Shown here piece by piece: positions 1 through 64,000 of a stretch of 64,000 bases of DNA. Made by a program: the position numbers and the translations under genes. The stretch's first letter is position 1, and each line of letters begins with the position of its first letter. The notes under the pieces were generated by a model. That model was not told the DNA's origin. It saw only the letters and a program-made list of their open reading frames with translations, and did no database searches. This stretch comes from an uncultured archaeon (GTDB taxonomy: Archaea > Asgardarchaeota > Lokiarchaeia > Sigyniarchaeales > SOKP01): assembly GCA_964486045.1 (NCBI GenBank), contig CAZALK010000001.1, positions 904,242-968,241 on the forward strand, written 5' to 3'.

Positions 1-1
1 C

Positions 2-70
2 CCAGATGAATACAGATTACCTTATAACGATGAAAAAATCGATTATGATTGGGAAATTAAAATGGGGTAA
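2..70 (+). CDS. rmlC: 3' end of dTDP-4-dehydrorhamnose 3,5-epimerase-like protein (partial)
   Basis: Frame 2 reads PDEYRLPYNDEKIDYDWEIKMG*, a typical RmlC-like C-terminus; lies directly upstream of rmlB/rmlD. Confidence 0.7.
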   Translation, partial: PDEYRLPYNDEKIDYDWEIKMG

Positions 71-90
71 TATCTACTAGTGAATTTTAG

Positions 91-1119
91 GTGAAAATGA
101 AAACTATTTTAGTAACTGGCGGAATGGGTTTTATTGGAAGCAATTTCATCCGTTTTATATTAGGATTAAATGAAGATTTCAAAATAATTAATGTAGACAA
201 GTTAACTTATGCGGGAAATCTTGAAAATTTAAAAAATATAGAAAAAAAATATGTAGAATGTTACAAATTTTACAAAAGTGATATTTGTGATTTTGATACT
301 ATAGATAGGATTATTATAAAAGAAAATGTGGAATTTATCATTAATTTCGCTGCTGAAACACATGTCGATCGTTCAATAGATAATCCAAAACTTTTTTGTG
401 ATACAAATATTTTAGGCACTCAATCGCTATTAAATTCGGCAAAAAAGAATAAAATTAAAAAATTTGTTCATATTTCTACAGATGAGGTGTATGGATCGCT
501 TAATTTCACAGATCCAGCCTTTACTGAAAAAACTCCTTTATCTCCTAATAGTCCATACGCTGCAAGCAAAGCTTCAGCTGATCTTTTACTAAATGCATAT
601 TATAAAACTTATAATTTCCCTGTAGTTATTACTCGATGCTCTAATAATTACGGACCCTGTCAATTTCCCGAAAAATTTATCCCTTTAATAATTCATAATG
701 CGTTGAATTCTAAAGAACTTCCAATTTATGGCGAAGGAATTAATGTTAGAGATTGGATTTATGTAGTTGACCATTGTAAAGGGATTTTAGATGTATTTTT
801 ACAAGGAAGAGTTGGTGAAATCTATAATCTTGGGGGAGATTCGGAAATCAGAAATACCGATTTAGTTAAAAAAATATTAAAGATTCTGGATCGTCCAGAA
901 TCTCTTATAACTTATGTTAAAGATCGTCCTGGTCATGATTTAAGATATGCTATGAACCATGAGAAAATCTCAAAAGAATTAAATTGGAAACCTGAAGTCA
1001 AACTCGAGGAAGGATTAGAATTGACCGCTGAATGGTATATTAATAATGAAGATTGGTTAACTAATGTAATTAATAAGGAATATCTAACTTTTTATGAAAA
1101 ACAATATAAAAATAGATAA
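91..1119 (+). CDS. rmlB: dTDP-glucose 4,6-dehydratase
   Basis: GGMGFIG, NFAAETHVDRS, STDEVYG, YAASK, NNYGP, RPGHDLRY motifs. Confidence 0.95.
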   Translation: MKMKTILVTGGMGFIGSNFIRFILGLNEDFKIINVDKLTYAGNLENLKNIEKKYVECYKFYKSDICDFDTIDRIIIKENVEFIINFAAETHVDRSIDNPKLFCDTNILGTQSLLNSAKKNKIKKFVHISTDEVYGSLNFTDPAFTEKTPLSPNSPYAASKASADLLLNAYYKTYNFPVVITRCSNNYGPCQFPEKFIPLIIHNALNSKELPIYGEGINVRDWIYVVDHCKGILDVFLQGRVGEIYNLGGDSEIRNTDLVKKILKILDRPESLITYVKDRPGHDLRYAMNHEKISKELNWKPEVKLEEGLELTAEWYINNEDWLTNVINKEYLTFYEKQYKNR

Positions 1120-2035
1120 AAACAGTAAAAAAGTCTTATTAATAGGAGCAAATGGGTTTTTAGGATCTAATATTCTTAATCTCAAAAATTCGAAAGAATC
1201 AATACATCAAAACTTATTATTTTTTGCTGCTGATTTAAAAAATACTAGAGTTATTAGAAATATACCTTTTTATCATTTAGATATAACTGATTCAACGTTT
1301 GTTTCTAACACAATTGCGAAAATATCTCCAGATGTTATTATTTTAACAGCGGCGTTAACTCACGTCGATCAATGTGAAATTAATAAAAGTCTTGCTACAC
1401 AGGTTAATGTAGAGGGTCCCAAAAATGTTATTGAAGCAAGTAAGAAAATAAATAGCAAGCTAATTTTTATCTCTACTGATTTTATTTTTGATGGAACTAA
1501 AGAAAAAGGTTCTTATTACTCCGAATTCGATCCCCCAAATCCTTTAAACTATTATGCCAAAACTAAATTAGAAGCTGAGCAACAAATTGTTAATTCTGAG
1601 ATAGATTATCTTATTTGTAGGACTGCTGTTTTATATGGATGGAATAACGAAAAATTAAATTTTATCACATGGATGCTCAAAAATTTTGAACAAAATAATA
1701 AAATTTCAATTGTCAAAGATCAAATAAATTCTCCAACCTTTATCCGAAATTTGGCTGAAATTATAATAAAATTAATTGAAAAAGACGCAAGAGGAATATA
1801 TCACACAGCAGGTGATAGTATGCTAAGTAGATATGAAATGGCAAAACAATGTGCAGAAGTTTTTGGTTTTAGTAATGATTTAATCGAAGGTATTGATAAT
1901 TTAAAACAAAAAGCTACTCGACCCAAAAATGTTGGATTAAATATCAATAAACTTAAAAATCTTTTAGGTGATGAGTTAAAAATTTATAAATTTGAAGAAG
2001 GTCTTCGGTATATGAAAAGACATAAGAACTTATGA
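1094..2035 (+). CDS. rmlD: dTDP-4-dehydrorhamnose reductase
   Basis: GANGFLG, AALTHVDQCE, STDFIFDG, YAKTK, DQINSPT motifs; overlaps the end of rmlB. Confidence 0.9.
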   Translation: MKNNIKIDKNSKKVLLIGANGFLGSNILNLKNSKESIHQNLLFFAADLKNTRVIRNIPFYHLDITDSTFVSNTIAKISPDVIILTAALTHVDQCEINKSLATQVNVEGPKNVIEASKKINSKLIFISTDFIFDGTKEKGSYYSEFDPPNPLNYYAKTKLEAEQQIVNSEIDYLICRTAVLYGWNNEKLNFITWMLKNFEQNNKISIVKDQINSPTFIRNLAEIIIKLIEKDARGIYHTAGDSMLSRYEMAKQCAEVFGFSNDLIEGIDNLKQKATRPKNVGLNINKLKNLLGDELKIYKFEEGLRYMKRHKNL

Positions 2036-2164
2036 ATAAAATTTTCTTGATATTTTGCCCCACTTCTTCTATTAATTGTTTATTATGGTATAACGTATTA
2101 ATATTAATTAAAAATATTAATTAAAACCTTAATATTATTTCTATAGATAAATATACTAACTAAA

Positions 2165-3301
2165 TTGAAAATAAGTAATCAAATGAATCATATTTTAAAC
2201 CAATTTCTACGAATCATATTGTATTGTCTAGATTATAGTTTAAAAAAGTATAAAAGTTACTATTTATATAAACTGAAGAGGTTTTTGCTAGGAATTAACA
2301 CAAAAGTGATTTATGTCGTCGAAGAAGATAGTTGGGCAATTGAATGGGTTGGAAAAAATATAATTGAAAATTTAAAGAATTTAAAGCTAATAAATGCTGA
2401 AATAACAACTCCACAGATATATCAAAAAAAAATATTTCATTTTGGTTCAATTAATTGTTTAATAATTAAGAATAGAATAATTAAACCCCATAAATCTAAT
2501 AAAATTGTACTAACTTGGTTTCATATCAACCCTTTAGATAAAAGGATTAAGTTTATTCCGATTATAAATAAGTTCGTTGATTACGTACATACTTCAAACA
2601 ATATAACAGCAAATCAATTGAAAAAATATGGTTTTGATGAAAATAAAATAATAATAATACCATTAGGTGTTGATATTTCCCACTTTAAAATATTTAATGA
2701 TAAAAAAAGAAATTCGTTAAAAGAGAAATATAATATACCCAAGAATAAGATTATTATTGGGTCATTTCAGAAGGATAGTGTAGGATGGGGTGAAGGTTTA
2801 AAACCAAAATTAGTGAAAGGTCCTGATATTTTCTGTCAAGTCGTAAACAGATTGAGTAAAGATTATGAAATTCATATTTTTCTTACTGGACCAGCAAGAG
2901 GATATGTTAAGAAACAGTTAGAAGACTATGGAATACCTTATACTCATATATTTCTCAAGAATTATCTTGATATTGTAGAATGTTATAATATTCTGGATTT
3001 ATATTTAGTAACCTCTAGAATTGAAGGAGGGCCTTTAGCTATATTAGAAGGAATGGCAACAGGAGTTCCGATTGTAACTACAAATGTAGGTATGGTTCCT
3101 GAAATAATTCAAAATGGTTTGAATGGATTCATAACTGAAATAGAAGATATTGATAAATTATGTCAATTCTCTATAAGTATAATAAAAAATAAAGATTTGA
3201 GGGAAAAATTCATTGCTAACGGATTGAAATCTGTTCAAAACTTCAGTTGGAAAGAAATTGCAAAAGAATATTATGAAAAAATATATAAAAGGTTATTATA
3301 A
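2165..3301 (+). CDS. GT4-family glycosyltransferase
   Basis: C-terminal SRIEGGPLAILEGMATGVPIVTT (ExxxxxxxE) GT-B motif. Confidence 0.88.
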   Translation: MKISNQMNHILNQFLRIILYCLDYSLKKYKSYYLYKLKRFLLGINTKVIYVVEEDSWAIEWVGKNIIENLKNLKLINAEITTPQIYQKKIFHFGSINCLIIKNRIIKPHKSNKIVLTWFHINPLDKRIKFIPIINKFVDYVHTSNNITANQLKKYGFDENKIIIIPLGVDISHFKIFNDKKRNSLKEKYNIPKNKIIIGSFQKDSVGWGEGLKPKLVKGPDIFCQVVNRLSKDYEIHIFLTGPARGYVKKQLEDYGIPYTHIFLKNYLDIVECYNILDLYLVTSRIEGGPLAILEGMATGVPIVTTNVGMVPEIIQNGLNGFITEIEDIDKLCQFSISIIKNKDLREKFIANGLKSVQNFSWKEIAKEYYEKIYKRLL

Positions 3302-3967
3302 GTGTTGTTTTTTATTTTTTCTTGCAATAATAAAATAACCATTATGAAAATTATTTAACACTAAATTCTTTTTTACATTAGGTTTATTATCAAATCTAAT
3401 CATCAGGTTTAAAAACGGTATTATTATTTTTAAGAAAAATCTTTCCATTTTCGACCCATATATCAATTTCGCTCTGATAATTTCTGCCAAATGTGTATAA
3501 TATCTACCCATAATTATAAGATTCTCAATTTTGAAGTTATGTTTTTTTAATTCTCCTCTCCATTTGGTAGAAGTCCACCTTTGAAAATCAAATGGATCAG
3601 CATGAATTTGCCATAGAAAAGGAATTGAGATAATCAAAATTCCTTTTTTTTTTAATACACGTTGACATTCGCTTAAACCCTTTTCTATTTCTTCGACATG
3701 CTCAAATAATTCAATAGCATTAATTACATCTATACTTTCCGTTTCAATATGTGACATATTTGCGACATCTAAAACAATATCAGGCTTATTTTCTTTATTT
3801 ATATCCGCAAAAATCCATTTTTTGACCTTATCTTTGGGTTTTTTAAAATATCCTCTATCCCTTCCCCCGATATCTAAAACAACCCCTTGATAAAAACTTT
3901 TATATTTTTCTAAAAGTTGATCAATAATTTTTCGTCGATAAGATATAGAAATTTTAGATTTTTTCAT
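3296..3967 (-). CDS. class I SAM-dependent methyltransferase (type 11)
   Basis: VLDIGG, ELFEHV, RVLKKKG, HADPFDFQRW motifs. Confidence 0.85.
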   Translation of the reverse strand: MKKSKISISYRRKIIDQLLEKYKSFYQGVVLDIGGRDRGYFKKPKDKVKKWIFADINKENKPDIVLDVANMSHIETESIDVINAIELFEHVEEIEKGLSECQRVLKKKGILIISIPFLWQIHADPFDFQRWTSTKWRGELKKHNFKIENLIIMGRYYTHLAEIIRAKLIYGSKMERFFLKIIIPFLNLMIRFDNKPNVKKNLVLNNFHNGYFIIARKNKKQHL

Positions 3968-4110
3968 TACTTTTTATTAAGATAGGGGTTTTTAGAACAT
4001 TAAATTCAAATGATTTAGAAAAATTATTTACGCAACTTCTAATATTTTAATATAATGATTTAACAATTAAAAATATATAATCAAGCAAGTCTTACACCTT
4101 TTAAATTCCA

Positions 4111-5214
4111 TTGAGAAAGAAAATGAAAGAAATTAAAATCTACATTGAATATAAATTTTTTCAAGGACCTTATGGAGGTGGAAATCAATTCTTAAAAGCG
4201 TTAAAAAATTCATTAATAAAAAAGGGTTATTATAGTAATAACCCAAAGAAAGCAGATTGTATATTGTTCAATTCTCACCATAATATTCAAGAGGTTTTAA
4301 GATTAAAGTTAGAAAATCAATCAAAGATTTTCATTCACAGGTTAGATGGTCCAATTCAGTTAGTCAGAGGTAATGGTCATAACTTAGATCCTCGAATATA
4401 TATATTAAACAATCTTATTGCTGATGGAACAATTTTTCAGTCTAAATGGAGTCAAAAGAAGAACTATCTACTAGGGTTAAAGAAAAACAACTTTGAAACA
4501 ATAATAAATAATGGAGCTGATAAAGATATCTTTTATCGGAGTGAACCGGGGAATGTAGAACTGAATATCAAAAATAAAGTTAAATTAATCGCAACAAGCT
4601 GGTCGGAAAATTTAAATAAAGGTTTTCATCTTTACAAATTTTTAGATGAATATCTTAATTTTAACCAATATCACATGAAATTTATTGGAAATAGCCCAAT
4701 TAGATTTAAAAATATTCAGATGATTAAACCTAAAGAATCTAAAAAGTTGGCAAATCTATTACAACGAAGTCATATCTATATCACTGGATCTAAAAATGAT
4801 CCTTGTTCAAATTCTCTAATTGAAGCATTATCATGCGGATTGCCATGTGTTGCTTTAAATGATGGAGGTCATCCAGAGATCGTAAAAAATGGGGGAGAAC
4901 TATTCAATAACTTTAATGATTGCCTAAAGAAAATACAATTAGTTAGAGATAATTATAAAACTTATCGAGACAATATCCAAATCCAACATGTTGACCAGGT
5001 ATGTGAATTATATTATAAATTTATCAAAAAAATATATTTATCATATTCAACCAGAGAATATAAGGTTAAAAAACTTACTTTATTCAATTATTATAGTACA
5101 TTATTCAAGTGTTTGTATATTAGAAATATTAAAATAAGACCATCTATTAGAAATGAGATGAATAGAATAAAATCATGGTGGAAAAAATCAATAAGAAAAT
5201 TACAACGAAATTAG
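4111..5214 (+). CDS. GT4-family glycosyltransferase
   Basis: GGGNQF N-terminus, HRLDGP, DPCSNSLIEALSCGLP, GGHPE. Confidence 0.85.
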   Translation: MRKKMKEIKIYIEYKFFQGPYGGGNQFLKALKNSLIKKGYYSNNPKKADCILFNSHHNIQEVLRLKLENQSKIFIHRLDGPIQLVRGNGHNLDPRIYILNNLIADGTIFQSKWSQKKNYLLGLKKNNFETIINNGADKDIFYRSEPGNVELNIKNKVKLIATSWSENLNKGFHLYKFLDEYLNFNQYHMKFIGNSPIRFKNIQMIKPKESKKLANLLQRSHIYITGSKNDPCSNSLIEALSCGLPCVALNDGGHPEIVKNGGELFNNFNDCLKKIQLVRDNYKTYRDNIQIQHVDQVCELYYKFIKKIYLSYSTREYKVKKLTLFNYYSTLFKCLYIRNIKIRPSIRNEMNRIKSWWKKSIRKLQRN

Positions 5215-5353
5215 AAAAAATAAAATAGATCGATGAAGTTTTAAAATTAATGAAGATAAAATATGTGCCGAATTCATCTAATAAAATGAATCTTGATTCT
5301 TATGAATTTTCTTATATACGTTCAGTAAATAATCAATATACTTCCTCAAGACA

Positions 5354-6154
5354 ATGAAAAATCGTAGCATAGCATTAATTGTACTAAGTGTTATAAATAA
5401 GCTTTTACGTATCCTACATTTTAATTTTCTATTTATGATTAAATCCAATGATTCTAAAGAAAAAATAATACCAATTGATATACAAGGGGAAAAGGGATTT
5501 ATGGATCTTTATAAAAAATGTAAAGATTATACTATGACTTCCGTTGAAAGGATGTTTTCGCTATATAAGGCTATAGAATTTATAGTAGATAATAAAATAC
5601 CTGGAGACATTGTAGAATGTGGTGTCTGGAAAGGGGGGAGTATGATGCTTTGTGCACTAAAATTATTAGAAATGGGGGAAATTACACGAAAAATTTATTT
5701 GTACGATACATATAAGGGAATGACTGAACCTTCGCATCATGATATAAGAACCTTCGATAATTTTAAAGCAAAAACTAAATATGATAAATTGAAACATAAA
5801 GGTATCAAATGGGATTATGCTTCATTAAATGAGGTGAAAAGAAATTGTATTTCAACTGGTTTCCCTAAAATGAATTTAATCTTTATAGAAGGGAGAATTG
5901 AAGAGACAATACCTCAGACGGTTCCCAAAAAAATATCAATACTTAGATTAGATACAGATTGGTACGAATCCACGTATCACGAACTATATCATTTGTATCC
6001 AAAATTATCTGTGAATGGAATATTAATCTTAGATGATTATGGGCATTGGAAGGGAGCAAAAGAAGCAACAGATAAATATATCAAGGAAAATAATATAAAA
6101 ATATTATTTAATAGGAACGACAAAACGGGAAGATTAGGGATCAAGATGAATTAA
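5354..6154 (+). CDS. TylF/MycF/NovP-family O-methyltransferase
   Basis: GDIVECGVWKGGS, LRLDTDWYEST, DDYGHWKG motifs. Confidence 0.92.
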   Translation: MKNRSIALIVLSVINKLLRILHFNFLFMIKSNDSKEKIIPIDIQGEKGFMDLYKKCKDYTMTSVERMFSLYKAIEFIVDNKIPGDIVECGVWKGGSMMLCALKLLEMGEITRKIYLYDTYKGMTEPSHHDIRTFDNFKAKTKYDKLKHKGIKWDYASLNEVKRNCISTGFPKMNLIFIEGRIEETIPQTVPKKISILRLDTDWYESTYHELYHLYPKLSVNGILILDDYGHWKGAKEATDKYIKENNIKILFNRNDKTGRLGIKMN

Positions 6155-6156
6155 AT

Positions 6157-7791
6157 TTAAAAAGAGTTATTCGATACTTTTATTTCTCTCTTAGAAGGAA
6201 TAAATTTTCTGGTTATTTTTACAATCCTTAGAATAAATCTCTTTTTTGAATTAAGAATTGGAATGATTTCAATTAATTTATCAAATTCTTCTTTAGTAAT
6301 ATATCTTGTAAAATATATAGCAATATAAAATAAAAATAAAAATATTGAAAATTTAATAATGCTATTTAATAAAAGGTTTAAAATTTCAAAACCACTGAAA
6401 ATTTGGATGTTTACAAAAGAGGAAATTATAATTGTAATTAATAAACTCGCCATAATTAATAAAGTAGGCTTATAAATAGTTATAATATTTAGATTTAGCT
6501 TAGTATAATGATTGTTTAATAAAAATGAAATAAAACTATAAAAATATGAAGAAATAACATACAAGATAATTAAAAATTCAAAATTAAAGAATAATATCGC
6601 TATAGCTGTACTTGTAATATGAATAGTCACTTGAATTATATTCATTTGTACAGAAATTATAGTATTATTTGTTGAAAAAGTGATAATACCTAAAGATCTC
6701 AAGATTATCCTTGAAAATGTAATCAATACAAATACTTTTATAGCAAAAATTATTACAAAATAGGTTTCGGTATATATCAATTCAAAAAAAACCTCTATAA
6801 AAAAAAATAATAACCCTACCAGAATACCACTAAGTAATAATGAATATTTTAAGAAATTGATAAAATACGATTTAAATTCAGACTTACTCTTTACATATAA
6901 CTCTGAAAATATTGAAGTGGACTGTTTCGAGTTTGAAGTATTTAAAACAAAACCTATCATTTTCTCACCTATCGCTATATAAGTTATAAAAATAATTACA
7001 CCAGAATTTAAATATAAGAAGTTTAGAATGAGGATACCTGCTTGGCTGATTAAACCCATTACAATCACATTTAATCCATATTTCTTCTGCAACTCATTAA
7101 ATTTTTGTTTATAATCTTTAATGCTTATTTTTTTTTTATTTTTGTTTTTAATATTTAAGAGGGGTAAAATTGATAAAAATGACGTTAAAAAAGTAGAAAA
7201 CCCATTTAACAAATTTAAGAAAGTAATTAATATTAATGGTATTTTTAACTGAAAAATAAAAATCATAAAAAGACAAACTGTAAATATAAGAATATTCAAA
7301 ATATTTATCCAAAATAATCGTCTAAATTTCTGGAAAGCTAATAAAATTGATAGGTTTAAATTTTGGAAATTATTAAAAAAAATCATTGGTGAAACAATAA
7401 TAATTATTTGAAACAGTTGGAGTTCAATATTTAACAAACTAATTATTATTAAAAATAGGATGTAGATAATTACTGTGTAGAAGAATCTATTTTTATAATT
7501 GTAATAAACAAAACTTAGTAGTTCTTCTTCAACTTTTTCATTTTCAGCAAGTAATCGAGGGATATAATATGTAATTGTTGACGTTGCACCAGGTGGAAAA
7601 AAACCACAAATAAAAACAGCGAAATTTAAAATTGATAAAGCTAGAATAATTGTAGCCCATTCTTCTGGTGAAATTAATCTTACTATTAAAAATGTGGTAA
7701 AAATACCAATAATAAAACTTAAATTCAAAAATATTGCATTTAGACTACTACTTTCAAAAATCTTCTTTTTTATTTTTTTATTTTCAGTCAT
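6157..7791 (-). CDS. polysaccharide/oligosaccharide flippase (MOP/Wzx-like)
   Basis: 544 aa, many hydrophobic segments, RLISPEEWA motif after the first helix, glycan-cluster context. Confidence 0.7.
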   Translation of the reverse strand: MTENKKIKKKIFESSSLNAIFLNLSFIIGIFTTFLIVRLISPEEWATIILALSILNFAVFICGFFPPGATSTITYYIPRLLAENEKVEEELLSFVYYNYKNRFFYTVIIYILFLIIISLLNIELQLFQIIIIVSPMIFFNNFQNLNLSILLAFQKFRRLFWINILNILIFTVCLFMIFIFQLKIPLILITFLNLLNGFSTFLTSFLSILPLLNIKNKNKKKISIKDYKQKFNELQKKYGLNVIVMGLISQAGILILNFLYLNSGVIIFITYIAIGEKMIGFVLNTSNSKQSTSIFSELYVKSKSEFKSYFINFLKYSLLLSGILVGLLFFFIEVFFELIYTETYFVIIFAIKVFVLITFSRIILRSLGIITFSTNNTIISVQMNIIQVTIHITSTAIAILFFNFEFLIILYVISSYFYSFISFLLNNHYTKLNLNIITIYKPTLLIMASLLITIIISSFVNIQIFSGFEILNLLLNSIIKFSIFLFLFYIAIYFTRYITKEEFDKLIEIIPILNSKKRFILRIVKITRKFIPSKREIKVSNNSF

Positions 7792-7901
7792 TTACAATTA
7801 GTTATTAAAATTTACTAAAATTTAATACATATTATAATCAATAAAATAAATTCCTTTTTCTCAATTCATCAATATATTTTGATAAACCAAAAATTAGTTG
7901 A

Positions 7902-8001
7902 ATTCTAATGGGAGAATGACTATTTCTAAGATTACTGACGATTCAGATTTTTCCTTAGATGAATGATTACGATGTTAATGATGTTGTCAACTCATTAGAA
8001 T
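7902..8001 (+). ncRNA. candidate structured intergenic RNA element (unassigned)
   Basis: Nested stems: ATTCTAATGGG/CTCATTAGAAT (11 bp, one G-U), TGAC/GTCA, TCTAAG/CTTAGA, CTGA-CGAT-TCAG. Confidence 0.3.
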
Positions 8002-8034
8002 AAGTGTTAAGATATAATAAAAAATAAACAGACT

Positions 8035-8724
8035 TCATATATCATTTCTGATACTTCTTATTAATTCAAATGCTTCAACATAAGTTTTTCCGACCTTGCG
8101 ACCCCAATCTTGAGCCATAATTCTTATTCCTTTGAGTGATCTTGAGTGCGGGTATTCTCTCAGTTCAGTTTTATAACATGCTAATGCTTTTAATTTTAAA
8201 TCAATCGTAGCAGAAATATCTATAAATACATTTGGTCTAAACAAATTATCTCCAGTGTTGATTTGCCATTCTGTCGCTGATGGTATTTCAAAACAATAAA
8301 TATCAGGATGGTTAAAATTAGGTTGAGGTCTACATGCAGTTAGAACAGCTTGAAAAGTTTTCCTATGATCAATGTTTAAATCTCCATGATGGTGAGTAAA
8401 TATTGTATCTGGCTTTATTTTTTCTATATAAGTTGAAACAGTTTTAACAAGATTCAATAGGGGTAATTTGTCGAATTCATTATCTGGGAAAGATTCAAAG
8501 AACGTATTTTTTATATCGATAACGTCATGAGCATTTTTAGTTTCTACTCTTAACTCTTTCTTTTCATCATTTGAAAATTCCTTTGTTCTTGAGGTTATAG
8601 CATCAACTAAAATTAAGGCTGAGATTACATTATCTTTTGCCAACTTTACTATTGTTCCTCCACACCCTAAGATTTCATCATCAGGATGGGCTGCAATGAT
8701 CAAGATTTTTTTATTTTTCATCAA
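8035..8724 (-). CDS. PIG-L/LmbE-family N-deacetylase
   Basis: AAHPDDEILGCGG and THHHGDLNIDH Zn-binding motifs. Confidence 0.9.
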   Translation of the reverse strand: MMKNKKILIIAAHPDDEILGCGGTIVKLAKDNVISALILVDAITSRTKEFSNDEKKELRVETKNAHDVIDIKNTFFESFPDNEFDKLPLLNLVKTVSTYIEKIKPDTIFTHHHGDLNIDHRKTFQAVLTACRPQPNFNHPDIYCFEIPSATEWQINTGDNLFRPNVFIDISATIDLKLKALACYKTELREYPHSRSLKGIRIMAQDWGRKVGKTYVEAFELIRSIRNDI

Positions 8725-9409
8725 TTGAAGGTTCCTCTTTCCTAATTATTACATTTGCTTTTAGTATATCATTTTTAAGAATGGGGTTATAAAACTCATA
8801 TTTAATATTATTTAATTTTAGAAATGCTTTAGGATAACTTTCAGCATCTAACATCCTTATAAAATCATATATTTTTCTAATTGATGTTAAATCCTTTAGG
8901 TTGCCTTCTTCAGCACCTCTTCGCCTAAACTTAGTTATTGTTCCTTTTTGAGGGATTGGGAATAATTTTTCATTTATTATCTCACCAATCATCTTATATA
9001 TTATATCTGATGCTTTTTTAAAAATATCTTCAGCTGTACCATGTTCAATATTCAAATACTTCTTTAAATAAATATTGCCAGCATCTAATTCTTTAACAAC
9101 TCTAAAAGCAGAGATTTTAGTTTCATAAATTCCTCTGGCAATTAAGTTTTGTAAGGGACTACCACCTCTACCGAAGGGTAAATCTGTCATGTGGAATAAT
9201 ATACATTCATATTTCTCAAATATTTCCTTGGGAATAATCCAAGACCAATGAATGAAGAAAATCTTCTTAGGGTTAATGGTATCCACGTTTTCTAATGAAA
9301 AATCTTCTTTTTTAGAGATAAGATGCCAGTTTCCCTTATAGGCCTTTGTATATTTGAAAAAATTTTCAATATTCCAAGATTTAATAGTAACTAATAAATA
9401 TTCTCCCAT
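8711..9409 (-). CDS. sugar N-formyltransferase (Fmt-like)
   Basis: FHMTDLPFGRGGSPLQNLI, ELDAG, IRMLDAESYP. Confidence 0.85.
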   Translation of the reverse strand: MGEYLLVTIKSWNIENFFKYTKAYKGNWHLISKKEDFSLENVDTINPKKIFFIHWSWIIPKEIFEKYECILFHMTDLPFGRGGSPLQNLIARGIYETKISAFRVVKELDAGNIYLKKYLNIEHGTAEDIFKKASDIIYKMIGEIINEKLFPIPQKGTITKFRRRGAEEGNLKDLTSIRKIYDFIRMLDAESYPKAFLKLNNIKYEFYNPILKNDILKANVIIRKEEPSIDEK

Positions 9410-9444
9410 TTTAGATTAAAACACCCATTATGATCCAAATACTA

Positions 9445-9909
9445 CTAAATTTTTTTCTTAAAAGTAATTATTGATTTCTCAAAACCATTTTTTTTAAAGA
9501 AATTTCTGCCCCCTATATTATCAATTACCGTCTTAGCAGTAAGTTCTGGAATTCCCAAATGCTTCATTTCTTTTTCAAATAATTGATAAGCATATGAGCC
9601 AATACCACTTTTTTGAAACAATTCCAACAAAGCAATACTAATCTCATGTTTTTCTTTATTATCACTTCTTTTTTTTGTCAATCTAATATACCCACAGATC
9701 TCTGATTTAAATTTAATAATATAAATATGCTCCTTGTCAAAAATTTCTTCCCACCATTTACAATGTTCTTTATAAGGAACCTTTTTAGAAGTTAAATGAA
9801 AGAATTCAATATTTTCATTAAATATTTCCCATACAGCTTTTTTATGAGATTCTATATCTTTTTGTGCTAATATAAGTTTAACCTCCTCAAAATTTACATT
9901 CATCTTCAT
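9445..9909 (-). CDS. GNAT N-acetyltransferase, PseH-like
   Basis: EHCKWW, FQKSGIG acetyl-CoA loop, N..FFKKNGF; follows pseG. Confidence 0.75.
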   Translation of the reverse strand: MKMNVNFEEVKLILAQKDIESHKKAVWEIFNENIEFFHLTSKKVPYKEHCKWWEEIFDKEHIYIIKFKSEICGYIRLTKKRSDNKEKHEISIALLELFQKSGIGSYAYQLFEKEMKHLGIPELTAKTVIDNIGGRNFFKKNGFEKSIITFKKKI

Positions 9910-9921
9910 TGCTCAATCTTT

Positions 9922-10929
9922 TCAAATATCTAATTTTATAGATGAATTTTCTATTATTCGGTCTATTAATTTCCTACTCCCGTCACTTTTTATAAGTTTT
10001 TGGGCAGTAATAACCATTTTTTTCCTTAATTCTTTTTTCTTTAATCTAGAAATTAGTTCCCTAATTTTTTCACATAAATTTTTATCATCCCACCAACCCG
10101 CAAAATAGTTTAAACCTGACTTAGAAAAAGCTTTTACATTATTTAGTTGATTATCTGCAACTACAATACTTATGGCGGGAACACCAACAATCGCCAATTC
10201 ATAAAGAGTTGTACCTCCAGCAGTTATAGCTAAATCAGATCCCAACATAACTTTCTTCATATCCTTTGCAGTAGGAAAATAAATTATTTCACAATTTTTA
10301 TCTATTTTAGCTTCGATTTTTTCAACATTCTTGAAACTCTTCCCTATTATTATTTTTTTTTCTAAATTAGGAAAGTAAGTATTAAGCATTTCTAAAATTG
10401 GTGGGGTTAAGTTTTTCATATCAGATCCACCAAGTGTGATTAGTACCGTTTTAATGTCCTCATTTATTTTTTTTTTCTGATAAGTCCAAAATTCGTTTCT
10501 CACCAAGCAGTATTCTGGTCCTAGTAAATATCTAATATTTTCTTCATTTGGATAATTCAATCTTTTAGCGTACATTGAATAGTTTACAACGAATCCCGGC
10601 GGATATTTCAGTCTATTATTATCATCAATAAACACTGGTTTTTTAACAACTTCAGATATCCTATTATATATTGAGAGGGGTGCTAAGTATGAATCGATAA
10701 TCGCTATTTCAGCTCCATCGATTAAATTGAAAAGTTGATTATTATCAATCAACCAATTAAAAAAGTACTTTCTCTGTACATTTAAAGTATTCTTAACAAT
10801 CTCATCCCCATTCACGATAAAATAAGGAATTATCTCTCTTTCTTCAAATGCCTGATAAAGTGATGTACAGCGAGTTGTATGTCCATAACCGACATTAAAA
10901 TTGCCTTCAGTAATTATACACACTTTCAT
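9922..10929 (-). CDS. pseG: UDP-2,4-diacetamido-2,4,6-trideoxy-hexose hydrolase (PseG/SpsG)
   Basis: GYGHTTRC, IIDSY, ITLGGSD, AGGTTLYE, VADNQ. Confidence 0.85.
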   Translation of the reverse strand: MKVCIITEGNFNVGYGHTTRCTSLYQAFEEREIIPYFIVNGDEIVKNTLNVQRKYFFNWLIDNNQLFNLIDGAEIAIIDSYLAPLSIYNRISEVVKKPVFIDDNNRLKYPPGFVVNYSMYAKRLNYPNEENIRYLLGPEYCLVRNEFWTYQKKKINEDIKTVLITLGGSDMKNLTPPILEMLNTYFPNLEKKIIIGKSFKNVEKIEAKIDKNCEIIYFPTAKDMKKVMLGSDLAITAGGTTLYELAIVGVPAISIVVADNQLNNVKAFSKSGLNYFAGWWDDKNLCEKIRELISRLKKKELRKKMVITAQKLIKSDGSRKLIDRIIENSSIKLDI

Positions 10930-10972
10930 GATTCTATTTTTCAGCTTCTTTGTCTTAATAAGATTTTTTAGA

Positions 10973-12016
10973 TTAAATCAAGTCCCATGTAATTATTTCA
11001 TCTTCATCAATATCTTTTTTGGCTGTTCTTTTTAGGACAATATCTAAAAATTTTGGTTTTATCCCAAAACCAGGTCGCTTTATCATGAGGTCTTCCGGTT
11101 CAATAATTTTACCTTTAGGGATTTTTCTTTTGGCAATGATACTCCTTCTTGCGAGTTTATATAAATTCTTTTCAGAATCGGCTATTTTTTTAACAGGGCT
11201 CCCCAAAACAATCTCGGTTTCTCTAATAGTCTTTATCATTCGCTTTAATTCTTTAGGCTCTAATGCAAATTTGTGATCTGGTCCCTCTAAAGATCTATTG
11301 ATCGTATAATGTTTCTCAATAATACATGCTCCAAGAGCTATACAAATAGAGGGGATATAAGTACTCATTGTATGATCTGAAAAACCCACAGGTACTTGAA
11401 ACGCTTGAATTAAGGTTTTTATAACTCGTAAATTTAAATCTTCAATAGGGGGGGGATAATTAATAGCACAATGAAGTAAAGCAATGTCATTGTCTCCTTC
11501 CTCTCTTATTATGTTGATTGCATCTTCAATATCTCCCATACTTGCCATACCTGTAGATAGTATAATCGGTTTTTTTGTTGTTGCTATTTTTTTTAAGAAA
11601 TGTAAATCACTTATTTCAAATGAAGCAACTTTATAGGCAAGCACTTTTAATTCCTCTAATTCTTTTATAGCTTGGTAATCAAATGGAGTAGATAAAAAGA
11701 TTAAACCATGGGATCTTGAGTAATCCGCAAGTTCCCCTTGCCATTCTCTTGGAAGCTCAATGTCTTTGATTAATTGCCAAAGAGATTTTTGATTTATCTT
11801 CCCTTTAAGATAATCAGGAGTTATTGTTTTTTTTGAATACATAGTTTCTGCGGAATAAGTTTGAAACTTTACTGCATCTGCTTCTGCTTCGGCCGCAATT
11901 TCAATTAATTTTTTAGCTTGATTTAAATCACGATTATGGTTAGAACCCGCTTCAGCAATTATAAATGTAGGGTAATTTTTTCCAATTTTTCTTTTTCCAA
12001 TTGTAATTTTGTTCAA
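10973..12016 (-). CDS. pseI: nonulosonic acid synthase (NeuB/PseI/SpsE family) with C-terminal SAF domain
   Basis: IIAEAGSNHN, AVKFQT, STPFD, GFSDHT, IEKHYT, KRPGFG. Confidence 0.9.
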   Translation of the reverse strand: MNKITIGKRKIGKNYPTFIIAEAGSNHNRDLNQAKKLIEIAAEAEADAVKFQTYSAETMYSKKTITPDYLKGKINQKSLWQLIKDIELPREWQGELADYSRSHGLIFLSTPFDYQAIKELEELKVLAYKVASFEISDLHFLKKIATTKKPIILSTGMASMGDIEDAINIIREEGDNDIALLHCAINYPPPIEDLNLRVIKTLIQAFQVPVGFSDHTMSTYIPSICIALGACIIEKHYTINRSLEGPDHKFALEPKELKRMIKTIRETEIVLGSPVKKIADSEKNLYKLARRSIIAKRKIPKGKIIEPEDLMIKRPGFGIKPKFLDIVLKRTAKKDIDEDEIITWDLI

Positions 12017-12037
12017 TCCAATTTCACTCTTTGTTAA

Positions 12038-13357
12038 TTAAGTTAATCTTTGGAACCCATTATGGGCAGTAGGACCTTTCAACAAAGAATTTGCATTATT
12101 TCTATCAATAGCTTCCTTGATAATCCCAAAAACTTCATCTACAGCTTTAAGATACTCAGTAACAATACGTTTAGTATGAGAATAACTTACATATACGCTA
12201 GATGATGCGAGATAACCTTTCATGAGCATTTCTTGAGTGAATAGTGTTTTCAATTCTTGAGCGTTTTCATAATCAAAAGAAAAGGTTATTAATGCATTAG
12301 GAGGTAAAATTGAGATATCAAGATTGTGAGTTTTTGCTAGAGTTATCCAACCTTCTCCAATTAATCCTCCTAATTTATTTAAATGAGTTGGTACATTATG
12401 TTTATATATTTTGTTAATTGTCGCTATTGCTGCCGCAGGTCCAATTCGTTCTGTCCAATATGTACTACTAATGAAGCTTGTCTGTGCAGCATCCATAACA
12501 TCAGCTTTACCGATAACCGCAGCCATTGGATATCCGTTGCTCATAGCTTTAGCCACAACCATCAGATCTGGGTTGACTCCAAATAATAGATGTGAACCTC
12601 CAGTAGTTAATCTCCAACCTGCAGTAATTTCATCAAATATTAGTACTGCATTAATTTCGTCAGCAATTTTCCTCACTTTTTTAAGAAAATTTTTCTCAGG
12701 TTCTTGGTGCCTTATAGGTTCAACTACAATAACACCGATATCATTTTTTTCAACTATAGATTCTAATTTCTTTATATTATTATACTCAAAAGGTATTGCA
12801 GTATTTATTAAACTTCTTGGCACTCCATTAGGATCAAGCCCTTGTAAAAGATGTCCATCAAGATTTGCATTGTCAGCTAAATTGCTAGCTAAATACCAAT
12901 CATGCCAACCATGATATCCACAAAATGCGATCTTATCTTTCTTAGTGAATGCTCGTGCTATTCTGACTGCAACCGTCATAATTTCTCCCCCTGTTCTTGC
13001 ATAACGCACCGAATCCGCCCATGGATGTAATTTTAATAGTAATTCAGCAAGCTCAACATCTTCTGGACTATTCAATGTAGTCATTGAGCCATTTTCAATA
13101 ACTTCTTTAACGGCTTTGTCAACATCGTCATCAGCATATCCTAGAATACATGTGCCTACTCCCATAATTGTCATGTCATAATAATGGTTATCGTCTAAGT
13201 CCCAAATTTCTACTCCTTTTGCTCGTTTATAAAAAGAAGGCCACTGATCCGGAAGGAACATCTCAGAACGCTTGCTTAAGAGTTGGGATCCTCCCGGTAT
13301 TAATTTTTTAGCCTTTTTCCACAGCTTAATGCCTTTTTCACTATTCATTATTTTCAC
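12038..13357 (-). CDS. class III PLP aminotransferase (GSA-aminomutase-like, glycan-cluster type)
   Basis: IPGGSQLLSKR, GYHGWHDW, IFDEITAGWR, AKAMSNG; probable start ATG 13348. Confidence 0.85.
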   Translation of the reverse strand: MKIMNSEKGIKLWKKAKKLIPGGSQLLSKRSEMFLPDQWPSFYKRAKGVEIWDLDDNHYYDMTIMGVGTCILGYADDDVDKAVKEVIENGSMTTLNSPEDVELAELLLKLHPWADSVRYARTGGEIMTVAVRIARAFTKKDKIAFCGYHGWHDWYLASNLADNANLDGHLLQGLDPNGVPRSLINTAIPFEYNNIKKLESIVEKNDIGVIVVEPIRHQEPEKNFLKKVRKIADEINAVLIFDEITAGWRLTTGGSHLLFGVNPDLMVVAKAMSNGYPMAAVIGKADVMDAAQTSFISSTYWTERIGPAAAIATINKIYKHNVPTHLNKLGGLIGEGWITLAKTHNLDISILPPNALITFSFDYENAQELKTLFTQEMLMKGYLASSSVYVSYSHTKRIVTEYLKAVDEVFGIIKEAIDRNNANSLLKGPTAHNGFQRLT

Positions 13358-13418
13358 ATCTAATTTCTAAATTCGTAAGATTTTACTCAATAAGCCACAC
13401 TTTGTTTATTTTTCTACT

Positions 13419-14171
13419 TTAAATAAGTTTTTCGTACATATCACGATTATATTTAGAATTTAATTCCTTTAATTCAGGATTTTTTTTAATAAAATCTATA
13501 ACATCATTCATTTTAAAATTGTTCCACCGTTTGTGAAAATTCTCAATTATTTTAGAAATTAATTCAAAATCTTCTTGCGTGTCGACAGTTAGACGATAAT
13601 CATTGTAATCTGATTTATTTGTAAAATTAAAAGTAGAAAATTTTCCTTGTTTATTCCGAATATCCTCCCGAATACATAAAGTAACATGCTCTCTTACTTC
13701 AATTCTTTTTTCTTCTTTAAAAACCCTTTCTAATGCTTCAAATGAGAAGATTTCTACATCAAATCCATCAGGATAAGTGGGAGGTTCTACGTTAGAAACA
13801 TAATCATAATTACCACTTAAGAAGATTTCTAATCCATTATCAATTATTGCAGGATCCATAAGAGGGCAGTCACTGGTAATCCTTACTATTATATCACCCT
13901 TATATATTTTAGCAGCTTGATAGTACCTATCAAGCACATCATCTTCACTTCCTGCAAAAAAGTCTATTTTTAAACTTTTAGCAAATTGTCTAATCGGTAT
14001 ATTATCATCTGTGATCGCTGTCGCAATAATTATTTTAGAGGGGGTCTTTACCAATTCTAACCTTTTAATAACGTACCATAATAATGGTTTACCTAAAATT
14101 CTCCGAAGAACCTTCCCTGGAAGCCGAGTAGACCCATACCTTGCTTGACAAATAATTAATATATTCTTCAT
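13419..14171 (-). CDS. spsF: SpsF-type cytidylyltransferase (CMP-nonulosonate synthetase)
   Basis: QARYGSTRLPGKVL, GSEDDVLDRY, RITSDCP, REHVT, RLTVDTQED. Confidence 0.88.
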   Translation of the reverse strand: MKNILIICQARYGSTRLPGKVLRRILGKPLLWYVIKRLELVKTPSKIIIATAITDDNIPIRQFAKSLKIDFFAGSEDDVLDRYYQAAKIYKGDIIVRITSDCPLMDPAIIDNGLEIFLSGNYDYVSNVEPPTYPDGFDVEIFSFEALERVFKEEKRIEVREHVTLCIREDIRNKQGKFSTFNFTNKSDYNDYRLTVDTQEDFELISKIIENFHKRWNNFKMNDVIDFIKKNPELKELNSKYNRDMYEKLI

Positions 14172-14240
14172 ATTATTCTACAATATATTTATAATTTAAA
14201 TTTGAATTATTTAATTATTAGATCAATAATTTTTTCAAGT

Positions 14241-15161
14241 TTACTCTTTCCATAAAGATGGATTTATTATTTTCTCGGTTAAATCAGAAAATTCTTGAAC
14301 TATCTGCTTCCTTAATTCAAGATCTAATGGATTTTCCTTCAACATACTAATATTATTCGATATTTGATTAACATTCTCTACACCAATTATTAAACTATCT
14401 ATTTCAGGAATATCCCTAACAAATAAAAATGCTATTTTAGCGATATTAATATTGAACTCATTAGACAGGGAGTTTAGCTTCATTAACGGCTCTTTTGCTC
14501 TTTCCAAGTATTTGGGTAATTTTGCAGGTGAGATGAAAAAAAGACCTTGGAGATATATGCTTCTAGCTAAAATCGTGTAATTAAATGATTTCAATCTTTT
14601 CAATAATCCTGTTTTTATAAGACGATGGTCAAAAATATTTAAAGGAACCTGTACTACGTCGATTTCCTTAAAATTTAATGCGGTTTCAACTTCCCAAGGA
14701 TTATAAACTGAAATCCCTATTTTGTTTAATAAACCTTCATTTTTTAATTGTTTTAAACATTCTATGACTATACCATTATTAATTAAGATATCGGGAGCGT
14801 TATGCAATAGATAAATTGGCATTGATTCGATTTTTAAATCGTTAAGAGAATGAGTTAATTGTTTTCTAATCAATTCATAAAGATCATCAAATATTATCGA
14901 TTCATTTATTTCCAACGCTGGTAATTTTGAAATTATATTTAAGCTTTCAACTTTATTCTTCAGTACAGTTGATTTAAAATTACCAATAATCTTTTCACTA
15001 TTCCCATACGAAGGGGCAGTATCAAAAGAATTTATTCCATGATCCCACGAATAATTTAAAATCCTGATTGAAGTATTAAAACCTGGTTTACCATTTTTAT
15101 TTGCTATACCATAATCTAAACCTAACTGGGCTGTTCCAAGTGTAAGTTTTGAAATGACCAT
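14241..15161 (-). CDS. aldo/keto reductase
   Basis: LGTAQLGLDYG, FDTAPSYGNSE, ARSIYLQGL. Confidence 0.88.
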   Translation of the reverse strand: MVISKLTLGTAQLGLDYGIANKNGKPGFNTSIRILNYSWDHGINSFDTAPSYGNSEKIIGNFKSTVLKNKVESLNIISKLPALEINESIIFDDLYELIRKQLTHSLNDLKIESMPIYLLHNAPDILINNGIVIECLKQLKNEGLLNKIGISVYNPWEVETALNFKEIDVVQVPLNIFDHRLIKTGLLKRLKSFNYTILARSIYLQGLFFISPAKLPKYLERAKEPLMKLNSLSNEFNINIAKIAFLFVRDIPEIDSLIIGVENVNQISNNISMLKENPLDLELRKQIVQEFSDLTEKIINPSLWKE

Positions 15162-15507
15162 GTTAAATTTTTAATATTTTTGACAAATTATTGATAACAT
15201 TTCTAATTATTTAATAAGTATAATGATATTTTTAAAAACTTTTATTAAGTAAAATCTTTAGAACTCATATAAGGGGCAATTATTTTAAAATTAGTGCGTA
15301 ATAAATATTCCTATTTTAATTTAAGCATTAAGTTCAACTATTTGGAAATAAAGAACAAATTTCAATAGTGATATTTAGTCGAAATTGTCAATTTATTAGA
15401 ATGAAATTGAGGGAAAATATAAATTAATTCATGTAATTATTTGTTTTAAGACTTTATAAAACATCATAAATATATAAAACATTAGATTAAGGAAGTGAGA
15501 TTTCTTA

Positions 15508-16473
15508 ATGGCTGAGATTTTTTACCATAAAACACAAAATAATTTTTTCGATAATTTGGTTGTAGATATAAAGAAGATATATTCAAAGCATCCCATTAAT
15601 AAAAAATATTCACCAAAGATTAACAATGTAAATTACACGAAAAATATTCATTATAAACTATACCGTAGTTCTTTAATTCCTTTAAGATTACGGAGACTCT
15701 TTTGGAGATTCTTAAGGCAGATTAATATCGATTTAACTTGGTTTAATGAATTTGAGAAATACTGGGTGAATATTATTGGTGGTCGGCCTTTATGGAACAT
15801 ACAAGATCTATTTTTCTTAAAGAATCTCTACAGAGTTAAATTTCAAGAGAATCAAATCCCTGATACAGAAAATGCTGCTATACATTTAGAAGCATGGCAA
15901 CAACCCGCTTTAATATATCAATTACTTCACTTAGTATGTAAAGAATCTGTTATGAATGAATCTAAATTATTAAAGTTACTAAGAACTTATAAAAAAAAAA
16001 TGAACTCATTTCTTGAATTCGGTTGTGGTACAGCACCGATTACAACCTCTTTATTTGATTTTTTTCATCTGTCAAAGAGAATGAAAATTTATATTTCAGA
16101 TATTCAAACTCTTGCGTTTAATTATGCCGCGTATAAATTTAGAAATTGTTCGAATGTAATTCCTTTATTGTTAGTCCCAGATAACAAATTTATCTTAAAT
16201 TTAAGTAGTAATGTTGATGTTATCACATGTATTTCAGTATTTGAACATTTAAACAAGCCTTTAGATACAATTAAAACGTTCTATGAAACACTCAAACCTG
16301 AAGGTCTATTATTTTTTGACTATATTATATCTTCCGGTGAAGGCTTGGACACAATGCAATCTGTAAGACAGAGAGAAAGTGTTTTGGATTTTATCAAGGA
16401 AAATTTCAAACCTATTTATGGTAAAATTACTAAGGAAAAAAGTATGGGACTAACCATTATAAAAAAACTATAA
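15508..16473 (+). CDS. class I SAM-dependent methyltransferase with N-terminal extension
   Basis: FLEFGCG, SVFEHL, LKPEG. Confidence 0.8.
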   Translation: MAEIFYHKTQNNFFDNLVVDIKKIYSKHPINKKYSPKINNVNYTKNIHYKLYRSSLIPLRLRRLFWRFLRQINIDLTWFNEFEKYWVNIIGGRPLWNIQDLFFLKNLYRVKFQENQIPDTENAAIHLEAWQQPALIYQLLHLVCKESVMNESKLLKLLRTYKKKMNSFLEFGCGTAPITTSLFDFFHLSKRMKIYISDIQTLAFNYAAYKFRNCSNVIPLLLVPDNKFILNLSSNVDVITCISVFEHLNKPLDTIKTFYETLKPEGLLFFDYIISSGEGLDTMQSVRQRESVLDFIKENFKPIYGKITKEKSMGLTIIKKL

Positions 16474-16677
16474 TTTTGGTTTGAAACTAAATAATGATAA
16501 AGTAACTAAAAACATTTCCTGTGGAACAAATAATCTCCATAGAAACAAATTAGATCTCATCTAAGAATTTGAAAATAGATTCTATAAAATACTAAAATGA
16601 AATAAATCATATATTTAAAGTAAAATATAAGATTCAAAGCGTTTCAGAAATAATCTAAATATTTAATTCATTCAAAC

Positions 16678-18081
16678 TTAATTTTTTAATTTTTGATCAT
16701 TAAATCTATCAATAAATAACCCAACTAATTCATTAATCCGTTTTTTTGAGATGTTTGGTAAATTTATAACAGCATTTTCGTATACATCACCTTCTTCCGT
16801 AAAACCTTTTATAAACCCATTTTTTAAACATATATCATATAATTCTGTTCCCAAAAAGGGTGAAAAGTGATGAACAGCGATACTTTCGGGATTTAATTTG
16901 AGATTAAAATTAATTGATTCAATAATCTGCTCTTCTGTTTCAAAAGGAACCCCCACAATATAATTTGCTGTAGCTCTTATTCCGTATTTTTCAGCAACTC
17001 TAAATGCATTGAAAATTGACTCATCAGAAATGTACTTACACATAATTTTTTCTCTTATCTCTTTTGAACCACTTTCAACACCTATACTAATTGCAACACA
17101 ACCCATATTTTTCAATATTCTAGCAGTAGTATTAGTTATGGTTTTGGACTCTGACTGTATTGTAAAAGGGAGCTTGATTTCTTTCACCCATAATCTTTCA
17201 AACTCTTCTAAATCATTCTCATCCATTAATAAAAGAAAGTTGGTGTCCCCAAACGAAACCATATTAAACTCAAACATTTCTTTCATATATTTAATCTCAT
17301 CAATCATTCTTCTTATGGATTTTCTCCTTAGGTATGGTTTTGGATATCCTTGAGCTTTCCTTAAACTAGGTGCAACACAAAATGAACAATTATTTAGACA
17401 TCCTCTACTGAATTCAAATGAACCTCCTTTATATACATTTCCCACAAAAGGTTTCCACATATGTCTTTCATCAAATAGGGACCAATCTGGGTATGGTAAA
17501 TCATCTAATTCAACCAAAGGTCTTATGGGGTTTTTTATTACTTTCCCATCTTTTTTCAACCATAGATTTTTAATATCATATATATTTTCATTATTAACAA
17601 TTTTGTCTGCAAGGTCAACAATAGCCCCTTCTCCTTCACCAACACAAATTATATCAACAAAATGTAAATTAATAATCATATCTGGCACTATAGTGGGTAA
17701 TATCCCCCCAACTATTATTGGAACTAAAAAATTCTCTTTTATCTTTTTCATCAAATCTTTTGCAACGAAGAAATTTCTTTCAAGAAGTGAAATTGCAATT
17801 AAATCTGGTTTAAATTCATTAATTTTTTTAAGAAGCTCTTCCGTTATATTTTTTTCTTCTATTTCGCCAATGTAGTCATTTAGATTTGTTTCTTCAACAA
17901 GACCTTTTTTTTCCATTAACTCAGTATCTTTGTTATAATTAGGAGTCATGAAAGTTGTATCAAATAATTCAACAATATGCCCTGACCTTTTGAGACAAGA
18001 TGATAAAATCGTTATTGAAAGAGGAATTCTAAATTCTGATTCAAAATTTGGATATATAAACAATGTTCTCGCTTTATTCAT
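16678..18081 (-). CDS. B12-binding radical SAM protein
   Basis: N-terminal B12-binding domain (GGILPT, VGEGE), RGCLNNCSFC (CxxxCxxC), IGVESGS, IVGVPFET. Confidence 0.9.
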   Translation of the reverse strand: MNKARTLFIYPNFESEFRIPLSITILSSCLKRSGHIVELFDTTFMTPNYNKDTELMEKKGLVEETNLNDYIGEIEEKNITEELLKKINEFKPDLIAISLLERNFFVAKDLMKKIKENFLVPIIVGGILPTIVPDMIINLHFVDIICVGEGEGAIVDLADKIVNNENIYDIKNLWLKKDGKVIKNPIRPLVELDDLPYPDWSLFDERHMWKPFVGNVYKGGSFEFSRGCLNNCSFCVAPSLRKAQGYPKPYLRRKSIRRMIDEIKYMKEMFEFNMVSFGDTNFLLLMDENDLEEFERLWVKEIKLPFTIQSESKTITNTTARILKNMGCVAISIGVESGSKEIREKIMCKYISDESIFNAFRVAEKYGIRATANYIVGVPFETEEQIIESINFNLKLNPESIAVHHFSPFLGTELYDICLKNGFIKGFTEEGDVYENAVINLPNISKKRINELVGLFIDRFNDQKLKN

Positions 18082-18102
18082 GATATCTCCAATAAATTTT
18101 AC

Positions 18103-19140
18103 TTATATATTCTTATTATTTATTACTGCTTTTCTAAACCCACATCTTCTACAAATATCTAATTCTCTTGATTTTCCTTCTAAATGCAGTTTTCTTATTC
18201 TCTCTAGCTTTTCTCCTTTCCATATTGATTCAATATTTTGATCTCTTAAATTTCCCAATATATCTTTTTTATTATGATTACCACAACACATGACTACATC
18301 TCCATTATATAAAATAAAAAGCCTCTGCCACAAATATTGACAAGTAAAGTCACAATCATTTGAGAGAAAATCATATTCTAAAATAAATTCGCTTAATTTG
18401 TCAATAGCAACATTTTCTACTATATTTTCCCATCTTTTGACAAAAAATTTTAACTGTTCTTTATTGTTTCTCATATCAAAAACTTGAACAGAAACAATCG
18501 GTTTTAAAATAGCCTTTCTTCTCTTCAATAACATAAAATTTTGTATATTTTTAATTATTTTTGATGTTTTAATTATACCCCTTCTCAAATTTAACTTACC
18601 TTCTGAAAGTGGACCAAGGACACAAAATAATTTATCAAGGGATGAATTTAACAGATTCAAACTCATATCTCCTGATAACAATGATGAATTTGAGTTAAGC
18701 ATAACATCCAATATCCCGTGTTGTTTTGCATACCAAATAAACTCAATTATTTTTGGATGTAGAAGAGGTTCTCCTCTGTAATTTAGTTTGATAGACAATA
18801 ATCCTTTCTTCTCACCCTCTGTTATTATTCTCTTAAATAATTCAACATCAAAATTAATTTGTGGAAGTTTTCTATCATCGGGTAAATCATATGGACATTT
18901 TAATGTGCAGATTTTTTGTTGACAGTTTAAATTGCAATAGGTTGTTATCTCAAAGTCGAGATGTATAGGAAAATTGTCAACAATATGATCTCGTGGATAT
19001 TGTTCCCATTTTCTTCGGTATTCCTTATATTCTAGAGTTTCAGTTAAGGTTTTATAATGAGCTTTAGAGGGATATTCTCTATATGTATTGCTTTGAATTA
19101 ATCTCGTTTTTTCAGCTTTTATTAGCTTATTATGCACCAT
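18103..19140 (-). CDS. radical SAM/SPASM(twitch) protein with atypical Fe-S motif
   Basis: CNLNCQQKICTLKC in place of CxxxCxxC; RGEPLLHP; C-terminal C...GDVVMCC...C..C. Confidence 0.82.
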   Translation of the reverse strand: MVHNKLIKAEKTRLIQSNTYREYPSKAHYKTLTETLEYKEYRRKWEQYPRDHIVDNFPIHLDFEITTYCNLNCQQKICTLKCPYDLPDDRKLPQINFDVELFKRIITEGEKKGLLSIKLNYRGEPLLHPKIIEFIWYAKQHGILDVMLNSNSSLLSGDMSLNLLNSSLDKLFCVLGPLSEGKLNLRRGIIKTSKIIKNIQNFMLLKRRKAILKPIVSVQVFDMRNNKEQLKFFVKRWENIVENVAIDKLSEFILEYDFLSNDCDFTCQYLWQRLFILYNGDVVMCCGNHNKKDILGNLRDQNIESIWKGEKLERIRKLHLEGKSRELDICRRCGFRKAVINNKNI

Positions 19141-19403
19141 GTTTTTAGGATCAAAATATAAACCATATCATATGATTTGTTTTCTGCTGGAAAACCAATA
19201 AAAAAAGTAATAAAAAATTAATAAAAGTTGTTATTACAATTTACAAATTTTTTGTATTTGCTGATTTTGTTTAATCAGAGAATTTTTTTTCTCAAATAAA
19301 ATTAATCTTCATTCTTGTACCTTTTATTATTTGAATAAAATTCATTAAAAATTATGACATATTTTATAATATACTTACTCTAAAATCAAGAATGTAAACA
19401 ACT

Positions 19404-20435
19404 ATGCTAAATAATAAAAATATATTAATTACGGGAGGAACGGGCACAATTGGGCTAGGTTTGATTAAATTTTTATTAGACCATTATTCTCCGAAAGTAA
19501 TAAGAATTTTTAGTCGAGATGAAACAAAACAGGCTAAAATTTGGAATCTATTAGGAAAAAAATCTCAAGATAAATTAAGGTTTTTTATAGGCAATATTAG
19601 AGATAAACAAAGATTAACAATAGCATTAGAGGATGTAGAAGTAGTTTTTCATTTAGCAGCATTAAAACACGTTGCTGTTTGTGAATATAATCCATTTGAA
19701 GCAATTAAGACCAATGTTATAGGACTTCAGAATTTAATAGAAATTTGTATTGAAAAAAATGTTGAAACAGTAGTTTATACAAGTTCGGATAAAGCAGCTA
19801 CACCTTGTAATACTATGGGGGTTACAAAATTGCTAGGTGAAAAATTATTAACCACAGCTAATTATTATAAAGGAAGAAAAAGAACAAAATTTTACTCAGT
19901 AAGATTTGGAAATGTTTTAGGATCTAGGGGATCTCTTATTCCATTAATCAAAAATCAAATTAAAAACAATCACCCTATTACGTTAACAGATAATAAAATG
20001 ACTAGATATATTATGAGTTTGGATATGGCAATTAATTTACTCATTAAGACTTTACCCATTGCTCAGGGTGGAGAAGTTTTTGTTCTTAAAATGGATTCTA
20101 TTCAAATCATTGATCTCGTTGAAGTGTTAATAGAGAATTTTGCTGAAAAATATCAAAAAGAAAAAAGAAATATCGAAATTAAAGAAATTGGGATGTTTGA
20201 GGGAGAAAAATTATATGAAGAATTATTTTCCATCGAAGAATCTGAAAGGACTTATGAACTAGACGAGACATTTGTTATTATTCCTCAATTAACACCTGTG
20301 CATACGAAAATTGATTTAAAAAAATATAAAGAAATAAAGAAATTTGATTGTTCCCTCCCATTTAATTCTAGAGAAGGACCATTTCTTTCTCAAGGAGAAA
20401 TTAAAGAATTTCTGAAGAAATATAATATAATTTAA
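19404..20435 (+). CDS. UDP-GlcNAc 4,6-dehydratase family (PseB/Pen-like, Polysacc_synt_2)
   Basis: GGTGTIG, FSRDETKQ, HLAALKHV, SDKA, MGVTK, RFGNVLGSRGS, GEKLYEEL. Confidence 0.88.
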   Translation: MLNNKNILITGGTGTIGLGLIKFLLDHYSPKVIRIFSRDETKQAKIWNLLGKKSQDKLRFFIGNIRDKQRLTIALEDVEVVFHLAALKHVAVCEYNPFEAIKTNVIGLQNLIEICIEKNVETVVYTSSDKAATPCNTMGVTKLLGEKLLTTANYYKGRKRTKFYSVRFGNVLGSRGSLIPLIKNQIKNNHPITLTDNKMTRYIMSLDMAINLLIKTLPIAQGGEVFVLKMDSIQIIDLVEVLIENFAEKYQKEKRNIEIKEIGMFEGEKLYEELFSIEESERTYELDETFVIIPQLTPVHTKIDLKKYKEIKKFDCSLPFNSREGPFLSQGEIKEFLKKYNII

Positions 20436-20454
20436 ATAATTCTGGTGATTTGAA

Positions 20455-21399
20455 ATGGTATTTTTAGTTACTGGTGGTGCGGGGTTTATTGGACGGTGGG
20501 TTGTAAAGAAATTATTATCAATGGAAAGAGACATCGTTGTAATTGATAATTTAAGTAATGGTAGTAAAGAAAACTTATTGGAATTTAATGAAAATTTGCA
20601 TTTAAAAGAAATCATTGTAGAAGATATAAGAAATAATAAAATTCTCGATGACTTGTTTTTAAAATATAGATTTAATTGTTGTATTCATTTAGCAGCTCAA
20701 ATAAATGTACAAGAAAGCTTAGAAAATCCTGAGAAATCGTTTGAATATAATGTCATAGGAACCTATAATCTCTTAGAAACTGCTCGTAAATATCAAACAA
20801 AAGTAGTTATTGTAGGAACATGTATGGTGTATGATTTAGCAGAATCGGTTATACCAATATCTGAGTCACATAGAACTAAGCCATCTTCTCCTTATGCCGG
20901 ATCTAAATTGGCAGCAGAGGATTTAGCTCTATCTTATTTTTACGGATTTAATTTACCAGTTGTTATATTAAGACCTTTTAACACTTATGGTCCATTTCAA
21001 AAAACTGATATGGAGGGCGGAGTTGTTCCTATATTTGTTAAGAATAAGATCAACAATGAAAAGTTAAAGGTATTTGGGGACGGAACTCAGACCAGAGATT
21101 TATTATATGTTGAGGATTGCGCTGAATTTATAGTAAAAGCGTCAGAATGCGAAAAATGTGTTGGGGAAGTTATTAATGCTGGAATAGGAGAAGATATTTC
21201 TATTAATGATTTAGCAAAATTAATTATTAGTGATGAGAACCTTATTGAACATGTTAAACATCATCACCCACAGAGCGAAATCATGAAACTAGTATGTAAT
21301 AACTTAAAAGCAAAGACATTATTAAAATGGGAACCAAAGATTTCATTAGAAGAGGGGATTGCTAGATTAGAAGAATGGATTCGTGGAGGTGAAAGATAA
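20455..21399 (+). CDS. NAD-dependent epimerase/dehydratase, Pal-like
   Basis: GGAGFIGRWVVK, HLAAQINVQES, TCMVY, PYAGSK, RPFNTYGPFQK, HPQSEI. Confidence 0.85.
   Translation: MVFLVTGGAGFIGRWVVKKLLSMERDIVVIDNLSNGSKENLLEFNENLHLKEIIVEDIRNNKILDDLFLKYRFNCCIHLAAQINVQESLENPEKSFEYNVIGTYNLLETARKYQTKVVIVGTCMVYDLAESVIPISESHRTKPSSPYAGSKLAAEDLALSYFYGFNLPVVILRPFNTYGPFQKTDMEGGVVPIFVKNKINNEKLKVFGDGTQTRDLLYVEDCAEFIVKASECEKCVGEVINAGIGEDISINDLAKLIISDENLIEHVKHHHPQSEIMKLVCNNLKAKTLLKWEPKISLEEGIARLEEWIRGGER
21385..21392 (+). promoter_or_regulatory. Shine-Dalgarno site of pseC
   Basis: GGAGGTGA immediately upstream of ATA ATA (21396/21399). Confidence 0.7.
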
Positions 21400-22592
21400 T
21401 AGAAAAACCAGCAATAGAAGGGGGAAAACCAGTTAGAGCGAATTTTCTTCCCTATGGAACCCAATGGTTAGATGATGATGAAATTGATGAAGTTGTAAAT
21501 ACATTAAAATCTAACTGGATTACTACTGGTCCTAAAATGAGACTTTTCGAGGAAAATTTTAATAAATATATTGGATCTAAATACGCAGTAGCTGTTAATT
21601 CTGGAACTGCCGCTTTACATGTATCTACTTCAAGTATTGACATAAATCCAGGAGATGAAGTAATTACTACCCCTTTAACGTTTGTTGCATCTGCGAATTG
21701 CATAGTTTATCGAGGGGGAACTCCAGTTTTTGCTGATATCAAAGAGGACACGTACAATATTAATCCTCTTGAGATTAAGAAAAAAATAAATTCAAAGACG
21801 AAGGCAATAATCCCTGTGCATTTTGCAGGTCAACCTTGCGATATGGATGAAATACATGAAATTGCTAATGAAAACGATCTGTATATAATTGAAGATGCCG
21901 CACACGCAATAGATGCAGAATATAAAGGGAAAAAAATAGGTAATCTCAGTGATTTAACAATTTTTAGTTTCCATCCTGTAAAAAATATCACCACAGCAGA
22001 GGGTGGTATGGTTACAACTAATAATGAGGAATTATATGAAAAGTTAGTAATGTTTAGAACTCATGGAATCACAAAGGATACTATAAAAAGATTTGGTAAG
22101 GAAGGGGGTTTTTATTATGATATGCAACACTTAGGATTTAGATATAACTTAAGCGAACTTCATTCTTCTTTAGGAATTCATCAGTTAAGGAAACTCAAAT
22201 CCTTTCAGAAAAGAAGAAGGGAAATTGTCAAAATTTATAACAAAGAATTAAATACAAATGATCTAATTAAAATTCCATTTGTAAAGGAAAATGTTAAACA
22301 CTCTTGGCATCTCTACATAATTCAATTAAATTTGGAAAATCTGAAGGTTGATAGAGATCATATTTTTAAAGCTCTTAGAGAAGAAAATATAGGCGTCAAT
22401 GTTCACTATATTCCAGTCCACTACCATTCATTTTATTATGAAAAATTTGGATTAAGAAAAGGGATATTACCAAAAGTAGAAAATTTATTTCCAAGATTAC
22501 TAACGATTCCGCTATTTCCTAAAATGAGTGATAAGGATGTTAATGATGTTATAAATGCTTTGGAAAAAGTTCTGAATTATTATCGAAAATAA
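21396..22592 (+). CDS. pseC: DegT/DnrJ/EryC1 aminotransferase (PseC-like); N-terminus extended upstream of the ORF-track start
   Basis: NSGTAALH, EDAAHA, SFHPVKNITTAEGG; in-frame upstream sequence IIEKPAIEGGKPVRANFLPYGTQWLDDDEIDEVVNTLKSNWITTGPK is the conserved N-terminus. Confidence 0.88.
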   Translation: MIEKPAIEGGKPVRANFLPYGTQWLDDDEIDEVVNTLKSNWITTGPKMRLFEENFNKYIGSKYAVAVNSGTAALHVSTSSIDINPGDEVITTPLTFVASANCIVYRGGTPVFADIKEDTYNINPLEIKKKINSKTKAIIPVHFAGQPCDMDEIHEIANENDLYIIEDAAHAIDAEYKGKKIGNLSDLTIFSFHPVKNITTAEGGMVTTNNEELYEKLVMFRTHGITKDTIKRFGKEGGFYYDMQHLGFRYNLSELHSSLGIHQLRKLKSFQKRRREIVKIYNKELNTNDLIKIPFVKENVKHSWHLYIIQLNLENLKVDRDHIFKALREENIGVNVHYIPVHYHSFYYEKFGLRKGILPKVENLFPRLLTIPLFPKMSDKDVNDVINALEKVLNYYRK

Positions 22593-22797
22593 AAAAAGAT
22601 TTAATCTTTTATTTTTCCTTGCATTCGTTTCTATTTAAGAAATGAGGTATTCCTTATTTTTCATTGATCTTAAATATATATTATAATTAACTCATTAAGT
22701 ATTAGAGTAAGTAATAAAAAGAATCAAGTATATTGATAGTGTAGCGTAAAGACTTACCCGAAGATAATATTTTAACTTTATAAATTGAGTTTATAAA

Positions 22798-23862
22798 ATG
22801 GAAAAGAAAGAAGTAGATCTTTATTTTGGCTTTCAAGAAGTTAAAAGCGACAATGCGATCAATTGGGAGAAGAGTCGTTCAGAAGCATATAAAGAATATA
22901 GGAAAAAATGGGATGAGATACCTAAAACGCTTAAAATACCAAAATTTCCATTACATTTAGATATTGAAGCTTCTAATAAGTGTAATCTCAAATGTCCAAT
23001 GTGTCCAAGGACAGTCCGAATTACTGAAGGAAAATGGAGAGCTGAAAGAAATTTTAACTTTTCTTTGTATAAAAAGGTTTTGGATGAAGGTGGAAAGAAA
23101 GGATTATGTGCATTAAATTTAAATCATTCAGGAGAGCCTTTACTTCATCCATCTTTGCCAGAAATGATAAAATATGCAAAAGATGTAGGGATACTTGATG
23201 TTTTTTTTCATACTAATGGTACTTTACTGACAGAAAAGATGTCTAGAAAACTGGTAACCTCAGGCCTTGATAGAATGGTGATTTCTTTTGATTCACCATA
23301 CAGAGAAAAATATAATAGAATTAGGATTGGAGCCGATTATGATCAAGTTTTCGATAATATTAAAAAAATGAAAGATGTAAAAAAAGAATTAAAAAGTCTT
23401 ACACCGATAACTCGAATCAATATGGTAAAATTCCTGGATATTGAAAAAAAAGAAATTGATGATGCGGTAAATTTGTTCTCTAAAATTGTCGATATAGTCG
23501 GATTTTTAGATTATGTAGACTATGATCTCGTATTTAGCAATATAGGAAACAAAATTGAATTTCCTGAAAATTACATATCAAATTTTATTTGTACCCAACC
23601 ACTCACAAGAATGACATTATATGAAGATGGCAGAGTTTTCCCATGTTGTTGGGATAGTTATGAGCTTTATTGTATAGGAGATGTAAATAAAAATAGTCTT
23701 GAAAATATTTGGACATCTGACAAATTAGAATTCCTCAGAAAGAAGCACTCAGAGGGTAAATTCTTTGAAATCCCTATGTGTAAGAATTGTATTTATGCAC
23801 TAGAATCTGATAATTTTTCTAAGAAAATTATTCAATCTTCTCATGGTAGAAAGAAATATTAA
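22798..23862 (+). CDS. radical SAM/SPASM(twitch) protein
   Basis: CNLKCPMC, SGEPLLHP, HTNG, DGRVFPCC, C-terminal CKNC. Confidence 0.9.
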   Translation: MEKKEVDLYFGFQEVKSDNAINWEKSRSEAYKEYRKKWDEIPKTLKIPKFPLHLDIEASNKCNLKCPMCPRTVRITEGKWRAERNFNFSLYKKVLDEGGKKGLCALNLNHSGEPLLHPSLPEMIKYAKDVGILDVFFHTNGTLLTEKMSRKLVTSGLDRMVISFDSPYREKYNRIRIGADYDQVFDNIKKMKDVKKELKSLTPITRINMVKFLDIEKKEIDDAVNLFSKIVDIVGFLDYVDYDLVFSNIGNKIEFPENYISNFICTQPLTRMTLYEDGRVFPCCWDSYELYCIGDVNKNSLENIWTSDKLEFLRKKHSEGKFFEIPMCKNCIYALESDNFSKKIIQSSHGRKKY

Positions 23863-23950
23863 AAAGTGGATTTTAAAAAAAACTTTTTATCAATATACCA
23901 CTTAAACAGAATTAGTAATGGTAATAATTAAAATCAAGATTTAAGTTTCT

Positions 23951-24946
23951 TTGCGTATGGAAAAATCTGAAAAACGAATAATGATTGTAGGAGTCGGGAA
24001 TATTGGAAGCCGACATTTACAGGCTTTAAAGGCCATTAATATTCCATTAGACATTTTTGTGATAGATCCAAATCCTGATTCATTAAAGCAAGCAAAAGAA
24101 ATGTATGATTCAATGCCCTCAAACAAACAAATTCATGAAGTTACTTATACAAGCTCAATTAAAAAACTTGGTCAAGAAATTGATATAGCAATTATCGCTA
24201 CTAATTCGGATATCAGGAGAAAGGTTATTGAGAAGTTAATTGAATTTAATCAAGTAAATAATTTTCTTTTAGAAAAATTACTATTCCAAAAAGTAGAAGA
24301 TTATCATTTCATTAAGGATCTCCTAAAAATAAATAATTGTCGTGCATGGGTTAATTGTAATAGAAGAATTACACCAACTTATAATAACAAAATAAAAAAT
24401 TGGTTTAATAAGAAAAAATTATTTTATTATAACATCTCTGGAAGCCTTTATGGCTTAATGACTAATGTTATTCATGAAATAGATTATATGACATATCTTC
24501 TCGAATCTAATGATTTTTATGTTGACACAACTTATTTGGATAGTAAACTCATCCAAAGTAAGAGAAAAGGATTTCTAGAAATGACTGGAATTTTACAAAT
24601 TCATTTTAAAAATGGTAGTCATGGTTTTTTTGCTCGATATCCTTCAGGAAGGCTTTCAGAAATGACGATAATTGAGTCAGATACAGACCGTTGTATTATA
24701 AACCTAATAGAGGAAGTATCATGGATCAAAAACATTCAAAAACTAGGATGGAAAACATTTAATGCGATGTTAACCTATCAGAGTGAATTAACTACTACAA
24801 TCATAGAAAATATACTAAATAAAGATAAAAGTTATTTACCCTCTTATAAAAATTCGATGACAATTCATCTGAAATTACTTGAACCTATATTAGAATTTAT
24901 AAATAAAAATTCTTTTCAAAAATTTGATATTTTTCCATTTACATAA
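23951..24946 (+). CDS. Gfo/Idh/MocA-family oxidoreductase
   Basis: GVGNIGSRHLQ, IIATNS, LLEK, WVNCNRR; probable start ATG 23957. Confidence 0.82.
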   Translation: MRMEKSEKRIMIVGVGNIGSRHLQALKAINIPLDIFVIDPNPDSLKQAKEMYDSMPSNKQIHEVTYTSSIKKLGQEIDIAIIATNSDIRRKVIEKLIEFNQVNNFLLEKLLFQKVEDYHFIKDLLKINNCRAWVNCNRRITPTYNNKIKNWFNKKKLFYYNISGSLYGLMTNVIHEIDYMTYLLESNDFYVDTTYLDSKLIQSKRKGFLEMTGILQIHFKNGSHGFFARYPSGRLSEMTIIESDTDRCIINLIEEVSWIKNIQKLGWKTFNAMLTYQSELTTTIIENILNKDKSYLPSYKNSMTIHLKLLEPILEFINKNSFQKFDIFPFT

Positions 24947-24969
24947 AATTTTGAGAGGAAAATGATAAT

Positions 24970-25935
24970 ATGACTAATGAACTAAATTATTCAGTCTTAT
25001 TGGTTGGAGCTGGAGAAATGGCAATCGAATACGTAAAAGTTTTAACAGCCATGGAAAAAAATTCTATTATTGTGGGTAGAGGTGAAGAATCTGCGAAGAA
25101 ATTTAAGGAAATTACTGGTCTTAATGTAGAAACAGGAGGAATTAATAATTTTTTAAAAAAAACGAGATGCTCTTCTGAATATGCAATAGTAGCAGTAAAC
25201 GGTAACCAATTAGGAGAGGTAACAAGAGAGCTTATTAAATTTGGTATAAAAAATATCCTTTTAGAAAAACCTGGTGGGCTAGACGATAAAGACATTGAAT
25301 CTGTTGCTGAGTTAACTGATAGATATGAAGCTAATGTATTAATTGCTTATAATCGTCGCTTCTATGCATCAGTATCCAAAGCTAAGGAAATTATTAAAGA
25401 AGATGGAGGTGTAACTTCCTTTTATTTTGAGTTTACAGAATGGAGTCATATAATTGAAAAGGCAAATGTGCCCATAGAAGTTAAGAATCGTTTAGTCCTA
25501 CATAATTCTTCGCATGTAATCGATTTAGCATTCTATTTGGGGGGTGAGCCAATAAATATTAATTGTTATGTTAATGGTGGTTTGAGTTGGCATCCCACGG
25601 CGTCTATATTTACAGGGGCTGGAATCAGTTCCAAAAATGCAATCTTTTCATATCATTCAAATTGGGATGCACCTGGACGATGGGGTGTAGAAATTTTAAC
25701 TAAAAAACATCGACTGATCTTTAGACCTTTAGAGAAACTAAATATTCAAAAAAGAGCAAGTACGGCAATTAAAGAAATTGATATTAACGATGATTTAGAT
25801 ATAAAATTTAAACCAGGTTTATATAGAGAAGTTGAGGCTTTTTTAGGTGATAATGAGAATGAATTCATGACTATTAAACAGCAAGTATCACGATTAGCTG
25901 TTTATAACATGATTATTAAAGGTAATCATAAATAA
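24970..25935 (+). CDS. Gfo/Idh/MocA-family oxidoreductase
   Basis: GAGEMA, LLEKPGG, AYNRRFY, NSSHVIDLAF. Confidence 0.85.
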   Translation: MTNELNYSVLLVGAGEMAIEYVKVLTAMEKNSIIVGRGEESAKKFKEITGLNVETGGINNFLKKTRCSSEYAIVAVNGNQLGEVTRELIKFGIKNILLEKPGGLDDKDIESVAELTDRYEANVLIAYNRRFYASVSKAKEIIKEDGGVTSFYFEFTEWSHIIEKANVPIEVKNRLVLHNSSHVIDLAFYLGGEPININCYVNGGLSWHPTASIFTGAGISSKNAIFSYHSNWDAPGRWGVEILTKKHRLIFRPLEKLNIQKRASTAIKEIDINDDLDIKFKPGLYREVEAFLGDNENEFMTIKQQVSRLAVYNMIIKGNHK

Positions 25936-25976
25936 AGTGCAAATTTTTAATATAAAAATCAAAGACAATATTTTAA

Positions 25977-27125
25977 TTATATTTCTAATAAGTTAAGATA
26001 GAATTCCCGTACAATATCTTCAGGAATTGTTTTAATTTTATAACTAAAATCTTTTGAGCAAACTTGATCTATAGCTCTTTTTGTATTTTTATCAAAATTT
26101 TCATTAAAAACCCAAAAATTTTTAAAATTTGGCTTTATATTTTTAAATTTATTAAACATATTAATACCTCTGAGTATAGCATTATCAATAAAAGGAACAC
26201 CAATTTTAGTTAAATCCATATATGCGCTAGTATCAAAACCAATTACTAACGTTGAAATGAGAGGATAGAAGGTTGCTTCTGCTGGATACCATATGTCATC
26301 ATAAATTATTAAATCTGCTCCAATTTTCTTTGGAACACGTTGATCTTTTTTTCTTTGTTTAATTAAGATAAAAAAGTTTTTACTTTTAAGATATTTTATA
26401 ATAGAGCGTACTAATCTTACGTGGCCATAAAAAGGAAAGAAAATTAAAGCAATCTTCTTATCTGTATCAATTTTATTTCTTGCAAAATCTATTTGTCTAT
26501 TAATATTTGAAAAAGCAACTGGTAAGGGAGTAACTAAAAATTGTGCGTTGTATCTAGACTGAAAGTGTAATCCATACTCCTCTGAGGAGCATAAAAATAT
26601 AGTCTTTGAATCATAATTTTTAATTTCATCAAAACCGTGATGTATTGCATAATGTTTTTTGTAATCAAACTTATCGCTATCTAAACAATTTATACTAAAA
26701 AGAACATCACATTCTATTTTTTTTTTGGTCAAAGGAATAATTTTAGTGGGATTTAAGGAAGATGCAATATTTTTAAATTTTTCATAGTTCTTTTTGTGTA
26801 GCAAATCATTGTATTTAGCTCTAACATTGGTTATGCATAAAAAAATTGCTTTATTCTTTTCATCTTTTATTAATTCAATTATCGGACCAAAATATTTGAA
26901 ACATCCTAAACCGTTACACACTGCAAAACATACTTTTATTGTTTTATCCTCGTAATCTTCGTAAATCTCCAATAATTCTTTTTCTCCTATAGAGTCAAAT
27001 TTGTTAATTTTTTTAGTATTTTTTTTTATCTTTGATTCTAATTTTTTTAAGCTATCAGATTTAGTGATTTCTATAACTCTATTTAGAATCTTCAGAATAA
27101 AGTCGAAAATTATTTTAAGATTCAT
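25977..27125 (-). CDS. hypothetical protein, possibly GT-B fold
   Basis: 382 aa ORF with alternating beta/alpha pattern; IHHGFD and GFDTSAYMD..GVPFID segments resemble GT-B C-terminal domains. Confidence 0.55.
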   Translation of the reverse strand: MNLKIIFDFILKILNRVIEITKSDSLKKLESKIKKNTKKINKFDSIGEKELLEIYEDYEDKTIKVCFAVCNGLGCFKYFGPIIELIKDEKNKAIFLCITNVRAKYNDLLHKKNYEKFKNIASSLNPTKIIPLTKKKIECDVLFSINCLDSDKFDYKKHYAIHHGFDEIKNYDSKTIFLCSSEEYGLHFQSRYNAQFLVTPLPVAFSNINRQIDFARNKIDTDKKIALIFFPFYGHVRLVRSIIKYLKSKNFFILIKQRKKDQRVPKKIGADLIIYDDIWYPAEATFYPLISTLVIGFDTSAYMDLTKIGVPFIDNAILRGINMFNKFKNIKPNFKNFWVFNENFDKNTKRAIDQVCSKDFSYKIKTIPEDIVREFYLNLLEI

Positions 27126-27664
27126 AAGTAATTTTTCAATTGTTAATACTTAGATATTAGCTTGACTAATTTAATTATTTTATCAATTGACTAATTATGC
27201 ACTTGAACTATAGCAGAAAGCTTTCAAACCGTTTATTATAACTCGAAAACATACAAGAACGCTAAATTTCAACCGCGTTTAAATTTAGAGGCCGGAAAAA
27301 CACGATACAAAAGTATTGAACTTAATATTTATTTCATTCATGTTTATAATTATTTGTAAGATCTTAGCAAATTTGTTTTAAAAAATAGAATTTGCCTGAT
27401 ACAGGTAATATTAGCACCATTTCCTAAAAAAATAGTTTATACATTTAAAATTAAGTCTTTAGGATTTATTACCATTCGCTAATTCTTACATCCAGATGAT
27501 GTGGGTTGAAACGGTTTTGGTTTTTGAATTAAAGTTAACTACTAATAAAGATCGGGATAAAATGTGAGTAAATATTGCATTTTTTTTTGTAAGTAAAAAA
27601 TAGAATACGTAAATAGCTGTTAAAGTTTGGTAAAAAATAAATAGTTAATAATTATTCCACAATT

Positions 27665-28429
27665 ATGCATTTTAAATTTTGGTTGAAAACATATTTATAT
27701 CGCTTTATTCCATTTAATATAGGGCATCTACATAAATATAAAGAACCTAACTATGACTTCAGTCGTGATAAACATCCTGTTCGAAAAAAACATCATGGAG
27801 GTGGTGGTTGGGAAAATCAAATGCAAGAAGATTTTCATTACCGTGATTATGAAGATTATGAAGAATATAAAATTCATCAAATACAGAAATTTAATGAAAT
27901 ATTAAAAATCGGTTATTTTTCTAATCGAACAATATATTTTTACCGAATAAAATTTTATAAAACTTTTTATAATTTATCAAAATACGTGCCAAAATCTTCT
28001 TATATTCTATGCGCTGGTGCTCGTCAGGGAACCGAAGTAGAAGTTTTACAAGATCTTGGATTTAAGAAAGCTTATGGAATTGATTTAAATCCCGGACCAA
28101 ATAATAAATTTGTCAAATTTGGGGATTTCATGCATTTAGAGAATCCCAACTCCTCCTTAGATATGATTTACTGCAATTGTCTTGATCACGCATATAATCT
28201 TGAATCATTTTTTACTGAGCATGCACGTGTAATAAAACCAAAAGGATTTGTATTGTATCATATACCATTAAGAGGTGGAGGTCCATTTGAATCTGTTAAT
28301 TGGAAATCTAGTACATCAATTATTATCCTAATGCTTAAATTCTTTAAAAGAATTATAAAAGTAGAGACAGAATTCAATCTAAAATGGATCTTATTACAAG
28401 GGAAAAAGAATGCAACGAATCAATTATAA
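27665..28429 (+). CDS. SAM-dependent methyltransferase
   Basis: ILCAGARQGTEV, GIDLNPG, GDFMHL, NCLDHA, RVIKPKG. Confidence 0.82.
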   Translation: MHFKFWLKTYLYRFIPFNIGHLHKYKEPNYDFSRDKHPVRKKHHGGGGWENQMQEDFHYRDYEDYEEYKIHQIQKFNEILKIGYFSNRTIYFYRIKFYKTFYNLSKYVPKSSYILCAGARQGTEVEVLQDLGFKKAYGIDLNPGPNNKFVKFGDFMHLENPNSSLDMIYCNCLDHAYNLESFFTEHARVIKPKGFVLYHIPLRGGGPFESVNWKSSTSIIILMLKFFKRIIKVETEFNLKWILLQGKKNATNQL

Positions 28430-28583
28430 TATTAATATTTAATTCAAAGAAATCAAATTTTGTTTGATTAAATGAGATTTTCACATTTATGAATTATATC
28501 CTTATTTTAAAATTAAACTCATTCAAAGATAAATAGTCCTAAGAAGAATATATATAAATTAAATATCAAATTATTATTTAAAA

Positions 28584-29416
28584 ATGAGATATTATGATGA
28601 GATTAATAAAAGGCTACTTTACTTTAGAAAAAAAGTAGATGGAAAAGACTTATGGGATAATCATTGGTTAAAAACTTTAAATGAAGACAGAAAATTAATA
28701 TATTCTTATAAGCCAAAATCTTTGGTTTGTAAAATAACTTCTAAATTTTTGACTCCCAGAGATGGACCTATACTTGAAGGTGGGTGTGGATTAGGATATA
28801 ATGTATATCACTTAAGTAAACTGAATTATAAAATTATTGGTGTTGATAACGCTAATAAAACTATAGAATTAATTAAAAAACAGAATCCCGAATTAAATTT
28901 TCAATTTGGGGATGTAAGAAAATTATCATATCAAAAAAATTATTTTGCAGGATACTGGTCATTAGGTGTAATAGAGCATTTTTTTGATGGCTTTTCTCAA
29001 ATCGCTTTAGAAATGAAGAGGGTTATAAAACCAAACGGTTTTTTATTTCTTACATTTCCATATATGTCGCCGTTTAGGAAATTGAAAGTAAAGTTTCACT
29101 TCTTCAAAATATTTAATAATACATATTACGAAAAATTCAAAAAACTAAGAATTTCTATCAGTTTATTCTTAATAAGAAAAATATTGTTGAGATTTTTGAA
29201 AAAATTGGCTTCATTCATAAATATACATCCAAGGAGGGGGGCATAAAAGGATTTAAAGATGAAATCTTCTTTTTAAAATTTTTTCTGAAAAGATTTTTTC
29301 AATTGCTCTATAAAGCCAATAAACCAAAAATAGTCAATAAAATAAAGAGATTAATAGATAAGGTTTTTAGCAAATTTACAGCTCATACCATTGTTTTAGT
29401 ATTTCAAAAGGCTTAA
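28584..29416 (+). CDS. class I SAM-dependent methyltransferase, split by a 1-nt frameshift near 29131-29144
   Basis: LEGGCGLG, SLGVIEHF, RVIKPNG; the -1 frame continues KNFYQF...AHTIVLVFQKA* to 29416. Confidence 0.8.
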
Positions 29417-29488
29417 ATTTTACAATAAAAAAAACTATTATAATTAACACCTATAAAATTCATAAATTAGCTGATTTAAACTAATAAT

Positions 29489-31144
29489 ATGGCAATAAGA
29501 GATCTTACAGACAACAAAAATTATTTTGAGAAATTACCAAATATCGTGCTTATATCATGGCATTATGATAACGAATCTATTGGTCCCTATCCTTATTGTG
29601 GGAGACGTGAAATAATCTGCGGACCTAACCTGCAAAATAGAGATTCTAAAGAAAGAAAATTTATTCGTACAAGTGGACGTTTTTTTGATATAGATGAAGT
29701 GCTTTCACAGCTAAATGAAAATGATCAAAAAATTGATTTAATTGTTTCTATCCTTGAAAGTAGCAATAAAATCAGTTTTCCAAAAAATTTATCTAAAATA
29801 AAATGTCCTAAACTTGCTTTAGTTACTGACACACATCATTCAATGTACCCTATAAGTTCAGTAATTCGTTACATAAAACGCGAAAAATTTGAACATATGC
29901 TTATTTTTGCACAACCAGCTCACTTACATTTTTTTTATGAAGCAAGTATTAAACATTGTGCATATATTCCACGGCCTGTACTGAAGCTCGAAACAGTGGA
30001 TAATAAAAAACCTTGGGTAACATTCATTGGAAAAAGGTGGAAATCCTCACATCCACGTCGCAGTAGGATGTTACAATTTTTAGAAAAAAAGTTGCCCAAG
30101 AAAAATATCCCATTTCATAGATATAACCGTCTTTCCAAACCAAATTGGAGAAAAGTTTTAACCCATTCAAAAATAGTTGTTGTTAGTAGTTTAAATGGAC
30201 AAATAACTCCTCAAATATATAGTGCCCTTTGTGCTGGAGCATTATGTCTCGCTGACGAATTAAGTTCACAAACATCCCTTTATCGATTTTTTGAACCTGG
30301 AAAACATTTCGTTGAATGGAATAGTTTTGAAGATTTGCTAGAAAAAATTATTTATTATTATAATCATCCTGGCGAAGCAGAAGCAATTGCTAAAGCAGGG
30401 AATCTCCAAGCTGAAAATATATACATAAGTTATGAAAGTTTTCCACATTTTGTTTCAGAATTTGTTTTTGAAAATAAAATTGATGAATGTTTATTAGCTA
30501 TAAAAGATCATCGATGTCAGGAAAATAGTAATGAAGCACGGGAATATTTTAATGCAAGAGTAAGGTTATATGAAAATATTCAAGAATTGCACCGTATTCA
30601 CGAATCTTTGAGGTTAATTTCGATGACAGATAAAAATCTTAAACCATCCGCAGATTTAGCTGATTTACAAAGATTAAAAATAACTCATACTTTTATTTCT
30701 GATATTTCAAAAAAAGAAGCTGACTTTTACTTTGAGAGTGTTGGAGTGAGTCATCAAATAAAAACAATTATGATAAATAAAATACAAAAATATCGTTCAT
30801 TTGATATTGGAATTTTAGAAACCCCAACAAACCAAGCTGTTTGGAAATTTCTGGTGAATAATATTTCGAGTCTACTTAAATTGAATTCATTATTATGGGT
30901 GTTAGGCAAACTAACATCTAATGATAAAGAGATTTTAAAAGGAGAAGGTTTTAAACCTTATTTCTTGAATAAAACTTCAGCAATGTCAACAATTAGAGAA
31001 AAGAGTAAAAAGCTATGTTTTTTGTTTTGGAAAATGGGGATGTATCCTTTCCCATACTTAACATTAAAACCAACTATGGAAACAACTACTAATCTAAATG
31101 TATTTCTACGAGGTTGGCAGTCTAATTTATCATTTATATATTAG
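29489..31144 (+). CDS. glycosyltransferase-like protein (CgeB/Glyco_trans_1_2-like domain) with extra C-terminal domain
   Basis: DTHH, HPRRSR, SLNGQ, LCAGA, FEPGKHF, IAKAG. Confidence 0.65.
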   Translation: MAIRDLTDNKNYFEKLPNIVLISWHYDNESIGPYPYCGRREIICGPNLQNRDSKERKFIRTSGRFFDIDEVLSQLNENDQKIDLIVSILESSNKISFPKNLSKIKCPKLALVTDTHHSMYPISSVIRYIKREKFEHMLIFAQPAHLHFFYEASIKHCAYIPRPVLKLETVDNKKPWVTFIGKRWKSSHPRRSRMLQFLEKKLPKKNIPFHRYNRLSKPNWRKVLTHSKIVVVSSLNGQITPQIYSALCAGALCLADELSSQTSLYRFFEPGKHFVEWNSFEDLLEKIIYYYNHPGEAEAIAKAGNLQAENIYISYESFPHFVSEFVFENKIDECLLAIKDHRCQENSNEAREYFNARVRLYENIQELHRIHESLRLISMTDKNLKPSADLADLQRLKITHTFISDISKKEADFYFESVGVSHQIKTIMINKIQKYRSFDIGILETPTNQAVWKFLVNNISSLLKLNSLLWVLGKLTSNDKEILKGEGFKPYFLNKTSAMSTIREKSKKLCFLFWKMGMYPFPYLTLKPTMETTTNLNVFLRGWQSNLSFIY

Positions 31145-31244
31145 AATTACTCAAAGTCTTTCGTAACTATAATTTTAAACTCTCAAAGGTATTCGAATTT
31201 AAGTTTAGGAAATGAGTCAGGAGTGTAACACTCATAATTAATAT

Positions 31245-32021
31245 TCATAGATAAATCACGCCTATTCCAGCCCAATTTTGGTTTACGTCTTTGATGATCT
31301 CAACAGAATCGTACTCATTTTTTATTTCATTCCAAAACTTACTAACCTCACATTCATGCTTGGGGGAAATCTCAACTATATCATGCAATGCAATAATACC
31401 TCCTTCTTTAACTAAACCCAAGTACATGTTGAAGTCTCTTTTAACACCTTCATAGGTGTGATCTCCATCGATAAATAGAAAATCAACCATTCTACCATCA
31501 AGAACGATCTTAGCGAGTTCAAGCGTTTTCTGATTATGAGAATCGGCTCTTAATAAATCGATTTTTTGTCTCCTTTTCGCAAAAGATTGATAGAGAGGGA
31601 CCTTCCATTTGGTATAACCTCCTCCAAAAGGTCCTCCTGGAAGATCTATACTTATTAGATTGGCTTCGGGATGGGCTATTTTTGTAAAAAGAAAAAAGGT
31701 TCCTCCCCCAGCTGTTCCTATTTCCAAGATTGTTTTAGGTTTTAATTCTTTAAGAATTTCAAGGAGTTTAGTTATCTCATATTTAACTTGACACGTTCTA
31801 ATAGTAAAACCAAGATATTGAAAAGAGAAAGCAAACTGAATAATATCCTTAATATCATTAATTTTCTTGATTTCTTTATTTAAAAACTTTCCTTTATTCA
31901 ATTTTAAAACGATTATTGGACTAAGTAATTTCATCACTTTAGAATAAATGTAAAATGCCGATTTCTTAAGAACTGGGGGCATTATCCTATATAGCTGTAA
32001 AATTCTGTTTTTAAATGACAT
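31245..32021 (-). CDS. Methyltransf_24-type SAM methyltransferase
   Basis: LEIGTAGGGT, FLFIDGDHTYEGV, IALHDI, GIGV. Confidence 0.88.
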   Translation of the reverse strand: MSFKNRILQLYRIMPPVLKKSAFYIYSKVMKLLSPIIVLKLNKGKFLNKEIKKINDIKDIIQFAFSFQYLGFTIRTCQVKYEITKLLEILKELKPKTILEIGTAGGGTFFLFTKIAHPEANLISIDLPGGPFGGGYTKWKVPLYQSFAKRRQKIDLLRADSHNQKTLELAKIVLDGRMVDFLFIDGDHTYEGVKRDFNMYLGLVKEGGIIALHDIVEISPKHECEVSKFWNEIKNEYDSVEIIKDVNQNWAGIGVIYL

Positions 32022-32554
32022 ATTATTGCAACATTATTTATACAATTGAGTAATGTAATTTAAGTACTTGATTATTATTAGGTTGTCTATTTTCTTGTTG
32101 ATACATTGTTACGATTATAGAGTCATTGAAAGGACTTCTTACTACGCGGGTATTTTTAATTTTATAAATCAAAAATCTATGAAGTAGAAGATATGAAAAT
32201 CCTTAATGATTGTGCTAATAATCCAATTAATAAAAACCTTGTTAGGGTATGTAATAAGGCTAGACCGATAGAAATCGATGAAAATATTAAAATTCCAATC
32301 AAATTTTTTTATTTTTCTTCTTTTAAATTTATAATTTTATCGTAAATAAAAGTAAAAATGGTAAATAATACCAAAAAAAGAAAATGGAATTGAAGGTCAA
32401 TATGGGAAACTAAAGTTTATTGAAAACTAATTTAAGATAGATCTATCAAATCCACTTTAAAAGGTTTTAAATTGTGGATCTCGTAAATTAAAAAGATTAC
32501 ATATTTTTGATAAAGATAAAATTTTAAATTTTAAAAGCCATACCAAATATACTT

Positions 32555-33124
32555 ATGGCACATAAAGAACAAAGAGATTTTATAAAAAGGCTTAAAAAAG
32601 AATTCCCGAAGGCATTTAAAGAGCGTAAAGTGTTGGACATAGGTTCTTTTGATGTGAATGGCAATGAAGAACCATTTTTTGACAATTGTGACTTTATTGG
32701 ATTGGATATAGGTCCTGGGCCAGGTGTTCATGTTGTTTGTCCAATACAAGATTATAATGCTCCCGATGAAACATTTGGTACCATTATTTCGTGTGAATGT
32801 TGGGAACATAACCCATTCTTTAAAGAAAGTATTCCGAATGTGATAAGAATGTTAAAATCAGGAGGTTATTTCATTTTTACTTGTGCCACCACCGGTAGAC
32901 CAGTTCATGGGGTTGCTTCAATGGAAAAAGAATGTAAAGAAAAATATGAAAATTGGAAAACAATGCCAAATGTTTCACGAGAGAACTGGGATAATGAATA
33001 TTATAAAACCTTAACAGAATCTGATATAAGAGAATGTATGGATGTAGATGAAATATTTAAAGAATATGAATTTGAAGTGGAGACTAATCACTGCGATTTA
33101 TATTTCTGGGGGATTAAAAAATAA
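32555..33124 (+). CDS. SAM-dependent methyltransferase
   Basis: VLDIGSFDVNG, GLDIGPG, SCECWEHNP, LKSGG. Confidence 0.85.
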   Translation: MAHKEQRDFIKRLKKEFPKAFKERKVLDIGSFDVNGNEEPFFDNCDFIGLDIGPGPGVHVVCPIQDYNAPDETFGTIISCECWEHNPFFKESIPNVIRMLKSGGYFIFTCATTGRPVHGVASMEKECKEKYENWKTMPNVSRENWDNEYYKTLTESDIRECMDVDEIFKEYEFEVETNHCDLYFWGIKK

Positions 33125-33317
33125 AAATTAAGATATAATTGTAAGATCAATACATATTTCAAAATGAAACTACGTTTTAACCTCCTCGGGATTATACTTT
33201 TATCAAATAACAATAAACAATACTCTTTCCTTCAATTAATTATATTAATATATTTTTAACGCTTTCACTGGAATTTTAAAAAATATTTAATTAAAAGAAC
33301 TTATTTATCCCTATTAA

Positions 33318-34235
33318 ATGAGAAATACAGATCAATCAAAAAATAACTATTTTTCAATTTTAATGGCTAATTTTAATAATGCCAGATTTATTAAGACTGC
33401 TATAAACAGTGTCATTTCTCAGACATATCCATACTGGGAATTAATTATTGTAGATGATTGTTCTACAGATAATTCATTAACTATTATTAATCATTTACTA
33501 AAAGATGATAGAATTAAATTAATAAGACATGAAAGAAATCAGGGATATGGAGGTTCTTTAAAAACTGCTGCAGCTAACGGATTAAATGATATAATTGGAA
33601 TAGTTGATGCAGATGATAAGCTCCATAAAGATGCTTTAAAAATTATTGCAGATGCTTATCAAAAAAATCCTGATTATGGTTTTATTTATAGTACTATGTG
33701 GGAATGTGACGCCCAATTAAAGAATTGCATAAAAAACAGATGGATAGGATATGACGTGCCAAAAAAAACAAATATTTTTAAAATTAAGATATCTCATTTT
33801 AAAACTTTTCTAAGAAGAGCTTATTTAAAGACATCTGGTTTCGATCCAGACCAAAAGAGAGCTGTGGATAAAGATATTATTTTTAAATTAGAAGAAGTAA
33901 CTAAATTCAAATTTGTAAATATTCCCCTATATTATTACAGATGGCATAGGGAAGGAATCTCACAAGCTAAAAGTTCATTTCAACCAGAATTTTACCATTA
34001 TCTAGCGAAATTAAAAGCCTATAAAAGAAGACTGAATACGAAAATTCCCAACTTCACTAGAAAACAGATTTCTTTTGAATACTATAGAATAACCTTTTAT
34101 AAAGTAATCCATTTTCTGCTTTATTTGTATGACAAATTAAAAATTAGAGCTCTAGTTAAAGGATCGCTAGAAAAAAACTATTATATTCTTGAGTCCATTA
34201 AATTGAAGCTAAGATTTCTAAAAAAATTTAATTAA
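33318..34235 (+). CDS. GT2-family glycosyltransferase
   Basis: SILMANFN, VDDCSTD, DADD. Confidence 0.9.
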   Translation: MRNTDQSKNNYFSILMANFNNARFIKTAINSVISQTYPYWELIIVDDCSTDNSLTIINHLLKDDRIKLIRHERNQGYGGSLKTAAANGLNDIIGIVDADDKLHKDALKIIADAYQKNPDYGFIYSTMWECDAQLKNCIKNRWIGYDVPKKTNIFKIKISHFKTFLRRAYLKTSGFDPDQKRAVDKDIIFKLEEVTKFKFVNIPLYYYRWHREGISQAKSSFQPEFYHYLAKLKAYKRRLNTKIPNFTRKQISFEYYRITFYKVIHFLLYLYDKLKIRALVKGSLEKNYYILESIKLKLRFLKKFN

Positions 34236-35363
34236 TTATGTCTTATAAAGCAGTTCTTCAATTAAATTGACCCATTTATTAAAAAATTTACTTTTTACGA
34301 AAATATTAATGCGTTCGGTTGATTTTTTGGAAAATCTTTCTCTGGCTTCTTGGTTTTTAGCTAAATAAATCATTTTTTCCCCTAAATCACTTGAATCTGC
34401 TACATTAGTTAAAATGCCATATTTTCCATTGGCTAGTATTTCTTTTGGGCCTGTTTCGCAGTCGGTTGAAACTATTGGTAGGTTACAAACTAAAGCTTCA
34501 ATTAACACAGTAGGGAGACCTTCGTGTAGAGAAGAAAGTACAAAGATATCCGCTTTTGAAAGGTATTTATAAGGATTCTTCTTAGTTCCAAGTAGAATCA
34601 CCTTATTTTCTAGTTGTTTATCTTTTATTGATTTCATTAATTTTGCTCTTAATGGTCCCTCCCCAATTATAAACAATCTAGAATTGGGGATTTCTTTAAT
34701 CACTTTAGAAAAGGCATTAATCAGGTATTTATGTCCTTTTTCCTTTGATAATCTACCAATCGTTATGAATTTGATTAAACTTGTATTATTTAGTATTTCA
34801 TTATAATCACTAACGTTTTCTTTTGCTAGTTTTTGGATTCCTTCAATATCGAAACCATTATAAATCGGCCTAATTTTCATTCCATCCAATCTATACTTAT
34901 TAACTAAAATATTTTTAAGCTCTTTTGAAACAGGTACAATTGTACTTACTTTTTTTAAAGGATATAAGAATCTAATTAAATATTTTCCGTATAGTCTTTT
35001 ACGATAATGAAAATTTGGATTAGTATTTAAACTTATAATTAGTGGAGAATCATTTTTGTATATATACATAAATGGAATAATCCAGAAACTTGTTTTATTC
35101 ATAAAAGTAATAATAATATCTGGGGAAATCGATTTAATTATTTTGTGAATTTTGAAATACCTTAAAAAAACACCTCTAAAATGATGTCTTTCTTGAATAG
35201 TATAATATTTCCCTTTGAAGGGATAAATCTCAGGGAAATGAAAAAAAGTAAGTATAGAGATATCATACTTTTTTGACAAATTTAAAGAAAGATCTGAAGC
35301 TACTTTTTCAGCACCTCCACCAAACATTAAGGAGGGGACTAAAATTAAAATTTTTTTACTCAT
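34236..35363 (-). CDS. GT4-family glycosyltransferase
   Basis: GGGAEK, IGRLSKEKG, SSLHEGLPTVLIEA. Confidence 0.9.
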   Translation of the reverse strand: MSKKILILVPSLMFGGGAEKVASDLSLNLSKKYDISILTFFHFPEIYPFKGKYYTIQERHHFRGVFLRYFKIHKIIKSISPDIIITFMNKTSFWIIPFMYIYKNDSPLIISLNTNPNFHYRKRLYGKYLIRFLYPLKKVSTIVPVSKELKNILVNKYRLDGMKIRPIYNGFDIEGIQKLAKENVSDYNEILNNTSLIKFITIGRLSKEKGHKYLINAFSKVIKEIPNSRLFIIGEGPLRAKLMKSIKDKQLENKVILLGTKKNPYKYLSKADIFVLSSLHEGLPTVLIEALVCNLPIVSTDCETGPKEILANGKYGILTNVADSSDLGEKMIYLAKNQEARERFSKKSTERINIFVKSKFFNKWVNLIEELLYKT

Positions 35364-35572
35364 CAGTAGGATTTTATTCTATTTCAGGAATATATATTAG
35401 TAGTTTTAAATGGCTTTAAATTGTTAAAATTTATTAAATTTTAGATGAAGGTTAAGTATTTACTTTAGGTTCATTACTGAAAAAACTTAAGGAAATAGAA
35501 TATTATTAAAATCCACCAGAGTATTTAATAATTAAATTAAAAACAAATAAATTATTACTACTAAATCATACT

Positions 35573-36724
35573 ATGGACGATCTTATCCCTATTGAGGAAG
35601 TTGTTAAAGAAAATCCTCGAGTTAAAGAACTTGAACAACAAGGTTTTATCATCAAACCTGAAAAGATTGATGAATACTTAAATGAGTTTAAGAACAGGAT
35701 ATCTGCTTTACCTGATGAAAAATTCTGGAATGACAAAAGAGTGTTAATAACTGGAATTAGTGGGTTTGCAGGAAGCCATTTAGCAGAACAATTATTAAAT
35801 TTAGGTTGTAAAGTTCATGGGACTATACGTAGGCATGCTGTGCCTATGCATGAGAATATCGAACATCTTAGAGGTAAAATTACATTACATGAAGCTGACA
35901 TCACATCAGCAGAAAGGATTCTTAGCATATTTGAGGAAATACAACCAAACGCTGTATTTCATCTAGCTGCTGAATCTTTTATACCAACTTCTTTTAGAGA
36001 ACCCATAAGAGTAAGTTATAATAATATAGTAGGTACAATTACGATTTTTGAAGCCGCAAGAAGGTTTGATGACGATTTAAATAGTATACATGTTGCTTGT
36101 AGTAGCGAACAATACGGTTTAGTAGATCCGAATGAAGTTCCTGTAACAGAAAATATAAAGAAAAACCCATTCCGTCCTAGAAGCATTTATGGAATATCTA
36201 AATGCGCAACAGAGCAAATAGCTTGGTTATATCATGATGCTTACGGTGTACCAAGTATTATTACTCGGGGTTTTAATCATGAAGGTCCTAGAAGAGGAAT
36301 TCAGTTCGTTACAAGTGTAGTGCATAGACAAATTGTTGAGATTCTGGAAAATAAAAGAGATAAAATAATTATTGGAAATCCTAATTCTATACGAGATTTT
36401 ACACATGTAAAGGATACAGTGAACGCTTATATCTTAACGAGCGAAAAAAAGATTTATGGAGAACCTTTTAATGTTTGTTCTGGGAAAGGAATTAGCATCG
36501 CAGATTACGTGAAATTAGCAAAAAATTTATACAATCTGAATAATGAAGTTTTTATCGACCCGAAAAGGCTTAGACCCAGTGAAGTGCCATTGTTAGTTGG
36601 TAGAAATGAGAAAATTCACCGAAAAACTGGATGGCTACCAACGAGAACTGTTATTGATATTATAAAAGAAGGAGTTCAATACTTTCAAGAACATCAAGAG
36701 CAATTAGGAATTGAAGCCCATTAA
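35573..36724 (+). CDS. gmd: GDP-mannose 4,6-dehydratase-like SDR
   Basis: TGISGFAG, HLAAESF, SSEQYG, YGISK, FNHEGPRRG, RPSEV. Confidence 0.75.
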   Translation: MDDLIPIEEVVKENPRVKELEQQGFIIKPEKIDEYLNEFKNRISALPDEKFWNDKRVLITGISGFAGSHLAEQLLNLGCKVHGTIRRHAVPMHENIEHLRGKITLHEADITSAERILSIFEEIQPNAVFHLAAESFIPTSFREPIRVSYNNIVGTITIFEAARRFDDDLNSIHVACSSEQYGLVDPNEVPVTENIKKNPFRPRSIYGISKCATEQIAWLYHDAYGVPSIITRGFNHEGPRRGIQFVTSVVHRQIVEILENKRDKIIIGNPNSIRDFTHVKDTVNAYILTSEKKIYGEPFNVCSGKGISIADYVKLAKNLYNLNNEVFIDPKRLRPSEVPLLVGRNEKIHRKTGWLPTRTVIDIIKEGVQYFQEHQEQLGIEAH

Positions 36725-36751
36725 AGTTTTAATATAATTTATATGAAATAA

Positions 36752-37468
36752 TTATATATTTAATATTTCTTTTTGAATCTGAATCAATTCTAATACTCCC
36801 TTTTCCCCTAATTCAATTATATCACTTAATTTATCCTTAGAAAATGGTGCACCTTCTGCTGTCCCTTGCACTTCAATAATTTCTGAATCTTCATTCATCA
36901 CTAAGTTTAAATCAACATCTACTTTAGAGTCTTCAGCATAATTCAAATCTAGAAGAATTTGATTATCTTTGATACCTAATGAAATAGCTGCTAAAACTTT
37001 ATAATCCGGAAAGTCGTATACCAGTTGTTGATTGTATAAGTAATTCATTGCATCAAAAACTGCAATGAATGCTCCAGTTATGGCTGCACATCTAGTTCCT
37101 CCATCCGCTTGAATCACATCACAATCAATCCTTATTGTTCTTTCCCCAAGTTTCTCGTAATTAAAAGCCGCTCGTAAACTTCTTCCAATCAACCTTTGAA
37201 TCTCTTGTGATCTACCTCTATTTGTATCCCTTTGATTTCTAGTTTGAGTAGCCCTAGGTAACATTGAATATTCTGCTGTAATCCATCCTGTTCCCGTATC
37301 TAATAGAAACCTCGGAACTGACTCCATAACTGATGCTGTTACAATAATTTTAGTGTTTCCTTGTGTTATTAAAACAGATCCCTCAGGGTACTTAAGATAA
37401 TTCCTTTCAATCTTAATCTTTCTTAACTCGTCAAATTTCCTGCCATCAAATCTTATATTCCCCACCAT
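36752..37468 (-). CDS. rph: ribonuclease PH, bacterial type
   Basis: GWITAEYSMLPRAT, EIQRLIGRSLRA, DCDVIQADGGTR, IIEVQGTAEG. Confidence 0.92.
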   Translation of the reverse strand: MVGNIRFDGRKFDELRKIKIERNYLKYPEGSVLITQGNTKIIVTASVMESVPRFLLDTGTGWITAEYSMLPRATQTRNQRDTNRGRSQEIQRLIGRSLRAAFNYEKLGERTIRIDCDVIQADGGTRCAAITGAFIAVFDAMNYLYNQQLVYDFPDYKVLAAISLGIKDNQILLDLNYAEDSKVDVDLNLVMNEDSEIIEVQGTAEGAPFSKDKLSDIIELGEKGVLELIQIQKEILNI

Positions 37469-37600
37469 CTAATAATAACCAATTTTTGTTAATCTAATTA
37501 CTAATAAAAATGATAGTAATTGAAAGTTTTATATGCAAAGAGTCTACTATTATATTTTTTGTTAAGTAAAAAAGTTAATTAAATTCAAGGTAATTTCTTT

Positions 37601-38704
37601 TCACTCCACCATAGGATAAGATCCCAATATTTTGTACCAAATCACATTTTCGTTCATTTTTTCAATAATTTTAACGACTTTCGGATCATTTTTATCACCT
37701 TCGAAATCCATCAGAAAAATATACTCCCACCGACCTTTCCTTCGTGGGCGAGATTCAATTTTCAATAAATTAATATTTCCATCAGCGTAAATCTCCAATA
37801 CTCGATATAGGGAGCCGGGTGTATGTTTAGTAACAAAAACAACAGACGTTTTGATTTTCCCCTCTTTCTGTTCATTCTCTTTTTTGGAAATTATAAGAAA
37901 TCTGGTAAAATTTAAGGAACTATCTTCGATATTGGAGCTTAGAACTTTCAGATTATAAATACGACTCGAAAATTCAGTTCCTATAGCCGCATATGATTCA
38001 TCCTCTAATTCCTTAACCTTTCGGGCAGCTTCAGCTGTAGAATTTACACTAATTAGAGTAGCATTTGGTAAATTTGCTTTAATCCAAGCTCTTGACTGAG
38101 CAAAGGCTTGTGGATGCGAAATTAGGGTCTTTATTTTTGATAATTCTGAATCTTTCAAAGAAATTAAATTTTGGACAATCCTTAATTCAATCTCTCCATA
38201 AATAATTACATTTTTCTCGATTAACAAGTCAAGTGTATCTCTAACGGTACCCTGAAGGCTATTTTCAATGGCAATGACCCCAAAATCAACAATGTCTTTT
38301 TCAATCCTTTCAAATATTTCTATTAAACTATTAGATGTAATGAATTCTGATCCTGCTTTTGGAAAATATTCAAGAGCTGCTTGATGGGTAAAGGTTCCAT
38401 TTGGTCCTAGATAACCAACTCGATTTTTTAAACCTTGAATTAATTTACTGGCGCTTACGATTTCTTCCCAAATTGCTTCTATACTTGTATTTTTAAAAAC
38501 AATTGATTTGTTTTTTAACCTTTCAATAATTTCCTTTTCTCTTTGAGGTTGAAAAATCTTAAGATCTAATTTTTTCTTAAGATTTCCAATTTTAATTACG
38601 TTATTTCCACGTTCATTTAGAAGATCTACAAGATCATCATCAATTTTATCGATGTCTTCTCTTAATTTTCTTAATTCTTTTTTTAGATTATTTTGGTCAT
38701 TCAT
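37601..38704 (-). CDS. pheA: bifunctional chorismate mutase/prephenate dehydratase
   Basis: N-terminal AroQ domain (LREDIDKIDDDL), YLGPNGTFT, ENSLQG, SHPQA, NFTRF, ACT domain KIESRP. Confidence 0.93.
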   Translation of the reverse strand: MNDQNNLKKELRKLREDIDKIDDDLVDLLNERGNNVIKIGNLKKKLDLKIFQPQREKEIIERLKNKSIVFKNTSIEAIWEEIVSASKLIQGLKNRVGYLGPNGTFTHQAALEYFPKAGSEFITSNSLIEIFERIEKDIVDFGVIAIENSLQGTVRDTLDLLIEKNVIIYGEIELRIVQNLISLKDSELSKIKTLISHPQAFAQSRAWIKANLPNATLISVNSTAEAARKVKELEDESYAAIGTEFSSRIYNLKVLSSNIEDSSLNFTRFLIISKKENEQKEGKIKTSVVFVTKHTPGSLYRVLEIYADGNINLLKIESRPRRKGRWEYIFLMDFEGDKNDPKVVKIIEKMNENVIWYKILGSYPMVE

Positions 38705-38750
38705 CTCAAAGCCCTCAATTATTATTCATATAAAAAATTTAAGATTTAAA

Positions 38751-40430
38751 CTAATCAAAAAACTTTTCAATATTTAATTCCATTGCCGCAACAGGAAATT
38801 CTAATTTAAAATTTAATAAAACTTCTGGATCTATTTCACCAATTTCACCAATAACCGAATTACCTAAAAAAATTTCTCCAAATCTTCCATCAATGTAGCT
38901 TACATTTTTACCAGGGCTTACTTGGTAATCACTATAATATCCAAGCGAAGTCATAACGAAGTCTAAAGTAGATTTAAGCTCTGTATAATTTGCATCTTCA
39001 TGATAAGACACAGCAGATAGATGGACCTCTCTTTTTGTTCCCGTTTCTTCTTTTCTATCTAATAAAAGAACATCACCAACTTCGAAGATTCTAATTGGTT
39101 TCTCCTCAGATCTATTTAAAAGTAAGGTATTCATTAATTTTGGAAGCAATTTTGTTCTAGTTGTATTATACTCTTTAGAAACAGGATTTGCAATCTCAAC
39201 AATATCTTCCATCACAAATTCTTGTTTCATATAGTCAAATTGTTTTTCAGAGCTAGCAAGAATGAAATTTAAAACCTCTAGATATCCTGCCCCTATCATA
39301 ATTTTCCTTATTCTATTTGAATAATCTTGAATAGGATGATACTGTCCTATACCGCCTAGATGGATAGTCAAAGGTAAATTAACGTATCCAAACCCTATAG
39401 CACATTCTTCAGTAAAATCTACTGGATGCATTAAATCTCCTCTGTACGCAGGTACTAAAACATCTAAATAACCATTCTTTTTGGATTTTTTAGCATTCAT
39501 TCTCACTTTCTTAAAACACTTTATCATCTCTGAAATTGATAAGCTTAATCCAATTACATTGTTAATATAATCAATTTCAACCTCCCATCTTGTTGGTTCT
39601 AAATTAGGAGTCACAATTTCTCTCTCTCCTTCATAATTCACTTTGACACTTTCAATTTTTGCCCCCATATCTGCTAATGTTGTAGATAAGATATTTAATG
39701 CTAAATTTACAGCTTTAAAATCGGTACCAGTTAAATCTAAAAACAAATTTTTTGTATCATCTGTCACCGTAGTGAGTTCACCATTTATGATAGGTGGGAA
39801 GGATAATACTTCATTTTTTCCATCAAGGATGACAGGGTATACTTCTTTACCTTCTAAAATATGAGCATACTCGATTCCTTTTTCGTGTAATAATAGAATT
39901 TCCTCTAAATTCATTGGATAACCATCTCCATGAAGGGGAGTAAAGCTGACTGAATCTGGTTTTACTGCAGTATATTTGTATGGGGGGATAATTTTATCTA
40001 AATCATGAACACCAATTGCAACTTTTTTTCTATCCCTACCAACAGCCCAATGTAAGTGTTCTTGAATATTCATCAGAGTTGCAACTTCATCTTCATCCAA
40101 ATCAATATCTCTAATAACACCACAGACTATATATGGCCTTACTTTTTTCACACTCGGATCCACAGTAATGGATATAGGTCCTGGCTTAATATCATAAGAA
40201 GGAAGACCTTCTTCAATTTCATAATATCCTTTGAGAGTTCTAGCAATACCCTCTGGACTTGAAAAATCTGGTCTATTTGGATTATATTCCACTTTTATTT
40301 TTTGTTCTTCTTCATTGATATCTTCTAAATCCAAGCTAATCCATTGTAAATCATACTCTAATTTCTTTATATCTAATTGTTTTCCAACTAATTTTTCTAA
40401 TCTTTCTACTTTCAAATCAATTGTAGGCAG
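38751..40430 (-). CDS. pheT: phenylalanine--tRNA ligase beta subunit (archaeal type)
   Basis: PNRPD, AIGVHD, LSFPPIING, RIFEVGDV; start either GTG 40439 or CTG 40430. Confidence 0.93.
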   Translation of the reverse strand: MPTIDLKVERLEKLVGKQLDIKKLEYDLQWISLDLEDINEEEQKIKVEYNPNRPDFSSPEGIARTLKGYYEIEEGLPSYDIKPGPISITVDPSVKKVRPYIVCGVIRDIDLDEDEVATLMNIQEHLHWAVGRDRKKVAIGVHDLDKIIPPYKYTAVKPDSVSFTPLHGDGYPMNLEEILLLHEKGIEYAHILEGKEVYPVILDGKNEVLSFPPIINGELTTVTDDTKNLFLDLTGTDFKAVNLALNILSTTLADMGAKIESVKVNYEGEREIVTPNLEPTRWEVEIDYINNVIGLSLSISEMIKCFKKVRMNAKKSKKNGYLDVLVPAYRGDLMHPVDFTEECAIGFGYVNLPLTIHLGGIGQYHPIQDYSNRIRKIMIGAGYLEVLNFILASSEKQFDYMKQEFVMEDIVEIANPVSKEYNTTRTKLLPKLMNTLLLNRSEEKPIRIFEVGDVLLLDRKEETGTKREVHLSAVSYHEDANYTELKSTLDFVMTSLGYYSDYQVSPGKNVSYIDGRFGEIFLGNSVIGEIGEIDPEVLLNFKLEFPVAAMELNIEKFFD

Positions 40431-40440
40431 CGTTTTCACC

Positions 40441-41982
40441 TCACTTAAGATAAGACTGTTGTCTTAACCATTTTATTGGATTAATATAAAAATCTCGTAT
40501 ATCCTCTCGTCCATAATAAGGCATCGCAATTCTTTCAAGCCCTTGTCCCCAAGCTAAAACCCGAGTTGGTTCTTTTATTCCCCAAGGGTATGTAACTTCT
40601 GGTCTAAATATCCCAGATCCTCCCATTTCCAACCATTCTCCTAATTTGTCATAGTAAACTGAAACTTCCATAGAAGGTTCTGTATAAGGAAAAAATCCTG
40701 GTCTAGTGACTATTTTCTTAAATCCCATTTTTCTATAAAATTCAGATAATAAGCCGATTAAATCACATAACGTAACATTATCATCAATAACAATTCCTTC
40801 TATTTGGGTAAATTCTGCTAAATGAGATTTGTCAACACTTTCATTTCGAAAGACTCTATCAATACAAAAAACCTTTACAGGGACTTTATCATTTTCGTTG
40901 TAAAATTGAGCTAATCTACGCATAGTTGTTGCGGTTGTATGAGTCCTCAAAACTGTCTTTTTAGCATTGTTAACATCCCATTTATACCCCCATCCTAAAG
41001 AACCTGAATCCCCTCCATTCTCATGAATTTCTTGTACAGCTAATACTCTTTCTTTATCTGGCAATCTTGCTGTTTTTGGATTATTAAGATAAAATGTATC
41101 TTGCATATCTCGAGCAGGATGATCCTGAGGCTGAAATAACGCATCGAAATTATAAAATGCACTTTCAATAATTGGTCCTCTTATTTCTATAAAACCCATT
41201 GATAAAAAAATCTCCCTTATTTCATTGATTAAACTTATTAATGGATGAATTTTTCCTGCCTTTAATAATGGGCCTGGTTTGGTGACATCAAATGGTTTTA
41301 AGTCAGATTTTCGCCAGCTTCCTGAACTTAGCATTTCAGGTGTAATTTTACTAACTTGCTTTAACTCCTCAATTTCCGAAATTGAGATTTTTTTCCCTTT
41401 CCCTGTTAAAAATATAGTTCTTTGTGTTTCCCGCGTTTTCTTTATTAATTTTCTTTTATTTAAACTATCGAGTAATTTTAAATTATCGTTAGATAATGAA
41501 GAATGATCTATGACTTTTTTTACTTTAAATTTTGTCAGAAAAGATTCGAGTTTAGTTTGAGGAAAATCTTCTACAATAAGATATATTTTGTCTTCTCCTG
41601 TAGCTTTACTTTGCGCAATCCACCTGTTTTTCTTTAAATTTGAAATCCCAATATAAAAAATTGATTGTTCGAATTTTGAATGTTTTAATAATTCCTCTAT
41701 GGTAAATTCTTTTACCTTGTCTTTCAAAAACAAATTTAATAGTTGTCTTTCAGGTAATCCATTTTCCAAATACTCATAACCCTCATCATTTAAGGAAATT
41801 TGATTAATCTCCACTTCTTCAAATCCTCCTAATTTATTAGCGATCAATTCATTTACGGCAGACATAAGTACTATGTAATCTAATTCCATTTCTTTTGCTA
41901 AATTAGTAGTTATTACATTAGATTGCTTATTTTTTATCACATCTAGAATTTCAATTGTTTGTTTTCTAAGTTTGATTGTCAT
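40441..41982 (-). CDS. pheS: phenylalanine--tRNA ligase alpha subunit (long archaeal/eukaryotic type)
   Basis: NFDALFQPQDHPARDMQDTF, LRTHTT, FRNE, FPYTEPS, GLERIAM. Confidence 0.95.
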   Translation of the reverse strand: MTIKLRKQTIEILDVIKNKQSNVITTNLAKEMELDYIVLMSAVNELIANKLGGFEEVEINQISLNDEGYEYLENGLPERQLLNLFLKDKVKEFTIEELLKHSKFEQSIFYIGISNLKKNRWIAQSKATGEDKIYLIVEDFPQTKLESFLTKFKVKKVIDHSSLSNDNLKLLDSLNKRKLIKKTRETQRTIFLTGKGKKISISEIEELKQVSKITPEMLSSGSWRKSDLKPFDVTKPGPLLKAGKIHPLISLINEIREIFLSMGFIEIRGPIIESAFYNFDALFQPQDHPARDMQDTFYLNNPKTARLPDKERVLAVQEIHENGGDSGSLGWGYKWDVNNAKKTVLRTHTTATTMRRLAQFYNENDKVPVKVFCIDRVFRNESVDKSHLAEFTQIEGIVIDDNVTLCDLIGLLSEFYRKMGFKKIVTRPGFFPYTEPSMEVSVYYDKLGEWLEMGGSGIFRPEVTYPWGIKEPTRVLAWGQGLERIAMPYYGREDIRDFYINPIKWLRQQSYLK

Positions 41983-42036
41983 AAACCACAACTTTCATTT
42001 TTTATTCTTTCGTTAATATTTTTAAAATCTTAAGTG

Positions 42037-42051
42037 TATTTAAATCTTTCG
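42037..42051 (-). promoter_or_regulatory. BRE/TATA promoter of pheS-pheT-pheA
   Basis: Minus strand CGAAAGATTTAAATA about 55 nt upstream of the pheS ATG. Confidence 0.55.
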
Positions 42052-42654
42052 TGAATTAAATCGTTTGAATTTGCTCGATCTTGAAATAGCATAATCTTTT
42101 AATGATTAAAGTCTTAAAATATCAGTTTTAAAATATAGTAGAGATACATATTCCGTAGCCAAGAGATCTATTCTACTGTTTAGATTATTAATCCCTTGGC
42201 AAGTTAAAGAATTTAATGAAAAATGAAACTGGGTTATGGATAACTAATGCACTTGAAACATAAACCTGTTTAGTCATATTGATCTATACACAAGTATTCA
42301 TTCATAATTAATTTATATATTTTTACTCTTAAAAAATTTTCTTACCCATATTGGTTAGAAATGGTATAATTTTAAACAATACTATTCATTTTATTAATAA
42401 TTTATTAATAATATCGAATTTAGAGCACTTAATTTAGTCCCGAGATTCTATTAATAATCTTTAAATAAAATAATTCAAATTTTTAAAGTAATCAATAAGA
42501 TAAAAACATCTAATATTTGAATTTAAATGAATAAATCTAAACTAATAGCTTTGGTTTTATGAATAAATTAAATACTATTTAGTGATTTTAACAATTAAAA
42601 GATATTTTTCTATCTTATCAAACAAGACGTTTCAAAATAGAATCAATTATTATA

Positions 42655-43350
42655 ATGTCAAAAATCAAATCTTCTCCCTTTGCAAACAAATTTACAAATT
42701 TTTTTCGCAAGAATCTAATAAGAGAATTTAGATTTATGATTATTTCTAAATTCTTAGCAAAAAAAAAAAATAAAATTCTTGACATCGGCTGCGGAAACTT
42801 TTCTGTTCAACGTACTAAACTAAATTTTCCAAATTGCCATTATTACGGATTAGATTTGTCTCGAAGATTTTACACTTTAGAAGAGTTATCATTAATGGAT
42901 GAATTTTACGAGTTAAATCTTAATTCAGGAAATTTCTCTGAAATTCCAAACGATTTCTTCGATTTATTAATACTATCACATGTAATCGAACACTTACCAC
43001 ATGGAGAAAAAAGATTGATACAATTAATACCGAAATTAAAGAAAAATGGGTTAATATACATAGAATATCCTTCAATCAGAAGCACTAAACTTCCACATAG
43101 GAAAGGAACTTTAAATTTTTACGACGACTCTAGTCATGTAAGTTTATTTTGCAATGATACATTACTATATATTTTAAAAAGAAAAGATTTTAAAGTATTA
43201 AAGCAAGGTATCCGTCGAGATTTCAGAAAAATTATTTTTCTCCCAATAATAATCGCTTATGATTTATTCAGATATCAACGAGTAAAAACGGGTCATTTAT
43301 GGGATCTTTTTGGATTTGCCGATTATATCATAGCGTTAAAGAATGTTTAG
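42655..43350 (+). CDS. class I SAM-dependent methyltransferase
   Basis: ILDIGCG, LSHVIEHL, NFYDDSSHV. Confidence 0.85.
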   Translation: MSKIKSSPFANKFTNFFRKNLIREFRFMIISKFLAKKKNKILDIGCGNFSVQRTKLNFPNCHYYGLDLSRRFYTLEELSLMDEFYELNLNSGNFSEIPNDFFDLLILSHVIEHLPHGEKRLIQLIPKLKKNGLIYIEYPSIRSTKLPHRKGTLNFYDDSSHVSLFCNDTLLYILKRKDFKVLKQGIRRDFRKIIFLPIIIAYDLFRYQRVKTGHLWDLFGFADYIIALKNV

Positions 43351-43407
43351 AATTCTGATAATATTAAAAATTTAAAATTAATACTAAATTTAAATTTGTT
43401 TTTTCTC

Positions 43408-43760
43408 ATTAGATTTTATGCAAATGACACTGTAAGCTGTGAAATTTTTATAGATATAATGTCTATAATGAGCTTCCCCCTCCAATTACAGAACCAAGAG
43501 CACATTTTCTGTTAATCTTCATTTTGATTGGAACATTTTCATTGTTAGGAATAGTTGTTTTTAGCATTGTATATAAAAAAGTTTATAGATCCTCAAAAAA
43601 ACCTAAGCGCCGAAAGGTTAAGCTAAAAAAAGTAAAATCAAGAAAAGAGATCCCCAAATGTGTCGAAAATCTTTGCCCATTTTGTAATACTGCTATTATT
43701 AATGAGCAGAAGTTTTGTACTTATTGTGGTAGTAAGCTTAAAGAAGCGGAAAATAATTAA
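43408..43760 (+). pseudogene. 5'-truncated remnant of a single-pass surface protein with C-terminal double zinc ribbon
   Basis: IRFYANDT (43408-43431), frameshift, Pro-rich ELPPPITEP, TM helix, basic stop-transfer segment, CPFC...CTYC. Confidence 0.55.
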
Positions 43761-43773
43761 AAATTTCTTTTTT

Positions 43774-44217
43774 TTATAATTTCTCTCTTATAGATGTGGA
43801 GCTTATTTTTTGGTTATTTTTGTCTTTGAAAATTGGAATTACAATGAGGATAAGAGGCTGTAAACCTATTTTTTCTCTTTTATCATTCAATTTTACCGCG
43901 TTTTCATAAGTTTCTTGACTTACAACTAATCCTTCATATTCAGGATCTTGAGCGTATCTACTCATATCATCCCAATTCTTTATTTCAACTATATTAATTC
44001 TTTCTAAATTAGCAAAAGAGTTTATAAATTCTTTCAGTTTGTCTTGTCTTGTTTTATAATCCTCTAAATTTGAATAATATTTCTTTTTTTCTAAGAGTTT
44101 CTGACTTGTTAATCCAATTTCAACATTCTCAGAAATAGATAAGGCAGTTTTTAATAAAAATTTATGTCCTTCATGAAGATGATCGAAAGTTCCGCCCATT
44201 CCAACTTTCTTTAGAAT
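43774..44217 (-). CDS. coaD: archaeal phosphopantetheine adenylyltransferase
   Basis: KKVGMGGTFDHLHEGH, VVSQET, KISSTSIR; first beta strand lies upstream of ATG 44199. Confidence 0.88.
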   Translation of the reverse strand: MLKKVGMGGTFDHLHEGHKFLLKTALSISENVEIGLTSQKLLEKKKYYSNLEDYKTRQDKLKEFINSFANLERINIVEIKNWDDMSRYAQDPEYEGLVVSQETYENAVKLNDKREKIGLQPLILIVIPIFKDKNNQKISSTSIREKL

Positions 44218-44247
44218 CTAGAATACACCTTTACATTTGAAAAACTT

Positions 44248-44685
44248 TTATAATTTTTCCTTAATCTTTACTTGCTTTTTCTTATCTTCATCTTTTTTAT
44301 TGGGTTCAGTTGGCTTTTTCAATTTTACAGAATAAATTTGGTTAATCTCCATTGATTCAGCACATTCGCTACATTTACCTATTTTTCTATAGATAAAATC
44401 ACCCTTCTCGTAATTCCTAACCTTTGTAAGTCCACATAAACTACATAAAAGAATCGTCAATGTTTGCCTTATCGGTTCTACTGGGCTTTTTTGCCATTGG
44501 ATCAATGTAGCTCCAACACAAATCATCATAAAACCAATAGACCAACTTGTTATTTGGTCACCAATCCCGGAATAAATAAATACTGCTCCTAAAATGATAA
44601 AAATTATAGAAATTAGATTTTTTAGAACATTTTTAAGCGTAATTCCTTTTTTTAGGATATCCTCATCGTCTTCTTCTTCAATCAT
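44248..44685 (-). CDS. two-TM membrane protein with CxxC...CxxC zinc ribbon
   Basis: Two hydrophobic helices, CSLC and CSEC, GDFIY. Confidence 0.7.
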   Translation of the reverse strand: MIEEEDDEDILKKGITLKNVLKNLISIIFIILGAVFIYSGIGDQITSWSIGFMMICVGATLIQWQKSPVEPIRQTLTILLCSLCGLTKVRNYEKGDFIYRKIGKCSECAESMEINQIYSVKLKKPTEPNKKDEDKKKQVKIKEKL

Positions 44686-44803
44686 AGAAAATGTCCAAAT
44701 TTCTTGTTATCAATGCTTTATAATAGAAAAGAATAAATAAATTTTCTTATTATAAAAACTAAATAGATTTAAATTATCAAAGAGACTTTAATTTTAAAAA
44801 ATA

Positions 44804-45946
44804 ATGTTTAATATTGCTCAATTAGGTGGACAAAGTACCGATCCTATATCTCTAATTCTAAATTTGTTATTCTTTGTATTGATTTTTGTCTCAATGTTTT
44901 ATGGACAAAAGCTCCAAGGGTGGAAAGCATCTAAAGAAATACAAGCGGGCTTAGATAAGCTAAAGAAATGGAATGATGAATGTAAAGAAATTCTGGTTAG
45001 CAATTTTAAAGAATTTGCTGATAAAAAGAAAACTCAAAAAGATTTGATGCTTCAACTTGAGGATTTCATTACATTTATAACCATACCTCCAGTTTCACTT
45101 GATCCTTATGGCATTATCCCTAAATTTGACCATGTAGTTGATGTAAGAGATTTTCGATTTAAGGAAGAAGTTGAATTACTAGCACCACTTGCAGATACTG
45201 TTCAAAGATATAATTTAGAGAATCTTGTAGAAGCTACAATGGCAATAGATTCTATATATAGGCTTATTAGACATTTTCTCATATTAGGCAAGAAATCAAA
45301 ATCAATGATTCTCCTACTTCAAATCTCAATGCAATTGGGTTTAATCTTAAGCATGGCTAAAGCCTACTACTATGCGGCAAAGTCTTTTGCGGAAGGTAGC
45401 CCAATAGGAGATGGTCTTGGACCTTTAGTCGTGGCAAGTTTTTTAAGAGATATTTCGAACGGAGAAGTGGAGGCGAAAGAAATTGAAAGAGATACTATTG
45501 TACAAGAGGTAGAATTTGAAGATAGGGACATTTATATCGTGAGAGCAAAAGGTCCAGGGGGTTCTGTGGGAAAGCCGGGAAAAGCGATAAAGACGCTAGT
45601 TGATAAGCATGGTAATGATATTTCACGCATAATTATGATTGACGCTGGTTTGAAATTAACGGGAGATAAAACTGGATCAATGGCTATAGGTGTAGGAGCT
45701 GCTATAGGAGGTCTCGGAATTGAAAAATATTTTATTGAAGAATCTTCAACTGAAAAAGCGATACCCATTGATGCATTAATTTGTAAGCAATCTTTAGAGG
45801 ATGCGATTACAACAATGAAGAGACCAATAACAAAATCGGTCGCGAAATTTGTTGATAAGATAAAGATGACAATTCGAAAACGCACTGAAAAAGGTACTAA
45901 AGTAATTATAGCTGGAATCGGAAACACAATTGGAATCGGTGTATAA
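44804..45946 (+). CDS. DUF1512-family archaeal membrane protein
   Basis: N-terminal TM, PVSLDPYGI, PIGDGLGPLV, KGPGGSVGKPG, IMIDAGLK, GIGNTIGIG. Confidence 0.8.
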   Translation: MFNIAQLGGQSTDPISLILNLLFFVLIFVSMFYGQKLQGWKASKEIQAGLDKLKKWNDECKEILVSNFKEFADKKKTQKDLMLQLEDFITFITIPPVSLDPYGIIPKFDHVVDVRDFRFKEEVELLAPLADTVQRYNLENLVEATMAIDSIYRLIRHFLILGKKSKSMILLLQISMQLGLILSMAKAYYYAAKSFAEGSPIGDGLGPLVVASFLRDISNGEVEAKEIERDTIVQEVEFEDRDIYIVRAKGPGGSVGKPGKAIKTLVDKHGNDISRIIMIDAGLKLTGDKTGSMAIGVGAAIGGLGIEKYFIEESSTEKAIPIDALICKQSLEDAITTMKRPITKSVAKFVDKIKMTIRKRTEKGTKVIIAGIGNTIGIGV

Positions 45947-45952
45947 TGTAAC

Positions 45953-45966
45953 TTTTTTTTTTTTTT
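45953..45966 (+). terminator. oligo(T) archaeal terminator
   Basis: T14 run beginning 7 nt after the DUF1512 stop codon. Confidence 0.6.
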
Positions 45967-46137
45967 ATTTCTGTTTTTTGCTTTATGTTTCTAATTTTGC
46001 TAGTATAAGGGGAGTTTTATCTTTTATAGGAAAAAAATAGAAATTGTTTTATAATTAAGGTAATAAGATCAATTAACTAAAATCATAAAACTACAATAAA
46101 ATAGTTTGATTAAATTCATAATTGAGGTGTAAAGATT

Positions 46138-48012
46138 ATTTACGGTTATATGGGAAAAATTCTGAGAGTTAATTTAACTAATGGAGAAATTAGTGAAGAG
46201 TTTCCAGATGAAGAAACAATTAAAATGTATTTAGGTGGAGCGGGACTCGCAACTAAATATTTGATCGATGAGGTACCTAGGGGGACTGATCCATTAAGTC
46301 CAGAAAACTTATTAATTTTTATGACGGGACCATTAACGGGAACACCTTCTCCAAGTACAGGAAGGTATAGCGTTGTTGCAAAATCTCCTCTAACTGGCTT
46401 TTGGGGAGAAGCGAATTCTGCTGGTTTTTGGGGTCGGGATCTTAAGAGATCTGGATTCGATGGGGTAATTTTTGAAGGTAAATCATCAAAACCGCTGTAT
46501 CTGATTACAGAGGATGGTAAAGCCGAACTTAAAGATGCAGGACATTTATGGGGAAAAAATACATCAGAAACTACAAAATTGATTAGAGAAGAATTAGGTG
46601 ATAATTTTAATGTAGCATGCATCGGAATTGGGGGAGAAAATCTGGTTAAATACGCAGCTATAATGAATGATTGTGATAAACCTAACTATGGTCGAGCAGC
46701 TGGAAGATGTGGGATGGGAGCTGTAATGGGTTCAAAAAATTTAAAGGCAATAGCTTCAAGGGGGAAATTAAAAATTAAAATAGCGAATCCAGAAGAATAT
46801 AAAGCAGAAGCTCGGCAGAGGTATGACTGGGTTAATCAAAGTTTGTTGAAAATGACACTGGAAGTATTTGGAACCGCAGCCATTCTTGATTTAGTTAACG
46901 CAAAGGGTGGCCTTCCAACAAAAAATTGGCAAACCGGTGTATTTAAAGATGCAGATATGATAAATGGAACAGCAATTAACGAAACAATTCTAACTGGAAG
47001 GAAACCTTGTTTTGCATGCCCTGTTGCTTGTGGGAGACTTTCTGAAATTAAAGAAGGAAAGTATAAAAGTGCTGGTGAAGGACCAGAATATGAATCAGTC
47101 GTGTCATTTGGTACTATGTGCGGAATCAATGATTTAGGAGCAATAACCTTAGCCCATTTTCTATGTAATGAGTATGGTCTTGACACTATATCTGCAGGAA
47201 GCACTATAGCATTTGCAATGGAATGTTATGAGAAAGAGATATTAAGCAAGGAGGATGCAGAGGGTATAGATTTTAGTTTTGGTAATTCAGATTCTATTAT
47301 AGAACTCGTTCCAAAAATTGCTAAACGAGAAGGTATTGGAGATCTTTTGGCTGAAGGATCCAAAAGGATGGCTGAAAAACTAGGAAAGAATTCGATAAGA
47401 TTTGCGATGCAAGTAAAAGGCTTGGAACTTCCTGCATATGATAGTAGAGCCGCCAAAATAACTGGGTTATCTTTTGCTGTTGCCAATCGTGGAGGGGATC
47501 ATATGACGGCGTTTATTGAAGGTCCTACTTTCATGTCGATGCCCTTTATGATAGTTGAAGATGCAGAAGTAGGGGATATACTTAAAGAAAATGTTGAAGA
47601 TACAGAGGTTGTAAAAAATTTTGAGGATGCATTTGGAATTTTTGATGCAATCGGTGGGTGCAAATTTATGGGAATGGTTTTAACTTCAGAGGATTGGGCC
47701 TCCTTAATGTCAAAACTCTTAGGATATGACTATACTGTAGCAGATTTTAAAAAAACAGGTGAGAGAATTTACAATCTTGCAAGAATTTATAATATTAGAG
47801 AAGGCTTAACTAGAGCTGATGATACTCTTCCAGCAAGATTGTTGGAAGACCCATTACCTGAAGGGCCTGCAAAAGGAGAAGTAGTAAATCTGGAGCCACT
47901 GTTAGACGCATATTATGACTACAGAGGTTGGGATAGAGATGGGATCCCTACTCAGGACAAACTCAGAGAATTAGGGTTGGAATGGGCAATTGATGTAATA
48001 AAGAAAAAGTAA
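46138..48012 (+). CDS. aor: tungsten-containing aldehyde:ferredoxin oxidoreductase
   Basis: KSPLTG, AAGRCGMGAVMGSKNLKAI, CFACPVAC, GPEYE, GLDTIS, VKGLELPAYD; consensus N-terminus (M)YGYMGKILRVNL begins at ATT 46138. Confidence 0.93.
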   Translation: MYGYMGKILRVNLTNGEISEEFPDEETIKMYLGGAGLATKYLIDEVPRGTDPLSPENLLIFMTGPLTGTPSPSTGRYSVVAKSPLTGFWGEANSAGFWGRDLKRSGFDGVIFEGKSSKPLYLITEDGKAELKDAGHLWGKNTSETTKLIREELGDNFNVACIGIGGENLVKYAAIMNDCDKPNYGRAAGRCGMGAVMGSKNLKAIASRGKLKIKIANPEEYKAEARQRYDWVNQSLLKMTLEVFGTAAILDLVNAKGGLPTKNWQTGVFKDADMINGTAINETILTGRKPCFACPVACGRLSEIKEGKYKSAGEGPEYESVVSFGTMCGINDLGAITLAHFLCNEYGLDTISAGSTIAFAMECYEKEILSKEDAEGIDFSFGNSDSIIELVPKIAKREGIGDLLAEGSKRMAEKLGKNSIRFAMQVKGLELPAYDSRAAKITGLSFAVANRGGDHMTAFIEGPTFMSMPFMIVEDAEVGDILKENVEDTEVVKNFEDAFGIFDAIGGCKFMGMVLTSEDWASLMSKLLGYDYTVADFKKTGERIYNLARIYNIREGLTRADDTLPARLLEDPLPEGPAKGEVVNLEPLLDAYYDYRGWDRDGIPTQDKLRELGLEWAIDVIKKK

Positions 48013-48042
48013 AATCTAAGTTTATGTGAAGAGGTGATTTGA

Positions 48043-49752
48043 TTGGGTGAAAATGAGAATTTAACATATGCAGATAAACCTTGGCTCAAATCTTACTTTG
48101 TTGGACCTTTTAAACTTAAACACACTATGGAACCGTATCCAAAAATAAATGTTTACAACTTTCTTGAAAAAAGTGCAACTGACTTCCCTGACAATATTGC
48201 TTGTATCTATGTTGATGAGGAAATTACATATTCAGAGTTGAAATTAAAAGTAGATAAACTAGCTAGCGCTTTTGTAGATTTTGGGTTAAAAAAAGGAGAT
48301 ACAATTGCTTCAGTACTTCCATCTTGCCCAGAATTTATAATTGTCGATTTTGCTACACTGAAAATAGGAGCAATTCATGTTCCACTAAGCATTTTGCATA
48401 AAAAAGACGATCTTATTCATGAAATCAAAGAAAGCAATGCTAGAACAGTTGTATGTTCATATAGACGTCTGGAACGTGTTAACGAAGTGAAGAGGGAAGT
48501 TGAGCTTAATACGATCATTTACACTCCAACGAGAATATTTCCCGACTATGAAATGCCTGAGTTGGAAGAAATCTCAGTAGATGGAACTTATCTCTTAGGA
48601 GATTTAATAGAAAAATATAATCCGCATTCGGAAACAGTGGAAATAGACCCCATGGAAGATATAGCACTATTGCCTTTTACAGGAGGCACAACTGGACTTC
48701 CAAAGGGAACGATGTTAACTCATTATAATATTACTACTAATATAATTCAATTTTTACATTGGATGTTGGATCCTTTAAAATCCGGAATTATTGGAAAAGC
48801 CTCATTTTTAATTTGTGTTCCAATATTCCATGCTTATGGACATTTTGGAGTCTACGCGGGAATTTCCTGGGGTCTCAAGATCCTTTTGATGGATCCAAGA
48901 GATATGATACGAATCGCAGACACGATAAATAAATATCGTCCTTTCTTGGTCGCTGCGGTACCAGCCCACTATACAAGATTTCTTAAATTAAATATTCCTA
49001 AAGCTCCAATATTTTACCTTTCAGGTGCAGCACCAATGCCTACAGAACTCGCTGAAGAATTTGAGAAGAAGAGTGGTGTTCCTTTAGGTGAGGGTTATGG
49101 TGCTACAGAAACTACTGCTGGATCAACAGTCAATCTTTCACCTTTATCAAAAGTAACAGGATTTATGTCAAAAATAAAAAGGGGTATTGGTATACCTCTT
49201 CCCGATACAGAAGTGAAAATTGTTGATCCAGAGACTGGTCTAGAATGTCCTTTTGGTGAATCTGGTGAAATATGGATCCGTGGACCTCAAGTTATGAAAG
49301 GTTACTGGCCTACACCAGGTAAAGGTTTAACTGAAGATGGATGGCTCCAGATGGGTGATATTGGTAAAATGGACGAGGATGGCTATTTTTTCATTGTAGA
49401 TCGTATAAAAGATATGATAAATGTTTCCGGGAATAAAGTTTACTCTCGATTGATTGATGATATCTTACATGAGCATCCAGCAATTAAAAATGCAGGTGTA
49501 ATTGGAATCCCAGATCCTGAGCGCCCAGGTAGTGAAAGAGTAAAGGCATTTGTATCATTAAAGCAGGAATATGAGGGTAAGGTTACTGAGCAGGAAATAA
49601 TTGAATATTTAAAAGATAAAGTCAAGCCATATGCGGTACCTAAATATGTCGAATTTAGGAAAGATCTCCCTTTGACGATGATTATGAAACTTTTTAAGAG
49701 GAAGCTCAGAGAAGAAGAAATAGCAAAAATGAAAGAAAGGGGAGAAATTTAA
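48043..49752 (+). CDS. long-chain acyl-CoA synthetase (AMP-forming, FadD-like)
   Basis: FTGGTTGLPKG, EGYGATE, RGPQVMKGYW, MGDIG, DRIKDMI; GAGGTG SD 6 nt before TTG. Confidence 0.9.
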   Translation: MGENENLTYADKPWLKSYFVGPFKLKHTMEPYPKINVYNFLEKSATDFPDNIACIYVDEEITYSELKLKVDKLASAFVDFGLKKGDTIASVLPSCPEFIIVDFATLKIGAIHVPLSILHKKDDLIHEIKESNARTVVCSYRRLERVNEVKREVELNTIIYTPTRIFPDYEMPELEEISVDGTYLLGDLIEKYNPHSETVEIDPMEDIALLPFTGGTTGLPKGTMLTHYNITTNIIQFLHWMLDPLKSGIIGKASFLICVPIFHAYGHFGVYAGISWGLKILLMDPRDMIRIADTINKYRPFLVAAVPAHYTRFLKLNIPKAPIFYLSGAAPMPTELAEEFEKKSGVPLGEGYGATETTAGSTVNLSPLSKVTGFMSKIKRGIGIPLPDTEVKIVDPETGLECPFGESGEIWIRGPQVMKGYWPTPGKGLTEDGWLQMGDIGKMDEDGYFFIVDRIKDMINVSGNKVYSRLIDDILHEHPAIKNAGVIGIPDPERPGSERVKAFVSLKQEYEGKVTEQEIIEYLKDKVKPYAVPKYVEFRKDLPLTMIMKLFKRKLREEEIAKMKERGEI

Positions 49753-49943
49753 TAATTTTCTATTTATCTATTTATCACCACCTTTATTAGAATGGGATAA
49801 TAAAGGAAAGAATCATAATATGAGTTTATTAAATCTTTTTATTTGAATGAAAAGAATATTAATAAAACTCTTTATTAAATAAAATATACAAATAAATAAC
49901 TTACCTAAAAGTTAGCGAAATAAACTTATTCTAAGTGATAATA

Positions 49944-50366
49944 ATGAAGTTTGGATCTCCAGAATGGGCAAAGGCATATTGTAAAGCTATAAATGATAAT
50001 GAAAATTATAGCGAAGCTGCTGGACCTATCGGGTTTCCACCTGATGGGTGGGAAGGTAACTTTCTCTTTATTATTGAGCCTGAGGGAAATTTAGATCATG
50101 AGATTAGGATGTTTGTAGGGTTATATCATGGTGAATGCACAGGAGCAAGAATATTAGAGCAGGGAGAAGAATCAGACGCAGAATTTATATATTCAGGACC
50201 CTATGATGCTTGGGTGCAAATCTTAAAAAAGGAGTTAGATCCTATACGTGCTTTACTCGCTGGCAAGTTCAAGCTCCAAGGGGACATGGCTAAAGTATTA
50301 AAAGCCGTAAGAGCAGCACAGGAACTTGTCAATTCTAGCACGATGATTGATACAGAATTTTATTAA
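49944..50366 (+). CDS. SCP2 sterol/lipid-binding domain protein
   Basis: FGSPEW, GPYDAW, LDPIRALLAGKFKLQGDM. Confidence 0.85.
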   Translation: MKFGSPEWAKAYCKAINDNENYSEAAGPIGFPPDGWEGNFLFIIEPEGNLDHEIRMFVGLYHGECTGARILEQGEESDAEFIYSGPYDAWVQILKKELDPIRALLAGKFKLQGDMAKVLKAVRAAQELVNSSTMIDTEFY

Positions 50367-50432
50367 AATAAATTAACTTTATTTACTTTTTTTTCCTTTT
50401 TATTGTATCCAACCTATTTTTTAATATCTCAA

Positions 50433-51242
50433 ATGCCCTTTCATAATAAGAACATTACTGAATTAATAAACAAGCAAGCCTACTTTTTTGATTTAGATGG
50501 AACAATTTATTTAGGTAATAAATTGTTTAAAGGTGTACATGAATTAGTCAAACTATTGAAAGAAAAAAACAAATCATTTTACTTTCTTTCAAATAATTCA
50601 AGTATTTCAACAACAGATTATCTCAAAAAATTAAATAAATTTAATCTTCAAATAACTCGAGATAATCTTATATTATCCCAACATCCAACTATAGATTATC
50701 TAAAAAAAAATGGATTTTCTAAGGTATTTTTGATGGGGACAACATCGCTTAAAGAAGAATTCTTAAAAGAAGGATTTGTATTAACTGAGGATAATCCTGA
50801 AATTGTGGTTCTTGCTTTTGATAAAGAATTGACGTATGAACGACTTTCTAAAGCAACGCATTTTCTTTTAAAGAAGGATTTTCCTTACATAGCAACTCAT
50901 CTGGATAACAGGTGCCCTACTGAAGACGGGTATATTCCAGATGCGGGAGGGATTGCTGCCTTATTGTTTAAAGCTACAGAAAAGATGCCTAAAGTTTTAG
51001 GCAAACCTAATAAAGAGATGCTTTTATTCAAGTTAGATCAATTTGGATTTTCACCCAAAGATGCTGTGATGTTTGGTGATCGCCTTTATACAGATATGAA
51101 AATGGGAAAAAATGCTGGTGTTGTTACATGTTGCGTTTTATCTGGGGAAACCACTTTAGAAATGATAAATAATAGCGATAACAAACCAGATTACATATTA
51201 AATGGAATTTGGGAACTTATGAACGAATTTAATAAAGGTTAA
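50433..51242 (+). CDS. HAD-IIA (NagD-like) phosphatase
   Basis: FDLDGT, LSNNS, GKPN, GDRLYTD. Confidence 0.9.
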   Translation: MPFHNKNITELINKQAYFFDLDGTIYLGNKLFKGVHELVKLLKEKNKSFYFLSNNSSISTTDYLKKLNKFNLQITRDNLILSQHPTIDYLKKNGFSKVFLMGTTSLKEEFLKEGFVLTEDNPEIVVLAFDKELTYERLSKATHFLLKKDFPYIATHLDNRCPTEDGYIPDAGGIAALLFKATEKMPKVLGKPNKEMLLFKLDQFGFSPKDAVMFGDRLYTDMKMGKNAGVVTCCVLSGETTLEMINNSDNKPDYILNGIWELMNEFNKG

Positions 51243-51409
51243 TTGAAGCATAACGTTTATGGTCTAAAGTTTTGAAATTTTTCTTCTTTATTGTAAACTA
51301 TTAAACTTAGAAATACTTTCTTTGATATTGAAGTAAAATATAAAAATATAAACCATTGTTTTTAATGTAAATATGTCTTGATGATTATTGAGATTATGGT
51401 GAAAAAAAG

Positions 51410-54103
51410 TTGACAAGTATAGAAAATACCAAATTCATCTATGATTTTCATGAAGGAAATAAGGATTTAAAGAGTTTACTTGGGGGTAAGGGAGCAAATC
51501 TAGCAGAAATGACAAAGCTTGGTTTAAATATTCCACCCGGATTTACTATAACAACTGAGGCTTGTTTACTATATTTTCGAGATCCAGAAGAGGTTATGGA
51601 AAAAATTAGGCCAAATGTAATGAATCACTTAAAGGACTTGGAGATAAAGACAGGAAAGAAATTTGGTGATATTCATAATCCATTATTGGTTAGCGTTCGT
51701 TCTGGATCTGTAGTTTCTATGCCAGGGATGATGGATACAGTTTTAAATTTAGGACTGAATGATGAAAGTGTAGTGGGATTAGCAAATCAAACTAATAATG
51801 AGCGTTTTGCCTATGACTCATGGAGGCGATTTCTTCAGATGTTTTCAGATGTAGTCATGGATATTGGAGGTGAAAAGTTTGAGAGAATTTTAACTAAATA
51901 TAAGAGAAAGATCGGTAGAAATGCCCAAGATACGGATCTGGGTATTAATGAATTGAGAAAAATAATTGCGGACTATAAAGCTCTATATGAAAAAGAGGTT
52001 GGTTCACCATTCCCTCTAGATCCTGTTAAACAACTGTTTCTTTCTATTGAAGCCGTATTTAAATCTTGGAATAATAGACGAGCTATTACCTACAGAAAAA
52101 TCAGCAACATTCCAGACTTTGGGACAGCAGTTAATATTCAAGCAATGGTATTTGGTAATAAAGGTGATCATTCCGCAACTGGTGTAACTTTTACCAGAGA
52201 TCCGTCAAACGGGCAAAATCAAAACTTTGGTGAATATTTAACCAATGCACAAGGTGAAGATGTTGTTGCGGGTATTAGAACTCCAAAAAAACTTGAAACC
52301 ATGAAAGAAGAGTTTCCAAAGATATATTCTGAATTATTAGAAACAATGGATAGATTAGAAAAGCATTACAGAGATATGCAAGATATTGAATTTACAATTG
52401 AAGATAGAAAATTATATATTTTACAAACACGAAATGGAAAGCGAACTCCTTCTGCTGCTGTAAAGATCGCTGTTGATATGGTTAAAGAAGGATTAATTAC
52501 AAAAGAAGAAGCAATTATGAGTTTAGATCCCAAAAAAATTTCAAAATTATTATTTAAAAGTATAGATGAGAATGCTATAATACACGTTCTCGCTCATGGG
52601 ATAAGTGCTTCCCCAGGAGCAGTTTCAGGAATTGCAATTTTTGATCCTGATACGGCGGAAAATTTGGCAAACGAGGGTGAGAAAGAGATTATACTTGTTC
52701 GACCACAAACCAAACCCGACGATATTCATGGGTTATATGCATCTAGTGGAGTGTTAACTCAATTTGGAGGAAAAACTTCTCATGCAGCAGTTGTAGCGAG
52801 AGGGATGGGTAAACCCGCTGTTGTTGGAGCTGCAGATATAGATATAGATGAAGAAAATAAAGAATTTCGAGTTGCAGATGTGATTGTTCGAGAGGGGGAT
52901 TATATAACTATTGATGGAACAAACGGGCAAATAATCGAAGGAAAAGTCCCATTAGTTGAGCCTGAAATTAAAGGAGAATTTCTTGAATTACTACAAATAG
53001 CAGATGAATTAAAATCTCTTGGTGTTAGAGCTAATGCTGATACACCCCTAGATGCTCAAAAGGCTTTAGAATTTGGAGCTGAAGGAATAGGACTTTGTAG
53101 GACTGAACATATGTTCATGGAAAAAGAGAGATTACCAATTGTGCAGAATATGATAATGGCGAGAACAAAAGAAACCAGACAAGAGGCTCTTGACAAGATA
53201 TTACCAATGCAAAAAGGAGATTTCTATGAAATTTTTAAAATCATGGAAGGTAAACCAGTAACAATAAGGTTATTGGATCCACCCTTGCATGAATTTCTCC
53301 CAGAATTATCAATAGTTCAATTAGAACGTCAAGAACTCAAAATGACAAACGCGTTGTCAAAATCACTTCTAAATATTAGCCCATTAGATGATGAAATTAA
53401 GAAAAAAAATAAGGTTATCAGCCTAATCAGGTCTCTCTCTGAAGAAAATCCCATGATGGGTTTAAGAGGTTGCAGATTAGGAATTGTATGGCCTGAGATC
53501 AATGAGATGCAAGTTAAAGCAATTTTTCAAGCCGCTTGTGAACTAAAGCTACAAGGAATCAATGTTATTCCTGAAGTTATGATTCCGCTTGTAGGAATGA
53601 TCTCAGAATTGCAATATGTGAAAGTACAATTAATGCAAGTTGCTCTGGAAACAATTAAAGAATATAATGTAGAACTTGAGTATAAATTTGGAACAATGAT
53701 AGAGATCCCCAGAGCTGCTCTAACCGCTGATAAAATCGCAATTGAAGCTGAATTTTTTTCATTTGGAACAAATGATCTAACCCAAATGACTTACGGTTTT
53801 TCCCGAGATGATGCCGAAGGAAAATTTATTCCCATATACTTGAATAAAGAGATATTGGAGCATAATCCATTTGAGATTCTTGATCAGGAGGGAGTAGGGC
53901 AACTTATGAAAATGGCGATCGAACTTGGTAAAAGGACTAGACCTGATTTGAAGACAGGTATATGTGGAGAACATGGTGGAGAGCCAAGTTCAATTAAGTT
54001 TTCGCATTCTATTGGGTTAGATTATGTTTCTTGTTCTCCTTTCAGAATACCAGTAGCTAAAATTGCAGCAGCTCAAGCAGCAATTGAAAGCAAGCAAGAC
54101 TAG
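51410..54103 (+). CDS. ppdK: pyruvate, phosphate dikinase
   Basis: GGKGANLAEM, SVRSG..SMPGMMDT, TSHAAVVARG, GLCRTEHM, GICGEHGG. Confidence 0.97.
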   Translation: MTSIENTKFIYDFHEGNKDLKSLLGGKGANLAEMTKLGLNIPPGFTITTEACLLYFRDPEEVMEKIRPNVMNHLKDLEIKTGKKFGDIHNPLLVSVRSGSVVSMPGMMDTVLNLGLNDESVVGLANQTNNERFAYDSWRRFLQMFSDVVMDIGGEKFERILTKYKRKIGRNAQDTDLGINELRKIIADYKALYEKEVGSPFPLDPVKQLFLSIEAVFKSWNNRRAITYRKISNIPDFGTAVNIQAMVFGNKGDHSATGVTFTRDPSNGQNQNFGEYLTNAQGEDVVAGIRTPKKLETMKEEFPKIYSELLETMDRLEKHYRDMQDIEFTIEDRKLYILQTRNGKRTPSAAVKIAVDMVKEGLITKEEAIMSLDPKKISKLLFKSIDENAIIHVLAHGISASPGAVSGIAIFDPDTAENLANEGEKEIILVRPQTKPDDIHGLYASSGVLTQFGGKTSHAAVVARGMGKPAVVGAADIDIDEENKEFRVADVIVREGDYITIDGTNGQIIEGKVPLVEPEIKGEFLELLQIADELKSLGVRANADTPLDAQKALEFGAEGIGLCRTEHMFMEKERLPIVQNMIMARTKETRQEALDKILPMQKGDFYEIFKIMEGKPVTIRLLDPPLHEFLPELSIVQLERQELKMTNALSKSLLNISPLDDEIKKKNKVISLIRSLSEENPMMGLRGCRLGIVWPEINEMQVKAIFQAACELKLQGINVIPEVMIPLVGMISELQYVKVQLMQVALETIKEYNVELEYKFGTMIEIPRAALTADKIAIEAEFFSFGTNDLTQMTYGFSRDDAEGKFIPIYLNKEILEHNPFEILDQEGVGQLMKMAIELGKRTRPDLKTGICGEHGGEPSSIKFSHSIGLDYVSCSPFRIPVAKIAAAQAAIESKQD

Positions 54104-54174
54104 TTTCTTATTTATTGTAACTTTTTTGGATAAAGTTTATCAAAATTATATAAACACGTAATAGATGGCAAAAT

Positions 54175-54192
54175 CCGAAAAAGTTTTATCAA
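54175..54192 (+). promoter_or_regulatory. BRE/TATA-like promoter of tyrS
   Basis: CCGAAAAAGTTTTATCAA about 45 nt upstream of ATG 54236. Confidence 0.45.
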
Positions 54193-54235
54193 TCTTTTTA
54201 TTCACAACATTATAAAGTAGTGTGGTAGTGACATA

Positions 54236-55342
54236 ATGTCCAAAACAATAGAGGAAAAAATTTCTTTATTAAAGGAAGTTGGAGAGGAAATCATCGATTT
54301 AGATGAATTAAGAGAGATGATTAAATGGAAGACTAAAAATAATGAAAGAATTTACGCTTATGATGGGTTTGAGCCTTCTGGAAATATTCACATTGCTCAA
54401 GGCCTGCTAAGGGCAATAAATGTAAATAAAATAACAAAAACTGGAATTCATTTTAAATTTCTTGTAGCAGATTGGCATGCCGCTGCAAACAAAAAATTTG
54501 GAGGAAATTTGGATATAATAAAAAAAGTAGGCGATTTTTTTATTGAATTATGGAAGGTTTGTGGAATGGATTTAGACAAAGTAGAATTCATTTATGCATC
54601 TGATATCGTAAAAGATCCAAAATATTGGGAGTTAGTTCTAAAGATTGGTATTGACACAACTCTAAAACGGGTGAAAAGATGTACTCAAATAATGGGTAGA
54701 AGTGAATCAGATAAACTTTATGCATCACAGATTCTCTATCCTCTTATGCAAACAGCTGATATATTTTATCTTCCAGCTGATATCTGCCAATTAGGTTTAG
54801 ATCAAAGAAAAGTAAATATGCTTGCGAGAGAAGTAGCAAAAAAGTTGGGTCGGCCAAAACCAGTAGCTATTCACCATCATATGTTGATGGGTTTAAATAA
54901 ACCACCAAAAACTGATTTAACTGGGATTGATAAAGCCATTGAATTTAAAATGTCTAAATCTGATCCAAATAATGCTATTTTTATGTTAGATACACCCCTT
55001 GATGTAAAGCGTAAAATTAGTAAAGCTTTTTGTCCACCTAAACAAGTAACTGAAAATCCTGTATTAGAATATTGCAAATTTATTATTTTTGAGCTTACTG
55101 ATTATTTTATAATTGAGCGACCAGAGAAGTATGGTGGAAGTATAAAATACACCTCTTTTGAGGAGTTAGAAAAGGACTACGAAGTAGGAGAGCTGAATCC
55201 ACCCGATTTAAAACCTGCTGTTATAAAATATCTAAATCAGTTTTTAGCACCTGTTATTGATCATTTTGAAACAGACGAAAACGCAAAAAAATTACATGAT
55301 TTTGTTAAAGCTGAATATAAGAAGTATAAGAGTAAGGTCTAA
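54236..55342 (+). CDS. tyrS: tyrosine--tRNA ligase
   Basis: YDGFEPSGNIHIAQG, YPLMQTADI, GLDQRK, KMSKS. Confidence 0.95.
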   Translation: MSKTIEEKISLLKEVGEEIIDLDELREMIKWKTKNNERIYAYDGFEPSGNIHIAQGLLRAINVNKITKTGIHFKFLVADWHAAANKKFGGNLDIIKKVGDFFIELWKVCGMDLDKVEFIYASDIVKDPKYWELVLKIGIDTTLKRVKRCTQIMGRSESDKLYASQILYPLMQTADIFYLPADICQLGLDQRKVNMLAREVAKKLGRPKPVAIHHHMLMGLNKPPKTDLTGIDKAIEFKMSKSDPNNAIFMLDTPLDVKRKISKAFCPPKQVTENPVLEYCKFIIFELTDYFIIERPEKYGGSIKYTSFEELEKDYEVGELNPPDLKPAVIKYLNQFLAPVIDHFETDENAKKLHDFVKAEYKKYKSKV

Positions 55343-55363
55343 TAAGTAAAGGAAGTAATAAAT

Positions 55364-56842
55364 ATGCCGGATAGTAATGTTATTGACCTGTTTTTTAATC
55401 CAAAATCAGTAGCCGTAATAGGGGCATCAAAAAATCCAATGAAAGGTGGCCACAGAATCATTCAAAATCTCGTAAGAAATAATTATAAAGGGGGGATTTA
55501 TCCTGTAAATCCTAATTCAGATGGTGAAATACTAGGTTTAGATTTTAAGAAATCAGTACGAGAAATTGAAAATCATGTTGATCTTGCAATTTTTTATGTA
55601 CCAAATCGTCTCATTCCGGACCTACTAGTAGAATGCATAGAGATGGGAATCCCAGGTGCAATAATCGAAGCATCGGGATTTGAAGAAGTAGGGAAAATAG
55701 GTCTTGAATTGAGGGATCAAATACTTAACATTACAGATAACTTTTCTAAGATTAGAATTCTCGGTCCGAATTGTATGGGAATTACTAGAATTGATGGAGA
55801 TAGCGATAATAAAACTAATGATAAAGGGGGATTTTTTTCCAGCTTCGGTTTTATTTCTAAATATAAAAGAGGAAATATTGCGATAATTAGTCAATCTGGT
55901 ATGTTAAACGGAGGATATCTTCCACACTTAATGGATCAGTATCCAGAGATGGGAATTAGGTATTCTTGCTCCATAGGTAATAAAATGGATTTAAATGAGA
56001 CTGAATTTTTAGAATATTTACTAGACGATCAAACTGTTAATGTTATTGCTATCTATCTTGAATCCTTTAAAAGTCCCCGGAAATTTATTGAGTTATGTAA
56101 GAGAGCAAAGAAAATCCCCGATAAAACGATCATCTTAGTTAAGGGGGGTAAAACTGAACAAGGTCAAAAAGCTTCATTGAGTCATACAGGGAATCTTGCA
56201 GAAAACTATCAACTAATAAAAGCTATAATTAGTCAGTCTGGAGTAATTCAAGCAAATAGTTTCTATGAGTTATTCCAATTTGCAAGAACCTTCTCAATGA
56301 TGTACAAATCTGGGAAGAAATTACCTATATATGGTAATGTATCCATGGTAACGGGATCTGGTGGTGCGGGGACAATTACTGCAGATATTACAAAGAAATA
56401 TAGTTTGAATTTTCCATCATTTGGTGATGAGTCTTATAAAGCTCTTGAGGACATATTTCCTGAATGGATGCCACCGAACCGTTTCACACTTGTAGATATT
56501 TGGCCAGCAATAGAAAAAGCTATGACTAATAAGCTAAATCCAGGAACTGTAATGCAAAAAGTTTACAAAATATTATCAAATGAGCCAGAAGTCGAAGGTA
56601 TTTTTGATATGGAGTTTTGTTTTAGTGGGAACAGAGATCGGTATGAAAATATGGTAAAAAACTTTGAAAAAATTTCTAAACCAATATTTTTCTGGCTTGT
56701 TGGGCAAGCAGAGGAAATTCGTAGAGTATCTCAACTTCTAGCTAAAAACAATATACCTAATTTTCCCAGTTTAGAAGATATGATAAAAAATTTCGCAATA
56801 TTAGTTCAAGAATCAAAGAATAAAAAAAATGATTTAAATTAA
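55364..56842 (+). CDS. ADP-forming acyl-CoA synthetase, alpha (CoA-binding) subunit
   Basis: FFNPKSVAVIGAS, GPNCMG, ISQSG, SHTG phospho-His, GSGGAG. Confidence 0.85.
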   Translation: MPDSNVIDLFFNPKSVAVIGASKNPMKGGHRIIQNLVRNNYKGGIYPVNPNSDGEILGLDFKKSVREIENHVDLAIFYVPNRLIPDLLVECIEMGIPGAIIEASGFEEVGKIGLELRDQILNITDNFSKIRILGPNCMGITRIDGDSDNKTNDKGGFFSSFGFISKYKRGNIAIISQSGMLNGGYLPHLMDQYPEMGIRYSCSIGNKMDLNETEFLEYLLDDQTVNVIAIYLESFKSPRKFIELCKRAKKIPDKTIILVKGGKTEQGQKASLSHTGNLAENYQLIKAIISQSGVIQANSFYELFQFARTFSMMYKSGKKLPIYGNVSMVTGSGGAGTITADITKKYSLNFPSFGDESYKALEDIFPEWMPPNRFTLVDIWPAIEKAMTNKLNPGTVMQKVYKILSNEPEVEGIFDMEFCFSGNRDRYENMVKNFEKISKPIFFWLVGQAEEIRRVSQLLAKNNIPNFPSLEDMIKNFAILVQESKNKKNDLN

Positions 56843-56849
56843 AAACCTT

Positions 56850-57479
56850 ATGACAAGAATCTTATGCATTGGGGATTCACATATACCGAATAGAGCTAAA
56901 GAACTTCCTGAGAAAGTTTACAATAAGTTAAATGATCTCACTAAAAAAGATCTCTTTGATTATACGCTGTTTACAGGTGATATCATTAAATTTCCAAAAC
57001 TTCTTGAGTATTTAGGCTTAAGAACAAAAAAAGAAATGTTAATAGTTCTGGGAAATATGGATTATTACTATGGAAATCGGGATACCCCTATTTATCAACA
57101 AATGGTTATAGATTTTGATGATCATAGCAGTATGGTTATTGGTTTAACCCATGGAGCCCAGATAAGTCCACGGGGGGATCATACAGAATTAAAGAATCTT
57201 GCCATTAAGAAAAAATATAATATCTTAATTTCTGGTCACACTCATAAGGAAGAGATATTTCTCACAGATAATCATATTTTATTAATAAATCCGGGAAGTG
57301 TTACGGGTGCTTGGTCATTTGTAGCAAGTGGTCGACCTTCTTTCATCGAATTAACAGTTCATAAATCAAATAAAGAAATTAAACTAAACCATATTCAAAT
57401 TAACAAACAAACCAGAGAAATTACCGAGTTTAGGTCTAATTTTCTATTTCGAAATAATCAGATTGTGGAAAAATTTTAA
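56850..57479 (+). CDS. Vps29-like metallophosphoesterase
   Basis: GDSHIP.R, TGD, GNMD, HGAQISPRGD, ILISGHTH, INPGSVTGA. Confidence 0.85.
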   Translation: MTRILCIGDSHIPNRAKELPEKVYNKLNDLTKKDLFDYTLFTGDIIKFPKLLEYLGLRTKKEMLIVLGNMDYYYGNRDTPIYQQMVIDFDDHSSMVIGLTHGAQISPRGDHTELKNLAIKKKYNILISGHTHKEEIFLTDNHILLINPGSVTGAWSFVASGRPSFIELTVHKSNKEIKLNHIQINKQTREITEFRSNFLFRNNQIVEKF

Positions 57480-57554
57480 AACTTCATTAGCTCTTTCATA
57501 CATATCTTCATTCAATATTTTAGGGATTTTTAGAAGAGTTAAAAGGATTTTGAC

Positions 57555-57568
57555 TTTTTTTTTTTTTT
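57555..57568 (+). terminator. oligo(T) tract, probable terminator of the tyrS-acd-vps29 unit
   Basis: T14 run 75 nt after the stop codon. Confidence 0.45.
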
Positions 57569-57654
57569 AAGTTCTCCACCCAATGCATTTCAGGGTTACA
57601 AAAAAATATTTATTTAAGTAATATATTTATTTAAGCAAATCTTGTGATAAGTTT

Positions 57655-58779
57655 ATGTCTCCCATTCATTTTTCAAAGAGCGGTTCTCGTCTCTCTCTTT
57701 TCACACCTGGGCCAGTACAAGTTCCAGATAGACTTTTAAAAGAAATGGCGAAACCAAATGACACACATAGATCTAAACCTTATGAAGAAATGCACCAAAA
57801 AGTTGTAGAAGGGCTTCAAAAATTATTATATACTAAAAACGACTGTCTAATCTTCACTTCAAGTGCTTCTGGTATCTTAGAAGCATGTGTAAGAAATCTA
57901 GTTAAAAATGATGAAAAAGGATTAGTTTTATCAATAGGAGCATTTGGTGATCGGTGGCATCAAATTGGTCTTGCTAATGGCAAAAATATAGTTAAAGAAA
58001 ATATTGAATGGGGAAAAGCCTTAACTCCTGATTTTATACAAAATGCTTTATCTAAAGATACTTATAGTGCCGTTTTTCTTCAATCAAATGAAACTTCTAC
58101 AGGGGTGTATAACCCACTTGATGAAATTATACCAATTATTAAAGATAATGGAGTCATAGTATGCGTTGATGCTACATCTTCAATGGCAGGAATAAAAATT
58201 GAAGTCGATAAACTTGAAATTGATGTTTGTCTGGGATCTACTCAAAAATGTTTTGCTTTACCTCCAGGATTGGCAGTCTGTTCAATTTCAGAGAACGCAA
58301 TAGAAAAATCATCAAATGTAAAAGATCGTGGATACTATCTGGATTTCCTAACCCTTAGTAAAAAGAATAAAGTATACCAAACCCCTGCAACACCTCCGAT
58401 CCCCCAGATAAGAGGATTAGCGGCTCAATTAGATTATATATTAAACACAGAAGGTATACTAAATAGGTTTCAAAGACATGAACAATTAGGAGAAAAGACA
58501 AGGACTTGGGCTAAAGATCTGGGATTGAGTATGTTTTCTGAAGAAGGATATGAATCTAATACCGTTTCCACGATAAGAAATAGCTTCAATCTTGAGATAG
58601 GAGAGCTTATTATAAAAATGCTAGAAAACGGGTACCGTCTTGTGAATGGGTATGGTGATCTTAGAAATTTGACATTTCGAATTGGTCATATGGGTGAAGT
58701 GACATTAAAAGAATTAGAAGAAATGTTAAAAGTTCTAACTATTGTTTTTTCAGAAATGAAGAAAGCCAAAAATTCTTGA
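57655..58779 (+). CDS. class V aminotransferase (alanine-glyoxylate/serine-pyruvate type)
   Basis: FTPGPV, NETSTGV, VDATSS, STQKCFALPPG, FRIGHMG. Confidence 0.9.
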   Translation: MSPIHFSKSGSRLSLFTPGPVQVPDRLLKEMAKPNDTHRSKPYEEMHQKVVEGLQKLLYTKNDCLIFTSSASGILEACVRNLVKNDEKGLVLSIGAFGDRWHQIGLANGKNIVKENIEWGKALTPDFIQNALSKDTYSAVFLQSNETSTGVYNPLDEIIPIIKDNGVIVCVDATSSMAGIKIEVDKLEIDVCLGSTQKCFALPPGLAVCSISENAIEKSSNVKDRGYYLDFLTLSKKNKVYQTPATPPIPQIRGLAAQLDYILNTEGILNRFQRHEQLGEKTRTWAKDLGLSMFSEEGYESNTVSTIRNSFNLEIGELIIKMLENGYRLVNGYGDLRNLTFRIGHMGEVTLKELEEMLKVLTIVFSEMKKAKNS

Positions 58780-58794
58780 AGTATAGCAGAATTT

Positions 58795-59202
58795 TTAATC
58801 TAATACAATAATTTTAGAGAATCTTAGTAATGTTCCTAAATTCCGTTTTCCATTTGAACTCTTTGAAAATCTTAATTTTCTAAATCCAAACTCATTCTTT
58901 TTCACCATCATCTCAAAAACAGAATTCTCACCATTTGAAAAAAACAATAGATCTATTGGTGTTGCCATTATTTCTAAGTCATAAATATCTAATCTTCCTT
59001 TTTTTAGGGTATAATCACCTTTATCTGCCAATAGATTTACCCAAAAATAGAATTCTTCACTCATTTGCAGCCCTAAATTAATTTTTGCTTTAAATTTCTT
59101 TAATAGCTTCTCATTTTTAGGGTTCCTATATTTATCAATAATTATACTTTCAATAACTTGTTGAAAGGTAATGTAAAGATTATCTTTTTCTTTTTCTTTC
59201 AT
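58795..59202 (-). CDS. hypothetical protein, SCP2-like fold suspected
   Basis: 135 aa; beta-rich pattern followed by DLEIMATP..LL.F..GE...EM, reminiscent of SCP2 domains. Confidence 0.5.
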   Translation of the reverse strand: MKEKEKDNLYITFQQVIESIIIDKYRNPKNEKLLKKFKAKINLGLQMSEEFYFWVNLLADKGDYTLKKGRLDIYDLEIMATPIDLLFFSNGENSVFEMMVKKNEFGFRKLRFSKSSNGKRNLGTLLRFSKIIVLD

Positions 59203-59386
59203 TTTTCTTACTTACTTAAGTTCCAAGATTTTAGAAAAATATAATTTAGTTAAGTTCAATATATTATTTTTGTTTTGTGGATTTATCATTTTATTAAATT
59301 TAATAAAATTGAAAAAACTATTATCAAAATAAATAAGAAAATCTTTTTTTTAAACCAATCAGAAATTTAAGAGGTGAAAAATAGAA

Positions 59387-60586
59387 ATGTGGCATTTTTA
59401 TAGTCCAAATATAATTTATGGAGAGGATGCTCTAGATTTTATTGAAAAAATAAAGGGAGTTAAATGTTTTATTGTAACTGATAAAAATCTTGAAGAATTG
59501 GGATATTTAAAAATATTAACAGATAAATTAGATAAGTTTGGTAAGAATTTTATTATATTTACTGATGTTGTTCCTGATCCCCATGAAGAAGATATTATTA
59601 AGGGTAAAGCAAAATGCAATGAATTTAGTCCTGATTTGATAATTGCTTTAGGAGGGGGTTCTGTAATTGATTCTGCAAAGGCAATATGGGCAATGTATGA
59701 ATATCCCGATTATACACTCGATGATATCAATGCCTTTAACGATAATTTGTATGATTTTGCAAATAAAGCAAAGATGATTGCTATTCCCACCACCTCAGGA
59801 ACAGGAGCGGAAACAACTTGGGCCTTAGTTATATCTAGATTTGAGAATGGTGTGTGGAGAAAAATAGGAACGAACCATGCTTCATTAGTTCCAACGTATG
59901 CTATAGTTGATCCCATCTTTCCTGAGGGAATGCCTCAAAAATTAACTGTAAATACTGCATTTGACGCATTAGCTCAAGCGATGGAAGGATATTCTTCTAG
60001 CTGGAGAAATGAATTTAGCGATGCTATAGGACTAAAGACTATAGAGCTGATTTTTAAGTATTTACCAGTAGTTTTTAAGGATGGAAAAAATTTGGAAGCA
60101 AGAGATTTTTTGCATCAAGCAGCCTCCATGTCAGGATTAGCCTATGGCAATAGTCAAGTTCATTTAGCTCACACTATGGGGCATAGTTGGGGTGCTGTAT
60201 TTCATACTCATCATGGACAGGCAGTTGGTCTCTTTCTTCCTTATATAATTCAATTTTGTTTGAATCAATCTGGTGAAACTAATGATGCGATTAGAATGTG
60301 TTCAGATATGGCAAAAAAGTTAGGATGGGCTAAATGGGAAGATGATGAAAAAAAAGCGGCTTTTAAAGTTGATGGAAAGATAAAAGAGCTTCAAAATGAA
60401 GTAGATTTTATATCTAATCTAAAAGATTTAGGAGTTAAAAAAGAAGATTTTGAAAAAAATCTAGAAAAGTTAATCAGTTTATGCTTTCAAGATGTATGTG
60501 GTGTAATGGCCCCTAGAACTCCTACTAAGGAAGAATTCATAAAACTTTATACTTATGCTTATGAAGGAAAAAACGTAGATTTCTAA
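59387..60586 (+). CDS. iron-containing alcohol dehydrogenase
   Basis: GGGSVIDSAK, IPTTSGTGAE, HLAHTMGH, HGQA. Confidence 0.9.
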   Translation: MWHFYSPNIIYGEDALDFIEKIKGVKCFIVTDKNLEELGYLKILTDKLDKFGKNFIIFTDVVPDPHEEDIIKGKAKCNEFSPDLIIALGGGSVIDSAKAIWAMYEYPDYTLDDINAFNDNLYDFANKAKMIAIPTTSGTGAETTWALVISRFENGVWRKIGTNHASLVPTYAIVDPIFPEGMPQKLTVNTAFDALAQAMEGYSSSWRNEFSDAIGLKTIELIFKYLPVVFKDGKNLEARDFLHQAASMSGLAYGNSQVHLAHTMGHSWGAVFHTHHGQAVGLFLPYIIQFCLNQSGETNDAIRMCSDMAKKLGWAKWEDDEKKAAFKVDGKIKELQNEVDFISNLKDLGVKKEDFEKNLEKLISLCFQDVCGVMAPRTPTKEEFIKLYTYAYEGKNVDF

Positions 60587-60743
60587 ATTTAAATTTTACT
60601 CTTATTTCTTTTTATTATTAATTTTTATCTCTGAATACCATATTCTATGCTCAATTTCATTGAATTAAATATATGATAAACATAAATATAACGATACGAT
60701 ATTATCTTTTTAAAGAATATGTACAAAGAATTTTATAAGAATT

Positions 60744-62494
60744 TTGGTTGAATACGAGAATATGACAATTCCTGATAAAGAACAAGAAGCATTAGAGTTA
60801 TTAGAAAGCCATGTAGAAGCATCAATACCAGAGATATCAGAATTAGAGCGTTACAATTTTGCATTTGAAGTTCTAAATAATCATGTTACTGGAATCAGCC
60901 TCTTTTCTTGCGGATTATCTTCAATTCCAAAAATTATTGAATCATTTTCTTTTCTTAAAGAACTTTATCTAAGAGGTAATAATTTAAGTTCAATTCCTGA
61001 TGAATTATGCACACTCCCGGTTCTTGAAATAATAGATTTAAGTGAAAACCGATTAAATGAACTACCAGATTTAATTAAATCTTTATCAAAGCTGAGAGAA
61101 TTACATTTAGAATCAAACCGTTTGACAAATTTACCAGATTCTTTTGGAGATCTTATCTCCTTAGAGTTATTGGATTTGAGTGAAAATCAAATAGTGAATA
61201 TTCCATCTTCCTTAGGGAAATTGAGTAAGTTAAAAACACTAGATCTAAGCTCAAATGAAATACTAGATTTACCCGATTCTCTGGGGGAACTTAATTCACT
61301 AAAAGTACTTTATCTAGGAAAAACAAGCTTGAAACTCTACCTGGATCAATTGGTTATCTCAAATCAATTAAGAGACTAAATTTAAGAAATAACAAATTAA
61401 CTAATCTTCCAGCTACGATAGGTGATTTAAGCTCATTAACCTCATTATTCTTAAAAGGAAATCTCTTAAAAAGTATTCCTAGTTCAATAGGGGCACTAAA
61501 TAACCTAAAATACCTTGGTTTAACCTCTAATCGTTTAGACTCTCTTCCTTCTGCTATTGGTTCGCTTTCTGCACTAGAAAACTTAAGTATTTCATCAAAT
61601 GAATTACTTGAATTACCACCTACAATAGATTCTCTTAAATCCTTATTAAGACTTGAAATTTCTGATAATAAGTTAAAATCCCTACCGGAATCTATTGGAG
61701 GTCTTACTTCTCTTAAGATATTAAGATGTGATCGCAATAACCTTATTCAACTTCCTAATTCTATTGGAAATTTATCCTCACTTGAAACCTTAAAAATTGA
61801 TATTAATAATTTGAAGAATTTACCTGAATCTATTGGACTATTAAAGCTTTTAAAGGAGTTAAATTTGTATGATAACAAAATAGATAATCTTCCAGGATCC
61901 ATAGGAGCTCTTTCATCATTAGAAATTTTAGATCTCAGTAAAAATGAACTCTCAAGTCTTCCTGATTCAATTGGTTCATTAGATTCACTTATAGAGTTAG
62001 ATCTATCTACAAATAAGCTAACTTACATACCTCCATCAATTGGGGCCCTTCCTAAAATAAAGAATCTAATTTTAGGTTTCAATCGATTGGTAGATATTCC
62101 AAAATCCCTTGGATTTCTTACAACATTGGAAATTTTAGATTTAGGAAAAAATCGATTAAATTTTATCCCTGAAACAATAGGATCACTGACATCCCTTAAA
62201 TATTTATATCTCTATTATAATGAGTTAGGTAGTATTCCAGACTCAATTGGATCTTTACACTCTTTGAAATATATGTATATAGGGAATAACAAATTAAATG
62301 TACTCCCCGAATCGGTAGGACACTTGAAATCCTTAAAATATTTATTCTTAAGATCAAATTTCTTAACTGAACTACCTAAAACACTTGAGTTATTACCATC
62401 CTTGCAATATTTAAATATTGAAAAGAATAACTTCAAAGGTTATTTGCGTTTTATACATAATTTGGAAATTAGAGGTATAAAAATTTTAAAATAA
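60744..62494 (+). CDS. leucine-rich repeat protein (~583 aa when joined), split by a 1-nt frameshift at ~61319-61323
   Basis: 23-aa repeats LxxLPxSIGxLxxLxxLxLxxNx continue without a stop in the -1 frame from 61322 to 62494. Confidence 0.85.
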
Positions 62495-62646
62495 TAGGGT
62501 AAAATGGCTGTTTTTTTCCCTTTCTAAATAAAATTTCTTGTTAAAAAATCATTTCCATTATAACAGGAAACGTTTCTGCATTCTTCTTTTTAAAACCATC
62601 AATAAAAATAACATGATTTAAATATTAAACGCCGCTAGATAAAAGT

Positions 62647-64000
62647 ATGGATGTTTCAAAAGCTATGAGAATCAAATTATCGAATGAACTACCGATATAT
62701 CCTAAATTTATCGAAGGAATAAGAAGGGCACCATCAAGGGGCTACACTCTTAATGCTTCGCAGACAAAGTTAGCATTAAAAAATGCGTTAAGATATATCG
62801 ATCCTTCTTTACATGAAACGATAACACTAGAATTCTTAAAAGAACTGGTTCAAAGAGGAAGAATCTATGGTTACAGATTCAGACCCGAGGGACACATAAA
62901 GGCTAAACCAATAGAGGAATATTCTGGAAAGATACTCGAAGGAAAAGCCTTACAAGTAATGATTGATAACAATCTTGATTTTGATATTGCATTATATCCT
63001 TATGAATTAGTAACATATGGGGAAAGCGGACAAGTTTTTCAAAATTGGATGCAATATCGGTTAGTAAAAAAATATTTAGAAGAAATGACAGAAAATCAAA
63101 CTCTTGTTATAGCCTCAGGACATCCTGTTGGACTTTTTCCTTCATCAGAAATGGCTCCTAGAGTAATTTCTACAAATGGGTTAATGATTGGGATTTTTGA
63201 TAATTCAATCGATTTCTCATCTGCAGCTGCACTTGGTGTAGCTAATTACGGACAAATGACGGCGGGAGGATGGATGTATATAGGACCTCAAGGAATCGTA
63301 CACGGAACTTACATAACACTAATGAACGCAGGAAGAATATATCTCAATATTCCTCAAGAAAAGAATTTAAGTGGAGTAGTATACATCTCTTCTGGCCTTG
63401 GTGGCATGAGTGGAGCTCAAGCTAAGGCTGTCGAAATTGCAGGTGGGATCGGAGTGATTGCAGAAGTTGATGAGTCAAGAATCAAATCAAGGTATGACCA
63501 AGGATGGGTTTCTATGATCTCTGACGATTTGGATGAAATTTTTGAATGGGTAAATGACGCTAGAGAAACTGGTAGATCTTTATCAATTGCGTATAATGGG
63601 AATGTTGTTAATTTATGGAAATATGTTGTTGAAAATAACATAAAAGTAGAGCTTGCATCAGATCAAACTTCTTGTCATGCAGTTTATGAGGGTGGTTATA
63701 CACCCTACCAGATCACTTTTAAAGAAGGGAGAGAGTTAATTAGATCTGATATTGACAGATTTAAGCAACTAGTTAATGAATCTTTAAGAGAACAATTTAG
63801 ATATATTAAAGTAATGAAAGAAAATAGACACACTTTTTTCTGGGATTATGGAAATTCCTTTTTGAAGGCAGTGTATGATGCTGGAGTTAATGAAATCACA
63901 AAAAATGGTGTAGACCTATCTGATGGATTTATCTTCCCCTCTTATGTAGAAGACATTATGGGTCCTATATGTTTTGATTTCGGTTATGGACCATTTCGAT
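62647..64000 (+). CDS. hutU: urocanate hydratase, long form (partial, runs off the window)
   Basis: MDVSKAM..., ALKNALRY, GRIYGYRFRP, MIDNNLD, YPYELVTYG, YGQMTAGGWMYIGPQGIVHGT, SGLGGMSGAQ, SDQTSCH. Confidence 0.93.
   Translation, partial: MDVSKAMRIKLSNELPIYPKFIEGIRRAPSRGYTLNASQTKLALKNALRYIDPSLHETITLEFLKELVQRGRIYGYRFRPEGHIKAKPIEEYSGKILEGKALQVMIDNNLDFDIALYPYELVTYGESGQVFQNWMQYRLVKKYLEEMTENQTLVIASGHPVGLFPSSEMAPRVISTNGLMIGIFDNSIDFSSAAALGVANYGQMTAGGWMYIGPQGIVHGTYITLMNAGRIYLNIPQEKNLSGVVYISSGLGGMSGAQAKAVEIAGGIGVIAEVDESRIKSRYDQGWVSMISDDLDEIFEWVNDARETGRSLSIAYNGNVVNLWKYVVENNIKVELASDQTSCHAVYEGGYTPYQITFKEGRELIRSDIDRFKQLVNESLREQFRYIKVMKENRHTFFWDYGNSFLKAVYDAGVNEITKNGVDLSDGFIFPSYVEDIMGPICFDFGYGPFR

Follow-up and report, generated by a model that had tools for sequence, protein, structure and literature searches.

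The closest described system is the pse operon of Bacillus thuringiensis (Bti_pse), which encodes Pen, Pal, Pam, Pcp, Phy, Pdi, and Ppa, to the extent that Li et al. (2015) is summarized in PMC7439481 and PMC8987622. Structures are available for its Pen (PDB 6bwc) and Pal (PDB 6bwl) enzymes. The sps pathway of Bacillus subtilis (SpsM, C, D, G, E, and F) is UDP-linked, and its reported product is legionaminic acid, with SpsE acting alongside the PseG-like SpsG; the first step of this route was complemented by pen-pal (PMC7439481). Among archaea, a legionaminic acid cluster has been described in Halorubrum sp. PV6 (PMC6137143) and Pse/Leg signals in 'Ca. Methanoperedens' (PMC11337218). No description of Pal in archaea, or of a nonulosonate pathway in Asgard archaea, was found in the literature searched.

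The window analyzed here is a 64,000-nucleotide stretch of DNA from an archaeal genome of 99% completeness. An earlier note on this DNA had suspected an Asgard host, and this was borne out, as the PheRS alpha protein was 72–92% identical to Asgard (Promethearchaeota) MAG proteins. We are reasonably confident that the locus makes a CMP-5,7-diamino-3,5,7,9-tetradeoxy-nonulosonate, a sialic-acid-related sugar, for a surface glycan of this Loki-type Asgard archaeon; its most likely series is the pseudaminic one (L-glycero-L-manno). The pseudaminic-type pathway proposed in the earlier note is supported overall, with Pse-type stereochemistry being probable.

The seven pathway genes named in that note were all intact and correctly placed by position and strand. 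They lie in two divergent blocks, on the minus strand at 8035-15161 and on the plus strand at 19404-25935, and the 4 kb gap between them is filled with other tailoring genes (Table 1). A candidate gene was found for each pathway step, as had been claimed. Family membership was assigned and orthology to characterized B. thuringiensis enzymes was observed, with identities referring to the Pen/Pal-type pse operon on plasmid pIS56-328. The only NeuB-family gene of the genome, its only CTP_transf_3 gene over the cut-off, and its only strong Polysacc_synt_2/PseB-family gene are all in the cluster. The surrounding 36 kb island also holds a flippase-like gene and glycosyltransferases.

Table 1. Genes of the nonulosonate locus and its neighbors, in window coordinates.
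Feature	Position	Strand	Evidence
Wzx-like oligosaccharide flippase candidate (neighbor, not core)	6157..7791	-	Protein-atlas feature score
PIG-L/LmbE-family N-deacetylase (tailoring)	8035..8724	-	Pfam PIG-L 78 bits
Formyltransferase-like protein	8711..9409	-	Formyl_trans_C_2 65.6 bits, partial Formyl_trans_N
GNAT acetyltransferase, candidate for 4-N-acetylation (PseH role)	9445..9909	-	Pfam Acetyltransf_1 50 bits
PseG-type UDP-sugar hydrolase	9922..10929	-	NCBIfam PseG 156.3 bits (cut-off 153.55)
Nonulosonate synthase, NeuB family with SAF domain	10973..12016	-	Pfam NeuB 300 bits
Class III (glutamate-1-semialdehyde-aminomutase-like) aminotransferase, tailoring	12038..13357	-	Pfam Aminotran_3 143.7 bits
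SpsF/Pcp-type cytidylyltransferase, candidate CMP-nonulosonate synthetase	13419..14171	-	Pfam CTP_transf_3 106 bits
Aldo/keto reductase, first gene of minus-strand block	14241..15161	-	Pfam Aldo_ket_red 106.9 bits
SAM-dependent methyltransferase between blocks	15508..16473	+	Pfam Methyltransf_23/12/11
B12-binding radical SAM enzyme	16678..18081	-	Pfam B12-binding, Radical_SAM
Radical SAM/SPASM protein	18103..19140	-	Pfam SPASM 54.9 bits; NCBIfam radical SAM maturase families under cut-offs
UDP-GlcNAc dehydratase, PseB/Pen/PglF family, Met-type (SDK...MxxxK)	19404..20435	+	Polysacc_synt_2 325 bits
Pal orthologue, second SDR of two-enzyme entry	20455..21399	+	PDB 6bwl match, motifs, tree
PseC-type (DegT/PseC) aminotransferase, probable ATA start	21399..22592	+	NCBIfam PseC 461.7 bits (cut-off 423.5)
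Radical SAM/SPASM protein, downstream of pseC	22798..23862	+	Radical_SAM 69.7 bits, SPASM 46.7 bits
Two Gfo/Idh/MocA-type oxidoreductases	23951-24946, 24970-25935	+	GFO_IDH_MocA 33.5 and 26.6 bits
GT-B-fold protein	25977..27125	-	Structure model, fold matches

On sequence grounds, the 20455 protein was strongly confirmed as a true Pal orthologue. It matched the Pal structure 6bwl with 396.6 bits (E 8.6e-118), compared to 163 bits for the runner-up, and was 57% identical to Pal of the B. thuringiensis plasmid. In the tree, it fell within the clade of Pal proteins as part of an Asgard subclade (SH-aLRT 99). The resemblance to Pal had been proposed from four motifs (GFIGRWVVK, TCMVY, YAGSK, and HPQSEI); all of them are present, each aligned with B. 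thuringiensis Pal, and the proposal held. Pal was detected in 9 of the 301 Asgard genomes sampled. Its neighbors were tallied across 46 loci from named genomes that contain Pal and span 14 kb or more; they included a PseC homologue (38 loci), a synthase (37), an SpsF-type gene (32), PseG (22), and NeuC (1).

The 19404 dehydratase scored 331.3 bits on the PseB model (cut-off 407.75), on which the B. thuringiensis Pen orthologue scored 310 bits. Its best solved match was Pen 6bwc with 296.6 bits, compared to 236 bits for FlaA1, and it was 51% identical to the Pen orthologue. At the position of the catalytic Tyr of Pen and PseB it carries Met, giving the MxxxK arrangement of PglF and SpsM. Therefore, the 5,6-ene chemistry demonstrated for Pen cannot be assumed here, which counts against the Pse reading. 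Of the Pen/Pal-like entry put forward earlier, the Pal half stood, and a strict Pen partner did not because of this substitution. Among 48 dehydratases encoded beside Pal, 42 were of the Met type and 6 of the Tyr type. Outside the NeuB/LegI synthase clade, the 12 dehydratases without Pal all had Tyr, with a PseG homologue nearby in 9 of them, and Pal-less ones tied to NeuB/LegI-clade synthases were of the Met or Leu type. From these counts, a Met-type dehydratase with Pal looks like the common stand-in for PseB. Pal and Tyr-type PseB were mutually exclusive in PseG-type clusters, in agreement with the suggestion that Pal and a partner replace PseB.

The aminotransferase passed the PseC model and scored only 237.9 bits on the LegC model; it shared 55% identity with the PseC of B. 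thuringiensis. Its gene and reading frame had been recognized correctly, and the start placed at 21396 was less fitting than the ATA codon at 21399. The conserved N-terminus is not preceded by any ATG, GTG, or TTG codon, the corresponding start codon in Asgard relatives is GTG or ATG, and a strong Shine-Dalgarno sequence, GGAGGTGA, is located at 21385-21392, 6 nt ahead of the ATA. These sequence features make ATA at 21399 the likely start. ATA is a near-cognate start codon. A single-base assembly error is also possible.

Among the minus-strand core genes, the 9922 PseG shared 25% identity with the pseG product of B. thuringiensis, and a sequence search returned no solved relative. The GNAT at 9445 was ruled out as a PseH family member, with 30.3 bits on the PseH model against a cut-off of 93.1. 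Its best solved match was MJ1062, and copies with 50–52% identity adjoin the synthase in two Promethearchaeota MAGs. The 13419 cytidylyltransferase proved to be of the SpsF/Pcp type, in line with the earlier note, and shared 29% identity across 237 residues with the protein encoded by gene four of the B. thuringiensis pse operon; its assignment as PseF was rejected, as it gave no match to PseF (TIGR03584).

The synthase passed neither of its two models, with 383.1 bits on NeuB_NnaB (cut-off 399.65) and 337.5 bits on PseI (cut-off 340.25). In the trees, it was placed outside the canonical PseI clade (split support 100/100) and also outside the NeuB/LegI clade. The refutation test set in the earlier note thus had an intermediate outcome: the synthase does not group with NeuB/LegI, but it is not a canonical PseI either, and its NeuB_NnaB score exceeds its PseI score. 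Its nearest solved relative was B. subtilis SpsE (238.5 bits, compared to 220 for C. jejuni PseI); SpsE itself was placed by bit-score triangulation only. More than 150 cluster representatives (50% identity) outscored SpsE, so SpsE is no close relative. The synthase context was examined in 80 metagenome loci chosen by the synthase alone, without reference to Pal. In the clade of the 10973 synthase, 8 of 10 loci had PseG and none of the 10 had NeuC, and PseB was of the Tyr type in 7 of 7; in the NeuB/LegI clade, NeuC was present in 18 of 24 loci and PseG in none of the 24. It is solely this gene context (PseG, PseB, and PseC, never NeuC) that points to a Pse-type synthase.

Several neighboring genes suggest tailoring of the sugar. 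The PIG-L protein has an AHPDD motif at residue 12, and its homologues (40–48% identity) adjoin PseG and synthase genes in five other loci. Its gene overlaps by 14 nt the formyltransferase-like gene, whose product best matched the formyltransferase part of ArnA in NCBIfam and retains the His and Asp motifs, with the Asn of N-x-H substituted (ILFH). All NCBIfam matches of the class III aminotransferase were under their cut-offs; this gene is found repeatedly next to SpsF-type and oxidoreductase genes, in Pse-type as well as Leg-type clusters. The aldo/keto reductase adjoins an SpsF-type gene in six loci, including L004 and one of Bacillus bingmayongensis, and Gfo/Idh/MocA homologues adjoin the class III aminotransferase in two. 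The 16678 protein matched NCBIfam class B radical SAM families, each under its cut-off, and is probably a C-methyltransferase-type tailoring enzyme; a 36% identical homologue is located within the Pal cluster of MAG L004. The 6157..7791 protein had no Pfam match and a protein-atlas feature score of 0.99 to Polysacc_synt/flippase clusters, which serves as a lead only. The 25977 protein (382 aa) had no Pfam or NCBIfam match and only 17 homologues among 5.8 billion proteins. Its structure model (pLDDT 80.6) best matched the folds of NeuC (Z 17.6), UDP-GlcNAc 2-epimerases (Z 16–17), and TagF (Z 15.9), making it a candidate nonulosonate transferase or divergent 2-epimerase-like enzyme.

We infer the following substrate order, together with the stereochemistry, tailoring, and surface display of the product. 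The Met-type dehydratase would convert UDP-GlcNAc to a 4-keto-6-deoxy sugar or a 5,6-ene, and Pal would set the C5 configuration to give UDP-4-keto-6-deoxy-L-AltNAc. After C4 amination by the PseC-type transaminase, the amine would be acylated by the GNAT, the formyltransferase-like protein, or both. PseG would then remove UDP, the synthase would add phosphoenolpyruvate, and the SpsF/Pcp-type enzyme would form the CMP sugar. The deacetylase, class III aminotransferase, aldo/keto reductase, two Gfo/Idh/MocA proteins, three radical SAM proteins, and methyltransferases would probably tailor the sugar. The flippase-like gene and glycosyltransferases in the same island make surface display plausible and may place the sugar there, where the earlier note proposed that it may play a part in partner interaction or virus evasion.

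It is unlikely that the same genes yield a legionaminic-type or other non-Pse isomer, as reported for B. subtilis. In that case, the dehydratase would form UDP-4-keto-6-deoxy-D-GlcNAc, the later enzymes would work on D-gluco sugars, and Pal would have an accessory role or act in another branch. As precedent, a Met-type dehydratase with the PseG-like SpsG, SpsE, and SpsF reportedly gives legionaminic acid in B. subtilis, and pen-pal restored this product (PMC7439481). This reading is also favored by SpsE being the nearest solved synthase, by the higher NeuB_NnaB score, and by the dehydratase tree, in which Met-type enzymes of NeuC-context (Leg-type) clusters are mixed with those linked to Pal. 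The NeuC-like top fold match of the GT-B protein, located where the plus-strand block ends, counts against the Pse reading. However, Pal stands beside PseC far more often than with NeuC, Pal and Tyr-type PseB interchange in otherwise similar clusters, the aminotransferase fits PseC and not LegC, and the distance of SpsE weakens its weight. Furthermore, no NeuC was found in the host genome by HMM, where both Epimerase_2 genes are of the WecB type.

These two epimerases could supply ManNAc if the blocks were separate pathways, which we regard as improbable. The plus-strand genes (dehydratase, Pal, PseC, radical SAM, and two oxidoreductases) would then make a modified UDP-4-amino-4,6-dideoxy-hexosamine that enters a glycan directly, and the synthase block would use another hexosamine for its condensation. 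The divergent arrangement with its intervening genes is compatible with this, as are five Pal loci of 20 kb with no synthase or PseC homologue nearby. However, PseG, whose substrate comes from the PseC and acetyltransferase steps, is in the synthase block, L002 and L004, both related MAGs, have these two blocks side by side, most Pal loci include a synthase, and no second dehydratase/aminotransferase set for the synthase block was found within the window. Decay or silence of the cluster in this strain, through loss of the pseC start codon, is very improbable. The missing canonical start and the patchy occurrence of Pal in Asgard genomes, which implies gains and losses, would fit; against this, every one of the 18 genes has an open frame as long as is usual for its family, a strong ribosome-binding site precedes the ATA, ATA is near-cognate, and an assembly error is possible.

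The preferred pseudaminic-type pathway resembles Bti_pse in its two-SDR entry, which includes a true orthologue of Pal, and in its PseC-type transaminase, PseG-type hydrolase, NeuB-family synthase, and SpsF-like rather than PseF-like cytidylyltransferase, and the dehydratase-Pal-PseC order is kept. It differs in the Met of the YxxxK motif, an unrelated GNAT as acetyltransferase, two divergent blocks, about ten extra tailoring genes, and an archaeal host. The synthase is also of another clade, with 39% identity and 337 bits on the PseI model compared to 503 for the Bacillus enzyme. Compared to the PseBCHGIF route of Helicobacter and Campylobacter, also present on a Klebsiella plasmid, the predicted intermediates are identical from the 4-keto sugar onward, and the window's PseC and PseG score above the cut-offs of the same curated models. 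However, the window has no single Tyr-type inverting PseB and no PseF-type or PseH-type protein, and its synthase does not belong to the canonical PseI clade. With B. subtilis sps it shares the Met-type dehydratase, GNAT-type acetyltransferase, PseG-like hydrolase, SpsF-type cytidylyltransferase, and SpsE as the nearest solved synthase; unlike sps, it has Pal and an aminotransferase that passes the PseC model. Whereas the Halorubrum route is NeuC/Leg-type, the Methanoperedens locus and a Halorussus plasmid locus, also archaeal, have the Met-type dehydratase, Pal, DegT-type aminotransferase, synthase, SpsF-type gene, and class III aminotransferase of the window. The layout that starts with a close Pal relative occurs in many microbes, and the Lokiarchaeon set is a fairly ordinary though solid example.

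The earlier note had proposed a pseudaminic acid (Pse)-type pathway in which a Pen/Pal-like entry replaces PseB, and on closer analysis the finding was real and its reading essentially right. The seven genes that it named were all intact at the coordinates it gave, and they were arranged in the two divergent blocks it described. The blocks belong to one large glycan-biosynthesis island in a window with a G+C content of ~28% throughout.

Features of the nonulosonate locus and its surroundings (window positions; AKR, oxidoreductase family)
Position	Strand	Feature	Content or remark
first 36.7 kb		Glycan-biosynthesis island	RmlB/RmlD-like genes; four GT1/GT2-type glycosyltransferases and a 551-aa protein with a glycosyltransferase-like domain; about nine methyltransferases; Wzx-type flippase candidate
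15161 down to 8035	-	Minus-strand block, in order	AKR, SpsF-type cytidylyltransferase, class III aminotransferase, synthase, PseG, GNAT, formyltransferase-like protein, PIG-L
between the blocks		Intervening genes	Methyltransferase, B12-radical SAM enzyme, second radical SAM/SPASM protein
19404-25935	+	Plus-strand block, in order	Dehydratase, Pal, PseC, radical SAM/SPASM protein, two Gfo/Idh/MocA oxidoreductases
6157-7791	-	Wzx-type flippase candidate	544 aa
8711-9409	-	Formyltransferase-like protein	
from 9445	-	GNAT	
from 9922	-	PseG	
from 10973	-	Synthase	
12038-15161	-	Trio of class III aminotransferase, SpsF-type gene and AKR	
from 13419	-	Cytidylyltransferase	
18103-19140	-	Radical SAM/SPASM protein	Pfam match to SPASM only, without Radical_SAM
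from 19404	+	Dehydratase	
from 20455	+	Pal	
21385-21401	+	pseC start region	Ribosome-binding site GGAGGTGA, ending 6 nt before the ATA at 21399
from 21399	+	PseC-type aminotransferase	
22798-23862	+	Paralogue of the 18103-19140 protein	Matches to both Radical_SAM and SPASM
25977-27125	-	Protein of 382 aa	
beyond the island		Housekeeping genes	RNase PH, PheA, PheRS beta and alpha subunits

The host had been called a probable Asgard archaeon, and this was borne out by two lines of evidence. The PheRS alpha subunit was 72-92% identical to MAG proteins labelled Promethearchaeota, Lokiarchaeota and other Asgard names, and the nearest homologues of Pal and the synthase (68-78% identity) came from Promethearchaeota MAGs and from a Loki's Castle sediment metagenome. 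A recent foreign origin of the region was considered and dropped, since its G+C content of 26-33% fits the remaining window and the Asgard Pal, dehydratase and synthase sequences each form clades of their own.

The protein encoded from 20455 had been recognised as Pal-like from four motifs, and all of the evidence agreed with that identification. It matched the solved Bacillus thuringiensis Pal (6bwl) with 396.6 bits over residues 2-310, the second-best structure being a UDP-glucose 4-epimerase at 163 bits, and was 57% identical to the Pal of the pse operon on B. thuringiensis plasmid pIS56-328. The motifs GFIGRWVV, T-C-M (the acid/base position), YAGSK and HPQSE aligned without gaps with the B. 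thuringiensis and Halorussus Pal sequences. In a 74-sequence tree, the Pal clade (72 rows) stood apart from other SDRs on a branch 3.4 changes per column long (SH-aLRT 96), and within it eight Asgard sequences, including that of the window, formed one clade (SH-aLRT 99). The gene itself adjoins those for the PseB-family dehydratase and PseC. By homology, the protein is a member of the Pal family (UDP-6-deoxy-GlcNAc-5,6-ene 4-oxidase/5,6-reductase/5-epimerase), with a predicted conversion to UDP-4-keto-6-deoxy-L-AltNAc.

Its partner dehydratase calls for a qualification of the Pen/Pal-like entry: Pal is genuine and the partner is closest to Pen among solved structures, but it carries a Met where Pen has its Tyr. 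The best structural match of the dehydratase was Pen (6bwc, 296.6 bits), followed by H. pylori FlaA1 (236), and it was 51% identical to the Bacillus Pen orthologue. Against the PseB model (TIGR03589, cut-off 407.75) it scored 331.3 bits, and the Bacillus Pen orthologue likewise fell below the cut-off with 310 bits. The [ST]DK acid/base pair of Pen, as defined in PMC8987622, was present as SSDKA. The catalytic Tyr of YxxxK was absent; the sequence reads TMGVTK, with Met aligned to the Tyr of B. thuringiensis Pen and PseB. The Met state at this position is also listed for PglF and WbpM in a motif table (PMC8987622) and is found in SpsM (PMC7439481).

Every dehydratase of this family in the fetched loci was then classed by this residue. 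Those next to Pal were of the Met (or Leu) type in 42 cases and of the Tyr type in 6, all from Bacillota and B. thuringiensis among them. In loci with no Pal and a synthase outside the NeuB/LegI clade, all 12 were of the Tyr type with the PseB motif LYGATK, 9 of them having a PseG homologue nearby, and none was of the Met (or Leu) type. The 7 in loci with no Pal and a synthase inside the NeuB/LegI clade, a legionaminic acid (Leg)-type setting with NeuC nearby in 5/7, were all of the Met (or Leu) type and none of the Tyr type. In the dehydratase tree, the Tyr-type PseB enzymes formed a single clade (SH-aLRT 96), and Tyr-type Pen was one small subclade (6 rows, all Bacillota; loci L012, L014, L025, L037, L041 and L076) within Met-type Bacillota enzymes. 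The Met-type enzymes of NeuC contexts were intermixed with those of Pal contexts. On the simplest reading, a Met-type dehydratase would suffice alone in Leg-type routes, a Met-type dehydratase plus Pal would replace the inverting PseB in Pse-type routes, and Tyr-type Pen, the form studied biochemically, would be a derived special case. Because the Tyr-type Pen enzymes are restricted to this one group of Bacillota, amid Met-type partners of Pal, textbook Pen chemistry may be unrepresentative of most Pal-containing pathways.

The NCBI model scores of the synthase were ambiguous. It reached 383.1 bits against the NeuB_NnaB model (TIGR03569, cut-off 399.65) and 337.5 bits against the PseI model (TIGR03586, cut-off 340.25), the latter giving 502.7 bits for the Bacillus synthase. 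Among solved structures, the window synthase scored 238.5 bits with SpsE, 220 with C. jejuni PseI and 178 with N. meningitidis NeuB; the corresponding values were 179, 288 and 140 for the Bacillus synthase and 161, 153 and 163 for a Leg-type Sulfitobacter synthase, and the position of SpsE follows from these PDB bit scores only, SpsE being absent from the synthase trees.

The earlier note had made its reading depend on the synthase not grouping with the LegI/NeuB enzymes, and it did not; the best tree, however, also put it outside the canonical PseI clade, which holds the B. thuringiensis, Klebsiella, A. baumannii and S. fredii enzymes. In a small tree of 56 sequences, the window synthase joined two Promethearchaeota sequences (100/100), and this Asgard trio, with sequences from ANME-1, Chloroflexi and Clostridia, made up a clade of seven rows (98/96) that was split from the canonical PseI clade (100/100). 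Forcing the trio into that clade was not rejected by the AU test (p = 0.098), so the position outside PseI is that of the best tree and not a proven exclusion. A large tree was obtained by adding 80 metagenome loci picked by synthase alone and the 146 cluster representatives that a search of 1.84 billion proteins had yielded. It placed the window synthase in a clade of 49 rows (support 94); all NeuC-context references fell in a separate one of 154 rows (support 87-98).

Gene contexts were counted in synthase-selected loci of at least 8 kb, chosen without reference to Pal. The clade of the window synthase (10 loci) had PseG in 8, NeuC and Pal in none, and a Tyr-type PseB in 7/7. The NeuB/LegI clade (24 loci) had NeuC in 18, PseG and Pal in none, and dehydratases of the Met or Leu type. 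The synthase can thus be assigned, from its phylogeny and these neighbours, to a distinct clade with Pse-type gene context. The clade scores below the PseI cut-off of NCBI, and because this holds for a whole clade with Pse-type context, its clusters are probably under-annotated.

For the remaining core steps, the aminotransferase passed the PseC model (TIGR03588) with 461.7 bits (cut-off 423.5; LegC model 237.9) and was 55% identical to the Bacillus enzyme. PseG (TIGR03590) passed narrowly, with 156.3 bits against a cut-off of 153.55, and the GNAT failed the PseH model (TIGR03585; 30.3 bits against 93.1). By sequence, the only solved relative of the GNAT was MJ1062, which we take to be part of the M. 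jannaschii MJ1061-1066 sugar cluster, and the gene was conserved beside the synthase in two Promethearchaeota MAGs. The cytidylyltransferase had no match to PseF (TIGR03584) at E <= 1e-5, its top matches being KdsB subfamilies, and aligned at 29% over 237 residues with the fourth (SpsF/Pcp-type) gene of the Bacillus pse operon, in agreement with its earlier designation as SpsF-type. It was the sole CTP_transf_3 gene of this 99%-complete genome, as were the synthase for the NeuB family and the dehydratase for strong Polysacc_synt_2 matches. The start of pseC was irregular, with no ATG, GTG or TTG ahead of the conserved N-terminus. At the position of the ATA at 21399, the genes of three Asgard relatives begin with GTG or ATG; the codon before it, also ATA (21396), shares bases with the TAA that ends the Pal gene. 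Either a near-cognate ATA start or a base-call error would account for this, and the risk to function is small.

The predicted product of this enzyme set is a 5,7-diamino-tetradeoxy-nonulosonate. We consider that the sugar probably belongs to the Pse series, because Pal, PseC and PseG point that way, as do the complementarity of Pal and PseB and the gene neighbourhood typical of the synthase's clade. No NeuC was detected in the genome by HMM; its two Epimerase_2 genes were WecB-type and lie upstream of the window, at distances of 43 and 94 kb. The main doubt about the Pse series arises by analogy with B. subtilis, in which a similar enzyme set without Pal was reported to lead to legionaminic acid and pen-pal was able to feed that route (PMC7439481).

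Several neighbouring genes recur in related loci. A trio of a class III aminotransferase, an SpsF-type gene and either an AKR or a Gfo/Idh/MocA oxidoreductase occurred in loci of both the Pse and the Leg type and on a Halorussus plasmid. The AKR adjoined the SpsF-type gene in several loci, among them the chromosomal pse operon of Bacillus bingmayongensis and loci of two Promethearchaeota, Methanoperedens and Chloroflexi. A reasonable guess is that oxidation and then transamination would place an amino group on the sugar or on a side chain. The trio was seen in comparison loci L006, L021, L036, L077 (the Halorussus plasmid), L109 and L152, which span bacteria, methanogens, haloarchaea and Asgard archaea. 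In the clade of the window synthase, a PIG-L and formyltransferase-like pair recurred beside PseG and the synthase (L042, L115, L123), and PIG-L occurred alone in the same setting in L104 and L121. The formyltransferase-like protein kept the His, SPLQ loop and Asp. Because the Asn of N-x-H is replaced (ILFH) and ~35 N-terminal residues, the first third of the N-terminal domain, are missing, its formyl transfer is uncertain and may not occur.

Two further proteins are candidates for export and transfer. The protein directly beside the pse block had no Pfam match, and a language-model search linked it to Wzx-type oligosaccharide flippases (score 0.99), which is a lead only. The 382-aa protein had no family match and, among 5.8 billion proteins, no more than 17 homologues; for three of these, the longest contig recorded is equal in length to that recorded for a Pal homologue, a hint that the contigs may be shared. 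Its gene start may be over-called, because the first ~60 residues are missing from the homologues. Its model (pLDDT 80.6) had a GT-B fold that matched NeuC (Z 17.6), UDP-GlcNAc 2-epimerases and TagF (Z 15.9), a fold search with no power to tell a 2-epimerase from a transferase. The protein could be a nonulosonate transferase, or a divergent epimerase or hydrolase. On comparison it had no similarity to the TagF-like gene beside the Bacillus operon.

The locus might encode a heavily tailored, so far undescribed Pse-type sugar with an entry that differs chemically from Bacillus Pen/Pal and is the ancestral and commonest two-enzyme form, although we regard this joint reading as rather doubtful. 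A plain Met-type 4,6-dehydratase would act first, followed by Pal as the C5 epimerase. As candidate modifications, the B12/radical SAM enzymes would bring C-methylation, the deacetylase/formyltransferase-like pair an N-formyl group or an exchanged N-acyl group, and the oxidoreductase and class III aminotransferase module one more amino group.

Pal orthologues (42-72% identity) were found in named genomes of Asgard archaea, ANME-1, Methanoperedens, Methanosarcinaceae, Methanoregula, DPANN, Chloroflexota, Bacillota, Myxococcota and others. Of 46 such Pal loci of at least 14 kb, 38 also had PseC and 37 a synthase; SpsF-type genes were present in 32, PseG genes in 22 and NeuC in a single locus. 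Pal itself occurred in 9/301 sampled Asgard genomes, the counts within this sample being 3/22 for other genomes of the genus and 5/68 for the family, and one same-genus genome had a different Pal lineage. NeuB-family matches over the Pfam cut-off, some weak and partial, occurred in 92/301 Asgard genomes. Given these two frequencies, nonulosonate synthesis is predicted to be common among Asgard genomes, with the Pal route as a sporadic variant. Such patchiness suggests that strains vary as they do under pressure from viruses or partners, a putative driver here. In one near-complete genome of the same family (G147, contig C10, 507007-567870), Pal and five NeuB-family genes lay within ~60 kb, one of the five with an in-frame TAG. 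The Pal of contig JBHLQA010000176.1 (L005), labelled 'Candidatus Odinarchaeota', was identical to that of L168 (genome G219), which is placed in the same genus as our Lokiarchaeon, so that the public name seems not to fit.

Among prokaryotes, no known group is more closely related to eukaryotes than the Asgard archaea, and to our knowledge almost nothing is known of their surface chemistry. The intact sialic-acid-like sugar pathway in a variable glycan island therefore offers a testable candidate for an Asgard surface sugar. The searched literature contained nothing relevant on Asgard archaea with nonulosonates or NeuB, an absence that is not proof of novelty, and a 2026 paper on Clostridium Pse is silent on both Pal and the tailoring genes. 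The interest of the locus rests mostly on its host lineage and on the general point about the partners of Pal. Beyond this one genome, Pal is widespread in archaea and bacteria with a Met-type dehydratase as its usual partner, and the Tyr-type Pen of Bacillus is the exception.

Follow-up and report, generated by a model that had tools for sequence, protein, structure and literature searches.

Probable initiation at ATA, ATT and ATC codons behind GGTG-type Shine-Dalgarno motifs in an Asgard archaeon

A 64,000-nucleotide stretch of DNA (the window) from an uncultured, AT-rich archaeon of the Lokiarchaeia raises the question of which codons can begin a protein in this lineage. A preliminary description had placed the N-termini of four unrelated genes, pseC, pheT, coaD and aor, at ATA, CTG, ATT and ATT codons, respectively, lying 4-8 nt behind a (GA)GGTG motif. 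It suggested that initiation is positioned mainly by the Shine-Dalgarno (SD) motif, with AUA, AUU and CUG tolerated, and that many more cases would be found genome-wide. ATT, ATC and ATA are included among the alternative initiators of NCBI translation table 11. The question is whether these codons are starts in fact and how widely they are used.

All four sites were found as described (Table 1), and the spacings given for the three canonical comparators were correct. The 16S rRNA ends in ...GGAUCACCUCCU, which makes GGTG(A) a genuine SD core. In-frame stops are located upstream of the proposed starts of pseC (TGA, 21390-21392), coaD (TAG, immediately 5' of the ATT) and aor (TGA, 46123), and no canonical start supplies the N-terminus. 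The public calls begin at the earliest canonical start of pseC (ATG 21537, 46 codons 3' of ATA 21399) and at the earliest ATG of coaD (44199) and aor (46150). The publicly deposited products are the ATG-shortened forms (351 residues for pseC), which bears out the systematic N-terminal mis-annotation that had been predicted.

Table 1 Positions in the window of the SD motifs, the genes behind them and the canonical comparators
Feature	Positions	Strand	Detail
Canonical comparator, pseB-like epimerase/dehydratase	20444..20457	+	GGTG, 7 nt, ATG 20455
SD TGGAGGTG of pseC-like gene	21384..21391	+	8-nt match to anti-SD of 16S 3' end
PseC-type aminotransferase gene	21399..22592	+	start ATA 21399-21401, 7 nt past SD
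pheT (archaeal PheRS beta subunit)	38751..40430	-	family N-terminus at CTG 40430-40428
SD GTGAGGTG of pheT	40437..40444	-	overlaps pheS stop codon
coaD, archaeal phosphopantetheine adenylyltransferase	43774..44217	-	start ATT 44217-44215
SD TAAAGGTG of coaD	44226..44233	-	(A/G)GGTG motif in nearly all genus orthologs
SD TTGAGGTG of aor	46122..46129	+	GAGGTG in 17/17 genus orthologs, TGAGGTG in 16
aldehyde:ferredoxin oxidoreductase gene aor	46138..48012	+	start ATT 46138-46140
Canonical comparator	48029..48045	+	AAGAGGTG, 6 nt, TTG 48043
Canonical comparator	51394..51412	+	TTATGGTG, 8 nt, TTG 51410

The coaD ATT, 8 nt from the SD ending at 44226, was invariant in 19/19 genus orthologs, nearly all of which have (A/G)GGTG 8 nt before it, while two carry GGAGGT or GGGGGT instead. 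The protein scored 134.4 bits against NF001985 (cut-off 104), with residues 3-146 matched. Two ATT codons lie behind the aor SD, at 46135 (spacing 5 nt) and 46138 (spacing 8 nt). The latter was invariant in all 17 genus orthologs and the codon preceding it was variable (AAA, ATT, AAT or AAC). Both aor domains, AFOR_N (PF02730, 266 bits) and AFOR_C (PF01314, 464 bits), were above their gathering scores. The Pfam match starts only at residue 6, so that homology alone is also compatible with a start at ATG 46150, which is itself conserved, four codons downstream.

The SD of the pseC-like gene is embedded in the 3' end of the pseB-like gene upstream and is followed by ATA codons at 21396 (spacing 4 nt) and 21399 (spacing 7 nt). 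The product started at ATA 21399 passed the curated equivalog test for PseC (TIGR03588, 461.7 bits, cut-off 423.5), and the full-length profile (1-380) aligned to residues 16-392. A programmed pseB-pseC frameshift or fusion was considered and rejected, since the downstream frame of the orthologs has a separate ATG past the stop of the upstream one. At the start column, two orthologs (G018 and G017) have ATG. The CTG form of pheT, with its first codon 6 nt from the SD ending at 40437, scored 573.4 bits against TIGR00471 (cut-off 282.65), profile positions 1-551 falling on residues 1-558, so that profile position 1 coincides with the proposed start. The start column is ATG (8) or TTG (4) in 12 relatives, in contrast to CTG here. 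In pheT an in-frame GTG (40439-40437), part of the SD itself, does precede the conserved N-terminus, downstream of the last in-frame stop. The start of pheT may be the CTG or this GTG inside the SD, and CTG has no genome-wide enrichment. Judged from these alignments, the pseC ATA is a recent change from ATG and the pheT CTG a change from ATG or TTG, both private to this genome. Neither is a conserved near-cognate start, and the list of four near-cognate users holds in that sense for coaD and aor but not for the other two. Errors in the consensus could account for the pseC ATA and pheT CTG, as could start-codon decay in genes that are barely expressed or silent.

The census covered GGTG-type SDs of at least 5 nt located no more than 30 nt from the 5' edge of open reading frames of at least 100 codons, and recorded the in-frame codon at a spacing of 5-9 nt. 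There were 139 canonical starts (ATG 89, TTG 39, GTG 11) and 120 at ATA (50), ATT (49) or ATC (21), together designated ATH. The two control frames gave 21 and 1 for ATA, 10 and 18 for ATT, and 5 and 3 for ATC, or about 29 ATH expected per control frame, a background to which roughly a quarter of the 116 listed ATH sites can be attributed. Behind SDs with no canonical start nearby, 86 ATH codons at spacing 5-8 were in frame (ATA 38, ATT 29, ATC 19), as against 15 in the two other frames (5, 5 and 4, summed over both; binomial p ~7e-27). The ATH peak was sharp at 6-8 nt behind the GGTG SD, and no spacing peak was seen for decoy 4-mers or GGAG-only SDs in the genome-wide scan. CTG behind SDs was not enriched genome-wide, with 2 in-frame cases. 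The codon set first proposed is thus upheld for ATA and ATT but not for CTG, and ATC belongs to it, perhaps with some ACG.

The coding signal begins at the same codons. In the 11.2 kb between ATH and the first canonical start (median 22 codons, maximum 218), the frequency of G at codon positions 1, 2 and 3 was 0.27, 0.15 and 0.09, against 0.29, 0.14 and 0.13 in reference coding sequence and a flat 0.11 in the sequence 5' of ATH. In 4 of 9 sampled genes, ATH was aligned with ATG at the same column in relatives; the anticipated exchange between the two was therefore seen here as well as in pseC. A non-Asgard control of 1.16 Mb had 3 ATH starts to 141 canonical ones led by an SD, whereas the figures for this genome were 75 and 268 (Fisher p ~1e-9). 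Most likely, about 90-120 intact genes, 2-3% of the open reading frames of at least 100 codons, start at ATA, ATT or ATC 6-8 nt behind a GGTG(A) SD, among them coaD, aor and pseC in the window and, elsewhere, two ribosomal protein genes and the gene for aIF1. SD-guided near-cognate initiation is thereby extended genome-wide as had been foreseen, although the density of four cases in 64 kb overstated the rate about threefold. Few first canonical starts (about 14%) are preceded by an SD, which agrees with the literature (PMC7531240, PMC12993045). Since SD-led genes are a minority, initiation is not mainly SD-positioned, contrary to what was first suggested. The set of about 100 genes covers ribosomal proteins and metabolic enzymes.

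The essential genes for S28e (ATA) and L7Ae (ATT), like that for aIF1, have no canonical start ahead of their conserved residues. All 23 genus sequences that could be read have ATT as the aIF1 start, with variable adjacent codons. This ATT follows an imperfect SD, AGGTTGTGAT, at a spacing of 10 nt, beyond the 6-8 nt optimum. The aIF1 gene starts at ATA or CTG in other Asgard lineages, and at a canonical codon at 79 of 80 loci, mostly non-Asgard. The link to aIF1 drawn in the preliminary description stands insofar as the aIF1 gene itself has a near-cognate ATT start. The initiator tRNA is standard (CAU anticodon, A1:U72, GGG/CCC anticodon stem).

We consider it very probable that this archaeon uses SD-anchored initiation at AUH codons, a reading supported by the statistics and the SD spacing, by the point at which coding periodicity sets in, by ortholog conservation and by the fit to family profiles. 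An AGGTGA-type SD on the mRNA would pair with the 16S 3' end (UCACCU) and anchor the 30S subunit, so that the P site receives the codon lying 6-8 nt further on. There the ordinary initiator tRNA (anticodon CAU) would be accepted on AUG, UUG and GUG and, unusually often, on AUA, AUU and AUC, which mismatch the anticodon at the third codon position only. Met-tRNAi would then be the decoder in coaD and aor (ATT) and pseC (ATA), while pheT may use CTG. AUH starts are presumably weaker than AUG, and aIF1, whose own gene has the genus-invariant AUU, may set the efficiency with which they are used, in a loop like that of bacterial IF3 and infC. The aIF1 of S. solfataricus rejects AUU (PMC4705826). 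It is possible, though doubtful, that Asgard archaea have a graded start-codon system, strongest in this Lokiarchaeia-type genus, in which about 100 AUH genes are tuned by the level of aIF1 and the AUU of aIF1 itself provides homeostatic feedback. On that view, a start-codon stringency autoregulated by an eIF1/SUI1 factor would be older than eukaryotes and would have been born in an SD-guided rather than a scanning setting.

The true starts might instead be the downstream ATG, GTG or TTG codons that the public calls adopt, the ATH codons being coincidental or part of untranslated leaders. The ATG form of aor does keep the whole AFOR_N domain, and that of coaD all but one profile position of CTP_transf_like, but the ATG form of pseC is short of 31 PseC profile positions and at the column of the coaD ATG 16 of the 18 other genus orthologs encode Leu (by TTA, TTG or CTA). 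In some ATH genes 90-218 codons pass before a canonical start is reached, and in S28e, L7Ae and aIF1 the conserved residues come before any such start. With the in-frame excess peaking at 6-8 nt and periodicity setting in at ATH, downstream starts are a very improbable explanation. Equally improbable is a restart, at any codon behind an SD, by ribosomes that have terminated on the upstream cistron, which would make ATH a by-product of operon coupling. While pseC and pheT adjoin or overlap the upstream gene's stop, aor and coaD are preceded by non-coding spacers, a same-strand stop lies within 30 nt upstream of 22% of ATH genes as against 37% of canonical SD-led genes, and the codons are limited to ATH rather than arbitrary.

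The metagenome assembly is in 45 contigs with an estimated contamination of 7.8%, and the pseC ATA and pheT CTG are each one base off their relatives at the start column, as expected of consensus errors or of start decay in pseudogenes. Such an origin would apply at most to single private cases of this kind and is very unlikely as a general account: the same ATT was found in 17-23 independently assembled genomes (coaD, aor, aIF1), the reading frames are intact with coding periodicity, and errors have no reason to favour in-frame ATA, ATT and ATC at 6-8 nt behind GGTG. The least probable alternative, which we regard as next to negligible, is that a dedicated second initiator tRNA or an Ile-tRNA reads AUH, the proteins beginning with Ile or using a variant initiator. 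The codons AUA, AUU and AUC together make up the whole Ile codon box, and the tRNA complement was only partly recovered (25-31 tRNAs, many with introns), but when anticodon arms of the initiator type (GGG..NAU..CCC) were searched for by pattern, the standard CAU initiator was the only one to appear, and bacterial AUU, AUA and AUC starts are known to work by third-position mismatch with tRNAi (PMC4705826).

If SD-anchored AUH initiation is correct, gene finders restricted to ATG, GTG and TTG shorten, or may miss, about 2-3% of the proteins in these genomes, including PseC (46 residues lost), PPAT, AOR, S28e, L7Ae and aIF1, and the shortened database forms affect structure prediction, cloning and phylogenies of Asgard proteins. 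Together, AUH starts and a near-cognate start on an eIF1 homolog would open the evolution of start-codon stringency to tests in cultured Asgard strains. One published study has already corrected such a start by hand: the AtubA tubulin gene of an Asgard (Kariarchaeaceae) genome was noted to have a 'rare ATT start codon' (PMC13394414). There, too, the deposited protein was too short, and an upstream ATT at a plausible distance from the ribosome binding site restored the first beta-strand, but the remark concerned one gene, was made for cloning and came without genome-wide or comparative analysis (PMC13394414). It was the sole precedent found in a literature search for Asgard near-cognate starts.

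Canonical archaeal SD-led initiation, as on the P. abyssi aEF1A mRNA (GGAGGUGA, 5 nt, AUG), shares the SD core, the spacing and the model of SD pre-positioning followed by local scanning (PMC6237735). It differs in its starts, which reviews give as AUG, GUG and UUG only (PMC4705826, PMC7531240). The closer parallel is bacterial. AUU, AUA and AUC starts behind an SD occur in E. coli infC (encoding IF3) and pcnB and in S. aureus infC, cvfC1, ccpN and citZ (PMC4705826, PMC13009471), and in S. aureus expression from AUA and AUU starts behind extended SDs is about 10-30% of that from AUG (PMC13009471). Common to both are a third-position near-cognate codon, an optimal distance from a strong start-proximal SD and conservation between species. 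Here 1) pseC, coaD, aor, aIF1, S28e and L7Ae have no in-frame canonical start, 2) the SD is complementary to 16S rRNA and 3) the codon is conserved or exchanged with ATG. In each domain, moreover, a fidelity-factor gene carries a near-cognate start, infC in bacteria and aIF1 here. The scale is different, a handful of genes in bacteria compared with about 100 (2-3% of genes) here, where, behind GGTG-type SDs, ATH is nearly as frequent as the canonical codons. Initiation here relies on archaeal, eukaryote-like factors (aIF1, aIF1A and aIF2, no IF3), and any autoregulation like that of infC is putative.

Eukaryotic eIF1 is autoregulated through the poor context of its own start codon, a case discussed in PMC4705826. 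The two factors are homologous, both having the SUI1 fold, and the initiation site on the aIF1 mRNA is presumably a weak one like that of eIF1. The eIF1 site, however, combines an AUG with a poor Kozak context and is encountered by scanning, whereas that of aIF1, as read from the genomes, is an AUU with an SD-like element.

Near-cognate starts behind Shine-Dalgarno sequences (SDs) had been proposed in the window for pseC (ATA), pheT (CTG), coaD (ATT) and aor (ATT). The coordinates, spacings (nt from SD to start codon) and upstream stops at all four sites were correct on re-check, and the observation was confirmed. The reading built on it in the preliminary description held in substance, but it over-generalised both the dominance of the SD and the use of CTG. 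The features discussed are collected in the table.

Locations of the features discussed (plain numbers, window positions; C1 and C13, contigs of the genome under study, G000)
Feature	Location	Strand	Start region
pseB-like epimerase/dehydratase	20455-21399		TAA stop 21397-21399; TAATA overlap 21396-21401
pseC	start 21399	plus	second ATA; upstream TGA 21390; first canonical codon ATG 21537
pheT		minus	CTG 40430-40428; in-frame GTG 40439
coaD		minus	ATT; public start ATG 44199
145-aa ORF	44248-44685	minus	ATG
aor	start 46138	plus	second ATT; downstream ATG 46150
AOR paralog	G000:C1:172254-174137
initiator tRNA	G000:C1:583600-583760	plus
aIF1	G000:C1:612478-612800	minus	ATT
S28e, adjacent to L7Ae	G000:C13:161491-162200	minus	ATA 6 nt past TTGGTGA; no canonical start
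L7Ae, adjacent to S28e	G000:C13:161491-162200	minus	ATT 7 nt past AGGAGATG; no canonical start

The genome, from the Asgard phylum and probably the class Lokiarchaeia, comprises 5.18 Mb in 45 contigs with approximately 30% GC, the window spanning G000:C1:904242-968241. The 3' end of its 16S rRNA is ...GGAUCACCUCCU, so that the full SD is AGGAGGUGA and the start-proximal core is GGTG(A). In a genome-wide set of 4,219 non-overlapping stop-to-stop ORFs of at least 100 codons, covering 85% of the genome, G enrichment upstream of starts was confined to positions -14 to -8. An SD of at least 4 nt at a spacing of 4-10/11 preceded only about 570 first canonical starts (ATG, GTG or TTG), too few for the claim that SDs dominate start positioning. 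SDs are thus a minority signal, and the counts agree with published remarks that they are rare in Lokiarchaea (PMC7531240, PMC12993045).

The start codon census considered GGTG-containing SDs of at least 5 nt located no more than 30 nt from the 5' boundary of an ORF, and scored the codon at a spacing of 5-9 nt. The canonical codons ATG, TTG and GTG occurred in frame 89, 39 and 11 times, respectively. The corresponding counts for ATA, ATT and ATC (collectively ATH) were 50, 49 and 21 in frame and 21/1, 10/18 and 5/3 in the other two frames. Among the 127 SDs without a canonical start nearby in any frame, the in-frame codons peaked at a spacing of 6-7 for ATA (14, 20), 7-8 for ATT (12, 9) and 6-8 for ATC (7, 5, 5). 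At spacings of 5-8, ATH was found 86 times in frame vs 15 times in both other frames (binomial p ~7e-27), bearing out the expectation that the four sites represent a genome-wide enrichment. ACG gave a small signal genome-wide (5 in frame vs 0 out of frame). CTG was rejected as a general start, since 2 in frame vs 2 out of frame is no enrichment, and its inclusion in the near-cognate set went too far.

The segments between the ATH codon and the first canonical start, 11.2 kb in 116 genes, had the coding periodicity of the genome, and the 48 nt upstream of the ATH codon had none. Canonical calling removed a median of 22 codons, at least 20 in 65 genes and 90-218 in some. About 29 of the 116 cases are expected by chance, which leaves approximately 90 real ATH genes, or 2% of the long ORFs, to which weak-SD cases would add.

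Several explanations for the ATH peak were considered. Decoy 4-mers (GTGG, TGGG, GCTG, GGCT, GGTA, GGAA and others) gave no peak in the same census and SDs with GGAG only gave neither a peak nor an ATH excess, indicating that the effect depends on GGUGA, the portion of the duplex nearest the start. Stronger or longer SDs were rejected as a feature of ATH genes, the mean match being 5.91 nt vs 5.87 nt in canonical GGTG genes, both with the consensus AGGTGA; the spacing was tighter, 6-8 nt vs 5-10 nt. Coupling within operons was likewise rejected as the cause, because an upstream stop lay within 30 nt of 22% of the ATH genes vs 37% of the canonical SD genes. The initiator tRNA was standard (A1:U72, GGG/CCC anticodon stem, CAU anticodon), and was interrupted at position 37/38 by an intron of 47 nt. 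Anticodon-arm patterns did not reveal an initiator-like tRNA carrying any other NAU anticodon, in a tRNA inventory that introns make incomplete; owing to introns, aragorn and Rfam recovered only 25-31 tRNAs genome-wide, and most tRNA genes seem to be interrupted. Aragorn also called a tRNA-Sec (anticodon TCA), and an Rfam scan of the window gave no matches.

The pseC frame reads TGA AAG ATA ATA GAA AAA CCA GCA ATA GAA GGG GGA. The PseC equivalog profile, TIGR03588, scored 461.7 bits against a cut-off of 423.5 and began at residue 16 when the protein was read from the second ATA, while a start at the first canonical codon lost 31 profile positions. In the nearest orthologs, those of G018 (82% identity) and G017, ATG occupied the column of the second ATA, which lies 7 nt past the SD and thus represents a recent ATG-to-ATA change. 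The stop of the pseB-like gene shares one base with this ATA, resembling the TAATG overlap common in coupled genes, and the two genes appear to form a PseB-PseC operon for sugar modification.

In all 19 genus orthologs of coaD, the SD was followed after 8 nt by ATT CTN AAR AAA GTT GGA, the SD being GGTG-type except in two of the 19, where it read GGAGGT/GGGGGT. Of the 18 other orthologs in the genus, 16 encoded Leu (TTA, TTG or CTA) in the column of the public ATG, which makes this ATG an internal residue and not the start. In other families of the order, coaD had longer N-termini with ATG, GTG or TTG. The 145-aa ORF between coaD and aor had a normal ATG start without an SD; its hydrophobic stretch and CxxC...CxxC motif suggest a zinc-ribbon-like membrane protein.

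GAGGTG, 8 nt and ATT TAC GGT TAT ATG were kept in 17 of 17 aor orthologs (TGAGGTG in 16), and the preceding codon was variable (AAA, ATT, AAT, AAC). SD spacing and conservation therefore argue for the second ATT as the predicted start, although the downstream ATG stays compatible with homology, residue 6 being the first to fall in the Pfam AFOR_N domain. Many matches among the AOR paralogs of the genus (G001-G040, relatives' genomes, and one locus in G000) had one in-frame TAA or TGA, which may be no more than a stop immediately preceding a short N-terminal offset, or may be something else. As had been suspected, the N-termini were mis-annotated, the public products being ATG-truncated forms of pseC (351 aa), coaD (141 aa) and aor (620 aa). 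Position 1 of the archaeal pheT profile aligned with the N-terminus of the CTG form, and 12 relatives with the same SD had ATG (8) or TTG (4) in this column. The in-frame GTG is badly placed as a start because it falls within the SD duplex. The CTG of this genome, where relatives carry TTG or ATG, is considered a candidate start of pheT.

Two essential genes, those of the ribosomal proteins S28e and L7Ae, are among the ATH cases that lack a canonical start. The single SUI1/aIF1 gene, encoding the start-codon checking factor, lies outside the window. Its 5' frame reads TAA GAG AGT ATT AAA GAC GAC GAC ATA TGT CCG, and no canonical codon occurs before a point deep within the SUI1 domain. Counting this genome, 23 of 23 readable sequences from the genus kept both the ATT and, upstream of it, AGGTTGTGATAA, which sits 10 nt away and thus beyond the usual 6-8 nt; the later Ile codon varied, as did the two codons that separate the stop from the ATT. 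The start column held TTG, ATG, GTG or ATA in other families of the order and mostly ATG in other Asgard classes, where three lineages deviate. ATA was found 7 nt behind an SD in G047/Baldrarchaeum and in G057/G068; the G047 leader and first codons were identical to those of Candidatus Baldrarchaeum yapensis over the stretch compared. In G042/G053, from another Asgard family, the putative start (loci L071 and L073) was a CTG that follows GGAAGGTG at a distance of 7 nt in a frame lacking any canonical codon, and appears from the sequence to be a better CTG candidate than pheT. Among 80 loci of named genomes, chiefly those of Bathyarchaeia and Methanomethylicia, the start was canonical in 79, the exception being the Asgard Baldrarchaeum. 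Since aIF1 of S. solfataricus rejects AUU complexes (PMC4705826), a start-codon feedback loop like that of infC/IF3 is plausible by analogy.

In-frame ATH codons behind SDs without a canonical start, and SD-led canonical starts (400 kb per relative)
Sample	In-frame ATH	SD-led canonical
G000	75	268
G024, same genus	4	25
G032, other Loki family	3	29
G038, other Loki family	3	34
G065, other Asgard family	4	42
G076, other Asgard family	6	64
non-Asgard pool, 1.16 Mb	3	141

The genome differed from the non-Asgard pool (Fisher p ~1e-9), as did the five other Asgard samples when pooled (20 vs 194; Fisher p 0.007), although individually these samples were underpowered, with 3-6 in-frame ATH each, approximately 10% of the SD-led canonical starts. 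ATH was not above background in G033, a GC-rich relative. The spread of the trait across relatives is suggestive, the samples being small and the related genomes non-independent.

No systematic description of near-cognate or non-canonical starts in Asgard or Lokiarchaea was found in the literature searched; the sole match was AtubA, a tubulin gene from a Kariarchaeaceae MAG, for which a rare ATT start was considered "likely" (PMC13394414). The ATH starts are bacterial-type AUH initiation, on an unusual scale, carried out on archaeal and eukaryote-like machinery. They have consequences for annotation, and the aIF1 feedback is a testable hypothesis. In the best model, the SD would pre-position the start codon and local scanning would follow (PMC6237735), with a third-position mismatch presumably tolerated more here than elsewhere. 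The nearest experimentally studied parallel is S. aureus, where AUA and AUU starts reach 10-30% of the output of AUG when the SD before them is extended and start-proximal (PMC13009471).
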